A stretch of DNA of 64,000 bases from Candidatus Giovannonibacteria bacterium RIFCSPLOWO2_02_FULL_45_28 (GCA_001780725.1 MFIM01000028.1:10368-74367); one strand, 5' to 3'. Positions 1 to 64,000 are shown, counted from the first letter of the stretch. The notes: generated by a model not told the origin, from the sequence alone. Numbers and translations: made by a program.

Positions 1-300
1 ATTGATTTGTTTTGGCAACGGCAATTGTACTACAATTCCGGTGTTTTCTTTAATATGCACAATCTCTGCTAATTTCTTTCGTAATTCGTTGGTTGAAATA
101 TCAATGAGCAACCCGTAAACTCGAACATCAATCCCCACCGCGCTGCCAAATTTCTTTTTCTGCTCCAAAAATTTTTCAGCAACTTTGTCCTCGCCAACTT
201 TTATTACAGCTAGCCGTATTTTTTTATTTAATCTTAAAACCTCCGCTTTTAATTCGGCCTTAATTTCATCCGCCAATTTTTTCCCATCAATGATTGGCAT
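1..300 (-). CDS. folD: Bifunctional methylenetetrahydrofolate dehydrogenase/cyclohydrolase, N-terminal part (runs off window)
   Basis: Manual translation from ATG at 300: MPIIDGKKLADEIKAELK...GIVVQLPLPKQIN. Overlaps the glyA stop; not in the ORF track. Confidence 0.9.
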   Translation of the reverse strand, partial: MPIIDGKKLADEIKAELKAEVLRLNKKIRLAVIKVGEDKVAEKFLEQKKKFGSAVGIDVRVYGLLIDISTNELRKKLAEIVHIKENTGIVVQLPLPKQIN

Positions 301-1456
301 GCTTTTTTAAAATTTTATCTATTTTTATGGCAATTTTAATAATATCTTTTTCTTTCATTCCACTTGTCGTCACGGCTGCGGTGCCAATGCGTATGCCGGA
401 GGGATCAAACGGAGAGCGGGTGTCATAAGGAATGGTATTTTTATTTACAATAATTTTTTCTGCTTCCAAAAGCTCTTGCGCTGTCTTGCCAGAGAGTCCG
501 CGACCCCAAGTATCCACCAAAAACAAATGCGAATCTGTGCCGCCGGAAATAATCCGCCAGCCTCTTTTTTGAAGCTCTCGCGCCAAAACTCGCGCGTTTT
601 TTACTACTTGTCTCGCATGCTTTTTGAAATTCGGGCTCATGGCTTCTTTGAGACATACTGCAACCGCCGCAATCTGATTTATATGCGGCCCGCCCTGAAG
701 ACCAGGAAAAACCGATTTATTGACGGCTTCTGAAAACTCTTTTCTTAAAAAAATCATCGCAGCTCTCGGCCCTCTCAAGGTTTTGTGGGTTGTCGTTGTA
801 ACAATATCAGCGCATGGAAATGGGGGCGGATACGCGCCGCCCGCAACCAGCCCGGCGAAATGCGACATATCTATCATCAAAATCGCTTTTATTTCATCGC
901 AAATTTTCCGCAATTTTTTAAAATCAATAACTCGCGAATAAGCGGTAAATCCGGCCACTATCATTTTTGGTTTCTCGCGGCGGGCAATTTTGCGAATTTC
1001 ATCATAATCCAAAAGTTCCGTTTTTTTGCTTACTCCGAAGTGAATCCAGTTCCAAAGTTTTCCAGTCGTGCTCACCTTATGCCCATGCGTCAGGTGTCCG
1101 CCCGTTGAAAGCGACATCCCCACTATTTTTGCGCCGAGCGGTACAAGTGCCAGATAAACCGCGAGATTTGCGGGGGAGCCGGAATAAGGTTGGACGTTAA
1201 CTACCCATTTTTTATTTGGTAATTTAAAAAGTTTTAACGCGCGTTCTTTGGCCAGATTTTCAACTTTGTCAACAATCTCATTCCCGCCATAGTAGCGCTT
1301 GCCGGGATACCCTTCGGCGTATTTATTTGTAAAAACAGAACCCAAAGCCCGCAGAACATCTTTTGAAACATAATTTTCAGACGCGATTAAATTGATAGCG
1401 CCTCTCTGACGTTTTTCTTCCAACTTTATTAATCGCTCAATTTCTTTGTCTTTCAT
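287..1456 (-). CDS. glyA: Serine hydroxymethyltransferase
   Basis: LIASENY, YAEGYPGKRYYGG, TTTTHKTLRGPR (PLP lysine), PSGIRIGT. Confidence 0.98.
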   Translation of the reverse strand: MKDKEIERLIKLEEKRQRGAINLIASENYVSKDVLRALGSVFTNKYAEGYPGKRYYGGNEIVDKVENLAKERALKLFKLPNKKWVVNVQPYSGSPANLAVYLALVPLGAKIVGMSLSTGGHLTHGHKVSTTGKLWNWIHFGVSKKTELLDYDEIRKIARREKPKMIVAGFTAYSRVIDFKKLRKICDEIKAILMIDMSHFAGLVAGGAYPPPFPCADIVTTTTHKTLRGPRAAMIFLRKEFSEAVNKSVFPGLQGGPHINQIAAVAVCLKEAMSPNFKKHARQVVKNARVLARELQKRGWRIISGGTDSHLFLVDTWGRGLSGKTAQELLEAEKIIVNKNTIPYDTRSPFDPSGIRIGTAAVTTSGMKEKDIIKIAIKIDKILKKHANH

Positions 1457-1719
1457 TTAATTTTTTCTTTCTCGTTTAAGAACATCGTGCGTGCCAGCGC
1501 GGCGTAAAATTATCAAATTACCAGCGTGCTGAAAAGTAAAACGGTAATCGTGTGTAATTCTGGCGTACCAAATTTCCGTTCCGGGCAATTTTCTAGTTTG
1601 GAGTGATGGGTGCCGCAGTTACTTACCAAAAGTTTCAATGCTTTATCCAGAGCTTGCTGAATTTTGGCAGACAATTCGCCGTAGTCCCTTTTAAATGGCT
1701 CGGTAAAAAGCAAGCTCAC
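1457..1719 (-). pseudogene. RelE/ParE-superfamily toxin, frameshifted near 1620
   Basis: The first frame reads MSLLFTEPFKRDY...KLLVS. An alternative frame continues LRHPSLQTRKLPGTEIWYARITHDYRFTF...RRAGTHDVL to a TAA at 1457. Confidence 0.8.
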
Positions 1720-1733
1720 AAAATTTAGATCAA

Positions 1734-1991
1734 TTATCGTTTTTTCTTAAGAAACAAAAGGAGTTTTTTAGAATCAGAAAACGGCCCACTTAATTTTCCG
1801 GCGCGAATAGCCGTATCGGCTTCTAATTCTTTCTTTTGCCATTCAGGGGTCCAAAACCACTCCTCACCCTTTCTAATCTGAATGGCCTTTTTTAAAACAT
1901 TAAATTCTTCGTATTCTTTCTTCGGAATTAAAACCAGCTCCCTTTCTTTCTCAAGAGACTTAGGGTTGGGAATTGTTACAACTTGATTCAT
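1734..1991 (-). CDS. Putative antitoxin
   Basis: 85 aa with EEWFWTPEWQKKELEAD motif, directly upstream of the RelE-like gene. Confidence 0.75.
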   Translation of the reverse strand: MNQVVTIPNPKSLEKERELVLIPKKEYEEFNVLKKAIQIRKGEEWFWTPEWQKKELEADTAIRAGKLSGPFSDSKKLLLFLKKKR

Positions 1992-2033
1992 AAATTAAAT
2001 ATATCACACCCCACAAAAAAAGAAAGCCCTCAC

Positions 2034-3002
2034 TCACAAAAGCCGCGTCAATACCTTGGCGAGTTTTTGGCGCGGATTGTGGCGGATGAGGGGGCCGTCA
2101 TCCAAAAGGTCGGCTAGAATGTATTGGGGGTTTATTTTGTCAAACATTGGATGTTTGACAACTGGCGGCTCAACAAACTCCGCTCCTTCTTTTTTGTATC
2201 TTGCCAAAACCGCCTGCGGCGGTTTTTTGTTGTTAAAAATCACGAAATCCAAAACGCCGCGGCTTAAATATTTTTCCAACTCCGCCACAAAGTCTTCGGC
2301 CAGAAATCCCTGCGTTTCGCCGAATTTTGTCATAAGGTTGCAGACAAAAACTTTTTTGGCTTTGGATTTTTTGACTGCTTCCGGTATGCCGCCGACAATC
2401 AAATTAGGAATTAGGCTTGTATAAAGATCTCCTGGCCCGATAACAATAAGATCCGCCGCCAAAATCGCGCTTTTTGCCTCTGGGTTGATTCGCGCTTTGG
2501 GTTCCAGCCAAATTTTTTTGATCTTCGCGCGTATTTTCGTGCGCGGAATGTCTATATTCGCCTCTCCTTTTAAAATTTTTCCGTCAGCTAATTTTGCATA
2601 AAGCCTCACATTGTCTAAAGTAACCGGTAGCACGCCGCCCTTGATGTTTAAAATTTTGGACGCTTCGCTCACGGCGGAAGCAAAATTTCCGGTCAGCTTT
2701 TCCAGGGCGCTTAAAAAAATATTTCCGAAGCTGTGACCATCCAAATCGCCTCCGCCGAATCTGTAATTAAAAAGTTCTCTTAAGATTTCGCTAGACTCCG
2801 AAAGAGCAACCAGCGCCCTCCTTACGTCTCCCGGGGGCAGCACCCCATACTGATCGCGCAGTGTTCCGGTTGATCCGCCGTCATCAGCCATTGAAACAAT
2901 CGCGGTTAAATCAAGCCGGTATTCTTTAAGAGCAGAAAGCACCATAAATGTCCCGGTGCCGCCGCCGATTACCGCCACCTTGCATATTTTTTTATTAGGC
3001 AT
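2034..3002 (-). CDS. yvcK: YvcK/GlmR family UDP-GlcNAc-binding protein (CofD-like)
   Basis: IGGGTG, DDGGSTG, PPGDVRR, GHSFGN, GPGDLYTS. Confidence 0.92.
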   Translation of the reverse strand: MPNKKICKVAVIGGGTGTFMVLSALKEYRLDLTAIVSMADDGGSTGTLRDQYGVLPPGDVRRALVALSESSEILRELFNYRFGGGDLDGHSFGNIFLSALEKLTGNFASAVSEASKILNIKGGVLPVTLDNVRLYAKLADGKILKGEANIDIPRTKIRAKIKKIWLEPKARINPEAKSAILAADLIVIGPGDLYTSLIPNLIVGGIPEAVKKSKAKKVFVCNLMTKFGETQGFLAEDFVAELEKYLSRGVLDFVIFNNKKPPQAVLARYKKEGAEFVEPPVVKHPMFDKINPQYILADLLDDGPLIRHNPRQKLAKVLTRLL

Positions 3003-3040
3003 ATAACTATATTAGAACAAAATCAAAAAAGGAGAGTAAC

Positions 3041-3826
3041 ATGAGGCTGCGCCACGGACAACACAATGACTTAATTTCTTGGGAAAGCGAAATTTTGGGA
3101 AATGGCGTTTTACCTGTTGATGGGGCAAACGCGGAAAACTGCTATATTGAGGACACGATAAAGATAGGAGCTGGAACAAAAATATATCCGAATGTCATTA
3201 TTGTCGGCGAAGGATACATCGGAGAAGGAAGCGTTATCGGTCCCGGCAACCGTATTGAAAACCCCCGAATCGGCAAAGAGGTAAGAATGAAGCATTCTTG
3301 CGGCATAAGCCACGCCACAATAGATAATTTCACCAATGTAAGTGAATTCGTAACCATCGCCGACTTTGACGGAGTAGAAAAAAAAAGGACGTTCATTGGC
3401 TCAAAATGCATGATAGGAGTTCAAGTGAGAATTATGGGCGGCTCGCAAATAGAAGAAGAGTGTTTCGTCGCCGACGGAGCGCGCGTATCCGGATTTCTTT
3501 CTCCGCGAACCTATTTCAACTCCGAGAAAGCCTTAAAAGATCCTCAATACAGCGCGTATCACACGAATTGCGCATGGTACCTGGCTGGTTATTATCTCGC
3601 TATGCAATCTGCGGTCTTTCCTGACGAGCGCGCAGAATTCATCGAGAAAATCATGAAGCGGTGCGGGGGCGACGAAGAAATTTTTAAAAAGTGGCTCAAA
3701 ACCCCAATCATGCACATGGGCGGGCAAACGCCGCTGAAAAGCCTGAAAAAAGAAGGCGGGAAGGCAATCAAATGTCTCCTCGGAGAATGCATGCACGGCG
3801 TGCCGGAAAAAAGCGCTCAAACTTGA
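3041..3826 (+). CDS. Hexapeptide-repeat (GlmU acetyltransferase-like) protein with C-terminal Xre/MbcA/ParS-like domain
   Basis: Left-handed beta-helix repeats and ADFDGVEKKRTFIG (cf. GlmU NYDGxxKHxTxIG). C-terminus KWLKTPIMHMGGQTPL. SD AAGGAG. Confidence 0.65.
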   Translation: MRLRHGQHNDLISWESEILGNGVLPVDGANAENCYIEDTIKIGAGTKIYPNVIIVGEGYIGEGSVIGPGNRIENPRIGKEVRMKHSCGISHATIDNFTNVSEFVTIADFDGVEKKRTFIGSKCMIGVQVRIMGGSQIEEECFVADGARVSGFLSPRTYFNSEKALKDPQYSAYHTNCAWYLAGYYLAMQSAVFPDERAEFIEKIMKRCGGDEEIFKKWLKTPIMHMGGQTPLKSLKKEGGKAIKCLLGECMHGVPEKSAQT

Positions 3827-3835
3827 GCGCTTTTT
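3807..3835. terminator. Bidirectional intrinsic terminator
   Basis: AAAAAGCGCTCAA-AC-TTGAGCGCTTTTT between convergent genes. Confidence 0.75.
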
Positions 3836-3841
3836 AAATTT

Positions 3842-4558
3842 TTATAATCCCGCGCCCCATGACACCTCTGGTATTTCTTCCCTACGGCGCAGAATTTCTT
3901 CGGCCTTTTTTAAATCTTCCGGATAGCCGATGGGGAGCCAAAAATCGGCCCTGACGGCAATAACCGCATGATCTTTGGCGAGTCTAGCCAAAGAGTCGGT
4001 AATATAATATTCGCCGTTTTCGTGTTTCCTTGCTGGATAATTAAAAATCCGGCCGTCTAAAACCTTAACTCCGGTGGATGCGAGTTTAGAAATCGGAAAT
4101 TCTGGTTTTTCCACCAAATCCAAAACTCTCCCTTTCTCGTCCGCAATGATGACTCCGAATCTTCGTGGATCCTCTACCTCTTTAACCATTATTGAAAGCG
4201 GATGCGCCAAACATTTCTTTATATCTTCTTTGGATTGCAAATCGTCTGCGTAAAGCATTAAAAATCTCTCTTCTCCCAAAAGATCCTTACAAAGCCAAAG
4301 GCCGTGGGCAGTGCCCAATTTTTCTGCCTGATGGACATAATTAATTTTAAAACGCCCGAAACGACAGCCGAAATAATTTTTTATCTGATCGCCCTTATAT
4401 CCGACAACTAAAATAATTTCGTTTATCTCCTCTGGCATTGAATCTAAAATGTGATGCAGCAGAGGCTTACCTAAAACTTCAATCATGGGTTTCGGCCGAC
4501 TCTCCGTCAACGGCCTCATCCTAATTCCCTCTCCCGCGGCTAAAATAACGGCTTTCAT
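3842..4558 (-). CDS. Sugar-1-phosphate nucleotidyltransferase
   Basis: ILAAGEGIRMRPLT..RPKPM, EKLGTA, VEKP. Confidence 0.92.
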   Translation of the reverse strand: MKAVILAAGEGIRMRPLTESRPKPMIEVLGKPLLHHILDSMPEEINEIILVVGYKGDQIKNYFGCRFGRFKINYVHQAEKLGTAHGLWLCKDLLGEERFLMLYADDLQSKEDIKKCLAHPLSIMVKEVEDPRRFGVIIADEKGRVLDLVEKPEFPISKLASTGVKVLDGRIFNYPARKHENGEYYITDSLARLAKDHAVIAVRADFWLPIGYPEDLKKAEEILRRREEIPEVSWGAGL

Positions 4559-4840
4559 GTGCTAAATAATACTTTTTTCAACTCACATGTGTTTCCTTGC
4601 CGCACCAACCCAAGATACGAATTGGTCATCGCTGGATTTGTTTTTTCGGCCACGTTTTTAATCATCTTTTAAATTTTCGCACAAAAACTCTCTGATGGGT
4701 TTGATTTGCCTTTCGAGCCATATGTGGTCAATGCTGGCAAAAAATTTCCTGATGTCACATTTCAAAATCAAGCAGGTTTTGGTGTTGTTTTTGCTGACTT
4801 TGTATCCAAACTCCCCAAACCTGTTTATGGCTTTATGTGA
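4555..4840 (-). pseudogene. Internally deleted reverse transcriptase remnant (DGR/group II-related type)
   Basis: Minus strand reads HKAINRFGEFGYKVSKNNTKTCLILKCDIRKFFASIDH / WLERQIKPIREFLCENLK / KMIKNV, then after a frameshift NSYLGLVRQGN. No start codon and no YADD. Confidence 0.75.
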
Positions 4841-5635
4841 TTATTCACCAGACTCACCTTTTATCAAAAGGTGCTGGGTCAACCCCGACCAGTCCTCTAA
4901 AGAAAGCTCCTCGGGGCGTCTATTGAATCTTGAATCATGAAGCATGAAGCTCGAATCACGCGTTTCATGTTTAATGTTACATGTTACATGTTTTAGGGAG
5001 TGGCGGAGCATTTTGCGCTTTTGCTGGAAGGCGATTTTGGCCAGCGCGAGGATTTGCTCCGACTTAGACGTCGGACGTCTAAGTGAAATTTTAATTATCG
5101 CCGAATCAACTTTTGGCGGAGGTGAAAATTGGCCTTTTGACACTTTGCGGATTATTTCAGGTTTTGCATAAAGTTGGACGGAAAGAGCCAAAAGATTCAT
5201 TTTCGGAGGTTTTGCGCAAATACGTTCCGCAACTTCTTTTTGGACCATCAGAACCATCAGTTTTGACCCAAACTCGGTTTGGGACAAAAATAGGCGTAAA
5301 AAACGGGAGGTGATGTAGTAGGGAAGGTTGGCGACCACTTTAAAATTTCCAATTTTCACTTTCCAATTTTCAATTTTTAAAATATCACCCTGAATTATCT
5401 CAACATTTTTATAATTTCGGAACCGCTCTCGCAAAATGGGAATTAATTCGCGGTCTTTTTCCACGGCAATAACCTTTTTGGCGCGCGCGGCCAAAATTTC
5501 CGTGAGTGATCCCAAACCCGGCCCCACTTCCAAAACAATATCGTTTTTGGAAATCTCCGCGGCGCGCGCCATTTCCTCCAAAATTTTTTTATTATTTAAA
5601 AAATGCTGGCCAAGGTGTTTTTTTCTATTCAACAT
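4841..5635 (-). CDS. rsmA: 16S rRNA adenine dimethyltransferase
   Basis: LGQHFL, EVGPGLG, VANLPYYIT, QKEVAERI, PPPKVDS; carries several repeat-derived inserts. Confidence 0.96.
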   Translation of the reverse strand: MLNRKKHLGQHFLNNKKILEEMARAAEISKNDIVLEVGPGLGSLTEILAARAKKVIAVEKDRELIPILRERFRNYKNVEIIQGDILKIENWKVKIGNFKVVANLPYYITSRFLRLFLSQTEFGSKLMVLMVQKEVAERICAKPPKMNLLALSVQLYAKPEIIRKVSKGQFSPPPKVDSAIIKISLRRPTSKSEQILALAKIAFQQKRKMLRHSLKHVTCNIKHETRDSSFMLHDSRFNRRPEELSLEDWSGLTQHLLIKGESGE

Positions 5636-7493
5636 ATATATCTTCTTCTATTTCTTCGGGTTTATTTATATAAACCAGCAAGTGCTCCGGAATTTCAGCC
5701 AAAAACCGGGAAGGCTTGTTTGATGCTCTCTCACCGAAAATAATGCGCTGCGACGCGCAAGTAAGGTAAAGACGGTTTTTCGCGCGAGTCATCGCAACAT
5801 AGCACAGCCTCCTCTCTTCTTCTATATTCGCCGGTTCAAATGATAATATGTGCGGGAAAAGGCCTTCTTCCAAACCGACCACAAACACGGCTTCAAATTC
5901 CAAACCTTTCGCCGCGTGCATGGTCATTAAGTTGACTCTGCCGGTTTGGGAATCGTATCTATCATCAATCGCAAAAAGAGAAACGTGTTCTAAAAATTTA
6001 TCAACATCTTCCATTTGTTGCGCGAGGCCCAGCAATTCTTCTATGTTTTGCCACCTTTCCACTCCTTTTTCTGTGCCATCGTTAACATATTCGCGGTAGC
6101 CGATTTTGTGAATTATTTTTTTTAAAAATTCGTGCGGTTTCGTTCCGGCGCTCTCCGCGCGCAAACTTTCTATTAATTCGTCAAAATTTATCTTTTTTTT
6201 CTTGCGCGGAGGGACATTGGCGATTCTTTTATAGCTTATTTCATCGGCCGGATTTTGGATAAGCCGCAGATAAGCGACTAAATCTTTTATTTCTCGCCTT
6301 TCGTAAAAACGCACGCCGCCGATTATTTTATAAGGAATATTGCTGGCCAGAAAAACTTCTTCCAGCGCCCGCGATTGCGCGTTGGTCCGATAAAGAATAG
6401 CTATTTCCCCGGAGGGGATTTTGTCTTTCTGCATGGACGAAATTTCCGATGCCACCAGCTCTGCCTCGCGTTTTCCATTTTCCGCGAAAATCACGCGGAT
6501 TTGGCGCGAGCCCTGCCGCTTGGTCCAAAGATTTTTTGGCAGCCGCATTTTATTACGGACAATAACGGCGTTGGCCGCTTCCAAAATTATGTCCGTTGAA
6601 CGGTAATTTTCTTCCAAAGTAATTATTTTGGTTTCGGGATAATCTTTTTGGAAATTAAGGATATTTCTGAAATCCGCCCCGCGCCATGAATATATTGCCT
6701 GATCAACGTCGCCCACAACCAAAATGTTGCGGTGCCCGCCAGCCAAAAGCTTGGAGAGAACATATTGGACTTCGTTCGTGTCCTGATACTCGTCAATGTG
6801 TATGTAGCGCCAGCGCTCTTGGTATTTTTTTGATAAATCTGCGTCGCGCATAAGCAGCCGTGTCGGACGGAGCAGTAGATCGTCAAAATCCAGCAGGTTT
6901 TGTTTTTTGGTTTTTTCTTCATAGAGCAGCCAAACTTTTCCCAGCTGTCTTTCAAAAAAACTGCCCGCCTCGCCGTCGGGCGGGTTTTCTACAAATTCTC
7001 CCACCGATATTAGCTGGTTTTTAAGTCGCGAAATTTTATTTTTAATTCTTGAAGGATCAAATTCTTTCGGGTCAATTTTAAGTTCCAGCAAACATTCTTT
7101 TATTAATTTCAGCGAATCATCCTCGTCTAAAATGGTGAAATTTTTTCTAACCCCGATTTTTTCCAAATTCTCCCGTATTATCAAAAGTCCGAGCGCGTGA
7201 AATGTTCCTATGAATGGTTTGGAAATTGGAAATTGTAAATTGGAAATTGCGCGAATTGGCTCAATTCGCGTTCTCATTTCCCCAGCCGCCTTATTGGTGA
7301 AAGTAACGGCTAAAATTTTTTCCGGTCTCGCGCCTTTTGCTATCAGATATTTAATTCGTTCGGTGATAACCTTGGTTTTTCCGGCGCCGGCTCCTGCAAT
7401 CACCAAAACCGGCCCTTCGGTCGCTTCCACCGCCTCTTTTTGTTTGGAATTTAGCTTGTCTGCCGAAGAGGCGGGAGTTTCTTTGTCGGCCAT
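5625..7493 (-). CDS. pcrA: UvrD/PcrA ATP-dependent DNA helicase
   Basis: AGAGAGKT, TFTNKAA, DEYQD, GDVDQAIY, HAAKGLEF, EEERRLCYV. Confidence 0.95.
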   Translation of the reverse strand: MADKETPASSADKLNSKQKEAVEATEGPVLVIAGAGAGKTKVITERIKYLIAKGARPEKILAVTFTNKAAGEMRTRIEPIRAISNLQFPISKPFIGTFHALGLLIIRENLEKIGVRKNFTILDEDDSLKLIKECLLELKIDPKEFDPSRIKNKISRLKNQLISVGEFVENPPDGEAGSFFERQLGKVWLLYEEKTKKQNLLDFDDLLLRPTRLLMRDADLSKKYQERWRYIHIDEYQDTNEVQYVLSKLLAGGHRNILVVGDVDQAIYSWRGADFRNILNFQKDYPETKIITLEENYRSTDIILEAANAVIVRNKMRLPKNLWTKRQGSRQIRVIFAENGKREAELVASEISSMQKDKIPSGEIAILYRTNAQSRALEEVFLASNIPYKIIGGVRFYERREIKDLVAYLRLIQNPADEISYKRIANVPPRKKKKINFDELIESLRAESAGTKPHEFLKKIIHKIGYREYVNDGTEKGVERWQNIEELLGLAQQMEDVDKFLEHVSLFAIDDRYDSQTGRVNLMTMHAAKGLEFEAVFVVGLEEGLFPHILSFEPANIEEERRLCYVAMTRAKNRLYLTCASQRIIFGERASNKPSRFLAEIPEHLLVYINKPEEIEEDIYVE

Positions 7494-7686
7494 GGGAGTA
7501 TGATAGCAATTTTGGCGGCTGTGGACATCTTTTTGTACAAGGTTGATTTGGGGGTGTGGAGGTGCTAGTATGTAATTACTGGTCGAGCCAGAAGCGATTG
7601 GCTAAAAACTGTTGCAGGATAAGGGTTTTTCCATTATTTAGACTTTAAGTTTTCATAACATTTTAAATAGAACGCATCTTAAAAGG

Positions 7687-8679
7687 GTGTTTTTGCCCGT
7701 TTTGGGCGTTTTTTTGCTTGCCGTGATTTGGGGATCTTTTACATTAACCGCTCACGCAAGCTTTTTATCATTTTTGAGCAAACTTTTGGCTGGCACTGAA
7801 GACAGCCAATCTTCTTATAATTCCCAGAATGTTCCCCTTCTAAGAGCTCCCAATGCGCTTGACCCCAAGGCTGCGACTGGAGGTGCGGTTATAAATCTGG
7901 TGGAAAATTCCTCTATTTTGCCTGTTATGGGCCCGATGGGAAGTATTGCTGACGCAGAAATGTATAAATTGGATCAGATTACTACTTATACGGTCAGGGG
8001 CGGCGACACGCTTTCCAAAATAGCAGACATGTTTGATATCAGCGTAGCTACAATTTATTGGGCCAACGATCTTAAACGCGGCGATTTGATAAAAACGGGG
8101 GATGTTTTGGTTATTTTGCCCATAACCGGATTGCAATATACGGTCAAAAAGGGAGATACAATTAAAACCGTCGCGGCCAAATACAAAAGCGACGCTCAGG
8201 AAATCATTGCTTATAATGATCTGCCCGCAGACGGTTCATTGGAAGAGGGTACGACAATTATTATTCCTGACGCGGAGCTTGCGGCTCCGCCGCAGCAGAC
8301 GGCTAGGCTGCGCGGATCTGGCGGTCCGGCGATATCCGGATACTTTATACGGCCGATTACCGGCGGGAGGAAATCGCAGGGACTCCACGGATTTAACGGA
8401 GTTGATTTGGCTGATAGTTGCGGAACGCCGATTTATGCTTCCGCTGGCGGCACCGTTTTGGTTGCGCGCACGCAGGGGTGGAACGGAGGATACGGCAGAT
8501 ATGTTGTTATTGCGCATCCCAACGGCACACAGACTGTCTATGCGCACTTGTCAGGCGTTTTTGCTTCTGTCGGGCAAAGCGTTGGCCAAGGCTTGATGAT
8601 AGGAACCATAGGTTCCACAGGTAACTCAACCGGCTGCCATGTACACTTTGAAGTCCGAGGCGCCCGACAGCCGTTTTAA
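7687..8679 (+). CDS. LysM-domain M23 peptidase
   Basis: Signal peptide, two LysM repeats (YTVRGGDTL, YTVKKGDTI), HGFNGVD, YAHL, HVHFEV. Confidence 0.93.
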   Translation: MFLPVLGVFLLAVIWGSFTLTAHASFLSFLSKLLAGTEDSQSSYNSQNVPLLRAPNALDPKAATGGAVINLVENSSILPVMGPMGSIADAEMYKLDQITTYTVRGGDTLSKIADMFDISVATIYWANDLKRGDLIKTGDVLVILPITGLQYTVKKGDTIKTVAAKYKSDAQEIIAYNDLPADGSLEEGTTIIIPDAELAAPPQQTARLRGSGGPAISGYFIRPITGGRKSQGLHGFNGVDLADSCGTPIYASAGGTVLVARTQGWNGGYGRYVVIAHPNGTQTVYAHLSGVFASVGQSVGQGLMIGTIGSTGNSTGCHVHFEVRGARQPF

Positions 8680-8703
8680 TGGTTGCCGAATCGGGTTTTG
8701 GTT

Positions 8704-8720
8704 GCTAAGATGGCGGCAGA
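8704..8720 (+). promoter_or_regulatory. GCTA-N9-YAGA promoter-like motif (representative copy)
   Basis: The same exactly spaced motif occurs at 9894, 18330, 21745, 32777, 34054, 35748, 37586, 38943, 62709 and on the minus strand at 42371-42387. Confidence 0.7.
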
Positions 8721-8735
8721 CTGAAAGGTGCGGCG

Positions 8736-9662
8736 GTGAAAATTAAGATTGGCAGGTTTGAGATTTATTCTCTGATGGACGGCTATTTTTGGCTGGATGG
8801 CGGAAGAATGTTCGCGGATCTGCCAAAGCTTAAATGGCAGACGATTTGCGTGCCGGATGATAACAACAGAATTCGGCTGGCCGCGAGATGCTATTTGATT
8901 AAGGGGCGCACGCTTACTCTTTTTGATACGGGCATGGGAAATCCGCCAGATCCAAAGTTCCCAAAATTTATGGGCGCTTCCTATTTGGATTTTTTTGGAA
9001 TTAATCAGAACGACGGCAACCTAATAATTAATCTAGAAAAAGCCGGTTTTGCCAAAGAAGACTTAAGATTTGTCACGCAAAGCCATTTACATCTTGATCA
9101 TTCTGGCTGGAACACATACACAAACGAAGAGAAAAAAATTGTGCCAGTTTTCCCAAACGCTGTTTATCTTATGGAGGATTGGGAGTGGCGGGCGGGAATG
9201 AACCCCCATCCTCGCCAGAAAGACAGTTATTTGAAAGAAAATTTTGTTCCGCTGGAAACCGCCGATTTGGACAACAAACTTAGATATTTGTGGAGGGTGA
9301 AGCACGATATAGACAAATGGGGGCGAACAAAAAACAAATTTCAACTGGAACCCGGCCTTACTTTTATAAGAACAGGCGGACACACCGATGGACATTGGGT
9401 GGCCCTAATTGAATCCGAAAACAAAAAAGCTTTTTTGGCCGGAGATTTGATTCCTACGCATAAGCATATAGTCCCGGGAAATTTAATGAGCTACGATTCA
9501 GATTTGAATAAAGTGTTTGGCGAAAAAATTAAATTTCTGACGAAGGCATGCCGCGAGAAGTGGCTGATTCTTTTTGACCACGACCCTGATTTTACAGGAG
9601 GTTATGTGGCCAAAAACCAAAAGGGACATTTTGAGTTTCACCCCTTTGAAGGAGGTGCGTAA
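8736..9662 (+). CDS. Metallo-beta-lactamase-fold hydrolase (YtnP-like)
   Basis: LDGGRMF, HLHLDH, GGHTDGH, AGD, FDHD. Confidence 0.88.
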   Translation: MKIKIGRFEIYSLMDGYFWLDGGRMFADLPKLKWQTICVPDDNNRIRLAARCYLIKGRTLTLFDTGMGNPPDPKFPKFMGASYLDFFGINQNDGNLIINLEKAGFAKEDLRFVTQSHLHLDHSGWNTYTNEEKKIVPVFPNAVYLMEDWEWRAGMNPHPRQKDSYLKENFVPLETADLDNKLRYLWRVKHDIDKWGRTKNKFQLEPGLTFIRTGGHTDGHWVALIESENKKAFLAGDLIPTHKHIVPGNLMSYDSDLNKVFGEKIKFLTKACREKWLILFDHDPDFTGGYVAKNQKGHFEFHPFEGGA

Positions 9663-9844
9663 TGTTTTGGAGCAAATTGGCAAGTTTTTTGATGACCGTT
9701 GTTTGCTCAATGTCCTTTATGTATTTCCATGTTTTTTCGGTAGCGCGAAATTTTAGCCGCTGGTGGGAAATTGTTTTTCTCGGATTGGCGGTGGCTTCGG
9801 GTTTAGTTTTTCTTTGGATCCTTCAAGGAAAATTTGGGAACTAA
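9662..9844 (+). CDS. Small membrane protein
   Basis: Two hydrophobic segments; TAATG coupling and GGAGG SD. Confidence 0.6.
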   Translation: MFWSKLASFLMTVVCSMSFMYFHVFSVARNFSRWWEIVFLGLAVASGLVFLWILQGKFGN

Positions 9845-9919
9845 GTTCCCAAGCGACGATCATCGCCCCGATTGACTTTCGGGGCGTTTTTTCGCTAGGA
9901 TGCGGATAGAAAAGGAGAT

Positions 9920-11101
9920 GTGATGCAGTACAAAAAGGGGCTAAGGGGCTATATCGCCGGGCAGACGAGCATTTGCGAATTAAACGAGAAGACAAAACGG
10001 ATTACCTACAGAGGGCGTGATATTGAGACTCTTGCCGGAAAAGTTCCGTTTGAAGAGGTTGCCTACTTGCTATTGGGCTCCCGGCATGCGTCTTGGTTTG
10101 AACTTAATGAATTTAAAATTCGGGTGTGCACCTCTTTTTGTAGTTTCGGTTTGGGGAAGTGGGAGAAAGTTGCGGAAACACTCGCGGCTTTGCCGCCCGA
10201 AGCGCATTCCATGGAGCTTTTGAGGCATATAATTAACGCTTTCGCGATGTATGACGACAGGCGTAAGCCGCAAGATGAGGCGCATGACCGCGAGATTGCA
10301 ATAGATCTAGTAGGCCTTATGATTTATTTTGTCGCTTTGGTTCAAAGGCATAAAGAAGGCCTAAGCCCGTTGCTGATTATACCTTCCGACAAAGGATCGC
10401 TGGCGGCAAACATTTTTTATCTGCTTGGGAAAAAGCCTTCGCCGTTAGAAGTTGAGGTGATGGATGTGCTTTTTACACTGTACGCCGAGCACGAATTTAA
10501 CGGGAGCACCTTCGGTGGCGTGAGAATGGCGGCGACTTTGGATACGGATATTTATTCCGGAATGATTAATGGGGTCGGGAATCTCAAGGGTCTGCGCCAT
10601 GGAGGCGCGAATGAAGCCACATGGGGACTAATACAAAGCTTTGCGGATGTTGTGGACGTTGAAGACTATCTTTTAAAAAAAATCGGCGAGACTCTTGAGC
10701 AAAAAGCCGGTTGGAAAATGCCCGGATTCGGGCACGCGGTTTATAAAACCGGCGATGCCAGAGTGCCGATTATTAAAGATTACATATACAGGCTGTCTCG
10801 CGAAAAGAAAAATATGATCTACTTTGATATATGCTGTAAGATTGAACAAGCGATGCTGAAAGCTCACAGACTTTATCCGCTCAAAAAGTACCCGTCGTTT
10901 AGGTGGTGGTTTCCGAATATAGATTTTTGGGCGGCGCCGGTTTATTACTTGATGGGCATTCCTCATTATCTGAACACCCCGCTTTTTGCGGCATCGCGCA
11001 TCGCCGGATGGGCTGCCCATTGGATTGAGTGTAAATACGAACTCAAAGAAAAACTCATCCGCCCAAGAGCGAAGTATATAGGCCCAAAACCACAAACTTA
11101 G
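9920..11101 (+). CDS. prpC: Citrate/2-methylcitrate synthase
   Basis: AEHEFNGST, HGGANE, GFGHAVYK, FPNIDF, RIAGWAAH; near prpD/prpB. Confidence 0.85.
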   Translation: MMQYKKGLRGYIAGQTSICELNEKTKRITYRGRDIETLAGKVPFEEVAYLLLGSRHASWFELNEFKIRVCTSFCSFGLGKWEKVAETLAALPPEAHSMELLRHIINAFAMYDDRRKPQDEAHDREIAIDLVGLMIYFVALVQRHKEGLSPLLIIPSDKGSLAANIFYLLGKKPSPLEVEVMDVLFTLYAEHEFNGSTFGGVRMAATLDTDIYSGMINGVGNLKGLRHGGANEATWGLIQSFADVVDVEDYLLKKIGETLEQKAGWKMPGFGHAVYKTGDARVPIIKDYIYRLSREKKNMIYFDICCKIEQAMLKAHRLYPLKKYPSFRWWFPNIDFWAAPVYYLMGIPHYLNTPLFAASRIAGWAAHWIECKYELKEKLIRPRAKYIGPKPQT

Positions 11102-11112
11102 TTTGGGGTTTT

Positions 11113-11361
11113 TTATTTATAGTGATTGTTAACGTCAATGATTTCTATTGTGTCTTTTTCTCGAAAAATAAAAATCGTCCGGTATTTGCGGTCAATTCGG
11201 AAACTCCAAATTCTAAGCGTCCGCGGTTCAAGAAGTTCTGTTTCCAAACTCGGATGAAACGGGTTGGATTCAAAAAATTGCTTTTGTTTTTCAAATTTAT
11301 TTTCAAGCTGTCGTTTACGCAAATATTCAACAAGGTCATAATGAAGCGGTAAAATTTTCAT
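11113..11361 (-). CDS. RelE/YoeB-type toxin
   Basis: NPFHPSLETELL, WSFRIDRKYR, NNHY. Confidence 0.82.
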   Translation of the reverse strand: MKILPLHYDLVEYLRKRQLENKFEKQKQFFESNPFHPSLETELLEPRTLRIWSFRIDRKYRTIFIFREKDTIEIIDVNNHYK

Positions 11362-11364
11362 GAA

Positions 11365-11589
11365 CTAAGTTCTGAAATAGCTTGATCGCTTAAACCCTCT
11401 TTTTAAGCTTGCTAAAAATTTCTTGTTATATTTTTTTGTTGCTTCAAGGGAAAACATTATCTCTTTTATATTTTTTGTTGGCGGCGCGGCAAAAATGTTC
11501 TGCTCCATCAATTGGCGCAGATAATCATACCGAAGTCTTTTATCCACCAACTCTTCATATTCTTTTTTGGGTATGGTCACGGTTACCAT
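11365..11589 (-). CDS. Putative antitoxin
   Basis: 74 aa VTIPKKEYEEL gene immediately upstream of the toxin. Confidence 0.7.
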   Translation of the reverse strand: MVTVTIPKKEYEELVDKRLRYDYLRQLMEQNIFAAPPTKNIKEIMFSLEATKKYNKKFLASLKRGFKRSSYFRT

Positions 11590-11896
11590 AGTTAAATAAT
11601 AAGTTTATAAGGTCAATTTGTCACTATTGACAAGGATTTGAGGGTGTGACAAGCTTGAATCAGAAAAAGGGGGTAAATAACAATGTTTTGTTTTGTGGTT
11701 TTTCTCGAATACGCCCGACGCACTTTTAGGAGAACTTAATTGCGGGGTGACAAAAACCCAAATTAAAGTAGAGAAAACCTATCTTATCACTGACTAGTTT
11801 GCACCAAAGCCGTCCGGAAATCCTGGCGGCGTTTTTTTATTTATTTGCCTTTCCTTCCGGTTTAGGTTAAAACGGACTTAGATTTGGAACGATGTG

Positions 11897-13276
11897 ATGG
11901 AATTAAATACAGCCAATTTGCTGGATTATCTGGCTGAATTTGCCTGCAATTTGAAATACGAAGATTTGCCGGAAGAGGTTGTGCGCGAAGCTAAAAGAAG
12001 AATTTTTGATTCTTTGGGGTGTTTGATTATGGGCGCGCGGCACGATGAAGCGGTGAAATTGGTGCGCCATGGGATGGCCGGAAAAGAGTGGCAGACGCAA
12101 CTTGTGAACGGCTTTGCCATCAGCATGGACGGCTCTTACTCTTTAGAAAACGCAGCTTATTTAAACACTCATAGTATCCGCGCCCTAGACTGGAATGACA
12201 CTTATTTGTCGCTGGAGCCCGCGCATCCGTCTGACAACATCGGCGCTATTTTGGCTTTGGCAGGAGTCTGTAGCGGGAAAGAATTGATCACGGCTTCGGT
12301 TTTGGCATACGATATTCAATGCAGATTTTGCGATGCGTTTTCTTTGCGGAAAGAAGGCTGGGATCATGTCGGATATCTTGAGATCTCTTCTGCTTTGGCG
12401 ACCGGGAAAATTATGAGGCTTGATTTCAAAAAAATGCGCCATGCCGCCTCGCTCGCATTGCGATTTTCGTTTTTGCGGCAGATAAGAGCCGGCAATTCGC
12501 TCTCCAACGCCAAAGGGCTTTCCGCCGCGGAGGCGGTTATGTTGGGCGTTCATTCTGTTTTGGAAGCAAGCTGGGGCGTGACAGGACCGGAAGAAATTTT
12601 AGAAGGCGAGTGCGGTTTTATAAAACAATGCGCCGGAGAACAAAAATTTGAAGTCGGCGCGTTTGAAAATTTGGGGTCTGATTTTAAACTTTTTACCACG
12701 CACATCAAATTTTTTCCGGTTGAATACCACGCGCAATCCGCCGTCTGGTCTGCGCTGGGACTCCGTGAAATGTTGGGAGGTGGCGCGGACACCGAAAAAA
12801 TAAAAGAGATTAAAATCATATCATCGGAAGCCGCAAAAAATATTATTGGCGGCGAGCAAAAAAAGGAAGTTAAAACGAAGGAGTCCGCCGATCATTCCAT
12901 TTTTTACATTACGGCTGTGGTTTTGGCGGACGGCGAGCTGACTTTAAAACAATACGATCCAATCCGGTTTTCTGATCCGAAAATCATTTCGCTGATGGAT
13001 TTGATGACGATTCAGGAGTCGCCGAATTATTCGCGAGCGTATTGTTTTAAAATGGCGCCCGAATTCGGCGTTACTCTGGTTTGCAGAATGAGGAACGGAG
13101 AGTTGTGCGTGTCCGGAGAGCATGTATATCCCAAGGGCCACTTCGCCAACCCCTTGAGCGATAAAAAGCTTAAAAACAAATTTGGAGAGCCGATGGACTG
13201 GTTGGACTTTGTCTGGAGCCTGGAAAAATTAAATGCAAAAGATCTCTATTGGATTTTGCGGGATCTAAAAGTATGA
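11897..13276 (+). CDS. prpD: 2-methylcitrate dehydratase (MmgE/PrpD family)
   Basis: LDWNDTY, HPSDN, KFFPVEYHAQS, ADHS, PKGH. Confidence 0.9.
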   Translation: MELNTANLLDYLAEFACNLKYEDLPEEVVREAKRRIFDSLGCLIMGARHDEAVKLVRHGMAGKEWQTQLVNGFAISMDGSYSLENAAYLNTHSIRALDWNDTYLSLEPAHPSDNIGAILALAGVCSGKELITASVLAYDIQCRFCDAFSLRKEGWDHVGYLEISSALATGKIMRLDFKKMRHAASLALRFSFLRQIRAGNSLSNAKGLSAAEAVMLGVHSVLEASWGVTGPEEILEGECGFIKQCAGEQKFEVGAFENLGSDFKLFTTHIKFFPVEYHAQSAVWSALGLREMLGGGADTEKIKEIKIISSEAAKNIIGGEQKKEVKTKESADHSIFYITAVVLADGELTLKQYDPIRFSDPKIISLMDLMTIQESPNYSRAYCFKMAPEFGVTLVCRMRNGELCVSGEHVYPKGHFANPLSDKKLKNKFGEPMDWLDFVWSLEKLNAKDLYWILRDLKV

Positions 13277-14163
13277 ACCTTAAAGAATTAATTGGCGCAA
13301 AAAAGCACCTGGTTCTCGTGGGCGTTACAGAGCCGATAGAAGCTCTCATAGTGAAAGCCGCAGGATTCAAAGCGGCTTACATTTCCGGTGCGGCTCTTTC
13401 AACCAAATTGGGTTTTTTGGACGAGGGGCTGATCAGTTTGGAAAAAATGGTTCAGGTGGTGAGCGATATCATAAAAGCGTCCGATTTGCCTCTTTTGGTT
13501 GATTGCGATACCGGACTTTGGTCTTCCGATTCGGAGGACTTTCAAAAAAAAGAAAGCCCGGAGGCGCAGAAAGAAATGGCGCACGCCATGATGCATCTTC
13601 TTGCTGACGCCGGAGCGGACGCTGTTCAGATAGAAGATCAGGCTCCCGCAAAAAAGAGATGCGGGCATCTTTCGGGAAAAGAGCTGGTTTCAATGAACGA
13701 TATGTTTTGGAAAATCAAAATGCTGGCTTATTGGAGAAAAAACAGAGATCAAGTAATAGTTGCGCGCACAGACGCGCGGGCGGTGGAGGGATTGGACGGC
13801 GCAATTTTCCGTGCTCACCGCTACATAAACGCCGGAGCGGATGCTATTTTTCCGGAAGCGCTGGAATCTTTGGAAGAATTTAAAGAATTCCGCCGCCAAG
13901 TCCCGAAAGTCCCGCTTGTTGCAAACTCGGCCGAATGCGGCAGAACTCCTCCATTTAATGCCGATCAGCTTTTCAGCGCTGGCTACCGGATTGTTTTAAT
14001 CCCGGCGACGCCTTTTCGGATGATGCTCCGCACTTTTAGAGACGCTTTGCAAGAAATAAAAACTTTTGGCTCCCTGAATTTCGCTGTTGAAAACGACGAA
14101 TTGATTTCAAGAACCGAACTGAATAAATTTATAAAAAAACATTCAAAAGTTTATAAAAAATGA
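13273..14163 (+). CDS. prpB: 2-methylisocitrate lyase (ICL/PEP mutase family)
   Basis: YISGA, DCDTG, IEDQ, KRCGH, ARTDA; ATGA overlap with prpD. Confidence 0.9.
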   Translation: MNLKELIGAKKHLVLVGVTEPIEALIVKAAGFKAAYISGAALSTKLGFLDEGLISLEKMVQVVSDIIKASDLPLLVDCDTGLWSSDSEDFQKKESPEAQKEMAHAMMHLLADAGADAVQIEDQAPAKKRCGHLSGKELVSMNDMFWKIKMLAYWRKNRDQVIVARTDARAVEGLDGAIFRAHRYINAGADAIFPEALESLEEFKEFRRQVPKVPLVANSAECGRTPPFNADQLFSAGYRIVLIPATPFRMMLRTFRDALQEIKTFGSLNFAVENDELISRTELNKFIKKHSKVYKK

Positions 14164-14218
14164 CCCCCTTGCTATTTAAGCTAAGGGGGTTTTATTATGG
14201 GGTCAGAACGCTTGAGAA

Positions 14219-16279
14219 TTGCATATGCCTAAATCCTCGGATTTTACACCGACCCGCAAGATCTTTGTCCCGACAAAAGAAGAACACATCCGGATGTACA
14301 AGCTTTTACTCCTAACTTCTGTTTTGGGCAGGGAGCTTGACAGAAGAAAAGATGAATTTGAACCCATTAAAATTTTCACTGGCATCGGCCAAGAAGCTAT
14401 TTATGTAGGTTCGGTTTCAGCCGCGGAGAAATACGATTGGTTCGCGCCGGACCATCGCGCCATGGGCGTGCTTTTGGGCAGGGGACTTACGCCCAAAGAG
14501 ATCATCTGCCAGGACGGCGCTTTTGCGGAGTCAATATATAGCGGATATAATTTCGGCATTCACATAGGAAGCCCGGAGCACCACTTGATTCGCTTTGAGT
14601 CTGATATGGCGCTGAATGTCGCTGTGGGCACGGGACTTATTGACGCTGTTTACTACACCCGCGATATTATTGAAAAAAAATCTTCCGACGAAAATCCGGT
14701 ATTGCTCGCTTATTTGGGAGACGGCGCGTCCGCGCACGGCAACGCGCATTCCGCTTTTCTTTTTGCTTCAACTAGAAAGCTTCCCGCACTATTTTTTATA
14801 AATAACAACGGTTATGCCATAAAAACGCCGGTGGAATACCAGCGGGCGCTGGCACGATTGGGCAGAATCGCGGAAGGTTACGGTATGAAGTTTTTGGTTG
14901 TTGACGGAAACAATGTTTGGAATGTGTGGAACGCAACTAAAATGGCGCTTGATGATATCAGAAACGACGGCGGACCGTGGATAATAGAATGCTGCACTTT
15001 TCGGGTATCAGGGCATAATGCCCACGAAACTTCTGAGATGTCCAGTTATGTTCCAAGAGATCTTCGTCTGGAATGGTTAGGCGAAGATCCGCTTGAGCAC
15101 TATAGCTTGAAGCTCAAGCTAATGAGATTTTTGGATGATGAGAGCGAAAAAATTTTTAGGATAGAGGCGGAAGAAAAAATCGCAGAAGCTTTCAGTGCCA
15201 TGAAAGCCTTTTCTCCTCCTTCAAAACTTCATCCTGTTTTCGCCCCCAGAAACACTGCCATTTTAACCACGCCAAAGACCTCCGAGAGAATACTAACTTA
15301 TAGCGCAGCAATCAACGAAGCCTTACGGCAGGCAATGGAAATGGATCTCGCAGTAAGGATTTTTGGGGAAGATGTTGAAAATGGCGGAGTGCACGGTGTC
15401 ACCAAAAAGCTTAATAAGCAATTCGGCAAAGAAAGGATTTTTCATACTTCTCTGGATGAGAATGGAATTTTTACTTATGCGATTGGCATGGCGCTGGCCG
15501 GGCTCAAGCCTTCGCCGGAAGTTCAGTTTCTCCCGTTTTTAAAGTATGCTTTCGGACCAGTGTCGAATTATCTTGCGACGCATCACGCAGTTACCGGTCA
15601 GGGATTGTCGGTAGTTATGCGAGCTCCGGCAGGCGGCGGATTTATTTCAAACAACTGCCACCAAGAAATGATTGAAGCAATGCTGGCGCACGGCGGAGGC
15701 ATTAAGATTGTTTGCCCATCAACGCCTTATGCTGCAAAAGGTTTACTCATGGCATCGTTTCGTGATGGCAACCCGGTGCTTTTTGTAGAACAAATTTCTC
15801 ACTACGGCAAAAAGGGCGAAGTGCCAGAGGAGCCGTATGAAATACCGATTGGCGAAGCAAAAACATTGTTGGAAGGCAGAGACATTTCAATTATTACTTA
15901 CGGAGCGATGATGGTTGAGCGGACATTGAAAGCGGCGGAGGCGCTGGCCAAGGAAGGTATTTCTGCGGAAATTATTGACTTGCAGACGATCGTACCAATG
16001 GACAGAGAAGCTGTTTTGTGTTCCGTGACCAAAACCGAAAGAGCGCTTATAGTCCACGAAGCCAAAACCAAATTCGGAGTTGGCGCGGAAATCGCAAGCA
16101 TGATCGGCGCTTATGTCAGCGAAGTGAGGCGGGATATAAAAGAAATGTCCGATTTCTTTGTTGCAACAAAAGTTCTTGGCGCGAAAGACGGGCCGGTTAC
16201 GGCGCATCCAGCGTTGGAGGTCTTGCGCTTGCCGCAAGTCGAAGATATAGTAGCGGCAGCAAAGGAGATGGCGCGATGA
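14219..16279 (+). CDS. 2-oxoacid (branched-chain type) dehydrogenase E1, fused alpha-beta
   Basis: GQEA, TPP motif GDG...NN, beta-domain GEDV, EVQF, IIDLQTIVPMD; start may be ATG at 14225. Confidence 0.88.
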   Translation: MHMPKSSDFTPTRKIFVPTKEEHIRMYKLLLLTSVLGRELDRRKDEFEPIKIFTGIGQEAIYVGSVSAAEKYDWFAPDHRAMGVLLGRGLTPKEIICQDGAFAESIYSGYNFGIHIGSPEHHLIRFESDMALNVAVGTGLIDAVYYTRDIIEKKSSDENPVLLAYLGDGASAHGNAHSAFLFASTRKLPALFFINNNGYAIKTPVEYQRALARLGRIAEGYGMKFLVVDGNNVWNVWNATKMALDDIRNDGGPWIIECCTFRVSGHNAHETSEMSSYVPRDLRLEWLGEDPLEHYSLKLKLMRFLDDESEKIFRIEAEEKIAEAFSAMKAFSPPSKLHPVFAPRNTAILTTPKTSERILTYSAAINEALRQAMEMDLAVRIFGEDVENGGVHGVTKKLNKQFGKERIFHTSLDENGIFTYAIGMALAGLKPSPEVQFLPFLKYAFGPVSNYLATHHAVTGQGLSVVMRAPAGGGFISNNCHQEMIEAMLAHGGGIKIVCPSTPYAAKGLLMASFRDGNPVLFVEQISHYGKKGEVPEEPYEIPIGEAKTLLEGRDISIITYGAMMVERTLKAAEALAKEGISAEIIDLQTIVPMDREAVLCSVTKTERALIVHEAKTKFGVGAEIASMIGAYVSEVRRDIKEMSDFFVATKVLGAKDGPVTAHPALEVLRLPQVEDIVAAAKEMAR

Positions 16280-16539
16280 GTCTCGTTGAAATTCATGTCA
16301 CCTTTCAGACCTTTGAAGAGGAGAAAACTGAAGCCAAATTCAAGGTTCTGGATATATTGGTTAGCGTTGGACAGTTTGTCAGAAAAGAAGATGGATTGGT
16401 TACGATTGAGACGGAAAAAGCTACGTTTGACTTTGAATCGCCGGTTGAAGGCTCAATAAAAGAAATCTTTTTAAAAGAAGATCCGGCGCAGGAATATTCC
16501 CACGGTACGTTGTTTTGCACAATCGAGGCTTCGCCATGA
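16276..16539 (+). CDS. Stand-alone lipoyl domain protein
   Basis: IETEKATFDFESP lipoyl-lysine motif; ATGA overlaps on both sides. Confidence 0.85.
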   Translation: MSLVEIHVTFQTFEEEKTEAKFKVLDILVSVGQFVRKEDGLVTIETEKATFDFESPVEGSIKEIFLKEDPAQEYSHGTLFCTIEASP

Positions 16540-17204
16540 AAACGCAAAAGCCATCCTTGCTTAGGCAGGCTACGGCGAAATATTTGACGAAATCGCAGAG
16601 TATTCCTTTTACTCCGATTTGGACGAGCGCCGATGTATCCAAACTGCTTGAAATCCGCGCAGTTTCGCGCCACAAGTTCAGTGCGATGCTTCTTTATTTA
16701 CTTGCAGAATCTTTGCTTCGGATGCCGGAGATGAATATCGGTTGGGAAGAAAAAGAATCACAAATTATTTTGTACGACACTTTGAATCTCGGCATTTCGT
16801 TAAACACAAAAGACGACGATGTCGTGGTGGCACGGATTGCGGAATCGAATCGCAAAAACATCAGCCAACTCAATAGCGCAATCTCGGAACTAGAGGAAAA
16901 AGCGAAGACTACTGGCAAAATACTGGAAAAAGATATTTTCCCGTTACCAAACATTGTTCTTAATAACGCTGGAATGATGGACATAGAAGGAGGCGTGCCG
17001 ATACCGCTTCCGTGGAACGCGCTTATGGTGACAACGTTTACAGTTAAGCGGATGCCGGTTGCTGATCCACATAAGCCTTGGGCCATTGGCGTTCTGCCAA
17101 TGATGAACGTTGTTTTAACTTTCGATCACCGTCTTTTTGACGGCGCGAAAGCGGCGAAATTTCTCGCACTATTTAAACAAAGACTAGAAAACCCCCGTTT
17201 TTAA
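16536..17204 (+). CDS. Dihydrolipoamide acyltransferase (E2), catalytic domain only
   Basis: FDHRLFDGA (HxxxDG); no lipoyl or peripheral subunit-binding domain. Confidence 0.85.
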   Translation: MKTQKPSLLRQATAKYLTKSQSIPFTPIWTSADVSKLLEIRAVSRHKFSAMLLYLLAESLLRMPEMNIGWEEKESQIILYDTLNLGISLNTKDDDVVVARIAESNRKNISQLNSAISELEEKAKTTGKILEKDIFPLPNIVLNNAGMMDIEGGVPIPLPWNALMVTTFTVKRMPVADPHKPWAIGVLPMMNVVLTFDHRLFDGAKAAKFLALFKQRLENPRF

Positions 17205-17593
17205 CGAGGGTTTTTAATTTGGTTGAGTTCCGGGCTGTAAAAAAGGCTGCCGGACGGTTTGCCGCAATAAGGGCACGGCCATTTAACTTCGTACTGAAAA
17301 ACATGCTTTCCGGATAAGCTGCTTTGCAGCCACTTGATGTTATATTCCTCGTCAGGCAACATGGGCCCCAAAATGCGCACAACTTTTCCTTTAGGAAAAT
17401 AATTTTTATTATAGCGGTCGCAGTGATATTGTTCTCGCCATTTTATCAAATCGCCCAGGCGAAAACCCTTTTCTTCTACAGGCTTCGCCTCGCATTTCAA
17501 CGCGCTTCTTTTGTTTCTGTATCTCGTCTTGCATTTTTTGCACACATAAGTAAATCGCACTCTTCTTGGCAAAACTTCTCTGATAGTTTTCAC
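17201..17593 (-). CDS. Hypothetical Cys-rich (putative zinc-binding) protein
   Basis: CKKC...CE and CPYC motifs; ATGA-coupled to lipB. Confidence 0.6.
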   Translation of the reverse strand: MKTIREVLPRRVRFTYVCKKCKTRYRNKRSALKCEAKPVEEKGFRLGDLIKWREQYHCDRYNKNYFPKGKVVRILGPMLPDEEYNIKWLQSSLSGKHVFQYEVKWPCPYCGKPSGSLFYSPELNQIKNPR

Positions 17594-18309
17594 AAAGGCA
17601 TCCTTTCGCTTCTGGGTTTATGGTATCGCGAAATCAGTTCTGTGGCAAGCTTGATTTTTATCTCGTCTTTTTCTGATTCGGAAAAACTTTTTACGTTTAA
17701 TTCTTCGGCCATAGAAGTTATGCGCACGTCCTTAAGACCGCAGGGAATCAGCGGCTCTAAATACTTTTCTTCCGGATCTAAAGAAACCGTCATGCCGTAT
17801 CTTGTAACGCCGCGCGAGATTTGGAGACCAACAGAGGCAATCTTTTTTTCTTTGCCGATATAAAGGCCGGGGTTATCTTTTCTGCGCCGAGTTTCTACGC
17901 CGTAAGTTTTCAAACATGCGGCGGCGGAATCTAAAAGCGCGTTCTCAAAGTTTGATATAGACATGTTTTTTATTTCAAAAATACAATAAACCGAAAGAAT
18001 GCCGGGGCCCTGATAGGTTACAAGTCCGCCGCGCCCGATTATTTCAATGGGCGCCGGAAGTTCCCAAATTTCTTTTTTAAAACAGCGCTGAATACCGGCT
18101 AGGTTTTTTGCCAGCGAAGCGCCAGCAGTGTAAACCGGCTCATGTTCAACAAAAATTAGCTGGTCATTTTCCTTGTTTTTGAAAACCTTTTCTGCCCAAT
18201 ATTCATCTTGTATTGCCACAGCTTTTTTAATTGGGAAATTTACGCCCCAGTCTTCAATTTGAAAATACATATGTAAAACGCGTCTCTTTTTTGAGCTTAA
18301 TCCCGCCAT
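17590..18309 (-). CDS. lipB: Lipoyl(octanoyl) transferase
   Basis: EHEPVYTAG, RGGLVTYQGPG, KIASVG, IPCG. Confidence 0.88.
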   Translation of the reverse strand: MAGLSSKKRRVLHMYFQIEDWGVNFPIKKAVAIQDEYWAEKVFKNKENDQLIFVEHEPVYTAGASLAKNLAGIQRCFKKEIWELPAPIEIIGRGGLVTYQGPGILSVYCIFEIKNMSISNFENALLDSAAACLKTYGVETRRRKDNPGLYIGKEKKIASVGLQISRGVTRYGMTVSLDPEEKYLEPLIPCGLKDVRITSMAEELNVKSFSESEKDEIKIKLATELISRYHKPRSERMPL

Positions 18310-18363
18310 TGAATTTTTGCAATCACGGCGCTATAGTTTTGGCAGATTGAAAGGCTGGAAAAT

Positions 18364-20034
18364 ATGTCCAAGGAAAGAAAGGCGCGTTTTAGGACGCTTT
18401 CGGACATTGAACTGAAATCCGTATACGGGCCGGAGGATTTGCCGTATTTTAACGAGCTTTCGGAAGCGGCTAAAAGAGAAATTTTAGAAGCGCATGAAAA
18501 ACATTTCGGCGCCCCCGGAAAGCCCCCCTTTTTAAGGGGAATCTATGAATTGGGTTACCGCGCGCAGCTTCCTACAATACGACAATTTTGCGGCCGCGGC
18601 ACGGCGGAAGACACAAACGAGCTTCTGCATTATCTTATTAGTTTGGGCGAAACCGGCGTTTCAATTGCTTATGACGCGCCGACTCTTTATGCGCGCGATT
18701 CCGACAACGAAGATTGGTCTTTCGGGTATGTCGGTAAAGACGGGGTGGCTGTGGACACCTTCGCCGATTATAAGGATTTATTTCGCGGTATTCAAAGAGA
18801 AAAATTTGCCGTTTCGCAAACGATAAATTTGCCAGCCATTGTTTTTTTCTGTATGGATCTCCTGCTTGCCAAAGAGCAGAAAATAAACCTCAAAAAACTG
18901 CGTGGCACGATCCAGTCTGATATGCGCAAGGAGGCTATCGGCCAGAAAGCATACAGATTTTCTTTGACGCATGGCATGAGGCTTGAGGGGGATATGATGG
19001 AATTCGCGATTCGCAATCTGGATTTCGGATTTTATCCCGTCAATTCTTCCGGATACCACATGTCAGAGCAGGGCGCGTCTTCGGCGCAAGAGCTGACTTT
19101 TACTTTTGAAAACGCCTTTGTTTTGTTGGAATATTGTTTGAGCCGCGGCATGAACATTGATGACGTTGCCGGGCGGATGTCCTGCTTTTTTAACTGCAAG
19201 GGATTTTGGGAAGAAATTGCCAAATTCCGCGCGGCGCGGAAGATTTGGTACGAAACTATTAAAAGTGAATACGGAGCCAAAAATCCAAGATCACTCGCCC
19301 TTAAATTTCACGTCCAAAACTCCGGCGCGAGCTTCAAGCGGCAAGAGCCGCGTAACAATGTCATACGCGGCTCGCTGCACTACCTGGCGGCTTTTTTGGG
19401 GGGAGCGCAGTCAATCCACCTGAATTCGTGGGATGAGGAGATGGCTTTGCCGAGCGTGGAAGCAGTCAAAGAAGCTATCCGAACACAGCAAATTGTCGGA
19501 GAAGAAATGAACATCGCCGACGTGGTGGATGCGGTTGGCGGAAGTTATTATTTGGAATGGCACACCCGCGAGATAGAGCGGCGCGTAAAAGAATATTTTG
19601 GCATCATAGACAAACTTGGCGGAATGCAACGCGCAATAGAGCTTGGTTATCCGCAGCTTGAAATCAAAAAAACTTCCTTGGCGGAGGCGGAGCGGACGAA
19701 TCAAGGCTCGCCGGAAATTGTTATCGTCGGCGTCAACAAGCATTTTGATCTGGCATCGGCCGAACGCGAAGAAAAAGAAATCTTTGACAAAATGATCCGC
19801 GTCCCGACGCTGGAAACACATCAAAAGCAAAAAGAGCGCTTGGCTAAAGTAAAGAGGGGGCGCGACGAAAGGGTGGTTGAAAAATGCCTTAAGCGCCTTG
19901 CTGACGAAGCGCGCGGAGGTGGCAATTTGGTGGAGCCAGTCACGGAAGCGGTGGGATCTTACGCAACGGTGGAGGAAACTATGATAAAAACCCTGGAACC
20001 TGTTTTCGGCCGCTGGCGCGGTCCGGGAGATTAG
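18364..20034 (+). CDS. AdoCbl-dependent acyl-CoA mutase large subunit, isobutyryl-CoA mutase-like
   Basis: PFLRGIY, RQFCG, GTIQSD..KE...Q, SGYH, GGAQS.H.NS.DE. Confidence 0.85.
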   Translation: MSKERKARFRTLSDIELKSVYGPEDLPYFNELSEAAKREILEAHEKHFGAPGKPPFLRGIYELGYRAQLPTIRQFCGRGTAEDTNELLHYLISLGETGVSIAYDAPTLYARDSDNEDWSFGYVGKDGVAVDTFADYKDLFRGIQREKFAVSQTINLPAIVFFCMDLLLAKEQKINLKKLRGTIQSDMRKEAIGQKAYRFSLTHGMRLEGDMMEFAIRNLDFGFYPVNSSGYHMSEQGASSAQELTFTFENAFVLLEYCLSRGMNIDDVAGRMSCFFNCKGFWEEIAKFRAARKIWYETIKSEYGAKNPRSLALKFHVQNSGASFKRQEPRNNVIRGSLHYLAAFLGGAQSIHLNSWDEEMALPSVEAVKEAIRTQQIVGEEMNIADVVDAVGGSYYLEWHTREIERRVKEYFGIIDKLGGMQRAIELGYPQLEIKKTSLAEAERTNQGSPEIVIVGVNKHFDLASAEREEKEIFDKMIRVPTLETHQKQKERLAKVKRGRDERVVEKCLKRLADEARGGGNLVEPVTEAVGSYATVEETMIKTLEPVFGRWRGPGD

Positions 20035-20067
20035 CTTCGTGGCAAACTCTAGACAAGGAGGTAAAAA

Positions 20068-21174
20068 ATGAAGTACCCGAAAATTCTTTTGATAAAGCCG
20101 CCCCTAGACGGGCACGACAGGCCAATTCACGATCTGATAGTTCTTTTAAGAAAATATAATATTGACTCTGTCTGGCCTGGATTGCAGCAGTCTTGGCCGC
20201 AGATTGTAAAGACCGCTGTTGAAGAAGATCCGGACGCGATAGGAATTTCTGTTCACACGGGCGACCCGGTCGCGCTTCTCGGGCATCTTAAAACAAAGTT
20301 TGATGAAGCGGGGCTGGGAGAAAAAATTTTGGTTGCCGGAGGCAGCGGAGAAATAACATTTCCCGACGTGAGAGAAAAGTTAAGCGCAATGGGATTTAAA
20401 GTGTTTCTTTCCGCAACTTCGCACGAAGAAATAGCGAAGTACATTTTGGAAAGGTTTAAAGAAAAAGAAAGAAAGCGGCAAAGCGAGTTTGTGGTGCAGA
20501 GCGCAATTTCGCGAAATATTTTGGCTTCGGCAATCACTCACCAAGAGCGCGGCGCCTTGATTTTACAAATTCCGATTGAAAACAATTCAAAAACCGTAGT
20601 ACTGGGCGGTCCGACTGGCGCCGGAAAAAGCAGTATCTTGAATGCTGTTTTGGAGCGCTTCGGAAGGCACGGAACGAAAATTGCTGTTTTTTTGTGCGAT
20701 CCGCGCGGACCTAAAATAAAAGGCGCTTTTTTGGGTGACCGGATTGTGTTACAGGACCATACTTTAAACGAAAACATTTTCATCCGTAGCGTTTCGCAGT
20801 TCGGAAATTACAGCAAGAAACGTATTGCGTTCCTTAAAAAACTTGCGGACCTAGCAAAACATTGGGGAGCAAAGGTCATTTTTTTTGAAACGATTGGGTT
20901 GGGGCAAGAGGCATCTCTTGCGATAAAAACAATGGCAGATCTTTTTTTGTGGGTTGCTTTGCCGAACGAAACAGACGATGTGCGGCTTATGAAAGGCGGC
21001 GCGCACGAAATGGCTGATGCGATTTTGCTGAATAAAATTGATCAAGAGCCGGCTTTCCGCGCAGAACTCGCGCTTAAAGAACGCTTTCAAAAACCGTATT
21101 TTCCGGTATCGGCAACAACTGGCGTCGGCATAGATGACTTTTGTAAATTCTTGGAAGAAAAAATGAAAGCCTAG
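20068..21174 (+). CDS. Cobalamin-binding domain fused to MeaB/ArgK GTPase
   Basis: DGHDR (DxH), P-loop GPTGAGKS, LGDRI, ETIG, NKID. Confidence 0.85.
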   Translation: MKYPKILLIKPPLDGHDRPIHDLIVLLRKYNIDSVWPGLQQSWPQIVKTAVEEDPDAIGISVHTGDPVALLGHLKTKFDEAGLGEKILVAGGSGEITFPDVREKLSAMGFKVFLSATSHEEIAKYILERFKEKERKRQSEFVVQSAISRNILASAITHQERGALILQIPIENNSKTVVLGGPTGAGKSSILNAVLERFGRHGTKIAVFLCDPRGPKIKGAFLGDRIVLQDHTLNENIFIRSVSQFGNYSKKRIAFLKKLADLAKHWGAKVIFFETIGLGQEASLAIKTMADLFLWVALPNETDDVRLMKGGAHEMADAILLNKIDQEPAFRAELALKERFQKPYFPVSATTGVGIDDFCKFLEEKMKA

Positions 21175-21266
21175 GCTTTCATCCCGCAGTATGCGGGATC
21201 ATTGCCAAAGCAATGAAAAAGTCGCCTTGATGGGCGGCTTTTTTGTTGCACTAATCCAATTTAATT

Positions 21267-21668
21267 TTACTTGGTAGGCAAAACTTCCACAATTTCGTAA
21301 CCGCTTTCTCCTAGAAAGAAAGACATTATTAACCACTGTCTGTATTTGAGGCGAACCCTTGTTCCTTTTTGTGCTGCATTTTCAAGCTTTTGCAACACAT
21401 CTGTCCGGTCTTTTGAGACGCTGAAGTTAAATGGCTCTTGCAGAGCGCTTTGCGACCCCTGTCCGGGCTGCAATTGGCCTTCGTGCGTTTTAAAAGTTAA
21501 GCCTTTATAAGACAGCTTTGTAACATAACCAACCCGTTCTCCGTTGGAATAATTTGGCATCAAGCCAATTGGCGATGCTAATCGCACAATTACGGAAACG
21601 AACACAGCAATAATCACCACCACAACAATCAGCTCAATTAACGTAAAACCATTGTTTTTTGGCTTCAT
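21267..21668 (-). CDS. Prepilin-type N-terminal cleavage/methylation protein
   Basis: NNGFTLIELIVVVVII followed by a YSNGERVG..KLSYKG..KTHEG domain. Confidence 0.75.
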   Translation of the reverse strand: MKPKNNGFTLIELIVVVVIIAVFVSVIVRLASPIGLMPNYSNGERVGYVTKLSYKGLTFKTHEGQLQPGQGSQSALQEPFNFSVSKDRTDVLQKLENAAQKGTRVRLKYRQWLIMSFFLGESGYEIVEVLPTK

Positions 21669-21783
21669 TCTTTGTTTCTCCTTCTGCCAAGAAAGATAAC
21701 ATAGTAGTCAATACTTTGTCAATAGTGCGTTGTAAATTACAAATGCTATATTGTTTGCAGAAATTAAGGAGGACGAATTGACG

Positions 21784-23316
21784 ATGAGACTTTTGGAAGA
21801 GCATTTTCAGATAAGAGATTTGGTAAGAATGAGAATGGCTGATTTAGATCCTGCTGGAAAAAAAATTCAGGACGAGACAAAGAATATTTCCGAAATGATC
21901 AAAAAATACGAGCGGCATAACGCGCCGTTTGCGTGGCCGTTTGTCAGAGAAATGGCGGGGCTCGGGCTTTGCGGCATAAATATTCCCGACGAATACGGCG
22001 GCGCCGGAATGGACAATCTTTCCGGAGCAATCGCGATGGTTGAAATGTGCAGAGTTTGGCCCGGCGGAGCATTGATTTTGGGAGTCGGCAATTCATTGGT
22101 TGGCGATCCCCTATTCAGGCTCGGGAATGAAGCGCAAAAAAAGAAATGGCTACCGAAACTGGCCGTTGGAAAAATTTTGGGATCGTTTGGTCTTACCGAA
22201 CCAAATCATGGATCAGACGCCGCGCATATTGAAACTTACGCCGAGCTGGTTAGCGGAGGGTTTTTAATATCCGGAGAGAAATGTTTTATCACAAACGCTC
22301 CTGTCGCGAAATTTCTGATTGTTTTTGCGAGAACCGATCGCTCTATCAAAGACCACCGCGGCGTTTCCGCGTTTTTGATTCCGGTAATGCGCGTGGACAA
22401 GAAAAGCGGAGCGCTTAAAATCGGAAAACCAGAACAGAAATTGGGGCTTCACGCTGCTCATATGGGTTCGGTCGTGTTTACCAACTTGTTTGTGCCGGAA
22501 AGCTGCCTTTTGGGCCAACTCGGGAATGGTTTTGGCAAAGGGGCTATGGCAACTCTTAACCATGGCCGTAACTGGATTGCCGCGCAAGGAACTGGAATTT
22601 TGGACGCTGTTGCACAGCTTTCTTTAAAACACGCGCAGAACCGCACGGCCTTCGGCGGGCCGATCATTGTTCGTTCCGGAGTCGGCGACCCAATTGTCAA
22701 AATGGCCATGGCAGCAGACATTTCCAGAATTTTGCTTTTTTATTCCGCTTGGCTGGAAGACCAAGGCGCCGAATTTTCTCATTACGCTTCGCTTGCAAAG
22801 CTGTTTTCATCGGAAAAGGCGTGGGGGATGGCGCACGAAGCCCAGCGAATTTTCGGCGGATCAGGATATCTTGCGGAGATGGAAGTTGCAAGATTCGTTC
22901 TTGATTCTTTGCCGTTGGATATTTACGAAGGCGCGTCAAATGTCCAGAGAAGCAATATCGTGCGTGCTTGGGTGGATGGAAAAATTTCTTTTAACACCCC
23001 GCCGTTTTATAAGCAGGAAATTGACAACCAGAAAGAGCGTGTTGTAAAACAGTTGGGAGAAAAAAGCGCGTTGTTGCTGGAAGACCAGCGTTTGCCCTTT
23101 GAAACTGCGGATATTCTGCCGTGGTTGGTTGCCAAAGACTTGATTCAGACAGAATTTAGCGAAAGCTGGCCGAAAGAATTTATGTGGTTCAAAAACCCGT
23201 CTTTGCTCGTAGCACTTATTCACGAACAAATCAAAAAGGATTTGCATGGCGCCGTTGAGCGAAATGGCAGTCTTTGGACTGAAGCGAAAGAACACGTTAA
23301 AACGGCCGCCTTTTGA
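21784..23316 (+). CDS. Acyl-CoA dehydrogenase with C-terminal extension
   Basis: LTEPNHGSD, GEKCFITN, FGGSGY, IYEG (catalytic Glu). Confidence 0.92.
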   Translation: MRLLEEHFQIRDLVRMRMADLDPAGKKIQDETKNISEMIKKYERHNAPFAWPFVREMAGLGLCGINIPDEYGGAGMDNLSGAIAMVEMCRVWPGGALILGVGNSLVGDPLFRLGNEAQKKKWLPKLAVGKILGSFGLTEPNHGSDAAHIETYAELVSGGFLISGEKCFITNAPVAKFLIVFARTDRSIKDHRGVSAFLIPVMRVDKKSGALKIGKPEQKLGLHAAHMGSVVFTNLFVPESCLLGQLGNGFGKGAMATLNHGRNWIAAQGTGILDAVAQLSLKHAQNRTAFGGPIIVRSGVGDPIVKMAMAADISRILLFYSAWLEDQGAEFSHYASLAKLFSSEKAWGMAHEAQRIFGGSGYLAEMEVARFVLDSLPLDIYEGASNVQRSNIVRAWVDGKISFNTPPFYKQEIDNQKERVVKQLGEKSALLLEDQRLPFETADILPWLVAKDLIQTEFSESWPKEFMWFKNPSLLVALIHEQIKKDLHGAVERNGSLWTEAKEHVKTAAF

Positions 23317-23331
23317 CAAGGCGGCTATTTT

Positions 23332-23598
23332 TTATTTACGATAAATATCTTTTCTGTGCCGGACTTCCAGCAATAAAATTATTTCGTTATCAATGATTCT
23401 GAAGATACACCTATAATCGCGGCCGATCCTAAAAGCCAAAAAGCCCTCCAATGAGCCAGTGAGATATTTAGTATGAAGCAGTGGATGATAAAAGTTTTCT
23501 TCCAATAATTTTAAGAGCTTGGCCAAATGTTCAAGCTCTCTATTTTCGAGTTTGTTGGCAGATTTTTGAAAGGCGGAGCCGTAAATAAGCGCTGGCAC
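23332..23598 (-). CDS. RelE/YafQ-type toxin
   Basis: HPLLHTKYLTG, FRIGRDYR, HRKDIY. Confidence 0.85.
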   Translation of the reverse strand: MPALIYGSAFQKSANKLENRELEHLAKLLKLLEENFYHPLLHTKYLTGSLEGFLAFRIGRDYRCIFRIIDNEIILLLEVRHRKDIYRK

Positions 23599-23601
23599 AA
23601 T

Positions 23602-23826
23602 TTACTTTATTGATCGGACGTGCTTAATAAAATTTTCTGGCGCTGTAAATCTATATAGTTTTTTGGGCCTTTCTGCGGCCAGCCTTAAAATTCTGCGTAC
23701 AAAAGACGGTTTATACTCTCCTTCGGGATCGCGGAGCACTAAAAGAACCGCGCTTTTTAAAAACTCTGTTTCTTTGCGCAATTCTTTTACCTCGTGATAA
23801 ATTTTTTCCGCGGTTTGGATAGTCAT
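23602..23826 (-). CDS. Putative antitoxin
   Basis: 74 aa, DPEGEYKPSFV motif, upstream of the toxin. Confidence 0.7.
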   Translation of the reverse strand: MTIQTAEKIYHEVKELRKETEFLKSAVLLVLRDPEGEYKPSFVRRILRLAAERPKKLYRFTAPENFIKHVRSIK

Positions 23827-24106
23827 ATGCCTTTTATACTATCTTACTCGCCCCAAACTGTCACTATTGACAAGATTAGCGGTTGGGTGTATACTTGAAA
23901 CAGAAAATTTGATAGAAAAGGGGGAGGATAATATGACAAACACGCGCTATGGTATGGCTTGTTTGATCGGCACGTTATAAATAATGCTCTCAGTTATTTT
24001 TAAGGGGGTGTTAATTTGTAGATTTTTTCTAAATATTTAGTTCGTTAAGAATCATATATTCTTTGCTCTTTGAATTTCTTATTGTTATAAATATATTTCA
24101 TATTAT

Positions 24107-24136
24107 TCCCCCCTTAAGGTAAGGGGGTTAGGGGGG
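24107..24136. repeat. REP-like CCCCCTTA..TAAGGGGG palindrome
   Basis: cccccttaaggtaagggggttaggggg downstream of the NYN gene. Confidence 0.5.
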
Positions 24137-24162
24137 TTATGAAATGTAAGAGGGGGGCGTTA

Positions 24163-24669
24163 TTACTTTTTAATAATGTATTTCCCCGGCTCTTCGCCCA
24201 AATCCACGAATTCGTCCACGGCTTCTTTGAGTTTGCCGGAAGAAGATCTGCCGAAAGCAATGACTTCCACGCGCCTGCCCTGATTTTTCAGATATTCAAC
24301 AAGAGGAATAAAATCACCGTCGCCGGAAGCGATGACTATCGTGTCTACAATCTCTGCTGTGCGGATAGCATCAACCGCGAGCCCCACATCCCAGTCCGCT
24401 TTTTTTGCTCCGCCAAAAAACTCCTGCAGCTCTTTTTCCCTGGTTTCAATTCCGAGCTTGATTAGCGCTTCAAAAAACGGCTTTTCCTCGCCGGTTTTGG
24501 TGCTGATTACGTATCCGAAAGCGCGGATAAGCTGCCTCCCGCCTACCGCCGTCGCCAAAAGATTTTTAAAATTTACTCTCCCCCCAAAAAGGCTCCGCGC
24601 GGAGTGGTAAAGATTCTGCGCGTCAATGAATACGGCTACGCGCTGATTTTTATGTTTGATATCTGGCAT
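24163..24669 (-). CDS. NYN/LabA-DUF88 PIN-domain protein
   Basis: FIDAQNL, DWDVGLAVD, SGDGDF. Confidence 0.9.
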   Translation of the reverse strand: MPDIKHKNQRVAVFIDAQNLYHSARSLFGGRVNFKNLLATAVGGRQLIRAFGYVISTKTGEEKPFFEALIKLGIETREKELQEFFGGAKKADWDVGLAVDAIRTAEIVDTIVIASGDGDFIPLVEYLKNQGRRVEVIAFGRSSSGKLKEAVDEFVDLGEEPGKYIIKK

Positions 24670-24670
24670 T

Positions 24671-24937
24671 TTATTTTCTAAGTCCTAGTTTTTTAATCAA
24701 TTTTTCGTAACTCGCTTTATTTTTTTTCTGAAGATACTCCAAAAATTTTTTTCTTTTGGAAACCATCATCAAAAGCCCCTTTCTGGAGTGGTTGTCTTTT
24801 GGGTGTTTTTTGAGGTGGCCGGTTAGCTCATCAATTCTTTTGGTCAGCAAAGCCACCTGCACCTCCGCGGAGCCGGTGTCTTTGTCGTGGACCCTGTGCG
24901 CCTCCACTATTTTCTTTTTGTCTTTGGTTTTAAGCAT
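24671..24937 (-). CDS. rpsO: 30S ribosomal protein S15
   Basis: [24 protein letters not shown]. Confidence 0.98.
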
Positions 24938-25002
24938 ACACTACTAATTACCAATTTATACTAATATACGGATAATATCACAAGATGTGATAATATCAAA
25001 AT

Positions 25003-25860
25003 GTGGAAAATGTCGCAAAATTAAAAAAAGAGTTTCTGGAGTATCTAGAGATAGAAAAGGGAAGATCGGTTAAAACCGTTGAAAATTATGACCATTATCT
25101 AAAGAGGTTTTTTGAGTTCGCGAAAATCGGTTCTCCCGAAAGTATTACCGAAGATTTGGTGCGCAAATACAGGCTTTATCTGAACCGCGCCGATTTGGAT
25201 AAGCCCACCCAGAATTACCATGTTATTGCGCTCCGGATGTTTCTTAAGTATCTGTCTAAAAGAAATATTGAGTCGCTGGACGCCGAAAAAATTGAGCTCG
25301 CCAAATTGCCCCAGAGAGAGCTGGACTTGTTAAGTTCGGAGGATTTGGAAAGATTGCTTGCATCTCCGACTGGCAACTCGCCAAAAGCTTTGCGCGACAA
25401 GGCAATTCTTGAGATGTTTTTTTCAACCGGACTTCGGATTTCGGAGCTTTGCGGATTAGCTGTTGACGACATCAATCTCAAGCGCGGTGAGTTTTCGGTG
25501 CGCGGGAAGGGCGGGAAAATCAGGGTGGTTTTTTTGTCGGATCGCGCTAAGAGCGCATTGGCTAATTATTCAGAAAAGGGGGGCGTGGTTGATGATGAGC
25601 GATTATTCAGCATGACTCCGCGTTCAATTCAAAGAATGATAAAAAAATACGCCGTTGCGGCCGGTATCACCAAAAAGGTCACACCGCACGTTCTGCGCCA
25701 CGCATTTGCCACCGATTTACTCCAAAATGGCGCGGATTTGCGCTCCGTCCAAGCCATGCTCGGCCACGCCAACATTTCCACTACGCAAATCTACACACAT
25801 TTTACGGATAGACAGTTAAAAGAAGTGCACAGGGCGTTTCATGGGAGGAGGAGAAAATAA
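25003..25860 (+). CDS. Xer-family tyrosine recombinase
   Basis: TGLRISE, GKGGK, HVLRHAFAT, LGH, TTQIY. Confidence 0.93.
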   Translation: MENVAKLKKEFLEYLEIEKGRSVKTVENYDHYLKRFFEFAKIGSPESITEDLVRKYRLYLNRADLDKPTQNYHVIALRMFLKYLSKRNIESLDAEKIELAKLPQRELDLLSSEDLERLLASPTGNSPKALRDKAILEMFFSTGLRISELCGLAVDDINLKRGEFSVRGKGGKIRVVFLSDRAKSALANYSEKGGVVDDERLFSMTPRSIQRMIKKYAVAAGITKKVTPHVLRHAFATDLLQNGADLRSVQAMLGHANISTTQIYTHFTDRQLKEVHRAFHGRRRK

Positions 25861-25955
25861 AAAGAAAACCCCGTTCGCGACATTGTTGTCGGAACAGGGC
25901 GACCCGATGGGCCTTTGCAGATTTTTGAGGCCGTCTCGGCGGGAGATTTGGCGGG

Positions 25956-26519
25956 TTAGGCGGCTTTCTTGCGTATCGCAACTTGCTTCCTAAGATAAGC
26001 TATTTCGGCGGTTTTTTCTTCTTTGACCTCTTTAGCTGTTTTCTGCGGCTTAGTGAGATCCGGCAAATTGGTCGCCGCAATCACTTTTAGAAAAATCTCG
26101 AAAGCTCCGTGATCGGCGTTGGCCAACTTGCTAAGCCGCGGAAATCTTTTAGACCACCGCCAATGATCATTTTCGTCCGGCGGGTTAAGATCTATCCGCA
26201 GGTCAAATGAGTCCACCAGAAACGCCTTGCAAACTATCTCGGAAGTTTTGGTTCTGGGCAATTTCAGAAACATCACCATTCTTAGCGTTGCCGTGTCGAT
26301 GAACTCTCGCGCCTCCTTCTCGCTTTCCAACGAGTAGGCTTTGGCGAGGAGAGTGTCGAACACCGACTGCTCATCCGGATCTGTGTGCACACGGCCGCGG
26401 CGATCAACATGGCTGTATGCGCCGTGCCGCACGGAGCTTTTCAGATCCGGATTAGTCAGCGGTCCCTCATCCTCTCTGCTCTCATATCCTTCTTCCTGAA
26501 AATCAATCTCTGGAATCAT
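25956..26519 (-). CDS. Hypothetical protein
   Basis: 187 aa ORF with AAGGAG SD. Confidence 0.7.
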   Translation of the reverse strand: MIPEIDFQEEGYESREDEGPLTNPDLKSSVRHGAYSHVDRRGRVHTDPDEQSVFDTLLAKAYSLESEKEAREFIDTATLRMVMFLKLPRTKTSEIVCKAFLVDSFDLRIDLNPPDENDHWRWSKRFPRLSKLANADHGAFEIFLKVIAATNLPDLTKPQKTAKEVKEEKTAEIAYLRKQVAIRKKAA

Positions 26520-26549
26520 TGTATTCTCCTTCTCCCGCCGAAGCGGGAA

Positions 26550-26774
26550 TTAGTGGGTTGCACTGGAGATGATGGGTATATCATCGAGGTCGTCAATTAT
26601 TTCTAGCAGGTCAATATTTATCGGTGCAATGAATTTTCCGAAACGAACCATTGCGTCTCCGGTCTCGTCTGCCCCGACGATCTCCCCTTCGGTGTCGGCC
26701 GCAATTTGCAAAAAACGCACATTCTGTGAGCCCGAAAGCTCGCAGGTTAACATCACCTTCGTTCGTGCTAACAT
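26550..26774 (-). CDS. Small hypothetical protein
   Basis: 74 aa ORF with AAGGAG SD downstream of a consensus promoter. Confidence 0.6.
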   Translation of the reverse strand: MLARTKVMLTCELSGSQNVRFLQIAADTEGEIVGADETGDAMVRFGKFIAPINIDLLEIIDDLDDIPIISSATH

Positions 26775-26801
26775 AGCTTTCTCCTTTTTATTTCAAATTT
26801 T

Positions 26802-26911
26802 TACTGCCCCCTCAAGGGCCGCGAGCGGCCGATTTGTGAGTGCTATGTCTTTATTATTTATAAAATGACATTTGATGCACCTCGGCACTCGCAGTCCTTG
26901 AAGAGGCAGTA
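26802..26911 (-). other. ~110-nt imperfect hairpin in 5' leader
   Basis: 24-nt outer arms TACTGCCCCCTCAAGGGCCGCGAG / CTCGCAGTCCTTGAAGAGGCAGTA plus inner stems. Confidence 0.65.
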
Positions 26912-26930
26912 TTTAGCTTATTCTGCCTCA

Positions 26931-26959
26931 ATTATACTCCTTTTTTAGACACTTGTCAA
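26931..26959 (-). promoter_or_regulatory. Consensus sigma70 promoter
   Basis: TTGACA-N17-TATAAT on the minus strand. Confidence 0.8.
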
Positions 26960-26995
26960 GTGCCGTTGACAATGCTATAATAGGCCTAAATGTAA

Positions 26996-27067
26996 GCCCT
27001 CGTGGTGAAACGGATATCACGCATGGCTTCGGACCATGTGTTCCCCGTTCAAATCGGGGCGAGGGCG
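26996..27067 (+). tRNA. tRNA-Arg(TCG)
   Basis: Acceptor GCCCTCG/CGAGGGC, anticodon arm CATGG-CTTCGGA-CCATG, T-loop TTCAAAT. Confidence 0.9.
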
Positions 27068-27076
27068 CAAATACAA

Positions 27077-28648
27077 ATGGAAAATATTATGGCCAAAGAA
27101 AATAACGAGAAAAAATTTACTATCCCCAAAGAAGTTCGCGCGGCGGTGGCGATTTTGGAAAGCGCCGGTTTTGAGGCGTATCTTATCGGCGGGTGCGTCC
27201 GGGACCTTTTAATTGAGAGGACGCCTCAAGATTGGGACATAACCACCAATGCTAGGCCGGAGAAAATCCAAGAGCTTTTTCCAAAAAGTTTTTATGAAAA
27301 CAAATTTGGAACGGTAAGCGTGGTTACAGATTCGGAAAATCCGAGGCTCCGCACTATAGAAATCACTCCTTACCGGCTTGAAGGAAAATATTCCGACAAG
27401 CGCCATCCGGATGAAGTGAAATTCGCTGATAAACTAGAAGACGACTTGGCAAGAAGGGATTTTACGATAAACGCAATGGCGATGAAGCTCGCGCTCTCCT
27501 CGAAGTCGCTCGGGAAGAAGTCCGACTTCTTTGGGATCTCGAAGTCGGACTTCGGGGAGAGCGACTTCTTCCCGGGCTCGAGCTTGATCGATCCTTTCAA
27601 CGGCCAAAAAGACTTAGAGCAAAAACTCATTCGCGCCGTCGGCGATCCCAACGAGCGTTTTGAAGAAGACGCGCTCCGGATTATGCGCGCAGTACGGCTG
27701 TCGGCAGAACTAGGATTTACAATTGAGGAAAAAACCCAAAAAGCGTTAAAAGACCGTGCTCATCTGCTCCGTGTTATTGCAAAAGAGAGAATCCGCGACG
27801 AATTTTCCAAAACACTGATGGCCGCCACACCTTCACTAGGACTTGAAACCATGCGGAAGCTGGGTGTTTTAAAACTATTTTTGCCGGAACTGGAAGAGGG
27901 GTGGGGTGTCGGACAAAATAAACACCATGTCTATACCGTCTGGGAGCACAATGTCAGATCTTTGGATTGCGCCGCAAAAGAAAAATGGCCGCTCGTAGTT
28001 CGCCTCGCCGCGCTTTTTCACGATATTGGGAAACCCCGAAGCAAACGCGGCGACGGGCCAGACTCCACTTTTTACGGGCATGAAATAATCGGCGCAAAGA
28101 TGTCCGCGCAAGCTCTTTCACGCCTTCGCTTCTCCGCAGAGTTTACGGAGAAAGCAGCCAAACTGGTCCGCTACCACCTTTTTTATTACAATGTAGATGA
28201 AGTGTCGGAATCTTCCGTGCGCCGTCTTATCTCGCGCGTCGGGCCGGAAGATATGGAAGATTTAATCCGCGTCCGCATCTGCGATCGCATCGGTTCCGGA
28301 GTTCCAAAAGCGGAGCCGTACAAACTCCGCCATTTTAGATTTTTGGTTGAAAAATTGCAAAGAGATCCGGTTTCGGTTAAAATGCTTAAAATAAACGGCG
28401 ATAAAATAAAGGAGCTCACCGGGCTTCCGCAAAGCATAAAAATCGGGTTGATTATTCATGCTTTGATGGACGAAGTTTTGGACGATCCGGAAAAAAATAC
28501 ACCGGAATATTTAGAAAAACGCGCCACGGAACTGAACGCTTTGCCGGATGCAGAGCTCAAAAAACTCGCCGACGCCGGCCGCAGCAAAAAATTAGGCCTT
28601 GAAGAAGAAGAGATTTCAAAAATTAAGAAAAAACACTGGGTAAAATAA
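27077..28648 (+). CDS. cca: CCA tRNA nucleotidyltransferase with HD domain
   Basis: GGCVRD, DWD, RRDFTINA, EDALR, HDIGK; start moved downstream of the tRNA. Confidence 0.93.
   Translation: MENIMAKENNEKKFTIPKEVRAAVAILESAGFEAYLIGGCVRDLLIERTPQDWDITTNARPEKIQELFPKSFYENKFGTVSVVTDSENPRLRTIEITPYRLEGKYSDKRHPDEVKFADKLEDDLARRDFTINAMAMKLALSSKSLGKKSDFFGISKSDFGESDFFPGSSLIDPFNGQKDLEQKLIRAVGDPNERFEEDALRIMRAVRLSAELGFTIEEKTQKALKDRAHLLRVIAKERIRDEFSKTLMAATPSLGLETMRKLGVLKLFLPELEEGWGVGQNKHHVYTVWEHNVRSLDCAAKEKWPLVVRLAALFHDIGKPRSKRGDGPDSTFYGHEIIGAKMSAQALSRLRFSAEFTEKAAKLVRYHLFYYNVDEVSESSVRRLISRVGPEDMEDLIRVRICDRIGSGVPKAEPYKLRHFRFLVEKLQRDPVSVKMLKINGDKIKELTGLPQSIKIGLIIHALMDEVLDDPEKNTPEYLEKRATELNALPDAELKKLADAGRSKKLGLEEEEISKIKKKHWVK
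27485..27585. repeat. Nested palindromic in-frame insert in cca
   Basis: AAGCTCG...GAAGTCGCTC...GAAGTCCGACTTC...GAAGTCGGACTTC...GAGCGACTTC...CGAGCTT. Confidence 0.85.
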
Positions 28649-28649
28649 T

Positions 28650-29555
28650 ATGAAAGAGTCAAGCGCAGATAGAATATTTGGGAAATTCGAAGCCGGTAAA
28701 GAATCGGCCCGCCATCTTTTGGCTAAGGAATTCAAAGAACAAGAATATAAATATGAAACGGAGCGCCAAAAAACAAAAGAAGAGCTTGAAATAATCGCTT
28801 TTGTGAATGAGTTTACAAACACCGTAGCAACAAATTTCGGGGGCCAGTCGCTGGATGTGCAACAAAAAAATGTTCATGTGTTAGATCAATCAGAAATTGA
28901 ACAATTGGACAAGATATTTTCACAAAAAGAAACAACCCATCCATCTTCAATATTTATAGCTTCTTTGCAGGCAATAGTAATGAGCGATAAAAAGGGCGAC
29001 TTACTTGCTTTTACTAGAGAACTGGTGCACGAAATGTGTCATTTCAAAGCCTTCCAGTCTCTTGAGGTAAGATTGGATCCTGATAGAAAAATGTGGGTTG
29101 GAAAAAACAGAAGGGGCGGTTTGGCTATAGAGATCAAGCGAGACAAACAAAAAGAAGCAGCTTTCGTTGACTTAAATGAAGCTATAATAGAACAGCTGAC
29201 TGGGGTTATTTTGGAGAATCTTACGAAGTCAAATGATTTGCCTGACGCATTAAAAAAACAAATTGAAAAAGTGCCAAACGAGCAAAGAGAAGAAAAAATT
29301 TTTGGGGCAGTGTACGTTCCAGAACAGTTGCGCCTCATTGATATAGCGGAAAAAATTTACGGCAAAAATCGTGACCGATTCAAGAATGCTGGTGAAGTGC
29401 TAAGATTATTTTACAAATCAATGTTTTCCGGAGAATTACTTCAAGTTGCGCGGCTTATTGAAAAAACCTTCGGAAAAGGAAGTTTTAAAAAAATCGGCGA
29501 AGAAGGTTTGCCGATATCGCAAATTGAAAAAGAGGTTGCTGAAGAAGAAAAATAA
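28650..29555 (+). CDS. Hypothetical protein, putative zincin (HExxH)
   Basis: LVHEMCHF and downstream NEAIIE. Confidence 0.6.
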   Translation: MKESSADRIFGKFEAGKESARHLLAKEFKEQEYKYETERQKTKEELEIIAFVNEFTNTVATNFGGQSLDVQQKNVHVLDQSEIEQLDKIFSQKETTHPSSIFIASLQAIVMSDKKGDLLAFTRELVHEMCHFKAFQSLEVRLDPDRKMWVGKNRRGGLAIEIKRDKQKEAAFVDLNEAIIEQLTGVILENLTKSNDLPDALKKQIEKVPNEQREEKIFGAVYVPEQLRLIDIAEKIYGKNRDRFKNAGEVLRLFYKSMFSGELLQVARLIEKTFGKGSFKKIGEEGLPISQIEKEVAEEEK

Positions 29556-29559
29556 ATAA

Positions 29560-29633
29560 CGGGGTGTAGTATACCGGTAGTACGTGCGCTTCGGGTGCGC
29601 AAAGACGGAGTTCAATTCTCCGCACCCCGACCA
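29560..29633 (+). tRNA. tRNA-Pro(CGG)
   Basis: CGGGGTG/CACCCCG acceptor, TGCGC-TTCGGGT-GCGCA, encoded CCA. Confidence 0.92.
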
Positions 29634-29650
29634 GTTGAAACAAATCAAAA

Positions 29651-31072
29651 CTATAGGCCGGTCCTAATAAGTTCCGTAGGGTTCTTGACGACCAAAACCG
29701 CGGACCTTGGCTCAAGCGTGATTGGCAAAGTCATTGGATTGCCGGCAACGTCATAAAACGGCCCTCCGTCCAGACGTTCGAAATCATGCGCATTTTCGTT
29801 GTCGGTGTTTACCACCACAATCGCATTTTCAAACATTCTTACAAAAAGGTTATTTATTTCTTTCGCATCGCCCAAAGAATCGCCGAGATTTAAATCAAAT
29901 TCCTTAAACCAATAGTGCGGTATGTCGGACACCCCCTCTTTATAAGTCCAATACGCCTCGCGGTCGCGGTCGGCAAAAAGCAGGAAAGAATAGTAAGCAA
30001 AAAGAGTTTTATCCACGTTGCCCGCCCAACCCGGGGATGGTTTTGAATTTACGTGAATACGCACATTTTTTGGAATCTTCTTAATTTCCTCAAGAATCCG
30101 CCGAAAATCCTCGATTGGGTATTCCTCGGGATACGTTTCCATCTCAATCCCCCCGGCTGCAATGGCGAGCCTTGAAAAGAAATCTGGCGTAAGTGTGACC
30201 GAAACCCCATCAAGGTTTGCCACAAAAGGAAAAGGAATCTTTTTCCTGACATTGGTGAAAAATTCTATCCATGCGTTCTGGTAGGCTGCATCCGTTTGGT
30301 AATTCGCCCACGGCGCAGTGTTAGTAAACCCCGTTTGCGCTTCCTGGGTTCCGAAAAAATCATCAATGAGTATCGCGTCCCATCTGCCGCCCAGCTCTAA
30401 AAGGAGTTTATTAAGTTTCTTCGCAAAAAACTCCTGCCATTGGACGTTTCCGGGGTCCGGCCAATAGGTGCCGGCGTTAGAGAGTTCGCCTCCGCTTCCT
30501 GTCACTATGGGGTTACCCTCCGCGTCTTTCAAGAGCCACTCCGGATGGTTCTTTGCGATCCAAAAAGTGCCTTCTTCATCAATGCTTCCGATGTCTGCTT
30601 GGCTTTTCCATTCCGCGAATTTCAGATTTAGCCCGGCGTCAATGTAAAGTAGTGATTTTATCGCGGGGTTATATTTTCTGAAGATCGGAAGCAGATGTTT
30701 TTTGTTGGCGACGAGAAGAGTATTATCATAATTTATCGCGACCCTGGCGACTTGCTCCTCGGTCGGCTCAAAAGAGCCGAAAATTCCCGTCGCGTCAAAT
30801 TTGGCCGTGCGGTAGGAACTGGATGATTTAGTAGGATAAGTAGTAAGTTTATGGTCAACTATTCCGCGGACAAGGTCGTCCTGCTTTTCTTTATTACTAA
30901 AAACGGTCGTCCAGGGCAGGCCCGGAAAATCCGGCAGTTCGGTGATGGTGGTCGCGTTTGACCTCGGACGAATTGTATCAAACGCAGAATTGTTTATGTA
31001 TTTAAACCAGACAAATAGGGCCGCTATAACAACTAATAACGGGATAATTACGTATTTTAAAAGTTTTTTATA
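29651..31072 (-). CDS. Membrane-anchored putative glycoside hydrolase (TIM-barrel type); canonical start codon missing
   Basis: The frame of the listed 293 aa ORF stays open 180 more codons upstream (KKLLKYVIIPLLVV...HPEWLLKD). Motif WDAILIDD. Confidence 0.65.
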   Translation of the reverse strand, partial: YKKLLKYVIIPLLVVIAALFVWFKYINNSAFDTIRPRSNATTITELPDFPGLPWTTVFSNKEKQDDLVRGIVDHKLTTYPTKSSSSYRTAKFDATGIFGSFEPTEEQVARVAINYDNTLLVANKKHLLPIFRKYNPAIKSLLYIDAGLNLKFAEWKSQADIGSIDEEGTFWIAKNHPEWLLKDAEGNPIVTGSGGELSNAGTYWPDPGNVQWQEFFAKKLNKLLLELGGRWDAILIDDFFGTQEAQTGFTNTAPWANYQTDAAYQNAWIEFFTNVRKKIPFPFVANLDGVSVTLTPDFFSRLAIAAGGIEMETYPEEYPIEDFRRILEEIKKIPKNVRIHVNSKPSPGWAGNVDKTLFAYYSFLLFADRDREAYWTYKEGVSDIPHYWFKEFDLNLGDSLGDAKEINNLFVRMFENAIVVVNTDNENAHDFERLDGGPFYDVAGNPMTLPITLEPRSAVLVVKNPTELIRTGL

Positions 31073-32531
31073 AAAGCGAATGCAGATATTCTTCTATATT
31101 TGTATACCCGTCACCATCTTTATCTTTGTTGCCGTCGGAGGCGTCGCTTGGATTTAATCCTATTGAGTTCTCCCAGATATCCGGCATGCCGTCGTGGTCT
31201 GAATCTGCAGGCGCGGTTCCTCCAGAGAATTTTGGATATCCTCCCACCTGCGACGGCGAATCAATTATTTTGCCGGTGCGGGTCCTAACGTCGTTTATAA
31301 TGCGGCTGTCAACCGCGTCCCGCTTAGGCTTCGAGGCCCCTGCGTCGGCAAGCACTTTTTCGTAAGCCTCTTGGGAACTTTGGGTAGTAACCTTTGGAGT
31401 TTCAAACGGCTTACTAACCAAATATGTTCGCTTGGCCCATTCTATTTTTTCGTGGAGAGTGCTCCCCTGAATAAATGATGGGTCGGGATCTATTGCAATA
31501 AACTTGACGATTCCTTCATCCGTGTCCATATCGCCGCGGCCGGAATTTCCATCAATAAAAAACTTGGGAAGTCCTTGCGAAGGTTTATCGTTTGCGTCCC
31601 GGACTTGCACAAATACCGCCTTTGAATCAGGATTTGTGGAAAGACCGGCGATAAACATATTTCCAACTATATTGGCGAAAGTATTAGAGAAAACATCATA
31701 GAAAAATAGCGCGTCAAGGCCCCAGTCATAAATAACATTATTGCGAATATCGTGTGTGCCTCCGTTTTTAATCAATGGGTTTCTCTGCTCATTGTGAGCA
31801 AATATATTATGGTGGACAGAGACTTTGTCGGTTCTATCTCCTATCAAAAGGCCGGTGCTGTGCCCACCCTCTTGATGGCGGCTTTTATTCAAACCCTCGC
31901 TTATGATTGACCAGGATACGGTTATATTTAGCGGGCCTTCGTAAATGCTTATATTTTCATCCTCGGCCCAGCTTGCTGATATATGGTCAAGCACTACATT
32001 GTAAGAATCTCCCGCGAACTTAGGTCCAAGAATACCAATTGAGTCATTGTTCGCACCCACACTTTTTCCTTCTGCTCCGGGCCTTACCCGCAAATTCTGT
32101 AGCAAGACATCGTGCGTCAAAATTGTAATGCCTCCGTTTTTTATGGTAATGCCGTCCCCAGGGGCAGTTTGCCCGGCTACGGTTACAAACGGATATCTGA
32201 TATAAAGAGGCTCGTCAATCTCAATCAGCCCTCCCACCCGAAAGACAATGATGCGCGGATCTGGATCTTCCAGGGCTTCGCGCAAAGTTCCCGGGCCGCT
32301 ATCGGCGAGTGTAGTTACTTCAATAACTTTGCCGCCTCTTCCGGCACGTGTCTTACTGCCAAATCCTTCAGCACCGGGGAAGACCGGGAGATTTGTCTCA
32401 ACTATAGGTGTATTACTAGGTATATTACTTACGTCAGGCTCGCCAGGCAAATTGCTTAAATACTTAAACCAAATAAAAACCGTCCCTACTATAATAATTA
32501 GCGCGAACACATATTTTAAAAGTCTTCTCAT
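31068..32531 (-). CDS. Pectate lyase family (PL1-like) protein with N-terminal anchor
   Basis: FPGAEGFG, VAGQTAPGDG, LDHIS.SW..DE, RNP, C-terminal DSDHDGMPD repeats. Confidence 0.88.
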   Translation of the reverse strand: MRRLLKYVFALIIIVGTVFIWFKYLSNLPGEPDVSNIPSNTPIVETNLPVFPGAEGFGSKTRAGRGGKVIEVTTLADSGPGTLREALEDPDPRIIVFRVGGLIEIDEPLYIRYPFVTVAGQTAPGDGITIKNGGITILTHDVLLQNLRVRPGAEGKSVGANNDSIGILGPKFAGDSYNVVLDHISASWAEDENISIYEGPLNITVSWSIISEGLNKSRHQEGGHSTGLLIGDRTDKVSVHHNIFAHNEQRNPLIKNGGTHDIRNNVIYDWGLDALFFYDVFSNTFANIVGNMFIAGLSTNPDSKAVFVQVRDANDKPSQGLPKFFIDGNSGRGDMDTDEGIVKFIAIDPDPSFIQGSTLHEKIEWAKRTYLVSKPFETPKVTTQSSQEAYEKVLADAGASKPKRDAVDSRIINDVRTRTGKIIDSPSQVGGYPKFSGGTAPADSDHDGMPDIWENSIGLNPSDASDGNKDKDGDGYTNIEEYLHSLL

Positions 32532-32538
32532 TAGATTA

Positions 32539-32709
32539 TTATTCTACTTTTTCTTTTTCTTTAGCAACCGGACCTAAATCTTTTAGGTGCTCGGCGCCCG
32601 GAATTAATGTCTCTCTGCTTGAGCCGTCCTCCAAAATTTCTACCAGATAATCTGCTTCAAATATGGTTTTTGTTTCAACGATTCTTTGGCGTTCCTCGGG
32701 GTTTTTCAT
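32539..32709 (-). CDS. Small hypothetical protein
   Basis: ATG at 32709, directly upstream of the lyase. Confidence 0.45.
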   Translation of the reverse strand: MKNPEERQRIVETKTIFEADYLVEILEDGSSRETLIPGAEHLKDLGPVAKEKEKVE

Positions 32710-32815
32710 ATATTTTATAGTGGCCGCTTTTCCTGCTTTTGTCAATCTGGCCTATTTTGACATTTGATTCCGAAGGGCTACGATGGTGGTAGATTTGATA
32801 TAAAGGAGTGGCTTT

Positions 32816-34021
32816 GTGCCGCATCCCGACTTTGGCCGTGTAGGCATTTTGCATGGCGGGGGCGGCTTTGCGCAAGGTTTACCCGGCGCAATCCATCACC
32901 GTGCCATAAGAAAAGTTTTGCGAAAGCGCTTTGGTATAGAACAGCCATTTTGTTCCATAGGTGTTTCTGTTGGTATTTTTAATTCTTGGGACGAAAACTC
33001 CGCTGATATATTTACGAAATATTTTGACAACACTACTTCTGTTTACAAATGGTCATCGGTTGTTGAAGAACCGATTGAGCGAATTTTGAAGTCAATTCCA
33101 TCGCCGCTTTTTAGGCACCACGAATCTGCGCGCGAATGGTGGCGCGATTGGTCTAATTACCGCAAAACAAGGTACAAAAACCGGAAAGAGTTTTTTGCCG
33201 ACATGAGGAAACTTGCAAGTTATCTGTGGCATATCGTTGCAGGAATTTCATTGCCCTTGCCGTTGGATCGTTCTCCTTCGCCGGGAGAACTTGCATCGGC
33301 GGTGGAATTGTTAATTTCCGAACTGAAAAGTTACGGGCTTGATATAAGTAAAATACAAGGGCCGTTTGATCTTGCGCCATTGATGTCTTCTCTCGAAAAA
33401 ATAATAGATGCGGATGCCATTTTAAAAAACCAGACCTCCACGACACTTATGCTGACGAGGTCAGGCAAGCACGAGCACGTTTTTGCATATGGCGCAACTT
33501 TGCCGGTTGAAACTTTGGCAAAACTTGAAAAGCGTTGCCAGATTCATTGGGTACAAACGGCGTCGGAGTTTTTTTTAGCAGGCAAAGCCTGCGTTTCTTT
33601 GCCCCCAGCCTTCCCTCCGGTTAAAATAAACGGCGGTATATATTGGGATGTCGGAGATAAAAATCCGTTTCCGGCGGAATATCTTATGGACGCCGGGTGC
33701 GATACAATTTTTTGTTTTGTAAAAGATTACTGGAATGCCTGCTCTGCTTATAATCCGGAAACGGATGATTTTACGCAACGACAGTTAGAAACTGCGGAGA
33801 TGTCCATAAGCACGATTTTTATGGATCGCTACGAGCGGGTTACGGAACGCGCGGAGCGTGAAGGAAAAAAGGTCTATGTGATAACTTCAAAGCTGCCGCC
33901 TCCGGATACGCAAATCCTAAAAACCACACCGGAAGCTACAAAATACACATTCCGGGTTGAAACGGAAGCAATCAATAAATGGATAAAAGACAACCTTAAT
34001 ATTGACCCCGCGGACGATTAG
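32816..34021 (+). CDS. Patatin-like phospholipase
   Basis: HGGGG oxyanion loop, GVSVG nucleophile, WDVG (DxG). Confidence 0.75.
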   Translation: MPHPDFGRVGILHGGGGFAQGLPGAIHHRAIRKVLRKRFGIEQPFCSIGVSVGIFNSWDENSADIFTKYFDNTTSVYKWSSVVEEPIERILKSIPSPLFRHHESAREWWRDWSNYRKTRYKNRKEFFADMRKLASYLWHIVAGISLPLPLDRSPSPGELASAVELLISELKSYGLDISKIQGPFDLAPLMSSLEKIIDADAILKNQTSTTLMLTRSGKHEHVFAYGATLPVETLAKLEKRCQIHWVQTASEFFLAGKACVSLPPAFPPVKINGGIYWDVGDKNPFPAEYLMDAGCDTIFCFVKDYWNACSAYNPETDDFTQRQLETAEMSISTIFMDRYERVTERAEREGKKVYVITSKLPPPDTQILKTTPEATKYTFRVETEAINKWIKDNLNIDPADD

Positions 34022-34096
34022 TCTCGCGGGGCTTTTATTTTTTTCGGAAATGCGCTATAAAGCATGCAGATTGAAAAATCATTTCGGAGGTGGCGG

Positions 34097-35731
34097 ATGA
34101 AAGGAACCCTGCTTGAATTACTTGAGCCGAGAGGGTTTTGGAAAGACCGGAAAACCGCGTTTGTTTTTTGGGATGGGGAAAAGTGGCCATGGTATCTAGG
34201 CAAACTTTCGTATCGACAGCTGCGCAAAAAGGCAAAATGTTTTGCCACAGCGCTGTTGAACGAATTGGATCTCGTCCCCGGCGAGCGTTTGGCGATTATG
34301 CTCCCCAACACGCTACAATTCCCAACTGTTTATTTCGGAGCCATGATGGCTGGGGTAGTGGTTGTTCCAATAAATCCGAGGTACACAGAAACGCCGAACG
34401 AAATTTTAAAAATTCTAAAAGACTCTGGAGCGAAAACGGTCGTGATTCTGGACAGATTTTTGCCCGCGCTTGAGGCTATAAAAAACGAAATAAAACTTCG
34501 GCATATCGTTGTAACGACGCAGGCCGATTCTCTCCCGCTTTTAAAAAAAATTGTTTATTGCGTTAAAACGCGGCGAAACAAAAACAAGTATTTACGCTAC
34601 GCGTGGCTCGTTTCTGCGCGGAGGTTTAAAGCGGTGCGCTTGCCTAATATCCGACCGACCGATGTTGCTTTAATTCTTTACACTTCCGGCACAACCGGAG
34701 CGCCAAAAGGCGTTATAATGACCCACAAGGCTCTTCTTGAAAACGCCAAAGCTTGCCGCGAATATCTCTTGAGAATGGGGCTGCGGGACAATGAGGAGAT
34801 TTTTTTAGCTACTGTTCCATACTTCCATATTTTAGGACTTTCGGCACTACTTCATACGGCGTTTCTGGTTCGCGCAAGAATTGTGCTTGTTCCTGATCCA
34901 AGAAAAATCCCACAAATCATGAAAGCCATTAGATTTACCAAGGCCACGGCTTTTGCTGGCACACCGGGACATTACGAAGCAACAGCTAAAATTTTAGCCG
35001 TGAGTACCGAGAAATACGACCTTTCCTCGGTCAAGCTTTGGATAAACGGCGGAGCGAAACTTCACAGGATTCATCGGGAAAAATTTGAAAGGCTTGTCGG
35101 CAAAAAAATCAGAAATGGTTACGGGATGTCGGAACTTGGCATTGTAAGTTGCCAGCTTTTGGACGACGAAGAAGAAGACAGCATCGGCGAGCCGTTTGAG
35201 AAAGTTGAAACAGTCATTTTTAATCCGGATAAAAATGGCACCGGAGAGCTTTGGGTAAGAAGCCCCGGCGCGATGAAGGGATATTGGAAACAGCCAGAAA
35301 CAACTTCTGAAACCATTAATCCCGACGGTTGGCTTTGTACTGGAGATTTTGCCCAGTATTCAGAAAAAGCCGGCGTTCTAAGAATTCTCTTGAAAGGCAG
35401 GAAAAAATATCTTATTAAAACGCGTACCGGAGAAAATATTGATCCGTTGGAAATAGAGAAGGTTTTAATGGCGCATTCCGATATAATCGAAGCTGCGGTT
35501 GTTGGTGTCTCGGATGAAAAACATGGGGAGCGAGTGCGCGCTTGCGTGGTACTGCGAGATCCGAAAACTTCTTGCGCCGGCGTATTTAAGAAAAAAATTT
35601 TTGAGCATTGTAGAAACCATCTTGCAAACTTCAAAATCCCGCAGGAAATAATCTGTGTGAAAGAAATTGAAAAAAACGCAGTTGGAAAAATCTTGTATGA
35701 AAAATTAAAAGAGCTAAAGGCGTCCGCTTGA
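34097..35731 (+). CDS. fadD: Long-chain fatty acid-CoA ligase
   Basis: YTSGTTGAPKG, GYGMSE, TGD, GRKK, VGK. Confidence 0.88.
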   Translation: MKGTLLELLEPRGFWKDRKTAFVFWDGEKWPWYLGKLSYRQLRKKAKCFATALLNELDLVPGERLAIMLPNTLQFPTVYFGAMMAGVVVVPINPRYTETPNEILKILKDSGAKTVVILDRFLPALEAIKNEIKLRHIVVTTQADSLPLLKKIVYCVKTRRNKNKYLRYAWLVSARRFKAVRLPNIRPTDVALILYTSGTTGAPKGVIMTHKALLENAKACREYLLRMGLRDNEEIFLATVPYFHILGLSALLHTAFLVRARIVLVPDPRKIPQIMKAIRFTKATAFAGTPGHYEATAKILAVSTEKYDLSSVKLWINGGAKLHRIHREKFERLVGKKIRNGYGMSELGIVSCQLLDDEEEDSIGEPFEKVETVIFNPDKNGTGELWVRSPGAMKGYWKQPETTSETINPDGWLCTGDFAQYSEKAGVLRILLKGRKKYLIKTRTGENIDPLEIEKVLMAHSDIIEAAVVGVSDEKHGERVRACVVLRDPKTSCAGVFKKKIFEHCRNHLANFKIPQEIICVKEIEKNAVGKILYEKLKELKASA

Positions 35732-35778
35732 CGCCTTTTTTTTCAGCGCTATGATTGTGGCAGATTTGATAAAATTCT

Positions 35779-37095
35779 ATGGATTTTGAGCTTACTGAAG
35801 AGCAAAAAGAGTTTAAGGCGCTAGCGCGTGGAATTTTGGAAAAAGAGCTTAAACCTTTGGTATTGAGGTTGGATGAAAAAAGCGTTTACCATGCAGGGTT
35901 TATAAAAGAGATTTTGGAAAAAGAGATTGGGCTTTTGGCGGTTAAGCTGGCTGAAGAAGGTGTCTATGCCGCAAAATTTATAGCGGCTTTGGAAGAAAAG
36001 TTAAAACTTTTGGCGCGCGCCCTGCCGGAAGAGAGTGCTTATCCGTTGGACTTCATAAAAAAAATGGGGAACCTCGGCTTTATGGGCATTTTCATTCCGG
36101 AAGAATACGGAGGATTGGGGAAGAGTCTTTTTGAATTCGCGCTGGTGGCAGAGGAGATCGCCAGAGTTTGTTTGAGTGCGGCAACTGCTTACGGTGTAAT
36201 TGCTCTGGGAACCTTGCCGATTTTGCTTTCTGGCACGGAAGAACAAAAGAAAAAATACCTGACCAAAATCGCTTCTGGAGAGATGCTGGTCGCTTTTGCC
36301 ATTACGGAAGCTGATGCCGGATCAGATGTTATGGCAATGAAAATGCGCGCGGCGCGCGATGGAGATTTTTACGTTTTAAACGGAATGAAACAATTTATTA
36401 CTAGCGCTGGACCGTCAGACATTTATTCTGTTTTTGCCAAAACTAATCCAGAAAAAGGCGAGAGGGGGGTTTCCGGATTTATCGTGGAAAAAGAAACTCC
36501 GGGACTGGAATTTGGCGAAAAAGAAAAAAAGCTGGGCATCCGTGCATCAGAAACCAGAAGCCTTATTTTAACCGATTGCAAAGTCCCGGCAGAAAATTTA
36601 ATCGGCGGGAGAGAAAATTTAGGCGCAATTCATATTTTAAATACCCTTAATCGCTCGCGGATCGTGGTTGGCGCATTGGGAGTCGGATGCGCAGAAGGCG
36701 CGCTGAAACAAGCCATTTCTTACGCAAAAGAGAGAAAACAATTTGGCCAGAGCATTGCGAGCTTTCAGATAATCCAACACAAACTTGCAGAGATGGCCGT
36801 ACGCGTTGAGACAGCGAAGCTTTTGGTTTATAAAGCCGCTTGGCTTGCAGGCCAGAAAGATACCGGAAAAAGCGTTTTGGCTAAATTCGGCGCGATGGCA
36901 AAATATTTTGCGGCTCAAGCGGCTTGCAATAACGCTGATGATAATATTCAGATTTGCGGCGGCATGGGTTTTATGGAGGAATTTGGAGCAGCAAAACGTT
37001 GGCGTGACTCCAGAATTCTGCGTATCTACGAGGGCACCGACGAAATCCAGAAAAACGAAATCGCCAGGATTTTGATAAAAGAAAGCGCAAATTAA
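35779..37095 (+). CDS. Acyl-CoA dehydrogenase with triplicated N-terminal segment
   Basis: ITEADAGSD, KKLGIRAS, RKQFG, GGMGF, IYEGT. Confidence 0.94.
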   Translation: MDFELTEEQKEFKALARGILEKELKPLVLRLDEKSVYHAGFIKEILEKEIGLLAVKLAEEGVYAAKFIAALEEKLKLLARALPEESAYPLDFIKKMGNLGFMGIFIPEEYGGLGKSLFEFALVAEEIARVCLSAATAYGVIALGTLPILLSGTEEQKKKYLTKIASGEMLVAFAITEADAGSDVMAMKMRAARDGDFYVLNGMKQFITSAGPSDIYSVFAKTNPEKGERGVSGFIVEKETPGLEFGEKEKKLGIRASETRSLILTDCKVPAENLIGGRENLGAIHILNTLNRSRIVVGALGVGCAEGALKQAISYAKERKQFGQSIASFQIIQHKLAEMAVRVETAKLLVYKAAWLAGQKDTGKSVLAKFGAMAKYFAAQAACNNADDNIQICGGMGFMEEFGAAKRWRDSRILRIYEGTDEIQKNEIARILIKESAN

Positions 37096-37096
37096 C

Positions 37097-37543
37097 GTGA
37101 ATGTAAGCCAAACTGAAACTTATATCAGAAAATTGTTAGAGAGTGCCACCGCGCACAAGCGCGAAAAAATGGAACTTGCCGTGATAAATCTCAAAGAAAG
37201 GTCTTTGACAATCAAGGTCGGCGCCGATAAAAGTCGTGGGGTTCCTTATCAAAAAGTTAATCAGCTGCAGGGCGGCTATGCGGCCGTGTTTACCGATTCT
37301 CCGATGTGGATTGTTCTAATGTTTGATAAATCTTTGCGAAATAAGGTAATTCGCACTTCTAAAATTGAAACGCATTGGTTTAAACCGGCGCGCGCGAACG
37401 AAGGACTCGTTGTTCACGCGCGCTATAGGCGGCAGGAAACTAAAAACGGCAAAACTCGATTTTTCAGCTCTGCCATAATCAAAAACCGCAAAGGCGAAAC
37501 GGTCGCCGTAGTAAAAGCAGTAAACCAACTTATAGAAAAATAG
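37097..37543 (+). CDS. PaaI-type hotdog-fold thioesterase
   Basis: N.LQGG....TD motif, FKPA. Confidence 0.7.
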   Translation: MNVSQTETYIRKLLESATAHKREKMELAVINLKERSLTIKVGADKSRGVPYQKVNQLQGGYAAVFTDSPMWIVLMFDKSLRNKVIRTSKIETHWFKPARANEGLVVHARYRRQETKNGKTRFFSSAIIKNRKGETVAVVKAVNQLIEK

Positions 37544-37621
37544 GGCGTCAATTTTTGACGCCTCTTTTAATTTTCTTCGGCTGGTGCTATACAGAAAACA
37601 GATTTACCCCGTCAAAAGGGG

Positions 37622-38920
37622 TTGAGAGGTTTTATGTGGTTTGCGCGCGAAAATGAAGTTTATGTAGTGGGGGTCGCTGGAATTCCTTTTGTAGCGATTG
37701 ATGTCGGTGTTTTGCCAAGCAAACTTAAGGAAACTGCAAAAAGGGTAATAGAGGTAGACATTCCGCGGCTGGAAGCCGAATCGGGACTTAAAATAAAAGC
37801 TGAATACCCGTTTAATAAAAGCTCTTATTCCGGTATCGCTGCGCGAGATTTGGCGCTGGTTGCGCTGGAAGCGCTTTTTAAAAACGTGCCGGCAATAGCT
37901 CCAGAACGCGTTGATGTATTCAGGATCGGCTCTGTGATTTGTCATAAAACAGAAGAGATAAATATGCACGCATTTGCAAAAGTTGTCGCGCTTCGTGCAG
38001 GAATGAAACGCGCGGACAGCGAAACAAAAGACAAAGCGTGCTCCTCCGCTTTGGCCGCAGCTGGGGAAGCATATCGCATGATAAAAAACGGCGATGCGGA
38101 TTTTGCTGTTGCTGGCGGCATTGAAAAAATGTGCGATGTGTCCGACCGGCTTGTGCGTCTTGGTCTTACAAATCCTTTTGATGGACGATTGATGGCTGCG
38201 CTTGCAAACGAGGTTGCTGGAGAATTTAATCTTACCAGAGAAGAGCTTGACGACTACGCGTACGGATCATGCCGGCGCGCGAAAGAATGGCAAGGAAAAC
38301 ATAGATTTATAGCGCCAGTCCAAACGCTGAACGGAACTATTATTCAATTTGATGAAAGAGTAGAAAGACGGGCTGTGGACCGAAAGGTGTTTGCCAAAGC
38401 GCAACGTTATCCGCAATATGCCGACAAGGAAGATTCGCCAAAATGCGACGTTGTAACATGGCTAAATTCCGCACAATACGCAGGTGGTGGCGGATTTGTA
38501 TTTTTAGCCTCCGGCAAAATGGTAAAAAAACACAATCTTTCCAAACTCGCTAGAATCTTGGCGTTTTCTGTAGCAAGCGGCGGAGAGCCAAAAAATTTTA
38601 TTTTGAAACCAGAAGAAGCGATTCAAAAATGTTTGGATGCGACCGGCCTCCATTGGAACGACATTGGACATATTGAAGATAATGAGGCTTTTTCGGTTGG
38701 TCCGGTACTTTTAATGCTGTTGCACCATATTGAAAGGGAGAGAATGAACCGCGGTGGCGGCGCAATTTCCCACGGACACGCCATTGGTGGGACAACCGGA
38801 AGGCTTCTTGTTAAAGACATAGACATTATGGAGCGCGACAAAGAAAAATATACCGTTGTCACTGCATGCAACGCGGTAGACGAAGCCCCCGCGATGTTTT
38901 TAGTAAATCCGTACGTTTAG
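37622..38920 (+). CDS. Thiolase (divergent)
   Basis: KACSS, NEAF, GGAISHGH, CNAVDE; start uncertain. Confidence 0.85.
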   Translation: MRGFMWFARENEVYVVGVAGIPFVAIDVGVLPSKLKETAKRVIEVDIPRLEAESGLKIKAEYPFNKSSYSGIAARDLALVALEALFKNVPAIAPERVDVFRIGSVICHKTEEINMHAFAKVVALRAGMKRADSETKDKACSSALAAAGEAYRMIKNGDADFAVAGGIEKMCDVSDRLVRLGLTNPFDGRLMAALANEVAGEFNLTREELDDYAYGSCRRAKEWQGKHRFIAPVQTLNGTIIQFDERVERRAVDRKVFAKAQRYPQYADKEDSPKCDVVTWLNSAQYAGGGGFVFLASGKMVKKHNLSKLARILAFSVASGGEPKNFILKPEEAIQKCLDATGLHWNDIGHIEDNEAFSVGPVLLMLLHHIERERMNRGGGAISHGHAIGGTTGRLLVKDIDIMERDKEKYTVVTACNAVDEAPAMFLVNPYV

Positions 38921-38970
38921 TATGGATTTTTTTCTTTGTTGTGCTATACCCAAACTAGATCAGGTTTAAA

Positions 38971-40123
38971 AATGGCCAAACGCAGAGAAGCTTACATTGT
39001 AGCGATGATGCGGTCGCCCATCGCGAAAGTTGAAAAAATTAAAGGAACAGAAACGTACAAAAGCGCGATTTCTTCGCTAACACCACAAGAGCTTACGCGG
39101 CAGGTTTTGCGCGGGCTTTTTATCTTGAACGGCCTTGCACCAAACTGTGTTGACTTTTTTGCGATGGGGTCCGCCGTTTCTTTGAAAACCGCCGATCAAG
39201 CGCCCGTTAAAGAAATCGCCTTGCTTTCAGAAATGGAGCATGCCGACTGCGAGCTTGTTGAAAAAGCGTGCTCTTCCGGACTTGTTGCAGCGTATCGCGC
39301 CGCGCAAAGTATTTGGCACGAAGGTGCGGATTTCGCGATCGGCGGTGGGATAGATATGATGAGCCAAGATGCCGCAAGGACCAACGCCGCGCTTTGGGAT
39401 TCTCTCGCCGGAAAGTTTATGTACCAGTTGGCGGATGAAAAAGCCGTTGAGTTGGGTATCTCGCGCGAGGAACACGACAAATACGCTTCTGAAAGCTACG
39501 AACGCGCCAAAAAGTTCCTCTACAACACCGGCTCATACGTTACTGCGATTGTTATCCCCGGCCAGGAGCAATTTCTTCTGACTTTTGATGAAATTCCGAC
39601 CATGCGCGATATGACTTTGGAAAAAATCCAGAGAGTGCGCGTTTTTGAAGAATGCCAAATTCTTACTCCGGCAAGCTCTTCCAAGTGGGGCGACGGAGTC
39701 GCGGTTGCAGCGTTTGCCTCGCCGCGATTTGTAAGAACTCATAAACTGCGCCCACTGGCTCGCTTCGTTGCTTTTACTAGGGCAAGCGGCAATGAGCCAA
39801 AAAATTTTGTTACCGAACCCGCTAAGGCGGTGAGAAAACTGCTTAAAAAAACGAAAACAGAAATAGAAAAAGTAGATGTCGCTCTTGTCAACGAAGCATT
39901 TGCCACGTCCCCGCTTGATTTTATGCGAACAACTGGAATGCCGCACGAAAAAGTAAACCCGAGAGGCGGGGCGATTGCTCTAGGACATCCATTGGGCATG
40001 TCGGGAATGCGGATTATGAGCGAGGCGGTGCACATTTTAAACCAAGAAAATAAAAACATCGCGATTGTTTCCGTTTGCAACGCAAAAGACGAAGCAACCG
40101 CCGCGGAGATTCACAGAACATAA
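38971..40123 (+). CDS. Thiolase (divergent)
   Basis: KACSSG, NEAFA, GGAIALGHPLG, CNAKDE; probable start at MAKRRE (about 38971-38972). Confidence 0.88.
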
Positions 40124-40147
40124 AAAGGCCGACTAGTCGGCCTTTTT
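40122..40147. terminator. Bidirectional terminator (perfect palindrome)
   Basis: AAAAAGGCCGACTAGTCGGCCTTTTT between convergent genes. Confidence 0.8.
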
Positions 40148-42099
40148 TACTCATCTTCTCCGCCCCTTTTTAACTTTTTGAATCTTTCTTCTAAAAACTC
40201 AATAATCATTCTAAGCGCATCGTCTGTTTGGAAAGCAGCAACGACGGCGTTGAATTCATAATTACCAATTCCTAAAAGAATACTATTTTCGTTTCCTTTC
40301 CAAATTGCTTGCCTCGCCAGCCGGAAAGATTCCGGCGGTTTTCCTTTCCAAAACTTCCACGCGCCCCACGATTCCGTGAACTCGCTTATCCAATCCCAAA
40401 GAGTGTAGTGAATCGGCTCCCGCTTTTTTTTGCCAATTTTGTCGGCATTTGCCACGAGTTCCATCAAGCGCTCTTCTGTTATTTTATCAACCGCTTCATC
40501 AACCCAAGGCATTCCGACTTCTTCGCCAAGTTCATATAAAGTGGCGCCTCGCAAAATCATCCGTAGCGCTTTTTGCAAACCGGCCCTTCGCGGAAGAGTC
40601 TGCGTCCCTCCGCCTCCGGGCTTAATTCCGCGCTTAAGTTCAACAAGACCTATTTTGGCGCTTTTTTCCGCAATAATATAATCGCATGCAAGCGCCCATT
40701 CGTAAGCGCCCCCAAACGCCGAACCTTTTATCGCAGCGATTACTGTTCCCGGATAGTCCATAGCCTCATGGATTGCCGAGTGCCATGTCTTTATCGCGTA
40801 CCTTGCCGCTTCTTCGCTCAACATGGCCGCCAAAAATTCGTCTATGTCAGCGCCCCTTGCTCTGTTGATTTCCAAAATGACGCACATTGCGCCCACTTGC
40901 TTTGCAAGGCAGAATTTTTCCTTTAATTCTTTTACAAGGTGAAGCGGCAAGGTTTTTCCGCTCCATCCTATGCGCGCGCAAGATTTATCCGGCGCAAATT
41001 CAAATTTTACACTTTTCCTGTCTTGGTAAAATCCTCCAAGTGGAGATTTTTTGCCGAGTTTCCCTTCGGTGGTCATTTTTTCCAGTATTTCTGGAACTTC
41101 CCAGCGGTCAGATTCCTGAAGCTTGAGCATTCTGCAGCAATCCGCCGCAACGTCAACGCCAACATGGTCAATCAATTTGTAAGGGCCCATTTCAAACCTA
41201 ACCTCCGGATCTTTGCCGCTGTCAACAAGTTCAATCATTTCATAAGGGCCTTTCGGCATTGCCGTCCCCAGTTTCATAAGCGCATCAACGTTTTCTTTAA
41301 ACTTTTCTTCGGACATACCGAGAAGTTCGTGGCCTTTGTCTTTCACAATTAAATCCCGCGCGGCCGCTAAAAACTCATCAACTATCAGCCGGGCGACTGG
41401 GTCCGAAAACCAAGCACCGGTTCCGAACGCTTTATCAATTTTTCGGAAATCAGCAGTGGCTCCCAGTTTTGCAGACGCCTGAACCATTCTAACCAGCAAA
41501 CGGTTCACAATGAAGCCGGGCAGATCCGGAGCCCAAAAAAGCTTTTTACCCAAAAGACGCGCAACGTCGATCGCAGCCTTTTCAATATCCAAAGAATTGT
41601 CCCGCAAATTACCCTTATGCAAAATTGCCTCAACCGGAGGCATGGCGGACACCGGATTAAAAAAATGCAAACCCATAAATCTTTCTGGGTGTTTTAGGCC
41701 AGCTGCCAACCGGGCAATCTGAAACGTAGAGGTATTGGTAAACATCGGCGCCTCTGGCGGAAGAAATCTTTCCAATTCCTGATAGAGCGCAATTTTAAGG
41801 TTCGCGTTTTCTTTAATCGCTTCAATAACTGCGTCCGCGGAAGCCACGTTTTTAACATTTTCCGGAGTTGTCTTGTAAAACTTTATTCTTTCAAAAACTT
41901 CCGTGACAGCCTCTCTGGAGCGATAAACAAATTTGTAGTTTTTAACCGTTTGAAAAATTGCAGCCGGAAGGGTTTCTTTGGCTTTCGCTAGTGCTCCCGG
42001 AAAACTGTCAAAAAGCATAACACCCACCTTCGCTTTAGCCAGCTCTGCTGCAACGCCGGACCCCATAACTCCAGCGCCAAAAACAGCAACTCTTTTCAT
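40147..42099 (-). CDS. 3-hydroxyacyl-CoA dehydrogenase / enoyl-CoA hydratase fusion (HAD first)
   Basis: GAGVMG, NTST, GLHFFNP, PGFIVNR; crotonase GGAYE and GLVE..RG..PGGGG. Confidence 0.9.
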   Translation of the reverse strand: MKRVAVFGAGVMGSGVAAELAKAKVGVMLFDSFPGALAKAKETLPAAIFQTVKNYKFVYRSREAVTEVFERIKFYKTTPENVKNVASADAVIEAIKENANLKIALYQELERFLPPEAPMFTNTSTFQIARLAAGLKHPERFMGLHFFNPVSAMPPVEAILHKGNLRDNSLDIEKAAIDVARLLGKKLFWAPDLPGFIVNRLLVRMVQASAKLGATADFRKIDKAFGTGAWFSDPVARLIVDEFLAAARDLIVKDKGHELLGMSEEKFKENVDALMKLGTAMPKGPYEMIELVDSGKDPEVRFEMGPYKLIDHVGVDVAADCCRMLKLQESDRWEVPEILEKMTTEGKLGKKSPLGGFYQDRKSVKFEFAPDKSCARIGWSGKTLPLHLVKELKEKFCLAKQVGAMCVILEINRARGADIDEFLAAMLSEEAARYAIKTWHSAIHEAMDYPGTVIAAIKGSAFGGAYEWALACDYIIAEKSAKIGLVELKRGIKPGGGGTQTLPRRAGLQKALRMILRGATLYELGEEVGMPWVDEAVDKITEERLMELVANADKIGKKKREPIHYTLWDWISEFTESWGAWKFWKGKPPESFRLARQAIWKGNENSILLGIGNYEFNAVVAAFQTDDALRMIIEFLEERFKKLKRGGEDE

Positions 42100-42119
42100 G
42101 TCGTCATCTCCCTTCGAAA

Positions 42120-42350
42120 TCAGCTATGAAGATCGACTATCTGACCTTCATCGACAGCTTTCAACAAGCATTTGCCGCAAGCGCAGAGTTTTCCGTGATT
42201 CCCGGAGTTTTCAAAGCACTCCGTGACAATAGCTTCGGCCAATGCTTCCGGCAGGGCGCGCAAAATCTCTTGGGTATTTCTCAAGTAGCTGTCTATATCC
42301 AATCTCCGCTCCATTTCTCTCTCAATAACCTTTTTAATCAGATCTTTCAT
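42120..42350 (-). CDS. Small hypothetical protein
   Basis: GGAGG SD, first gene of the unit with the HAD/ECH fusion, CACGKC motif. Confidence 0.6.
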   Translation of the reverse strand: MKDLIKKVIEREMERRLDIDSYLRNTQEILRALPEALAEAIVTECFENSGNHGKLCACGKCLLKAVDEGQIVDLHS

Positions 42351-42411
42351 AGAACCTCCTTCCCCAAAAATCTGGCTTTAACATAGCGCCCTTTGTGTTA
42401 TAATGTCAACC

Positions 42412-43572
42412 ATGCGATATTTTTTAACATCCGAATCAGTAACCGAGGGACATCCGGACAAATTGGCCGATCAGATTTCTGACGGTGTTTTAGACGAAAT
42501 TTTGCGCCAAGACCCTTATGCGCGGGTCGCGGTAGAATCCTTGCTTACAACCGGCCAGGTTGTTGTGGCCGGAGAAGTTACCACCAAAGCATATATTGAT
42601 GTGCAAAATATTGTGCGCGGAGTTTTGAAAGAGGCGGGGTACGTAAAAAGCGAATATGGGATTGACGGAGACAGCTGCGGAGTTTTGGTGTCGCTCCATG
42701 AACAGTCTCCGGATATCGCGCTTGGGGTCAGCGGATACCGAAAAGAAAGACCGGAGGCGGTTGGCGCGGGAGATCAGGGAATGATGTTTGGGTACGCGTC
42801 TGACGAGACGCCGGAACTTATGCCCGCGCCGATTGCTTTTGCGCATCGCGTTACGCGCAGGCTCGCGCAAGCAAGAAAATCTGGAGAGATTAAATATTTG
42901 CGGCCGGACGGCAAATCTCAAGTGACGGTTGAATATGAAAATGGTTCAGTAAAAAGAATTCACACCGTGCTTGTGTCAGCCCAGCATGCGCCGGGAGTTT
43001 CAATAGCCAAAATGAAGCGCGATATTGTAAAAAAAATAATAAAAAAAGTTTTGCCGAAAAAATTGATTGACAGCAAGACCAAATTTTTGGTAAATCCAAC
43101 CGGAAGGTTCGTCATCGGCGGACCCGCCGGAGACACGGGGCTTACGGGGAGAAAAATTATAGTGGATACCTATGGCGGCGCTGGCGCGCACGGCGGAGGA
43201 GCATTTTCAGGGAAAGACCCGACAAAAGTTGACCGTTCAGCTTCCTACTACGCAAGATATGTAGCAAAAAACATCGTTGCGGCCGGTTTGGCTAAAAAGG
43301 TTGAGGTGAAAGTCGCTTATGCAATCGGCGTTCCGGAGCCGCTGATGGTTGATGTTGATGACTTTGGCACATCTGACGTGGGGCGTGAGAAATTAGTAAG
43401 AATAGTTAAAAAAATTTTTGACTTCCGCCCGGGGATGATTATAAAAGAATTGCGGCTGCGACGCCCAATCTACAAACAAACCGCCGCCTACGGGCATTTT
43501 GGCCGCACCGACCTAGATTTGCCTTGGGAGCGCATTAATAAAGCGGCTGCGTTGAGAAGATACGTGTCCTAA
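42412..43572 (+). CDS. metK: S-adenosylmethionine synthetase
   Basis: [26 protein letters not shown]. Confidence 0.98.
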
Positions 43573-43590
43573 ACTCGGTTTCGGACAGAT

Positions 43591-43661
43591 GGGCCGTTAG
43601 TAAAGTGGCATTACGCGGCATTCGCATTGCCGAGTCGCGAGTTCGATTCTCGCACGGTCCA
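43591..43661 (+). tRNA. tRNA-Ala(CGC)
   Basis: G3:U70 acceptor, CGGCA-TTCGCAT-TGCCG. Confidence 0.9.
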
Positions 43662-43871
43662 AAAATTTGGCGAAGAAAGAAAATCCTGAATTATTTCCGG
43701 GGGCTGTGAATTGCGCACGGTGGCGCTTGGGTTATAATTAACGTATATGAACAAAATAAATTCAGCCAAGCTTGTTTGTGGCTTATTTTGGCAGTTTTAA
43801 TCGTAGCTGGGGCATATTACTTATGGTCCGGCGGCGCGCTTTGAACTAAATCAGCAAAAAAATCCCCCGAG

Positions 43872-44504
43872 TTATTTCGGGGGAAAATGTTTGTTTAAAA
43901 ATTTTTCAAATTGTCTCTGGTTTTTTTGATCGTCCAATTTGTACAAAAAACACGCACTCGCGCAAAACCCGGCTTTCTTGGCAGATTCGATATTGATCGG
44001 CAAATCGTCAACAAAAACAGCTTCCTTCGGAGAAAATCCGAGGTCGCTAAAAGCCCGGTGAAATAAGGTGACGTCGCGCTTGAGGGATTTTTTCTCCCAA
44101 GAAACTATCCAATTTTCTTTCTCGTTGTCTCTGAAAAGCTCAAACACTTGTGGAAATTTTAATACGGTCATTTCAAAACAAAACGGATTGTTGTCGGTGA
44201 TCATTTTAAGTTCCCCGCGCCCGCGCTCTTTAAATCGCAAAATCTCATAAAACATTGGCTGGTTGATTTCGCGAATACTTTGCGCAAGCACAGCAATAAA
44301 ATCCGTCCTCGGGACGTGATGAGAAAAGTATTGTTCGTTTGCCTCCCGTAGCATCTCTGTCAAATTTATATTACCGCGATCAAATTGCAAGCAACACGAC
44401 AAAAAATCTTCAAGCACCCCATCTTTAAGAAGCGATTTGGTCGAGGTTGCGTCAAATCTGATAAGAACGTTCCCAAGATCAACGCAGAGCGTTGTCTTTT
44501 TCAT
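43872..44504 (-). CDS. HAD-superfamily hydrolase
   Basis: VDLGNVL, K, FVDD motifs. Confidence 0.8.
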   Translation of the reverse strand: MKKTTLCVDLGNVLIRFDATSTKSLLKDGVLEDFLSCCLQFDRGNINLTEMLREANEQYFSHHVPRTDFIAVLAQSIREINQPMFYEILRFKERGRGELKMITDNNPFCFEMTVLKFPQVFELFRDNEKENWIVSWEKKSLKRDVTLFHRAFSDLGFSPKEAVFVDDLPINIESAKKAGFCASACFLYKLDDQKNQRQFEKFLNKHFPPK

Positions 44505-44534
44505 TCATTGCCCCTCGTCTCCAAAAAGCCTAAC

Positions 44535-45239
44535 ATGAAAGCTGTGGAAACACAAAATATTGTTTACGAAGACGAAAACCTGATCGCGCTCAATAAACCG
44601 CCGGGCGTAAATTTTGATTGGGTTTTGGAAACAAGAAAAGATCTTATTTCTGTCCACCGTTTGGACAAAGACACCTCCGGCATTATTTTATTCGCCAAAA
44701 ATCAAAGCGCCGCCGATTACTTAAAATCGCTTTTCCAAAATCACAAAATCCGAAAAACGTATCTAGCGCTGGTTGTCGGCAATGTGAAAAATAATCGCGG
44801 AGTTATTGATTTGCCGATAGGCCGCAGCAAAAAAACTCCGTTAAAAAGAGTCGCCGTCGGCGAGCGGCGCGGGAAAATGCGGGAGGCGGTTACGGAATTT
44901 AAAGTTTTAAAAAGATTTCCGCCAGCCCCCTCAAAGTCCGACTTTGAATCTGCAAAAAAGTCAGACTTCTTCCCGGCCGGAGGATTTACTTTAATAGAAG
45001 TTTATCCTGAAACTGGCCGCACTCATCAAATCCGCTCTCATTTTGCAGCGATTGGCCATCCGGTGGCATGCGATAAGCTCTATGGTGGAAAAAATCCCAA
45101 GTGCCCAGCAGAGCTCACGCGCCAATTTTTACATGCCTCGGTAGTTGATTTTACGCTTCCGTCAGGCGGCCGATTAAGGATAGAAGCCGACTTGCCGGAG
45201 GATTTAGAAAATGCTAAAGTCCTCCTATGCCGTCATTAA
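44535..45239 (+). CDS. RluA-family pseudouridine synthase
   Basis: [26 protein letters not shown]. Confidence 0.94.
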
Positions 45240-45640
45240 ATTTAATTATTTCGCCGGTTGACATTGAGGCGAGAAAAAAGCTGGATTTTCGCGCAGGGGA
45301 CACGGTGCGCGTAACCCAAAAAGTGAAAGAGGGCGACAAAACCCGCCTCCAGGCTTTTGAGGGCTTGGTGCTGGCGCGAAAACACGGCGGAGAGCCAGGG
45401 GCGACTTTTATGGTTCGGAAGGTCATAAGCGGCGTTGGCGTAGAAAGAATTTTTCCGCTTTATTCTCCGGAAATTGATAAAATAGAAGTAAGGTCGCGGG
45501 CGTCAAAATTCAGGCGCGCGAAGCTCTATTATATCCGCGACCGCGTAGCAAAAGAGATAAGAAGAAAGATGAAAAGCATCAGAGCAGAAGCAAAAGCTCA
45601 ACCAAAAATAGAAGCGCCGAACACAGAAACAGCGGCTTAA
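45227..45640 (+). CDS. rplS: 50S ribosomal protein L19
   Basis: [25 protein letters not shown]. Confidence 0.97.
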
Positions 45641-45644
45641 CAGC

Positions 45645-45728
45645 GCGCGGGTGGCGAAATTGGCAGACGCACTACCTTGAGGTGGTAGCGGGGGCAACCC
45701 CATGGAGGTTCAAATCCTCTCCCGCGCA
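45645..45728 (+). tRNA. tRNA-Leu(GAG)
   Basis: CTACC-TTGAGGT-GGTAG, long variable arm. Confidence 0.93.
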
Positions 45729-45752
45729 AAAACATCGTGATATAATGCACTT

Positions 45753-47165
45753 ATGAAGAAATTATTCTTGGCGGTTGTTTTGGCGGCGGCGGTTTTTTCT
45801 CCGCTGATTTCTCTGGCTGTAAATCCGGCAGTTACGTCATTTACCGTCTCCCCCGCCTACGGCCCGTCCGGTTATTTTTTCGCATTTTTGTGGTCGCTTG
45901 AAAACGCGTTCGGCTCCTCTTTTTTAATTCCGTGCATTCAGGGTATTAAATTAAAAAATTTAAGCGGCAGCGCTATCACTTGCGGCTCGCGAATTGCCTC
46001 GCAAGCCGCGGAAAATGACGGCTTGGGCGTCAAAATAATTAACATAAGCGGCAACCAAGTCAGTATTTCGGCGCGCGTGGTTCCAAAAGATTCTTCAAGC
46101 AAAGACTACGATGCGGGCGGGCAAACTCTTTATGTTTCGGTAAGCCCAAACCAGCAACCAATAGAAAAATTCACAACTTCAACCACTACTACAGTCTCCG
46201 GTAGCCCGATTACGATTTCGTGGAGCTCAACTGATTTGGATAACGTAAATTTATCCGTTGAATGCAAACCGGAAATAAAAGTATCTTCACCGACATATAC
46301 CGCTGGGCTTTATCTGCCTTGCGGCAAACCGGTTTTTCAACCCGATTTGGCAAAATCCGGCTCGCTTACGCTAAGTTTCAGCAATTCTTCGGTGGACGCT
46401 CTGCCACATACTCTCACACTTCTTCCGTCAATGGCGCCGGGCGTTTATAACGCTGTTTATTCGGCAACTATTACCATAACTGTCGCGTCTGATGTAGTGC
46501 CGGATCCTGTTGTTAATTATTTTACAACTTCTGCGCCTTCTACAGTTTACTCCGGCCAAATCATGCCGATTTCCTGGTCAACAGCAAACGCAAAAGGCGT
46601 GAATTTGAAAATTCTCTGCGCAAAAGACATAACGGCAACTTCTTCTAAAAATCCGTCGTCAATTTTGTCTTGCGATGCTTACGCTTTTGCGGACAATGAT
46701 CTTTTGCCTTCGGTCGGAAGCCTCAACCTTTCTTTTCAAAACAACGGAAGTTCGCTAAGCTCCATTAATATAAATCTGATTCCGGCGTTTAAAGCAAAAG
46801 TCGGATACGATGCCACAAAAAGCAAAACTTTGAGCGTGGAAATCCGGCCGAAAAGCTCAACTGGTGTGATAACTGCGCCGATTGTCCCATCTCCTACAAA
46901 ACCAGTGCCTGCGCCAACGGCACCGATCTTCCCAAGCGCCATAAGGCCAGTAGTGGCACCGCCCCCACCTTCGCAGAACCAATCAGCGCAGCCGCAGACC
47001 GCGCCTGCGCTTGGGCCAAAAATCTACGCGCCCGGTTCTTATGTTCCTCCGACAACAGCAGAGACCACAACAAAAAAAGATTATCAAATTACAAAATCCG
47101 TTCGTTCAAGATTTCTTTCCTGGATTCGTGAAGTATCCTTGATGGCCCTGTCTTGGTTTTATTAA
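45753..47165 (+). CDS. Secreted/surface protein with three beta-rich repeats and Pro-rich linker
   Basis: Signal peptide; three repeats of F(T)..WS..N...C...C; Pro/Thr-rich tail. Confidence 0.75.
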   Translation: MKKLFLAVVLAAAVFSPLISLAVNPAVTSFTVSPAYGPSGYFFAFLWSLENAFGSSFLIPCIQGIKLKNLSGSAITCGSRIASQAAENDGLGVKIINISGNQVSISARVVPKDSSSKDYDAGGQTLYVSVSPNQQPIEKFTTSTTTTVSGSPITISWSSTDLDNVNLSVECKPEIKVSSPTYTAGLYLPCGKPVFQPDLAKSGSLTLSFSNSSVDALPHTLTLLPSMAPGVYNAVYSATITITVASDVVPDPVVNYFTTSAPSTVYSGQIMPISWSTANAKGVNLKILCAKDITATSSKNPSSILSCDAYAFADNDLLPSVGSLNLSFQNNGSSLSSININLIPAFKAKVGYDATKSKTLSVEIRPKSSTGVITAPIVPSPTKPVPAPTAPIFPSAIRPVVAPPPPSQNQSAQPQTAPALGPKIYAPGSYVPPTTAETTTKKDYQITKSVRSRFLSWIREVSLMALSWFY

Positions 47166-47171
47166 GTAAAT

Positions 47172-47690
47172 ATGGACTGGCCGCATCTCAAAGCTAAAAT
47201 TCGGGAAATACAGGATTTCCCGATGCCCGGAGTGAATTTTAAGGACATCACGCCGCTTTTGGAGGACAAAAACGCTTTTCAGGAAGCCATTGACGGCTTG
47301 GTTGGGTTTTTTCGTGACGAAAAAGTTGATAAGGTTGTCGGCATTGATGCGCGCGGATTTCTTTTGGCTTCCGCCGTTGCTTATCTTCTTGGCGCTGGCA
47401 TGGTGATTGTCAGAAAAAAAGGCAAACTGCCGTACGAAAAAATCCTGCGTGAACACGATTTGGAATATGGCCGCGGGTCACTGGAAATGCATACAGACTC
47501 AATTAAAAAGGGAGAAAGAATTTTAATAGTTGACGATGTGCTTGCGACCGGAGGAACAGTTGAAGCAGCAGTAAAACTGACCGAAGAACTCGGCGGCAAA
47601 ATCATCGGCCTCGGATTTCTTCTGGAAATCCCGTTGGGCGGCAGAGAGAAGTTGAAAAATTATAATATAAAGTCTTTAATTAAATATTAA
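47172..47690 (+). CDS. apt: Adenine phosphoribosyltransferase
   Basis: DFPMPGVNFKDIT, RKKGKLP, LEYG, VDDVLATGGT. Confidence 0.96.
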   Translation: MDWPHLKAKIREIQDFPMPGVNFKDITPLLEDKNAFQEAIDGLVGFFRDEKVDKVVGIDARGFLLASAVAYLLGAGMVIVRKKGKLPYEKILREHDLEYGRGSLEMHTDSIKKGERILIVDDVLATGGTVEAAVKLTEELGGKIIGLGFLLEIPLGGREKLKNYNIKSLIKY

Positions 47691-47762
47691 GGGCGCATAG
47701 CTCAACGGCAGAGCGACCGCCTTACACGCGGTAGGTTCTAGGTTCAAATCCTAGTGCGCCCA
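47691..47762 (+). tRNA. tRNA-Val(TAC)
   Basis: GGGCGCA/TGCGCCC, ACCGC-CTTACAC-GCGGT. Confidence 0.93.
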
Positions 47763-49343
47763 TTATCTGATCTTCGGCAATAAATCAACGCCGGTCATGT
47801 CGGCGGGTTTTTTGAGCCCCATTATGCCTAAAAGCGTGGGTGCGACGTCGGTAAGCACGCCTTTTGTTTCTGTGTAGCGCGAAAAAATTTCAACATCGGG
47901 GCGCGGCTTTTTATTTTTTAAATCCTCTGCAATCACAAAAAGCGGCACAGGGTTGGCGGTGTGTTTTGTGCGCTTCTCGCCGGATGCCGAATAAGCCTTT
48001 TCTTCCGCATTTCCGTGGTCAGCGGTAATTATCAACGCTCCGCCGACTTCCAATATTTTGCTTGCCAATCTGCCAATTGAAAAATCCACTGTTTCAATTG
48101 CTTTGACGGTCGCCTCAAAATTTCCCGTATGCCCAACCATATCGCCGTTGGCAAAATTTACCAAAACAAAATCATATTTAAGAATATTTTCCAGAATTGT
48201 GTCGGTAATTTTTGCCGCAGACATCTCCGGAGTCTGGTCAAAATGCGCAGACCTTGGAGACGGCACCAAAATTCTTTCTTCGCCGGAATAAGGAGTTTCT
48301 TTGCCGCCGTTAAAAAAATAAGTAATGTGGGCATATTTTTCCGTCTCGGCGATGTGAAGCTGCAAAAGCCCAGCCTCAGAGATAACTCTGGTAACAGGCC
48401 ACGAAACATCAAGCGGCGGAAAAGCAACGGTGACCGGGAAGCGCTTGTCATACTCCGTCATCGTCACAAAAAAAAGATTATTTATTTTTTCCCGCGGAAA
48501 TCCGGAAAAATCATCCGAAACAAACGCGGAGGTAAGCTCGCGCACCGAATCTTCCCTGTAGTTATAGAAAATCACCGCGTCTCCAGCTTCTATTCGCCCG
48601 TCTTTTTTGTCCGAAGCGGCCGGCGGGATTAGTTCGTCAGTTATTTCTTCAGCATAAGATGATTCGGCGTACTCGGCCGCGTCTTTAAATTTCAGGCAAT
48701 CGCCAGCCGTTAGGCACTTGTAAACTTTTTCAATCCGATCCCAATTTTCATCTCTGTCCATGGCAAAATTGCGGCCGGACAGGGTCGCAATTTTGGCAAA
48801 AGGATATCGCACGCCGATTCTTTCTTCCAGTTGCCGCACAAATGCCGCAGCTTCTTTGGTCGGCGCGTCTTTGCCGTCGGTGAATAAATGCAAATAAACG
48901 CGCTCCAGTTTTTGGCGGCTGCAAAAATCCAAAAGAGCATAAAGGTGATCCGGGTATGCATGCACCGAGCCCGAAGAAAACAAACCCATAAGATGAAGCT
49001 TGCCTGTCTCGTCGTTGCCCCTTTTCACAAAATTAACAGCATCTAAAAATGCCTGATTTTGGAAAAAAGATCCGTTGTGAATTGATGTAATGATTCGCGG
49101 GAGATGGTGATAGAGGGGTTTACCGGCACCAATAGTAAGGTGTCCGACTTCGGAGTTTCCCTCTTCTCCCCACGGCAGACCTACCGAAATTCCGGAGGCC
49201 TGCAAGGTCGTAAAAGGATACAGTTTTTCTAATTCGCGAAAAGTCGGCATTTTGGCATATTTCCAAGTTGATTCCGGATTTGAAATATTCACCCCGAATC
49301 CGTCCAAAACCGCAAGAACGACCGGTTTATATTTTTTCGCCAT
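47763..49343 (-). CDS. gpmI: 2,3-bisphosphoglycerate-independent phosphoglycerate mutase
   Basis: LDGFG, GNSEVGH, AETEKYAH, DMVGHTG, TADHGN. Confidence 0.96.
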   Translation of the reverse strand: MAKKYKPVVLAVLDGFGVNISNPESTWKYAKMPTFRELEKLYPFTTLQASGISVGLPWGEEGNSEVGHLTIGAGKPLYHHLPRIITSIHNGSFFQNQAFLDAVNFVKRGNDETGKLHLMGLFSSGSVHAYPDHLYALLDFCSRQKLERVYLHLFTDGKDAPTKEAAAFVRQLEERIGVRYPFAKIATLSGRNFAMDRDENWDRIEKVYKCLTAGDCLKFKDAAEYAESSYAEEITDELIPPAASDKKDGRIEAGDAVIFYNYREDSVRELTSAFVSDDFSGFPREKINNLFFVTMTEYDKRFPVTVAFPPLDVSWPVTRVISEAGLLQLHIAETEKYAHITYFFNGGKETPYSGEERILVPSPRSAHFDQTPEMSAAKITDTILENILKYDFVLVNFANGDMVGHTGNFEATVKAIETVDFSIGRLASKILEVGGALIITADHGNAEEKAYSASGEKRTKHTANPVPLFVIAEDLKNKKPRPDVEIFSRYTETKGVLTDVAPTLLGIMGLKKPADMTGVDLLPKIR

Positions 49344-49465
49344 AGATTGGCTTCATTGTAGCACGCCGTACGCGGTTGACTCCAGAAACAGGATTTGCTA
49401 GAATCTGGTTATAAAGATGTCAAACATGTTATTAATCTTAAAAAAGATAGAAATAAACAAAATTT

Positions 49466-50992
49466 ATGACTATACTTACGCTTGTAAAAGCGGCTATTGT
49501 GCTTGTAGCAGGCACGGCCGCAGGTTACTTTCTGCGCAAACTAATCGCCCAGCAGCGAAAGGATACTTTAGAGCTTAAAGCTAAGCAAATATTACTGGAT
49601 GCCAAGGAAAACGCCCAAAAAGCTTTGGACGAGGCCAAAGCGCGCGCCGATAAAATCTTGGCGGAGGCCAAAGAGGAAGAAAAAAACCGCGAAAGAGAAC
49701 TTCGGCGTACTGAAGAGCGCCTTGCGCACAAAGACGAAATTTTGGAAAAAAAATCCGCAGAACTGGACAAAGAATCCGAAAACCTGCAAGAAAAATTTGA
49801 AAAGGTGAGAGCGATGAAAGAGCAGCTGGAAAAAATAGAGGTTGAGAAAAAAGAAGAGCTCGCCAGAGTGGCAAAACTTACGGAAGAAGAAGCCAGGACT
49901 AAACTGATTGAAGATGTGGAGAAGAAATACGAAAAAGACATTTTAGCCAAAGTCCAAAAAATAGAACAATTCGGTCTGGAAACATTAGAAAAAAAGGCTC
50001 GTGATATTTTAGCTTCCATTATCCAGCGTGTTGCCTCTTCCACGGCCTCGGAAGTCACCGTGACTTCCGTCGCAATACCGTCTGATGATCTGAAAGGTAA
50101 AATTATCGGCAAAGAAGGCCGCAATATCCGCGCGTTTGAACGCGCCGCCGGAGTAGAACTCATTGTTGACGATACGCCGGGGGTAATTTTAATTTCAAGT
50201 TTTGACCCGGTGCGCAGGCAAATCGCGCGAGTAGCGTTGGAAAATTTGATTTTGGATGGGAGAGTCCAGCCGGCGAGGATTGAGGAGATGGTGGAAAAAG
50301 CCAGAGTTGAAATTGAAAAAATAATAAAAGAAGCTGGAGAAAAATCAGCTTACGAAGTGGGGGCGCTGGATGTTGACCCGAGGCTCCTCATGCTTTTGGG
50401 GCGGCTTAAATTCAGGACTTCCTACGGGCAGAATGTTCTTCAGCATTCAATTGAAATGGCGCACATTGCCGGGATGCTGGCTTCGGAGCTTAAAGCGGAC
50501 GTAGCTATCGCAAAAAAGGGAGCGCTTTTGCACGACATCGGCAAGGCTGTTGACCATGAAATTCAGGGAACGCACGTTGAGATTGGCCGGAGAATCTTGC
50601 AGAAATTCAACGTTGACCAGCGCATTATCCAAGCGATGCAATCGCACCACGAAGAATATCCTTATGAAACATTGGAATCAATTATTGTGCAGACGGCGGA
50701 CGCGATTTCGGCTTCGCGCCCCGGAGCACGGCGTGATTCTGTTGAGAATTATTTAAAGAGACTGGAAGACTTGGAGGGTATTGCGAATTCGTTTGCCGGA
50801 GTTGAAAAGTCTTATGCGATTCAGGCGGGGCGCGAGATAAGAGTTTTCATAACTCCGGAAAAAATTACCGATTTGGAAGCCAAAAAAATGGCGAGGGACA
50901 TTGCCGACCGTATTGAATCCGAATTAAAATACCCCGGAGAAATCAAAGTGAATGTGATAAGAGAACTCCGCGCAATTGAATACGCGAGGTAG
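49466..50992 (+). CDS. rny: Ribonuclease Y
   Basis: N-terminal TM, coiled coil, KH (IIGKEGRNI), HD (LLHDIGK). Confidence 0.97.
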   Translation: MTILTLVKAAIVLVAGTAAGYFLRKLIAQQRKDTLELKAKQILLDAKENAQKALDEAKARADKILAEAKEEEKNRERELRRTEERLAHKDEILEKKSAELDKESENLQEKFEKVRAMKEQLEKIEVEKKEELARVAKLTEEEARTKLIEDVEKKYEKDILAKVQKIEQFGLETLEKKARDILASIIQRVASSTASEVTVTSVAIPSDDLKGKIIGKEGRNIRAFERAAGVELIVDDTPGVILISSFDPVRRQIARVALENLILDGRVQPARIEEMVEKARVEIEKIIKEAGEKSAYEVGALDVDPRLLMLLGRLKFRTSYGQNVLQHSIEMAHIAGMLASELKADVAIAKKGALLHDIGKAVDHEIQGTHVEIGRRILQKFNVDQRIIQAMQSHHEEYPYETLESIIVQTADAISASRPGARRDSVENYLKRLEDLEGIANSFAGVEKSYAIQAGREIRVFITPEKITDLEAKKMARDIADRIESELKYPGEIKVNVIRELRAIEYAR

Positions 50993-51011
50993 AAATTAAA
51001 AAGCCGGAAGA

Positions 51012-51419
51012 TCAATCTTCCAGCTTGATTTTTAACCACCAAGCTCCTTCCACCCACTTCTCGCTAACCAGTGCTGTGTATTGGCCAGCTTTGATGTAAA
51101 AGCATTTTTCGCCGATTTTTTCAGAAAGATCAGCAAGCATTTTTAAGAGCTTGGGAATTTTTTCTTTTCCTAGAAAAGATACTTCGTATTCCGTCAAATC
51201 ATCTATCTGACCCTTCCAATGGCCGCGGATTCCGGAATGCCTCACAGTGAAGGCCTCGAAATTTTTTTTAAGAAACTTTTCGAGATATTTCTCAACGGTC
51301 GCTTTTCCAACTTTAACCTGTAGCTTGCCTATTGGCACAAGAAACACCGCTGGCCTTCCCAAATCAATAATTTCATAATCATCCGATTTTTGAAAAGCTC
51401 GCCATTTGCTTTGTTTCAT
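51012..51419 (-). CDS. Hypothetical protein
   Basis: 135 aa ORF filling an intergenic gap. Confidence 0.6.
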   Translation of the reverse strand: MKQSKWRAFQKSDDYEIIDLGRPAVFLVPIGKLQVKVGKATVEKYLEKFLKKNFEAFTVRHSGIRGHWKGQIDDLTEYEVSFLGKEKIPKLLKMLADLSEKIGEKCFYIKAGQYTALVSEKWVEGAWWLKIKLED

Positions 51420-51557
51420 ATTACCAAAGCCCCTCTCTATAAAAAGATAACATATAATCTATAGCATTGTCAACAGCGCGTACAGTTAACCTTATGAGGT
51501 GACAATCTTGCGCGATTGGGGTGACAAAGGTTAACCATCCCGCAGGCAGGTAAAATG

Positions 51558-51641
51558 TGCCCGAGGTGGGAGTCGAACCCACACGACCTTGCGGTCACAC
51601 GATTTTGAGTCGTGCGCGTAAACCAATTCCGCCACTCGGGC
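51558..51641 (-). tRNA. tRNA-Leu(CAA)
   Basis: Reverse complement GCCCGAG...CACGA-CTCAAAA-TCGTG...CTCGGGCA. Confidence 0.93.
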
Positions 51642-51683
51642 TTATGTATTTACAAATTTCTTTGTTTTGTTATTTTAAACATA

Positions 51684-52535
51684 ATGGACGAAAAAATCAA
51701 TAAAGTTAAGGAATCCGTTTTTTGGATAGAGCTTGAGAAAATAAAGCCTAATCCTTTTCAGCCGCGCCGCGAATTTGACGAAGCGACTTTAAAAGAGCTT
51801 GCAGAGTCTATCCGCGAATACGGCGTTTTGCAGCCGATTGTTGTGACAAGAAAAGAGGTGGTCAGTCCCGATGTGGTATCAGGATCCGTGCTTGCTGTTG
51901 AGTACGAACTGCTCGCCGGAGAGCGGAGGTTAAGAGCCGCCAAAATGGCTGGCATTCATCATATCCCGTCGGTAATTAGGGAAGAGACGACCGACAAAGC
52001 CAAATTGGAAATTGCGCTTATTGAAAACCTTCAGCGCGAAGATTTAAATCCAATTGATAGAGCTTTGGCGTTCAAAAAATTGGTTGATGAGTTCGGAATG
52101 CTGCAAAGAGAAGTTGCCGGGAGGGTTGGAAAAAGCAGGGAAGTCGTTGCAAATACATTAAGGCTCTTGACGCTGCCGGAGGATATGCGGCAAGGGGTTG
52201 CAGTTGGAGCAATAACCGAGGGGCATACGCGGCCACTTCTTATGCTTGCTGGGCATCCGGAAGACCAGAAAAATCTTTATACGAAAATCGTGGCAGACAA
52301 ACTTTCTGTCAGAGATGCCGAGTTGGCAGCTAGAAATATCGCAAAAGATCGCGCCAGAGCTGCGCTTGATCCGGAAACGCGCATGCTTCAGGAGAAGTTG
52401 GAAAACGCGCTTGGCACACGGGTCAACATCTCGCGCAACGGCCCAAAAGGCAAAATCTCAATAGAATTTTTTTCTGAAGAAGAACTCAAATCCATTTCCG
52501 AACGCATCGTCCCGCCAGCGGCTATGATGGCTTAA
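51684..52535 (+). CDS. parB: ParB/Spo0J partition protein
   Basis: PNPFQPR, AGERRLRA, ENLQREDL, HTH. Confidence 0.95.
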   Translation: MDEKINKVKESVFWIELEKIKPNPFQPRREFDEATLKELAESIREYGVLQPIVVTRKEVVSPDVVSGSVLAVEYELLAGERRLRAAKMAGIHHIPSVIREETTDKAKLEIALIENLQREDLNPIDRALAFKKLVDEFGMLQREVAGRVGKSREVVANTLRLLTLPEDMRQGVAVGAITEGHTRPLLMLAGHPEDQKNLYTKIVADKLSVRDAELAARNIAKDRARAALDPETRMLQEKLENALGTRVNISRNGPKGKISIEFFSEEELKSISERIVPPAAMMA

Positions 52536-54240
52536 GCTTTTCTTTTATAGCAACGCTTTCCACGTTTTTAATTTGGAGTAAAGCCATGAGGATTTTAGAG
52601 TCCGGCATGGTCTTTTTCGGATGAAAACCGATAACGATGCGATGGTGGTCACGGGAAAGCGCCCCAGATTTTGTCTCGGTGATATTAATTTTTAAATTGG
52701 AAAACGCCGAGGAGATATCCCGCAAAAGCCCGACACGGTCTTTCACTGTGATTATTGCTTCAAAAATCTCCTTTTTCTTCGGCGGTGTGCCTTCTTTCAG
52801 CCCAAGCTTGCGCAAAAACGATCTTATGCGGTTTTTGGCCAGAGATGTTTTGGCAAAATCTAGCCAATCAGCTGTCGGCCTTTTGTTTTTTTGCGTAAGA
52901 ATTTCTACTGTATTGCCGGATTTCAACTGATGCGAAAATGGTACCATTTTGCCATCCACTTTCGCTCCGGACATATGGTCCCCGATCTCGGAGTGCACGT
53001 GGTAAGCAAAATCAACCGGCGTGGCGCTCTCCGGCAGATCTACCACCTCGCCTTTCGGAGTCAAAACAAAAATTCTATCCTTAAAAAAATCAATTTTGAG
53101 CGCGGAGAGTGTTTCAGAAGATGATTCGCCGGCATGCTCGCGCTGCCATTCCTGGAGCTGGCGCACCCAAGTAAATCTTTTATCATCTATTTTTTTTGCT
53201 TGTTTGCCAGAGGAATCGTAAAACCAATGGGCGGCAATACCGCTTTCTGCTTCCTGATCCATCGCCTCCGTTCGCATTTGAAAGTCTATTTTCTTTTTTT
53301 CCGGACCGAAGACTGTAGTGTGCAGCGATCTGTATCCATTGGGTTTCGGCAGTGCTATATAATCTTTTATCCTGCCTGGCATTGGCCGCCAAAGTTTGTG
53401 GATAACTCCGAGCGCGCGGTAGCAATCTTCATTATTTTTTAAAATAATTCTCATAGCCACCAGATCAAGAATCCTGTCAAAATTCATTTCGTACTTAACC
53501 AGTTTTTTCCAGATGCTGTAAAGATGTTTTGCGCGATATATTATTTTGATCGGTTCAACACTTTCTTTTTTAAGCTCCATCTCAACGATTGGTTTTAATC
53601 TTTCCAGATATTTTTCTCCTTCTTCGCGGCGATGCTTAGTTTGGCTGGCTACCCATTTGTATTCTTCGGGATAAATATACGGAAATGCCAAATCTTCCAA
53701 TTTGGCTTTTGTTTCCCACATTCCGAGCCTGTCCGCAAGCGGGGCGTACAGCTCCAGCGTTTCTAAGGCGATCCTTTTTTGTTTTTCTTGCGGAAGATAA
53801 GACAGGGTTTCCATGTTGTGCATCCTGTCCATTAGTTTTATGATGACAACCCTGATGTCTTCGGCGAGAGCCAAAAACATTTTCCGCAAAGATTCCACGG
53901 CGCGTTCAACGCCTTTGTATTGAACGCGCTCAACTTTAGTTAAAGCCTCAACCAAAAAAGCAATTTCTTCGCCGAATTTGTTTTTTATTTCTTCTATTTT
54001 TATTCCTTGATTTTCCATCACGTCATGCAAAAGCGCGGCGGCAACAGCATTTGCGTCAAGCCGCAAAAGAGCGGCGTTTAAAGAAACTGCAATCGGGTGA
54101 GTTATATAAGGTTCGCCTGACTCCCTTTTTTCTCCGGCGTGCGCTTCGGACGCGAATTCAAACGCCGATTTTATAGTAGCGATTGCGCCATTTTTATATC
54201 CAAGCTCACGCAATTTTTTTTCATATTCCTCCCAAGACAT
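52522..54240 (-). CDS. RelA/SpoT family (p)ppGpp synthetase/hydrolase (HD, synthetase, TGS, ACT)
   Basis: SGEPYITHP, LHD, KPNGYRSLHT, TPVDFAY. Confidence 0.94.
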   Translation of the reverse strand: MSWEEYEKKLRELGYKNGAIATIKSAFEFASEAHAGEKRESGEPYITHPIAVSLNAALLRLDANAVAAALLHDVMENQGIKIEEIKNKFGEEIAFLVEALTKVERVQYKGVERAVESLRKMFLALAEDIRVVIIKLMDRMHNMETLSYLPQEKQKRIALETLELYAPLADRLGMWETKAKLEDLAFPYIYPEEYKWVASQTKHRREEGEKYLERLKPIVEMELKKESVEPIKIIYRAKHLYSIWKKLVKYEMNFDRILDLVAMRIILKNNEDCYRALGVIHKLWRPMPGRIKDYIALPKPNGYRSLHTTVFGPEKKKIDFQMRTEAMDQEAESGIAAHWFYDSSGKQAKKIDDKRFTWVRQLQEWQREHAGESSSETLSALKIDFFKDRIFVLTPKGEVVDLPESATPVDFAYHVHSEIGDHMSGAKVDGKMVPFSHQLKSGNTVEILTQKNKRPTADWLDFAKTSLAKNRIRSFLRKLGLKEGTPPKKKEIFEAIITVKDRVGLLRDISSAFSNLKINITETKSGALSRDHHRIVIGFHPKKTMPDSKILMALLQIKNVESVAIKEKLKPS

Positions 54241-54299
54241 GTATTTACACTCTAGCGCGCGGTTTTGAGATTGACAACTTTACTGTATTAGCTAGAGTA

Positions 54300-55364
54300 A
54301 TGGAAGATTTTGGAAGGATTATGAAATTCACCGACCCATTGCCACATGAAGCCGAGATCATTAAGAATTACGAATATCTCGAAAAGTATCTACCCAAGCT
54401 TTTGGGAGAGCGAGTTAGAATTGACGAGAGAGCTTTGGGGAATTATGCATTTTCGCTCGGACTTAGAAAGAAAGTTGTTGAGCATTGGACAATACCAGGA
54501 ATGTATCCGTTAGATGACATGGCTTTTGCCAGGTTTATATTTTGGACGGGACTAGTCAACTTCGCGTATTGGCTTGACGGCAATCCGGAAGGAAGAAAAA
54601 AGTTTGAATTTGAAAATCCAAATGGGAAACCTTTTAGTGGCGCATTCGCACTGGATAAATGCTTTTATCGGGCTTTCGGAGAGCGCGCAATAACCTCGGA
54701 TATGATTGAGCCGCATTTTGAGTCCATGGAAAAAGCCCGCATTTTTTTCAAAGGCCTTTGCGACATTCCGTTTCTGGAGTGGAGATATTGGAATATGCGC
54801 GAGGCTCTGGATGTTTTAAAAAAACATTTTAACAAAGATCCGATTAATATTTACGAGGAGGCACGGTGGGATGTGAAAAAACTTGTTGCCTTGCTTGTTT
54901 TGCGGTTTCCTTTGGCTTTCGGCGGGGATGTTACTACTCTTAATTTATACAATACTTCCCCTAAAGCTTCCGGACACAAAATTCTTAGCTTCCCGTTTTA
55001 TAAATTAGCGAAACTTTTGCCGGTTTTGTATCAAGGTAGGGCGCTAAGACCCGGCAGTTCTTTGAGCAAACTCGTCAACACCGAAACCATCGTTGCAATA
55101 TGTGATTATGAGGTTCCGAAAGCCCTGCGGCATGCCGGCGTTTTGGTTTACGGAGAAGAATTGGCACAAAAAGTTGATACTGAAAAAGTTATCCATAGGC
55201 ACAGCTTGGATGAACTGGCAATCAGGGCCGCCAACACCGTAGCTAACTACGAAATTCTGAAGCGCCTTGAAAACTGGGACATTGTTGCGTTGGATTTCGC
55301 CCAATGGTCTTCCGGTAAGGCATCCGCAAAACCGCATCATCGCACCCCAACACCGGCTTATTGA
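54300..55364 (+). CDS. Queuosine salvage family protein (DUF2419/QNG1-like)
   Basis: NFAYW, FYK, CDYEVP..L...GVLVY, ELAIRA, LD...W, HHRT...Y; start may be 54321. Confidence 0.75.
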   Translation: MEDFGRIMKFTDPLPHEAEIIKNYEYLEKYLPKLLGERVRIDERALGNYAFSLGLRKKVVEHWTIPGMYPLDDMAFARFIFWTGLVNFAYWLDGNPEGRKKFEFENPNGKPFSGAFALDKCFYRAFGERAITSDMIEPHFESMEKARIFFKGLCDIPFLEWRYWNMREALDVLKKHFNKDPINIYEEARWDVKKLVALLVLRFPLAFGGDVTTLNLYNTSPKASGHKILSFPFYKLAKLLPVLYQGRALRPGSSLSKLVNTETIVAICDYEVPKALRHAGVLVYGEELAQKVDTEKVIHRHSLDELAIRAANTVANYEILKRLENWDIVALDFAQWSSGKASAKPHHRTPTPAY

Positions 55365-55443
55365 TCCCGCACCTTTTATCAAAGGTGCTGGATTGACAGC
55401 CGGTTTTTTGTCCGCTAGCTTTGAGGAAGAGAGGAGAATTGAG

Positions 55444-55752
55444 ATGGAAAAATGGTGCGGGAAGCATGTTCCTGATTTGACTGGGTGCTGCGCAGTACAC
55501 TACACTGGGCTACGAGAACTTCATGACCATGAGCTGAAGGCAACTTTCTTTATTGGGGCCGTGTTTTATTGTCCCGAAATCGGCTGTGATTTTTTTGATT
55601 TGGATGTTGATGATGATGTGGTTGTAAAAGATGTGTTTGGTTTGAATAAATTTGGTTTGAATAAAGCGTACGGCCGCGCCATTTTAGACAATGTGGTGCG
55701 CATCAAAATTCTTTTTCACAAGCTTGGCCAGCGCGAAGGAGACGGAAAATAA
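55444..55752 (+). CDS. Hypothetical protein
   Basis: GAGGAG SD; Cys/His-rich N-terminus. Confidence 0.5.
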   Translation: MEKWCGKHVPDLTGCCAVHYTGLRELHDHELKATFFIGAVFYCPEIGCDFFDLDVDDDVVVKDVFGLNKFGLNKAYGRAILDNVVRIKILFHKLGQREGDGK

Positions 55753-55762
55753 TAAAATGATT

Positions 55763-57982
55763 TTAAACCTCTTTGGGGGTTTTTTCTTTCGCCACCACCC
55801 TTTTATTTTTCGGAGGTTTTAATTTCCATTGCGCGAGCGCTTCGTCCAATTCAGCTTGGCTTTCCGGTTTTTTGCCCATCAGAAAAGTGCAATCGGGAAA
55901 GCGGGAGCATGCGTAAAAAACCTTGCCCCGTCCGCGGGATTTTTTTTCAACGACGTCGCCAGTGCCGCAGTTGGGGCATTTAAAGCCGGTTTTATTGTGA
56001 ATTTTCATAACTCCTTTGCATTTTGGATAATCAACGCAACCGAGGAAATATCCAAACCGGCCGCGTTTTACCTCTAAAGGTTTTCCGCAAATGGGGCATA
56101 ATTCTCCCGCGGTTTTTTCCTGGAGCTGCTTAATTTTGGCGGCTTCCTCCGGCAAGGGAAGCGTGACTTTGCTCTCTGGATCCGGACAGGCCAGAAACTT
56201 GCCCAGCCGGCCGAATTTGATAAGCATCATTTTTCCGCAATGGGGGCATGGCGTGTCGGATGTTTCCGTCAGTTGCTCCACGCTCGCCATTTTTTCTTTA
56301 AGATTTTTGCTGAACGGCGCGTAAAATTCCTGAATTACCGGCACCCAGCCTATTTTGCCTTCGGCGATTTGGTCAAACTCTTCTTCAATGTGGGAAGTAA
56401 AATTAATATCAATAACTTCCGGAAAATTTTCAACCAGCATGTCGTTGACGGAAAAGCCGATTTCGGTAGGCTTGTATTTTTTGTTCTCCTTTTCCACATA
56501 GCCGCGGTCTTGAATGGTAGCTAATGTCGGAGCGTACGTGGACGGTCGGCCGATTCCGTAGCTTTCTAGCGTTTTAATTAGCGACGCGTCGGTGTAGCGC
56601 GGAGGCGGCTCCGTGAAGTGCTGGCCCTTGATTAAATTAACGAAGTCCAGCGCTTCTTCGGCGGATAGTTCCGGGAGCCGACCCTCCTCGTAATCGCTGT
56701 CGTCGTCTTTTTCGCCCTCCTCTTTTGTTTCGGTGTAAACCTTAATGAACCCGTCAAACTTAATGACTTGGCCGTTGGCGCGGAACGCATATTTATTTCC
56801 GGCAGATATTTCTATGGCGGTTTGGTCTAAAATCGCGGCTTGCATTTGGCATGCGAGCGTGCGTTTCCAAATTAAGTCGTAAAGTTTCAGCTGGCCGGCG
56901 TCTAACGCACCTAAGCTTTCAGGCAGGCGCGATAAATCGGTTGGACGGACGGCCTCATGTGCTTCCTGCGCTCCCTTTGATTTATTTTGGTAAAATCGCG
57001 GCTGATCCAAACAGTATTCTTTTCCAAAATTATTTTTGATAACTTCCTGTGCTTGCGCCAAAGCAACTTGCGCGATATTTAAACTATCCGTGCGCATGTA
57101 GGTGATGATGCCTGTTTCGTAGAGCCGCTGGGCGAGAATCATTGTCTGCTTGGCCGAAAATCCCAGCTTTTTCGCGGATTCTTGCTGGAGTGTAGAGGTG
57201 GTAAACGGTGGAGCCGGCGCGCGGCGGACTTCTTTTTTGGAGACTTCAACGACTTTGTATTCAGCTCCAGCCAGCCCATCGGTTATTTGTTTCGCTTCCT
57301 CCGCGTTTTTTATAGCCAATCGGTCAATCGCCTCACCGCCGATTTTAACTAACCTGGCTTTGAATTTTTTATCCTCACTTTTTTTCGCCAGCTCCGCTTC
57401 AACTGACCAATATTCTTGGGCGACGAATTTTTGGATTTCTCTCTCGCGCTCAACAACCAGGCGCACGGCAACGGATTGCACGCGCCCCGCAGAAAGGCCG
57501 GAGCGTATTTTTTTCCATAAAAACGGGGAAAGCTTGTAGCCCACGAGGCGGTCCAAAATTCTACGCGCCTGCTGGGCGTCCACCAAGTGCATATCCAAGT
57601 CCCTCGGATTTTTTAGGGCTTCTTTTATGGCGCGCTCTGTAATTTCGTGAAAAACAATTCTTTCAATATTGTCTTCGGGTCTGTCTTCCAATCCTAAGGC
57701 GGAAAGCAGATGCCAGGCGATGGCTTCACCTTCACGGTCTTCATCCGTCGCCAGAATTATTTTTTCGGCTTCGGCGGCTTTTCGCTTTAAGGCGCTTACG
57801 TTTTTCCGGGCTTTTAAGGGGATGATGTATTTTGGCGTAAAATTATTTTCTACGTCTACTCCAAGCTGGGACTTTGGCAGGTCGCGCACATGGCCGAAAC
57901 TGGATTCAATAACAAAATCTTTCCCGAGAAATCGGGAAATCGTTTTCGCTTTTGTCGGAGATTCTACTATTACAAGCTTCAT
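55763..57982 (-). CDS. topA: DNA topoisomerase I
   Basis: IVESPTK, DEDREGE, SAGRVQ, ITYMRTD, C-terminal zinc ribbons. Confidence 0.98.
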   Translation of the reverse strand: MKLVIVESPTKAKTISRFLGKDFVIESSFGHVRDLPKSQLGVDVENNFTPKYIIPLKARKNVSALKRKAAEAEKIILATDEDREGEAIAWHLLSALGLEDRPEDNIERIVFHEITERAIKEALKNPRDLDMHLVDAQQARRILDRLVGYKLSPFLWKKIRSGLSAGRVQSVAVRLVVEREREIQKFVAQEYWSVEAELAKKSEDKKFKARLVKIGGEAIDRLAIKNAEEAKQITDGLAGAEYKVVEVSKKEVRRAPAPPFTTSTLQQESAKKLGFSAKQTMILAQRLYETGIITYMRTDSLNIAQVALAQAQEVIKNNFGKEYCLDQPRFYQNKSKGAQEAHEAVRPTDLSRLPESLGALDAGQLKLYDLIWKRTLACQMQAAILDQTAIEISAGNKYAFRANGQVIKFDGFIKVYTETKEEGEKDDDSDYEEGRLPELSAEEALDFVNLIKGQHFTEPPPRYTDASLIKTLESYGIGRPSTYAPTLATIQDRGYVEKENKKYKPTEIGFSVNDMLVENFPEVIDINFTSHIEEEFDQIAEGKIGWVPVIQEFYAPFSKNLKEKMASVEQLTETSDTPCPHCGKMMLIKFGRLGKFLACPDPESKVTLPLPEEAAKIKQLQEKTAGELCPICGKPLEVKRGRFGYFLGCVDYPKCKGVMKIHNKTGFKCPNCGTGDVVEKKSRGRGKVFYACSRFPDCTFLMGKKPESQAELDEALAQWKLKPPKNKRVVAKEKTPKEV

Positions 57983-58725
57983 TTTGAATCAATAAAGTTT
58001 TTAAATTTTTTGTAAAATTGCGGTTTTTGAAGCAAAGATAGGGACAGATGGCCGCCTCGCTTTAACAATAATAACTGCGAATTTGTTTCTCTTGTAAATT
58101 TTTTAACAGGTTTATAGTTCACCACCCAGTCGTCCTTTGCATGAATAATAAAGATTTTCTTCCCGTTAACTTTTTTTACAACAGAAACCGGATTATAAAA
58201 TTTCCCATTTTTTAATTTATTCCAATCTGCCATTGAAAACCGAAAGGCCCCGCCAAATGCTTGTTTTACAAATTTGCACAACCAATCAACGGGTTCAGAT
58301 TTGCTTTTCACTCTCCAATCAACCACCGGCGAAACTGCCACAACTTTGGTGACGCGATTGTTTACAGATGTCAAAAGTGCTGCGGCGCCGCCGAAACTAC
58401 TACCTAATAAGTATATTTTACTTGGCTGAATTTTGTAGGTTTTGCCACTCCATAAATCTTTAAATCCTCTCGGTAATTGAGAAATAATCTCCAGTATGTC
58501 TTTGTGCGGCGAAACTTTTAAAAAACGCCCGCCGCTCTCCCACGTGCCGCGGTATCTTGGATAAAATACCCAATAATTCTTTTTTGCGAAAAACTCCATC
58601 AAATCAGTTTTTGCCGGTACGGAAGGCATGCCAGAGCATAAAATTATAACTTTATCTGATTTCTTTTTTGGCGGAAGAAATTCTGCGACGATTCCATTTT
58701 TAAATCTTGTGCGTAATGCGTACAT
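57979..58725 (-). CDS. Alpha/beta hydrolase
   Basis: GSSFG nucleophile, HAKDD, GGH. Confidence 0.82.
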   Translation of the reverse strand: MYALRTRFKNGIVAEFLPPKKKSDKVIILCSGMPSVPAKTDLMEFFAKKNYWVFYPRYRGTWESGGRFLKVSPHKDILEIISQLPRGFKDLWSGKTYKIQPSKIYLLGSSFGGAAALLTSVNNRVTKVVAVSPVVDWRVKSKSEPVDWLCKFVKQAFGGAFRFSMADWNKLKNGKFYNPVSVVKKVNGKKIFIIHAKDDWVVNYKPVKKFTRETNSQLLLLKRGGHLSLSLLQKPQFYKKFKNFIDSK

Positions 58726-59598
58726 TCAAATATTTTTTACGTATTCATTTCCGATCTTTTTAATAATACCACGGATTTCTAGAAGGCCGATAACTGATTG
58801 AGCGGTTTGGGTTGGTATTTTGCTTTTTCTAATGAGCGAATCAACGTCCATCGGTTCAACAAGCGCTTCTAAAATTTGTTTTTCTTCCGGAGATAAATCA
58901 AGGGTGTCGGATACCCCACTTGGGTGTCCGACACCCAAGTGGATTCCGTAAGCACGCAAAACATCCTCCGCAGATTCCACAAGCGCCGCGCCTTGTTTAA
59001 TGAGTCTGTTTGTGCCTGCAGAGTTTTGAGAAAACGCCGAGCCAGGAATGGCAAGGACGTCGCGGTTTTGATCAAGCGCGAATTTCGCAGTAATCAAGGC
59101 GCCACTTTTCTCCGGCGCTTCCACGACAAGTGTGGCTTGGGAAAGGCCGGAGATGATGCGGTTTCTTTGCGGAAAACTCCAAAGCGTCGCTTTCATGTTG
59201 TGATCGTACTCGGAAATTATGGCGCCGCCGGCTTCCGTAACGCGCTCGGCAAGCGCCCAGTTTTTCGGCGGATAAAACGCTTCACGCGCAAGGCCTGATC
59301 CCAAAACCGCGATTGTCGGCATTTTGTTTTCCAAACTAGCCTTAGCGACAACAGTGTCAATTCCTGTTGCCATGCCGCTAACAGTCGCAAAGCCGTAAGG
59401 CGCGAGACCCGCTATAATTTTTCTTAAAATCTCCTCTCCGTAAGCGGAATTTCTGCGCGTTCCTACTATTGATAGATAATACTTAGCTTTCGGCCAATCC
59501 CCCCACACAGACAGCTTTTTTGGTGGAAACGGGATTTCCCGCAAGATCTCCGGAAAGTCTTTGTCTTTGAGTTTTATTTCGCGGATATTCTGGGTCAT
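58726..59598 (-). CDS. dprA: DNA-processing protein DprA
   Basis: IVGTR, SGMATGID, FPQRNRIISG, SGALIT; start reassigned to 59598. Confidence 0.94.
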   Translation of the reverse strand: MTQNIREIKLKDKDFPEILREIPFPPKKLSVWGDWPKAKYYLSIVGTRRNSAYGEEILRKIIAGLAPYGFATVSGMATGIDTVVAKASLENKMPTIAVLGSGLAREAFYPPKNWALAERVTEAGGAIISEYDHNMKATLWSFPQRNRIISGLSQATLVVEAPEKSGALITAKFALDQNRDVLAIPGSAFSQNSAGTNRLIKQGAALVESAEDVLRAYGIHLGVGHPSGVSDTLDLSPEEKQILEALVEPMDVDSLIRKSKIPTQTAQSVIGLLEIRGIIKKIGNEYVKNI

Positions 59599-59627
59599 GG
59601 GATTTATATAAGCACAAAACCCCAGAC

Positions 59628-59655
59628 TTGACAAGTTTTTATAAAGGAGTATAAT
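59628..59655 (+). promoter_or_regulatory. Near-consensus sigma70 promoter
   Basis: TTGACA-N16-TATAAT; shares TTGACAAGT and AAAGGAGTATAAT with the 26931 promoter. Confidence 0.7.
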
Positions 59656-59715
59656 ATAGCTAGAGTCCGTTAAATCTATTCTAGCGGATGTTAGCGAGAA
59701 GAAATGGGAGGATTT

Positions 59716-60183
59716 ATGAACGGCATAGGCGGTTCTTTGCATGGAAAAGAGCGCGAGGAGCGTAGTGAGAAAATGCTTGCTTTGCGCGGTACCATTCAGG
59801 GGGTTCGGTATTTTTATGCCCAGACTACTGGGGACGGCGATGTGGAAATCGGAGGAAAAGGCCATATCCACGACGAGGGCTGTGATTTCCCGAGGGATTG
59901 CAATTATCGCAAGCATTTGCTTGCGACTATCACGTGGATTCCTCTGGCATTTTCCGGCATCAAGGCGCCATATAACGGGCACCTTGTTGAGGTGTTGGCA
60001 TACACACCCAAAAAGGACGGCAGGCTTCCGACAGTGAAAGAAGTTGTGAAAGAAGTAGTGGCTACGCCTAGGAGCAAGCCGAGTCCGCTGGTTGACGGTG
60101 ACGAGGACGAAAAAGACGGCGTGCGAAGTAGACGAGGCTATCAGGAAAAATCAATCCCGGGCAATGTAAGGAACGGCCGGTAA
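59716..60183 (+). CDS. Hypothetical protein
   Basis: GGAGG SD; HxH..C....C...H cluster. Confidence 0.6.
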   Translation: MNGIGGSLHGKEREERSEKMLALRGTIQGVRYFYAQTTGDGDVEIGGKGHIHDEGCDFPRDCNYRKHLLATITWIPLAFSGIKAPYNGHLVEVLAYTPKKDGRLPTVKEVVKEVVATPRSKPSPLVDGDEDEKDGVRSRRGYQEKSIPGNVRNGR

Positions 60184-60221
60184 AAAATAACGGACAAAAA
60201 AACCAAAAAGGAGGAGGGACA

Positions 60222-60509
60222 ATGGAAAATCAGAAGCGGGCGTTTGATCCGGAGAGTACCTCGGTGGCGAGGCTGAAAAAGCGGCGAGATTATTTGCGTG
60301 AGCGCGGAGAAAAGAGCGGGGTGGTCGGCAAGCTTTCCAGATTGATCAATAAAATGGAGCGTGGGTGGTCCGGGGCGGTTGTTTCTGAACAGTGGAGCCC
60401 AAAGCCGGACGAGATGCCGGCCAGCATAGTTAAGAAGATTAGGCAACCTAAGGAAAAACCGACCGGCAAGTTCAAGGCCAGCCAGCGCGCGCAGATGAGG
60501 CCGCGTTAA
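60222..60509 (+). CDS. Basic hypothetical protein
   Basis: AAGGAGG SD, 95 aa Lys/Arg-rich. Confidence 0.6.
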   Translation: MENQKRAFDPESTSVARLKKRRDYLRERGEKSGVVGKLSRLINKMERGWSGAVVSEQWSPKPDEMPASIVKKIRQPKEKPTGKFKASQRAQMRPR

Positions 60510-60706
60510 GTTGGGAATTTAAAAAAGAGTGCTTGGGCTTTTTCAAGAAAAATAGGCAAATCTGCCAATCGGCGGAGGCCAAAAGGGGGTGCGACAACGC
60601 GCCCCTTTTTGTTTTATTGCCGGCAAACGGCATGCTTTTGGTTTGTGCCGCGTTGATTTTTGTGCTACTATTTAACTATTCAACAATTTAACCATTAAAC
60701 AAATTA

Positions 60707-62686
60707 ATGCCTAAAAAAGTCGTTAAAAATAAGCCTCAAAAAGCGGGGGGTGAGGGGGGCGGATATACCGCCAAGGACATTTTTGTATTGGAAGGTTTGG
60801 AGCCGGTGCGGAAGCGCCCGGGGATGTATATTGGGTCAACCGGCGTGGACGGGCTGCACCATTTAATTTGGGAGGTGGTTGATAACTCAATTGACGAAGC
60901 CATGGCTGGTTACGCAAAAAATATTGCGGTAACGCTGCTTCCGGATCACCGCGTGCACGTGGTTGACGACGGCCGCGGTATTCCGGTTGAAACACACAAA
61001 CAGACGAAAAAATCCGCGCTTGAAACAGTGATGACAATGCTCCATGCCGGCGGAAAGTTCGGAGGAACCGGATATAAAGTTTCCGGAGGGCTTCACGGAG
61101 TTGGCGTGTCCGTAGTCAATGCTTTGTCTTGCTGGCTGCGTGTGGAAGTTTGCCGAGATGGCGAGCAATGGGCGCAGGAATATCAAAAAGGAAAACCAAA
61201 AACCAAGGTGCAGAAAGTTGGAAAATGTAGAAGCTCCGGAACGGCCGTGACTTTTGAGCCGGATCCGGAAATTTTTATGCCTGTAAATCCGCCGGCTGGC
61301 GGAGGTAAAATTCCGGAATTTGACTGGAAAAAAATCTTAGAAAGGCTGCGCCAGCAGGCCTATCTTACGAAGGGCATAAAAATTTCCGTTGCCGACGAGA
61401 GGCGCAAAGAAAAAGCCGAGCACAAATCGTACGCCTTTTATTTTGAGGGCGGAGTGGCTTCTTATGTTAAATATTTAAATGAGGGGCTTCAGCCAAAACA
61501 CGAAACAATTTTTTATACACAAAAAGAATCCGAAGGGATTATGGTGGAGACCGCGCTTCAATATGTTGATGATCTGCAGGCAAGAGAACTGGCTTTTGCA
61601 AATAATATTTTAAATCCCGACGGCGGGATGCATTCAACGGGTTTTAGAACCGCGCTAACCCGTTCGCTCAATTCTTACGCGAGGAAAAACAGTTATCTTA
61701 AAGAATCCGAAGAAAATCTTACCGGAGAAGACGTGCGCGAGGGGCTTACCGCGATAATTTCAGTGAAATTAAAAAATCCGCAGTTTGAGGGGCAAACGAA
61801 AGCGAAACTCGGCAACCCGGAAGCGCGAACGGCCGTTGAAGACGTTTTTGGAAAATCTTTTGACGCATTTTTGGAAGAGCGTCCCCAAGACGCGCGCGCG
61901 GTTTTGGAAAAGGTCATTTTGGCTCTCAAAGCCCGCAAGGCCGCCAAAGCCGCGAAAGACACAATTTTGCGAAAAGGCGCGCTGGATGGCCTTGCACTTC
62001 CCGGGAAGCTGGCGGATTGCCAATCACGAAACGCGGCGGAGGCGGAAATTTTCATTGTTGAGGGAGATTCTGCCGGAGGTTCGGCCAAGCAGGCCAGAGA
62101 CAGGCGTTTTCAGGCCATACTTCCGCTCCGCGGGAAAATTTTAAATGTTGAAAAAGCCAGGCTGGACAAAATGCTGGCCTCGCAAGAGATAAAAGTTTTG
62201 GTTATCGCCTTGGGCGCGGCAATCGCTGAAAGTTTTGACATAACGAAGCTACGTTATCACCGCGTCGTAATTATGACGGATGCCGATGTTGACGGCGCGC
62301 ATATCAGGACGCTCCTTTTAACGCTTTTTTACAGATACTATTTGTCTCTAATTCAGGCGGGCTACATTTATATTGCCCAACCGCCGCTTTACAAAATTCA
62401 AAAAGGCAAAGAAATAAAATACGCTTACTCCGAAGAAGAAAAAAACAAATTTACCAGGGGCGTTGAAGGCCAAAATATACAGCGATATAAGGGTTTGGGC
62501 GAGATGAATCCGGAGCAGCTTTGGGAAACAACCATGGATCCGGCCAGGCGGATGTTTAGGCAAGTTACCATAGACGACGCCAAAGAAGCCGATAAAATTT
62601 TTGACATACTGATGGGCGACGAAGTTGCACCCCGCAAACTTTTCATCCAAACCCACGCCAAAGCGGTAAAGAATTTGGATATTTAA
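60707..62686 (+). CDS. gyrB: DNA gyrase subunit B
   Basis: RPGMYIG, GGLHGVG, EGDSAGG, DADVDG, RYKGLGEM. Confidence 0.97.
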   Translation: MPKKVVKNKPQKAGGEGGGYTAKDIFVLEGLEPVRKRPGMYIGSTGVDGLHHLIWEVVDNSIDEAMAGYAKNIAVTLLPDHRVHVVDDGRGIPVETHKQTKKSALETVMTMLHAGGKFGGTGYKVSGGLHGVGVSVVNALSCWLRVEVCRDGEQWAQEYQKGKPKTKVQKVGKCRSSGTAVTFEPDPEIFMPVNPPAGGGKIPEFDWKKILERLRQQAYLTKGIKISVADERRKEKAEHKSYAFYFEGGVASYVKYLNEGLQPKHETIFYTQKESEGIMVETALQYVDDLQARELAFANNILNPDGGMHSTGFRTALTRSLNSYARKNSYLKESEENLTGEDVREGLTAIISVKLKNPQFEGQTKAKLGNPEARTAVEDVFGKSFDAFLEERPQDARAVLEKVILALKARKAAKAAKDTILRKGALDGLALPGKLADCQSRNAAEAEIFIVEGDSAGGSAKQARDRRFQAILPLRGKILNVEKARLDKMLASQEIKVLVIALGAAIAESFDITKLRYHRVVIMTDADVDGAHIRTLLLTLFYRYYLSLIQAGYIYIAQPPLYKIQKGKEIKYAYSEEEKNKFTRGVEGQNIQRYKGLGEMNPEQLWETTMDPARRMFRQVTIDDAKEADKIFDILMGDEVAPRKLFIQTHAKAVKNLDI

Positions 62687-62750
62687 ATTGACAAAAATTG
62701 AGTAATTTGCTACCTTAAAAATAGAAAAATCTTACAAAAGGGAGGCCATA

Positions 62751-63356
62751 ATGACAAGTGCGTTGAAAGCAAGGGTTGATAGCCTTGAGAAATCGATTCT
62801 TGCGGAGTTGGAGCTTCTTAAACCAGCCTGCCCGGAGCAGATCAGGAGCGTTTTTGAGAAAAGCTTTGACCGAGTTATTTCAGAACTGATGAAAACGGAG
62901 CTTTTGGGCAATGTCCCGGCCGTGCCAATGATTACTATGCCATATCTCGGCATATATGGTCTTGCTCAGATGGTGAAGCACAATGGCAATGTGTGCCAAG
63001 TTCGTTTAGCTCCGGAAACAATCACTGATACCAGAGAATCCAAAATGCCACTTGACTTATCCTGGGCTCTTGATGTTGAGGACGGAACGAAAACTCTGGG
63101 AAAACATTTTGACCTTGCTGGAAATGAAATACTTCAATCCAATCGACTGCCTCTCACCGTCACTGGAATACTCAATCTTGGCAGAGGCGGAGTTTTGTCC
63201 CGGCACAATGTTGTTGCCACCGGCTCTCGCCTCGGCGACGACGGAGTCGCGCTTTTGTGGCTCAGCGGGGGCGAGCCGAAGCTCTACTGGAGCTGGGCGA
63301 GCTTCTCGGATGCGGAGTGGGGCTCGGCCTCTTGCGGTAGGTATCTGGAACTTTGA
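62751..63356 (+). CDS. DUF5701-like protein, candidate DGR target
   Basis: DVEDG, RLPLT, GSR..D.V..LW.S...PKL.W.W......WGSASC C-terminus. Confidence 0.65.
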   Translation: MTSALKARVDSLEKSILAELELLKPACPEQIRSVFEKSFDRVISELMKTELLGNVPAVPMITMPYLGIYGLAQMVKHNGNVCQVRLAPETITDTRESKMPLDLSWALDVEDGTKTLGKHFDLAGNEILQSNRLPLTVTGILNLGRGGVLSRHNVVATGSRLGDDGVALLWLSGGEPKLYWSWASFSDAEWGSASCGRYLEL

Positions 63357-63471
63357 TCTTTGTGAACTCGGAACTTTTCTTTTCTTGTGTTTTGATTCTC
63401 GTTTTTTTTGAGCGGCCATCTAGGCCGCTTTTTTGTTTTTAATTCAAACCCACGCCATAAAAAAAACGAGC

Positions 63472-64000
63472 TTATTGGCTCGGTTTAAATCCTTGTCCAG
63501 TTTTTTGATAGTAAAAATCGTGCCAGGCTTTTTTGTAAAGTTCATCCAGTACGATACTAACGCGCCCTCGCGGGCACATAATAATTTTTGTTTCTGCGCA
63601 CAACTTTTCTGACGGATGGCCTTGATCCAGAAGATGTCCGAGTTCGTGGAGCAAAAGAGACACGTCTCCATCCGATGCGGGCGTTCCTAATCCGATTTGC
63701 AAAGCCATTTGCTGGCCGAAATATAAGTTCCCGTAAGCTACGCCGGCCGCTCCTTTCATTCGTCCCTCTTTGCTATCAAAATAAGCCAAAGCCGGCCTAA
63801 AAAGCGTTATATACACATCAGCTTCTGCCGGACGTTCCAGTTCATCTACCAACGGCCATATTTTAGCTACGTCAACGGCGTGCGGAATGTTTATATCTTT
63901 ATAAATCGGCGGATTTTTGATGTTCCATTGTTTTGTAAAAGCCAGTTTAAATTTTATCGCGCTCTTATTGTCAAAAATTTCTTTATTGATTATCGCTTCG
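63472..64000 (-). CDS. Metzincin-like zinc metalloprotease (5' end outside window)
   Basis: LLHELGHLLDQGH plus IM Met-turn; frame open to the window edge. Confidence 0.75.
   Translation of the reverse strand, partial: EAIINKEIFDNKSAIKFKLAFTKQWNIKNPPIYKDINIPHAVDVAKIWPLVDELERPAEADVYITLFRPALAYFDSKEGRMKGAAGVAYGNLYFGQQMALQIGLGTPASDGDVSLLLHELGHLLDQGHPSEKLCAETKIIMCPRGRVSIVLDELYKKAWHDFYYQKTGQGFKPSQ

Follow-up and report, generated by a model that had tools for sequence, protein, structure and literature searches.

Genes and organisation of the locus

The window analysed here is a 64,000-nucleotide stretch of DNA from Candidatus Giovannonibacteria. Genes for acyl-CoA enzymes form two compact blocks within it, at 8.7-23.3 kb and 32.8-42.1 kb, and a third block sits on a separate contig. 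All the enzymes named in an earlier sequence-only reading were recovered in place by NCBIfam and Pfam profile searches, with E <= 1e-22 for prpC, prpD, prpB, fused E1 alpha-beta, E2, LipB, the mutase, the B12-domain/MeaB protein, two acyl-CoA dehydrogenases (ACADs), the FadD-like ligase, two thiolases and the 3-hydroxyacyl-CoA dehydrogenase/enoyl-CoA hydratase fusion (HAD-ECH). The catalytic motifs said to be retained were found conserved across relatives in alignments.

8736..9662, + strand: YtnP-like metallo-beta-lactamase-fold hydrolase (NF047919 E 4e-37, below cut-off)
9920..11101, + strand: PrpC, 2-methylcitrate/citrate synthase II (TIGR01800 E 2e-86; His, His, Asp motifs kept)
11113..11589, - strand: inserted small RelE/YoeB-like toxin gene and upstream putative antitoxin ORF, outside the pathway (weak Pfam HigB/YoeB, E 5e-4 to 7e-4)
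11894..13276, + strand: PrpD/MmgE 2-methylcitrate dehydratase (PF03972 E 5e-58, PF19305 E 2e-32)
13249..14163, + strand: PrpB methylisocitrate lyase (TIGR02317 E 1e-77; catalytic loop motif kept in 6/6 rows)
14219..16279, + strand: fused E1 alpha-beta 2-oxoacid dehydrogenase, likely branched-chain (PF00676, PF02779, PF02780)
16276..16539, + strand: stand-alone lipoyl domain (PF00364 E 1.4e-9; lipoyl Lys kept in 7/7 rows)
16515..17204, + strand: E2 acyltransferase, catalytic core only (PF00198 E 2e-34, sole Pfam match; His-x3-Asp-Gly motif in 7/8 rows)
17201..17593, - strand: 130-aa Cys-rich ORF travelling with the module (homologues 77%, 51% and 40% in G005, G018 and G060)
17590..18309, - strand: LipB lipoyl/octanoyl transferase (TIGR00214 99.9 bits, cut-off 83.55; Lys and Cys kept in 6/6 rows)
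18364..20034, + strand: B12 acyl-CoA mutase catalytic subunit, Phe75/Gln194, isobutyryl-CoA-mutase-type signature (TIGR00641, over cut-off)
20068..21174, + strand: B12-binding domain fused to MeaB-type GTPase, like the IcmF N-terminal half (PF02310, PF03308)
21751..23316, + strand: ACAD1, short-chain-type core with ~110-aa helical C-terminal extension (Pfam; model pLDDT 92)
27002..28648, + strand: CCA-adding enzyme, conserved core flank (profile match; upstream of patatin in G007, G018, G019)
32816..34021, + strand: patatin-like lipase (PF01734 E 3e-4; Gly-rich loop retained, as are the Ser and Asp motifs)
34064..35731, + strand: FadD-like AMP-forming acyl-CoA ligase (NF004837 E 2e-104)
35779..37095, + strand: ACAD2, ~50-aa insertion in N-terminal helical domain (profiles; catalytic Glu kept)
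37097..37543, + strand: predicted PaaI-type hotdog thioesterase, 148 aa (ESM Atlas features 0.92, TM ~0.8 to 4HBT clusters)
37622..38920, + strand: thiolase 1 (TIGR01930 E 2.5e-56; Cys-His-Cys retained, C-N-A motif in place of the C-terminal CxGGG)
38936..40123, + strand: thiolase 2, paralogue of thiolase 1 with the same altered motif (TIGR01930 E 7e-66)
40147..42099, - strand: HAD-ECH, HAD first (PF02737, PF00725, PF00378; His and both Glu kept)
42403..43572, + strand: metK, conserved core flank of the second block, outside the pathway (TIGR01034; adjoins the block in G001, G007, G019)

About 9.5 kb of other genes separates the blocks (NYN, rpsO, a XerC/D-like recombinase, the CCA enzyme, two tRNAs and pectate lyase). 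The module had been described as interleaved with core genes; core genes do lie between and beside the blocks, but fine interleaving is not what is seen. As claimed, the scan of 56 ORFs turned up neither a transposase nor a phage structural gene, but the window carries one tyrosine recombinase and two small RelE/ParE-like toxin genes with putative antitoxin ORFs. The ORF start of the CCA-adding enzyme overlaps tRNA-Arg, and its true start is likely later. The YtnP-like protein has a 38% homologue within a like cluster of G043 (L101) and is possibly an acyl-CoA hydrolase. The Cys-rich ORF gave no match in the Pfam search.

Host genome and integrity of the assembly

The host is a tiny-genome groundwater bacterium (886 kb, completeness 97.97%). 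The closest named loci belong to Ca. Giovannonibacteria of the Parcubacteria (mutase 63-91%, MurC-like core gene 57-79% identity) and the NCBI lineage is the Parcubacteria group, which bears out the suspected CPR identity. The rarity of the trait (acyl-CoA dehydrogenase in 2/250 other genomes of the phylum) would suit an assembly or binning error joining foreign DNA to a CPR contig. This explanation is refuted. Single contigs of 11.2-11.3 kb join the beta-oxidation block to metK in 3/4 runs, a contig at 5500-9590 joins pcrA to the first block (one run), and read depth is flat except at conserved or tRNA spots, so that no chimera was seen at the junctions bridged. Codon use and GC are ordinary, the nearest named homologues are from Giovannonibacteria, and other genomes show the same gene order and flanks. 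The shared order is the stronger evidence, because three of the four runs used for bridging may themselves be the source of this DNA. The module genes are genuine and unbroken, and their assembly is correct.

Methylcitrate and 2-oxoacid dehydrogenase genes

PrpC, PrpD and PrpB of the 2-methylcitrate cycle were all found, each scoring below its equivalog cut-off; prpC occurs in only 4/8 genomes carrying the module (carriers). Aconitase (PF00330) was found in 0/5 carriers tested and 14/14 control genomes, and therefore the methylcitrate route would need PrpD for both steps.

Profiles and motif rows place both E1 and a lipoyl-bearing E2 at the locus. The best PDB match of the E1 alpha half is human branched-chain 2-oxoacid dehydrogenase (BCKDH) E1 alpha. 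Like the branched-chain complex, the set has the ThDP motif, the lipoyl Lys and the E2 His motif, with LipB next door. It differs in the fusion of E1 alpha to beta and in the division of E2 into a free lipoyl domain and a bare catalytic core, with no E3-binding domain detected in either ORF by Pfam and no E3 or LipA found. Fused E1 is present in 8/8 carriers and in G016, which has just this gene among those searched. LipB was the only lipoate ligase/transferase domain seen in carrier G000; at the G012 and G018 loci retrieved, LipB was not seen. A gene of the Leu/Phe/Val-dehydrogenase family lies within the G012 cluster.

The B12-dependent mutase

Phe75 and Gln194 of the mutase align to Tyr and Arg of the human and Mycobacterium methylmalonyl-CoA mutase (MCM) structures; HcmA has Ile and Gln. 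Phe/Gln is found in 10/11 full-length CPR rows, and distant homologues split cleanly into 92 with Phe/Gln and 17 with Tyr/Arg (n=109). Phe and Gln at these two substrate positions are what we take to be the isobutyryl-CoA mutase signature. Methylmalonyl-CoA mutase identity was rejected on these residues, and under this residue rule the enzyme is predicted to be of the isobutyryl-CoA type. The accessory parts of such an enzyme are present, namely the B12 domain, the MeaB chaperone and the adenosyltransferase PduO, which scored over cut-off on contig C1; the earlier remark that B12 handling is absent from the window does not hold for the genome as a whole.

Compared with IcmAB/IcmF and HcmAB, the TIM-barrel subunit best matches HcmA (4r3u), and Gln likewise occupies the MCM Arg position. 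Residues 13-332 of the B12/MeaB fusion align to the N-terminal half of IcmF (56-387), with the Asp-x-His-x-x B12 motif present. Unlike IcmF, whose reactions are described in PMC10481361, the enzyme is split into two genes; genus g7 instead has barrel and B12 domain fused and MeaB separate. The nearest non-CPR homologues of the mutase are <=46% identical.

Acyl-chain genes and the link to lipids

Ligase, ACAD, hydratase, HAD and thiolase of canonical beta-oxidation are all present with catalytic residues. The Foldseek best match of the ACAD1 model is MmgC/SCAD, with a full-length TM of 0.74 to the VLCAD type. The altered thiolase motif is common to all 17 family thiolase rows. The 148-aa ORF had zero Pfam family matches. 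The patatin match is weak here, but E-values for its three syntenic orthologues run from 1e-12 to 4e-6, in agreement with the original call. Between the CCA enzyme and metK, a conserved order is found in G000, G001, G007, G015, G018 and G019: patatin, then a ligase or a gene of the PlsC family, then ACAD, a pair of thiolases and HAD-ECH. Where contigs end, it is seen in part.

A connection with lipids had been proposed, and the patatin-FadD block, the PlsC-family gene that immediately precedes patatin in G007 and G018, and GpsA in 6/8 carriers versus 0/12 non-carriers support it; the GpsA association is not independent, because the carriers are related. PlsC is not carrier-specific (6/8 versus 5/12) and in G000 is a fragment at a contig edge. 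G000 also has a glycerophosphodiester phosphodiesterase domain. PlsY and CdsA were found in 0/5 carriers tested, and therefore no de novo phospholipid route is seen.

Missing partners

ETF (PF01012) was found in 0/20 family genomes, including 0/8 carriers, and in 10/14 control genomes. SDH, hydrogenase and quinol oxidase were absent from the G000 scan, and ATP synthase from G000 and G001. No E3 was identified in the carriers. PF02852 occurs in 2/8: the G000 protein scored 532 bits as MerA (cut-off 454) and 383 with the E3 model (cut-off 409), and the G019 protein, its gene cut by a contig end, was best matched by glutathione reductase below every cut-off; neither was called as E3. LipA (TIGR00510), propionyl-CoA carboxylase/carboxyltransferase (PF01039), ADP-forming acyl-CoA ligase and acetate kinase were each found in 0/5 carriers tested; with completeness at only 81-88% in three carriers, and with divergence, some partners could have escaped detection.

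ETF, E3, aconitase and LipA, noted earlier as absent from the window, were not found in the whole genome or in near-complete relatives either. The full route to pyruvate and succinate is not supported as it had been drawn, since these partners and propionyl-CoA carboxylase were not found there and the mutase is predicted not to be of the methylmalonyl-CoA type.

Distribution and selection

The module occurs in 8/20 genomes of this Giovannonibacteria family and spans four genera; carriers and non-carriers are sister genera. It was likely inherited from the ancestor of these genera. dN/dS is 0.06-0.38 for 14/17 module genes (three are saturated), and the module is under purifying selection. Mutase, ACAD and thiolase matches in the family are all free of internal stops. 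Alleles are strongly mosaic, and genera have exchanged module genes at their existing sites. GC is 0.42-0.49 throughout, codon distance is inside the genome range and homologue scores fall steeply outside a small clade; with the fixed flanks, these features led us to reject a recent mobile island. The earlier view of a domesticated module agrees with its fixed position among core genes, its unremarkable codon use and dN/dS <0.4.

A protein on contig C25 was considered as an Ltp2/Sal retro-aldolase and rejected, its motif being HDAF in 9/9 rows and not YDHF or YDCY (PMC12329534).

Discussion

Since no usual electron carriers were found in the genome, reshaping or salvage of lipids and amino acids would be likelier than burning them for energy. 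The intact acyl-CoA set may work at low flux, salvaging and reshaping fatty acyl chains and branched or aromatic amino-acid skeletons obtained from other cells, and is probably no energy pathway; we give this reading a probability of about 0.45. Gene content, residues, synteny, selection and missing partners were observed, and from them we infer substrates, direction and electron sinks. Patatin would free fatty acids from acquired lipids, FadD would activate them, and ACAD2, HAD-ECH and the thiolases would shorten the chains. E1, lipoyl domain and E2 would convert branched 2-oxoacids to branched acyl-CoAs, and the mutase would interconvert isobutyryl-CoA and n-butyryl-CoA. PrpC/D/B, where present, could remove propionyl-CoA, hotdog thioesterases could release acids and recycle CoA, and PlsC (and GpsA) could place new chains on scavenged lysolipids. 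As ETF was not found, the ACAD flavins would need a non-standard acceptor, either O2 or an enoyl-CoA such as cinnamoyl-CoA from the linked ammonia-lyase and CoA ligase; as E3 was not found, dihydrolipoyl electrons would pass to another acceptor, e.g. thioredoxin. CoA, FAD, ThDP, lipoate and B12 would be imported. CPR cells are reported to be rich in lysolipids, probably host-derived (PMC7242380).

The E1 alpha match to BCKDH, mutase Phe/Gln, absent carboxyltransferase and G012 dehydrogenase-family gene point to the branched-chain arm, and the lack of ETF, E3, aconitase, LipA, ADP-forming ligase, acetate kinase and ATP synthase argues against energy use. Against salvage stand the distribution of PlsC and its fragment in G000, prpC in half of the carriers, LipB not seen at two loci, and the cost of ~20 enzymes for low flux. 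Remodelling alone also leaves the ammonia-lyase arm unexplained, and with neither LipA nor a separate lipoate ligase found, so is the arming of the lipoyl domain.

The salvage reading has to be weighed against other accounts. An unlikely, though the least unlikely, of these is Stickland-like, internally balanced fermentation of amino and fatty acids, in which oxidation of 2-oxoacids and acyl-CoAs is coupled to cinnamoyl- or crotonyl-CoA reduction, with AMP-forming ligases, reversed with pyrophosphate and tied to an H+-pyrophosphatase (H+-PPase), as the source of ATP. Syntrophus is a precedent for such reversed ligases. An aromatic ammonia-lyase in 6/8 carriers versus 1/12 non-carriers, with a CoA ligase next to it at each of the six loci read, H+-PPase adjoining the module in G005, G007, G012 and G018, several AMP-binding enzymes in carriers, and tryptophanase, proline and P5C dehydrogenases and a class IV aminotransferase in G000 would all fit. 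However, several predicted thioesterases would waste thioester energy, ADP-forming ligase and acetate kinase were not found, the lyase is of uncertain specificity (27-28% identical to its own orthologues; best PDB matches PAL/PAM), and we know of no way to move electrons from dihydrolipoyl to ACAD. Slightly less probable is a self-balanced acyl-CoA metabolism in which cinnamoyl-CoA derived from the ammonia-lyase, or another enoyl-CoA, takes ACAD electrons directly, without ETF or E3; it would tailor or build the cell's own branched membrane chains, with allele swapping between genera retuning it to host lipids.

ACP-independent, CoA-based synthesis or elongation of fatty acyl chains, with branched primers from E1/E2 and mutase, is improbable. 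As in the archaeal thiolase/DUF35/FabG/MaoC synthase (10.1101/2024.07.05.601840), a thiolase-like/DUF35 operon (7/8 carriers) is mixed with beta-oxidation genes, and FabG (TIGR01830 301.9 bits, cut-off 297.75) and MaoC take the HAD-ECH position in G007; SDRs around thiolase 3 in G001, G007 and G018, GpsA, PlsC and the altered thiolase motif also suit synthesis. But the thiolase-like DUF35 partner lacks the nucleophile (Cys to Gly in 9/9), FabG with MaoC is found in 1/8 carriers and MaoC in G007 only, and the Pfam scan of G000 showed no MDR-type enoyl-CoA reductase, which this source gives as required; membership in the archaeal type was rejected on these three points. There is also no ETF to drive ACAD backwards and no clear bulk acetyl-CoA source in G000, and PrpCDB and patatin point to breakdown. 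A shade more improbable is the use of cinnamate and branched acyl-CoAs to make a specialised small molecule or a cell-surface acyl decoration, where interactions with hosts or competitors would drive the allele swapping. Lyase, CoA ligase and BCKDH-type supply occur together in some natural-product pathways, the gene for a Rieske oxygenase alpha subunit precedes E1 in G007 and G019, missing recycling partners would matter less at trace flux, and the alleles are mosaic; yet no ketosynthase, PKS or NRPS domain appeared in the G000 scan (E 1e-9), and PrpCDB and patatin would have no obvious role. Lost partners, patchy content (prpC, LipB), the 12/20 family genomes without the set, the lone E1 of G016 and high divergence could suggest a decaying remnant of a formerly complete respiratory pathway, non-functional or partly used. 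Intact mutase, ACAD and thiolase reading frames, catalytic residues kept at 30-90% identity and dN/dS well <1 make this very improbable, and the selection data largely refute it.

Lands-type deacylation/reacylation of phospholipids employs a phospholipase A-type enzyme, an acyl-CoA ligase and an acyltransferase. The present set shares these in patatin, ligase and PlsC-family protein, but is joined to chain-shortening and branched-chain enzymes, with PlsC linkage in two genomes only. The suspicion that similar clusters had already been reported was right: Ca. Parcunitrobacter nitroensis, a Parcubacteria genome of ~0.88 Mb, has a fatty-acid/propionate cluster (Castelle et al. 2017, PMC5220378). 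By the available part of that description, both have prpCDB, two ACADs, thiolases, hydratases, an AMP-forming ligase, and a B12 mutase near prpCDB followed by a B12-binding/kinase-domain gene (supplement s4); both lack propionyl-CoA carboxylase and epimerase, and their enzymes are highly divergent. The same part lists ETF, FeS oxidoreductase, ADP-forming ligase, 2-oxoacid:ferredoxin oxidoreductase, SDH and a respiratory chain; of these, POR_N in 1/5 was all that was found here. It does not list E1/E2/LipB, patatin or ammonia-lyase, which are present here. It names the mutase methylmalonyl-CoA mutase and calls the capacity very rare, whereas the present set spans four genera of one family. New here are the module's presence in 8/20 genomes of the family, the failure to find partners such as ETF and E3, purifying selection with in-place gene swapping, the isobutyryl-CoA-type mutase signature under the assumed rule, the added branched 2-oxoacid E1/lipoyl/E2/LipB set, the aromatic ammonia-lyase arm and the altered motif of the thiolases.

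The origin and shaping of CPR membrane lipids is an open question (PMC7242380); beta-oxidation was reported from no freshwater CPR group, and membrane origin was called enigmatic (PMC9166423). A defined, purifying-selected enzyme set, with carrier and non-carrier genera as sisters, opens the lipid question to comparative work and enzyme assays. Four genera retain ACADs without ETF, and E1/E2 without E3, which suggests either an unknown redox coupling or an intimate reliance on the cytoplasm of the host. Should the residue rule be right, most CPR mutases that carry a methylmalonyl-CoA mutase annotation would be isobutyryl-CoA mutases, which would explain the reported lack of carboxylase and epimerase.

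Organization of the acyl-CoA enzyme genes

Fifty-six ORFs of the window were scanned with NCBIfam and Pfam profiles. All the enzymes named in the sequence-only reading were present. They are arranged as two blocks separated by about 9.5 kb occupied by other genes, and are referred to here as the module.

Module blocks and associated features of the window
8736-23316: block 1; metallo-beta-lactamase-fold hydrolase, prpC, prpD, prpB, fused E1, free lipoyl domain, E2 core, lipB, mutase, B12+MeaB fusion and acyl-CoA dehydrogenase 1 (ACAD1)
32816-42099: block 2; patatin, FadD, ACAD2, hotdog thioesterase, two thiolases and HAD-ECH (3-hydroxyacyl-CoA dehydrogenase/enoyl-CoA hydratase fusion)
11113-11589 (-): small RelE/ParE-like toxin gene inserted between prpC and prpD, with a 74-aa ORF upstream
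23332-23826 (-): second such toxin gene, directly after ACAD1, also with a 74-aa ORF upstream
21267-21668 (-): type IV pilin-like gene in block 1, with a 74% copy within the module of genome G005
26996-27068: tRNA-Arg, overlapping the next feature
27002-28648: longest ORF call of the CCA-adding enzyme, whose true start is likely downstream

Catalytic motifs of the module enzymes are retained in the source genome (G000) and its relatives. The GC profile of the window is flat, and codon use in the 14 module genes tested is inside the genome range (maximum, 94th percentile). The promoter/terminator scan returned 29 sites against 20.0 ± 4.7, and 32 against 22.9 ± 4.6, in shuffles, and was judged uninformative. 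E2 gave no match to the E3-binding domain. In all 17 thiolase rows of the family the C-terminal CxGGG is replaced by C-N/H-A/T, with Cys, His and Cys retained. The predicted structure of ACAD1 shows a confident short-chain-type ACAD fold followed by a helical, VLCAD-like tail, and a fused redox domain was thus ruled out for this extension. ACAD2 has, in both G000 and the related genome G018 (window 35779-37095; L096:5420-6784), an insertion of some 50 aa within its N-terminal helical domain, which looks like an internal duplication. In MCAD, ETF docks near this region.

Assembly and identity of the organism

The window lies in an 88.7-kb contig of an 886-kb genome (29 contigs, 97.97% complete, 0.29% contaminated). 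When continuity across the junctions was checked, single contigs bridging block 2 and metK were found in three of four runs and a contig bridging pcrA and block 1 in one, although three of the four runs may themselves be the source of the window DNA. The mutase search gave 78 candidate stretches. The only named genome loci among them (three, 63-91%) are all Ca. Giovannonibacteria records, which belong to the Parcubacteria group and bear out the CPR identity proposed earlier. The loci L012 and L011 have the gene order of block 1: prpC-D-B, E1, lipoyl, E2, lipB, mutase, B12-MeaB, ACAD1.

Distribution and ancestry of the module

Mutase, ACAD and thiolase co-occur in the same 8 of 20 family genomes; the remaining 12 have none of the three. 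The carriers (G000, its congener G001, G005, G007, G012, G015, G018 and G019) represent four genera and are 81-98% complete. Fused E1 was found in 8/8 carriers and in G016, the matches of this family search being mostly transketolase cross-hits. ACAD was found in 2 of 250 further genomes sampled across the phylum; of 41 genomes from other families of the class, 4 had the mutase. Block order and flanks recur in other genomes, as the synteny check in relatives showed. Block 2 is positioned between CCA and metK, and a block of the type found on G000 contig C25 adjoins block 1 in G005, G007, G012, G018 and G019; the three blocks are thus considered one system.

In the rpoB tree (21 of 25 genomes; G002, G005, G011 and G016 gave no rpoB match), the seven carriers included require three changes, and the sister group of G000+G001 (100/98) is formed by four non-carriers (100/100). 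By itself this tree does not distinguish gain from loss. Together with the fixed flanks it fits a module that would have been present in the family ancestor and lost later. For thiolase 2, 12 homologues at 37-65% precede a fall in score from 241 to 154 bits. For the mutase there are 10 at 56-84%; all others are at most 46% identical, and the named ones among these come from Bathyarchaeota, WOR-3 and others. No recent donor was evident from these two homologue searches.

Type of the mutase

In the alignment, Phe75 and Gln194 of the mutase occupy the positions that are Tyr and Arg in methylmalonyl-CoA mutases, and Ile and Gln in HcmA. We take Phe/Gln at these substrate positions to be the mark of isobutyryl-CoA mutase. 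Phe/Gln is seen in 10 of 11 full-length CPR mutase rows and in 92 distant homologues, versus 17 with Tyr/Arg. The remaining CPR row is a lone Tyr/Arg-type mutase (L111:2404-4353) in G041, where no ACAD or thiolase was found. The B12+MeaB partner aligns with the N-half of IcmF, whose reactions are described in the available part of PMC10481361.

Third block and variants of the locus

Outside the window, a Pfam scan covered 762 ORFs of at least 110 aa (E 1e-9 for 743 of them, 1e-3 for 19; the genome-wide total is 927 ORFs at ≥80 aa). The third block, on C25, encodes an aromatic ammonia-lyase, acyl-CoA ligase, hydratase, third thiolase, SCP2-type thiolase-like protein with DUF35 and a further AMP-binding enzyme. 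In the thiolase-like partner of DUF35, Gly replaces the nucleophilic Cys (9/9 rows). Its reading as an Ltp2 aldolase was rejected, the protein being without the Ltp2 motif as given in the accessible text of PMC12329534. The ammonia-lyase, with PAL/PAM as nearest structures, occurs in 6/8 carriers versus 1/12 non-carriers, and GpsA in 6/8 versus 0/12. PlsC lies directly upstream of patatin in G007 and G018, and at 6/8 versus 5/12 was ruled out as a carrier marker. In G007 the usual place of HAD-ECH is taken by FabG and MaoC. The citrate-synthase match of G012 was ruled out as PrpC: the domain is short and lies within a glycan cluster, next to a CoA-ligase subunit.

A Rieske oxygenase alpha subunit stands immediately before E1 in G007 and G019 (L085:1684-2778, L097:8330-9424), which hints at oxygen exposure. 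Five loci contain, inside the module, members of a conserved 163-241-aa family that carries a Cys-x2-Cys motif, matches nothing in Pfam and has no match in G000. By eye it looks hotdog-like.

Members of the Cys-x2-Cys family
L081:6349-6837
L095:5804-6322
L097:7806-8318
L085:2811-3326
L013:9030-9752

Absence of partner functions

The sequence-only reading listed ETF, E3, aconitase and LipA as absent from the window; these gaps were found again in the genome as a whole and in the other genera, as far as draft genomes and the sensitivity of the profiles allow. B12 handling is likewise absent from the window, but PduO was found elsewhere in G000 by the Pfam scan, together with class II B12 ribonucleotide reductase, GpsA, a GDPD domain and H+-pyrophosphatase. 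Thioredoxin reductase, an NDH-2-like flavoprotein and D-2-hydroxyacid dehydrogenase were also found. The same scan gave no ETF, aconitase, LipA, SDH, ferredoxin oxidoreductases, hydrogenase, ATP synthase or ketosynthases in G000.

ETF was found in 2 of 61 genomes and in none of the 20 of the family; in G043, from another family, it adjoins the mutase. An E3-type dimerisation domain occurs in 2/8 carriers, neither called E3. The sole E3-like protein of G000, on contig C1, is MerA, beside MerT. In none of the five carriers at least 95% complete were aconitase, LipA, ADP-forming ligase domain, acetate kinase, carboxyltransferase, PlsY or CdsA detected, with searches that as a positive control each matched 8-14 of 14 control genomes. 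The same five gave POR_N in 1/5, ATP synthase in 3/5, CDP-alcohol transferase in 2/5, and CoaE as weak matches in 2/5, none above the cut-off.

Other observations were made in G000. ATP synthase subunits were found neither here nor in G001, H+-pyrophosphatase being present, and enolase was not found in the Pfam scan. A PALP enzyme scores as threonine synthase, ruling out threonine dehydratase, and a Cys/Met lyase considered as methionine gamma-lyase is ambiguous, below all cut-offs. In the ribosomal protein operon, rplD and rplC are separated by merA on the opposite strand, accompanied by its MerT-like neighbour and by a DsbD-like gene (L019:3077-5262, C1). Directly after rplK (L11) comes a deaminase/thymidylate kinase fusion (L068:2434-4184, C28); rplA was not seen, which is expected of the OD1-L1 group. 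A nonulosonic-acid cluster (L060:10412-14528, C23) contains an AMP-binding enzyme, glyoxalase-fold protein, phosphopantetheinyl transferase and B12 radical SAM enzyme; acyl tailoring of a surface glycan is possible. Reverse transcriptase and Avd-like genes (DGR parts) are on separate contigs (L051:8799-10220, L017:5184-5528).

Selection and allele exchange

Against the closest available relative, dN/dS was 0.06-0.38 in 14 of 17 module genes and 0.03-0.08 in four core genes, figures that are rough with dS close to saturation; the three saturated module genes gave pN/pS of 0.30-0.42. Module identities are mosaic: ACAD2 of G000 is 73% identical to that of G018 and 49% to that of G001, and between G001 and G015, which belong to different genera, identity is 73-78% across ACAD2, both thiolases and HAD-ECH. 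By contrast, metK, rny, gpmI and a MurC-like gene track kinship. AU tests rejected the G000+G001 pairing for ACAD2 (p 1e-5), thiolase 1 (7e-39), HAD-ECH (8e-88) and the lyase (0.004); a fifth test, on prpC with the L012 copy as close relative, gave 4e-13. The genes were chosen after inspection of the identity matrix, and the trees have 5-9 rows.

Proposed role of the module

The module enzymes would convert acyl chains from phospholipids, and the skeletons of branched or aromatic amino acids, to short acyl-CoAs. Isobutyryl-CoA would be straightened at the mutase step, propionyl-CoA removed and acids released. With no ETF, E3 or ATP-yielding end step, this is not textbook energy metabolism. Low-flux salvage or remodelling is judged the most likely reading, at a probability of about 0.45; its electron sinks and direction we infer.

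Ranked second is a self-balanced fermentation with the ligases running in reverse, a less probable scheme. It is doubtful that the module serves as a chain-building route, and marginally more so that it makes a specialised product. To be set beside the retained motifs and the dN/dS values is the improbable case of a relic; an artefact, beside the bridged junctions and recurrent flanks, is most improbable of all.

The suspicion that like clusters had already been reported in Parcubacteria was right: the available text of PMC5220378 reports one Parcubacterium that has a full beta-oxidation set, ETF included, along with prpCDB and the mutase pair, and rates these capacities as very rare. CPR lysolipids and partial lipid pathways in Nealsonbacteria are reported in the accessible part of PMC7242380, and transferred lipases are noted in that of PMC12455944. 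The parts available of PMC9166423 give no beta-oxidation in freshwater CPR, and those of PMC8359207 are without CPR genome data. No published description of the module in Giovannonibacteria was found in a listing-level literature search, with subscription reviews outside it and an earlier mention possible.

The module is real, old in the lineage and, by sequence criteria, functional. What is new is a variant of a rare CPR trait already known from one Parcubacterium, and its interest rests mainly on the type of mutase, on the exchange of alleles in place and on electron and cofactor partners being consistently missing.
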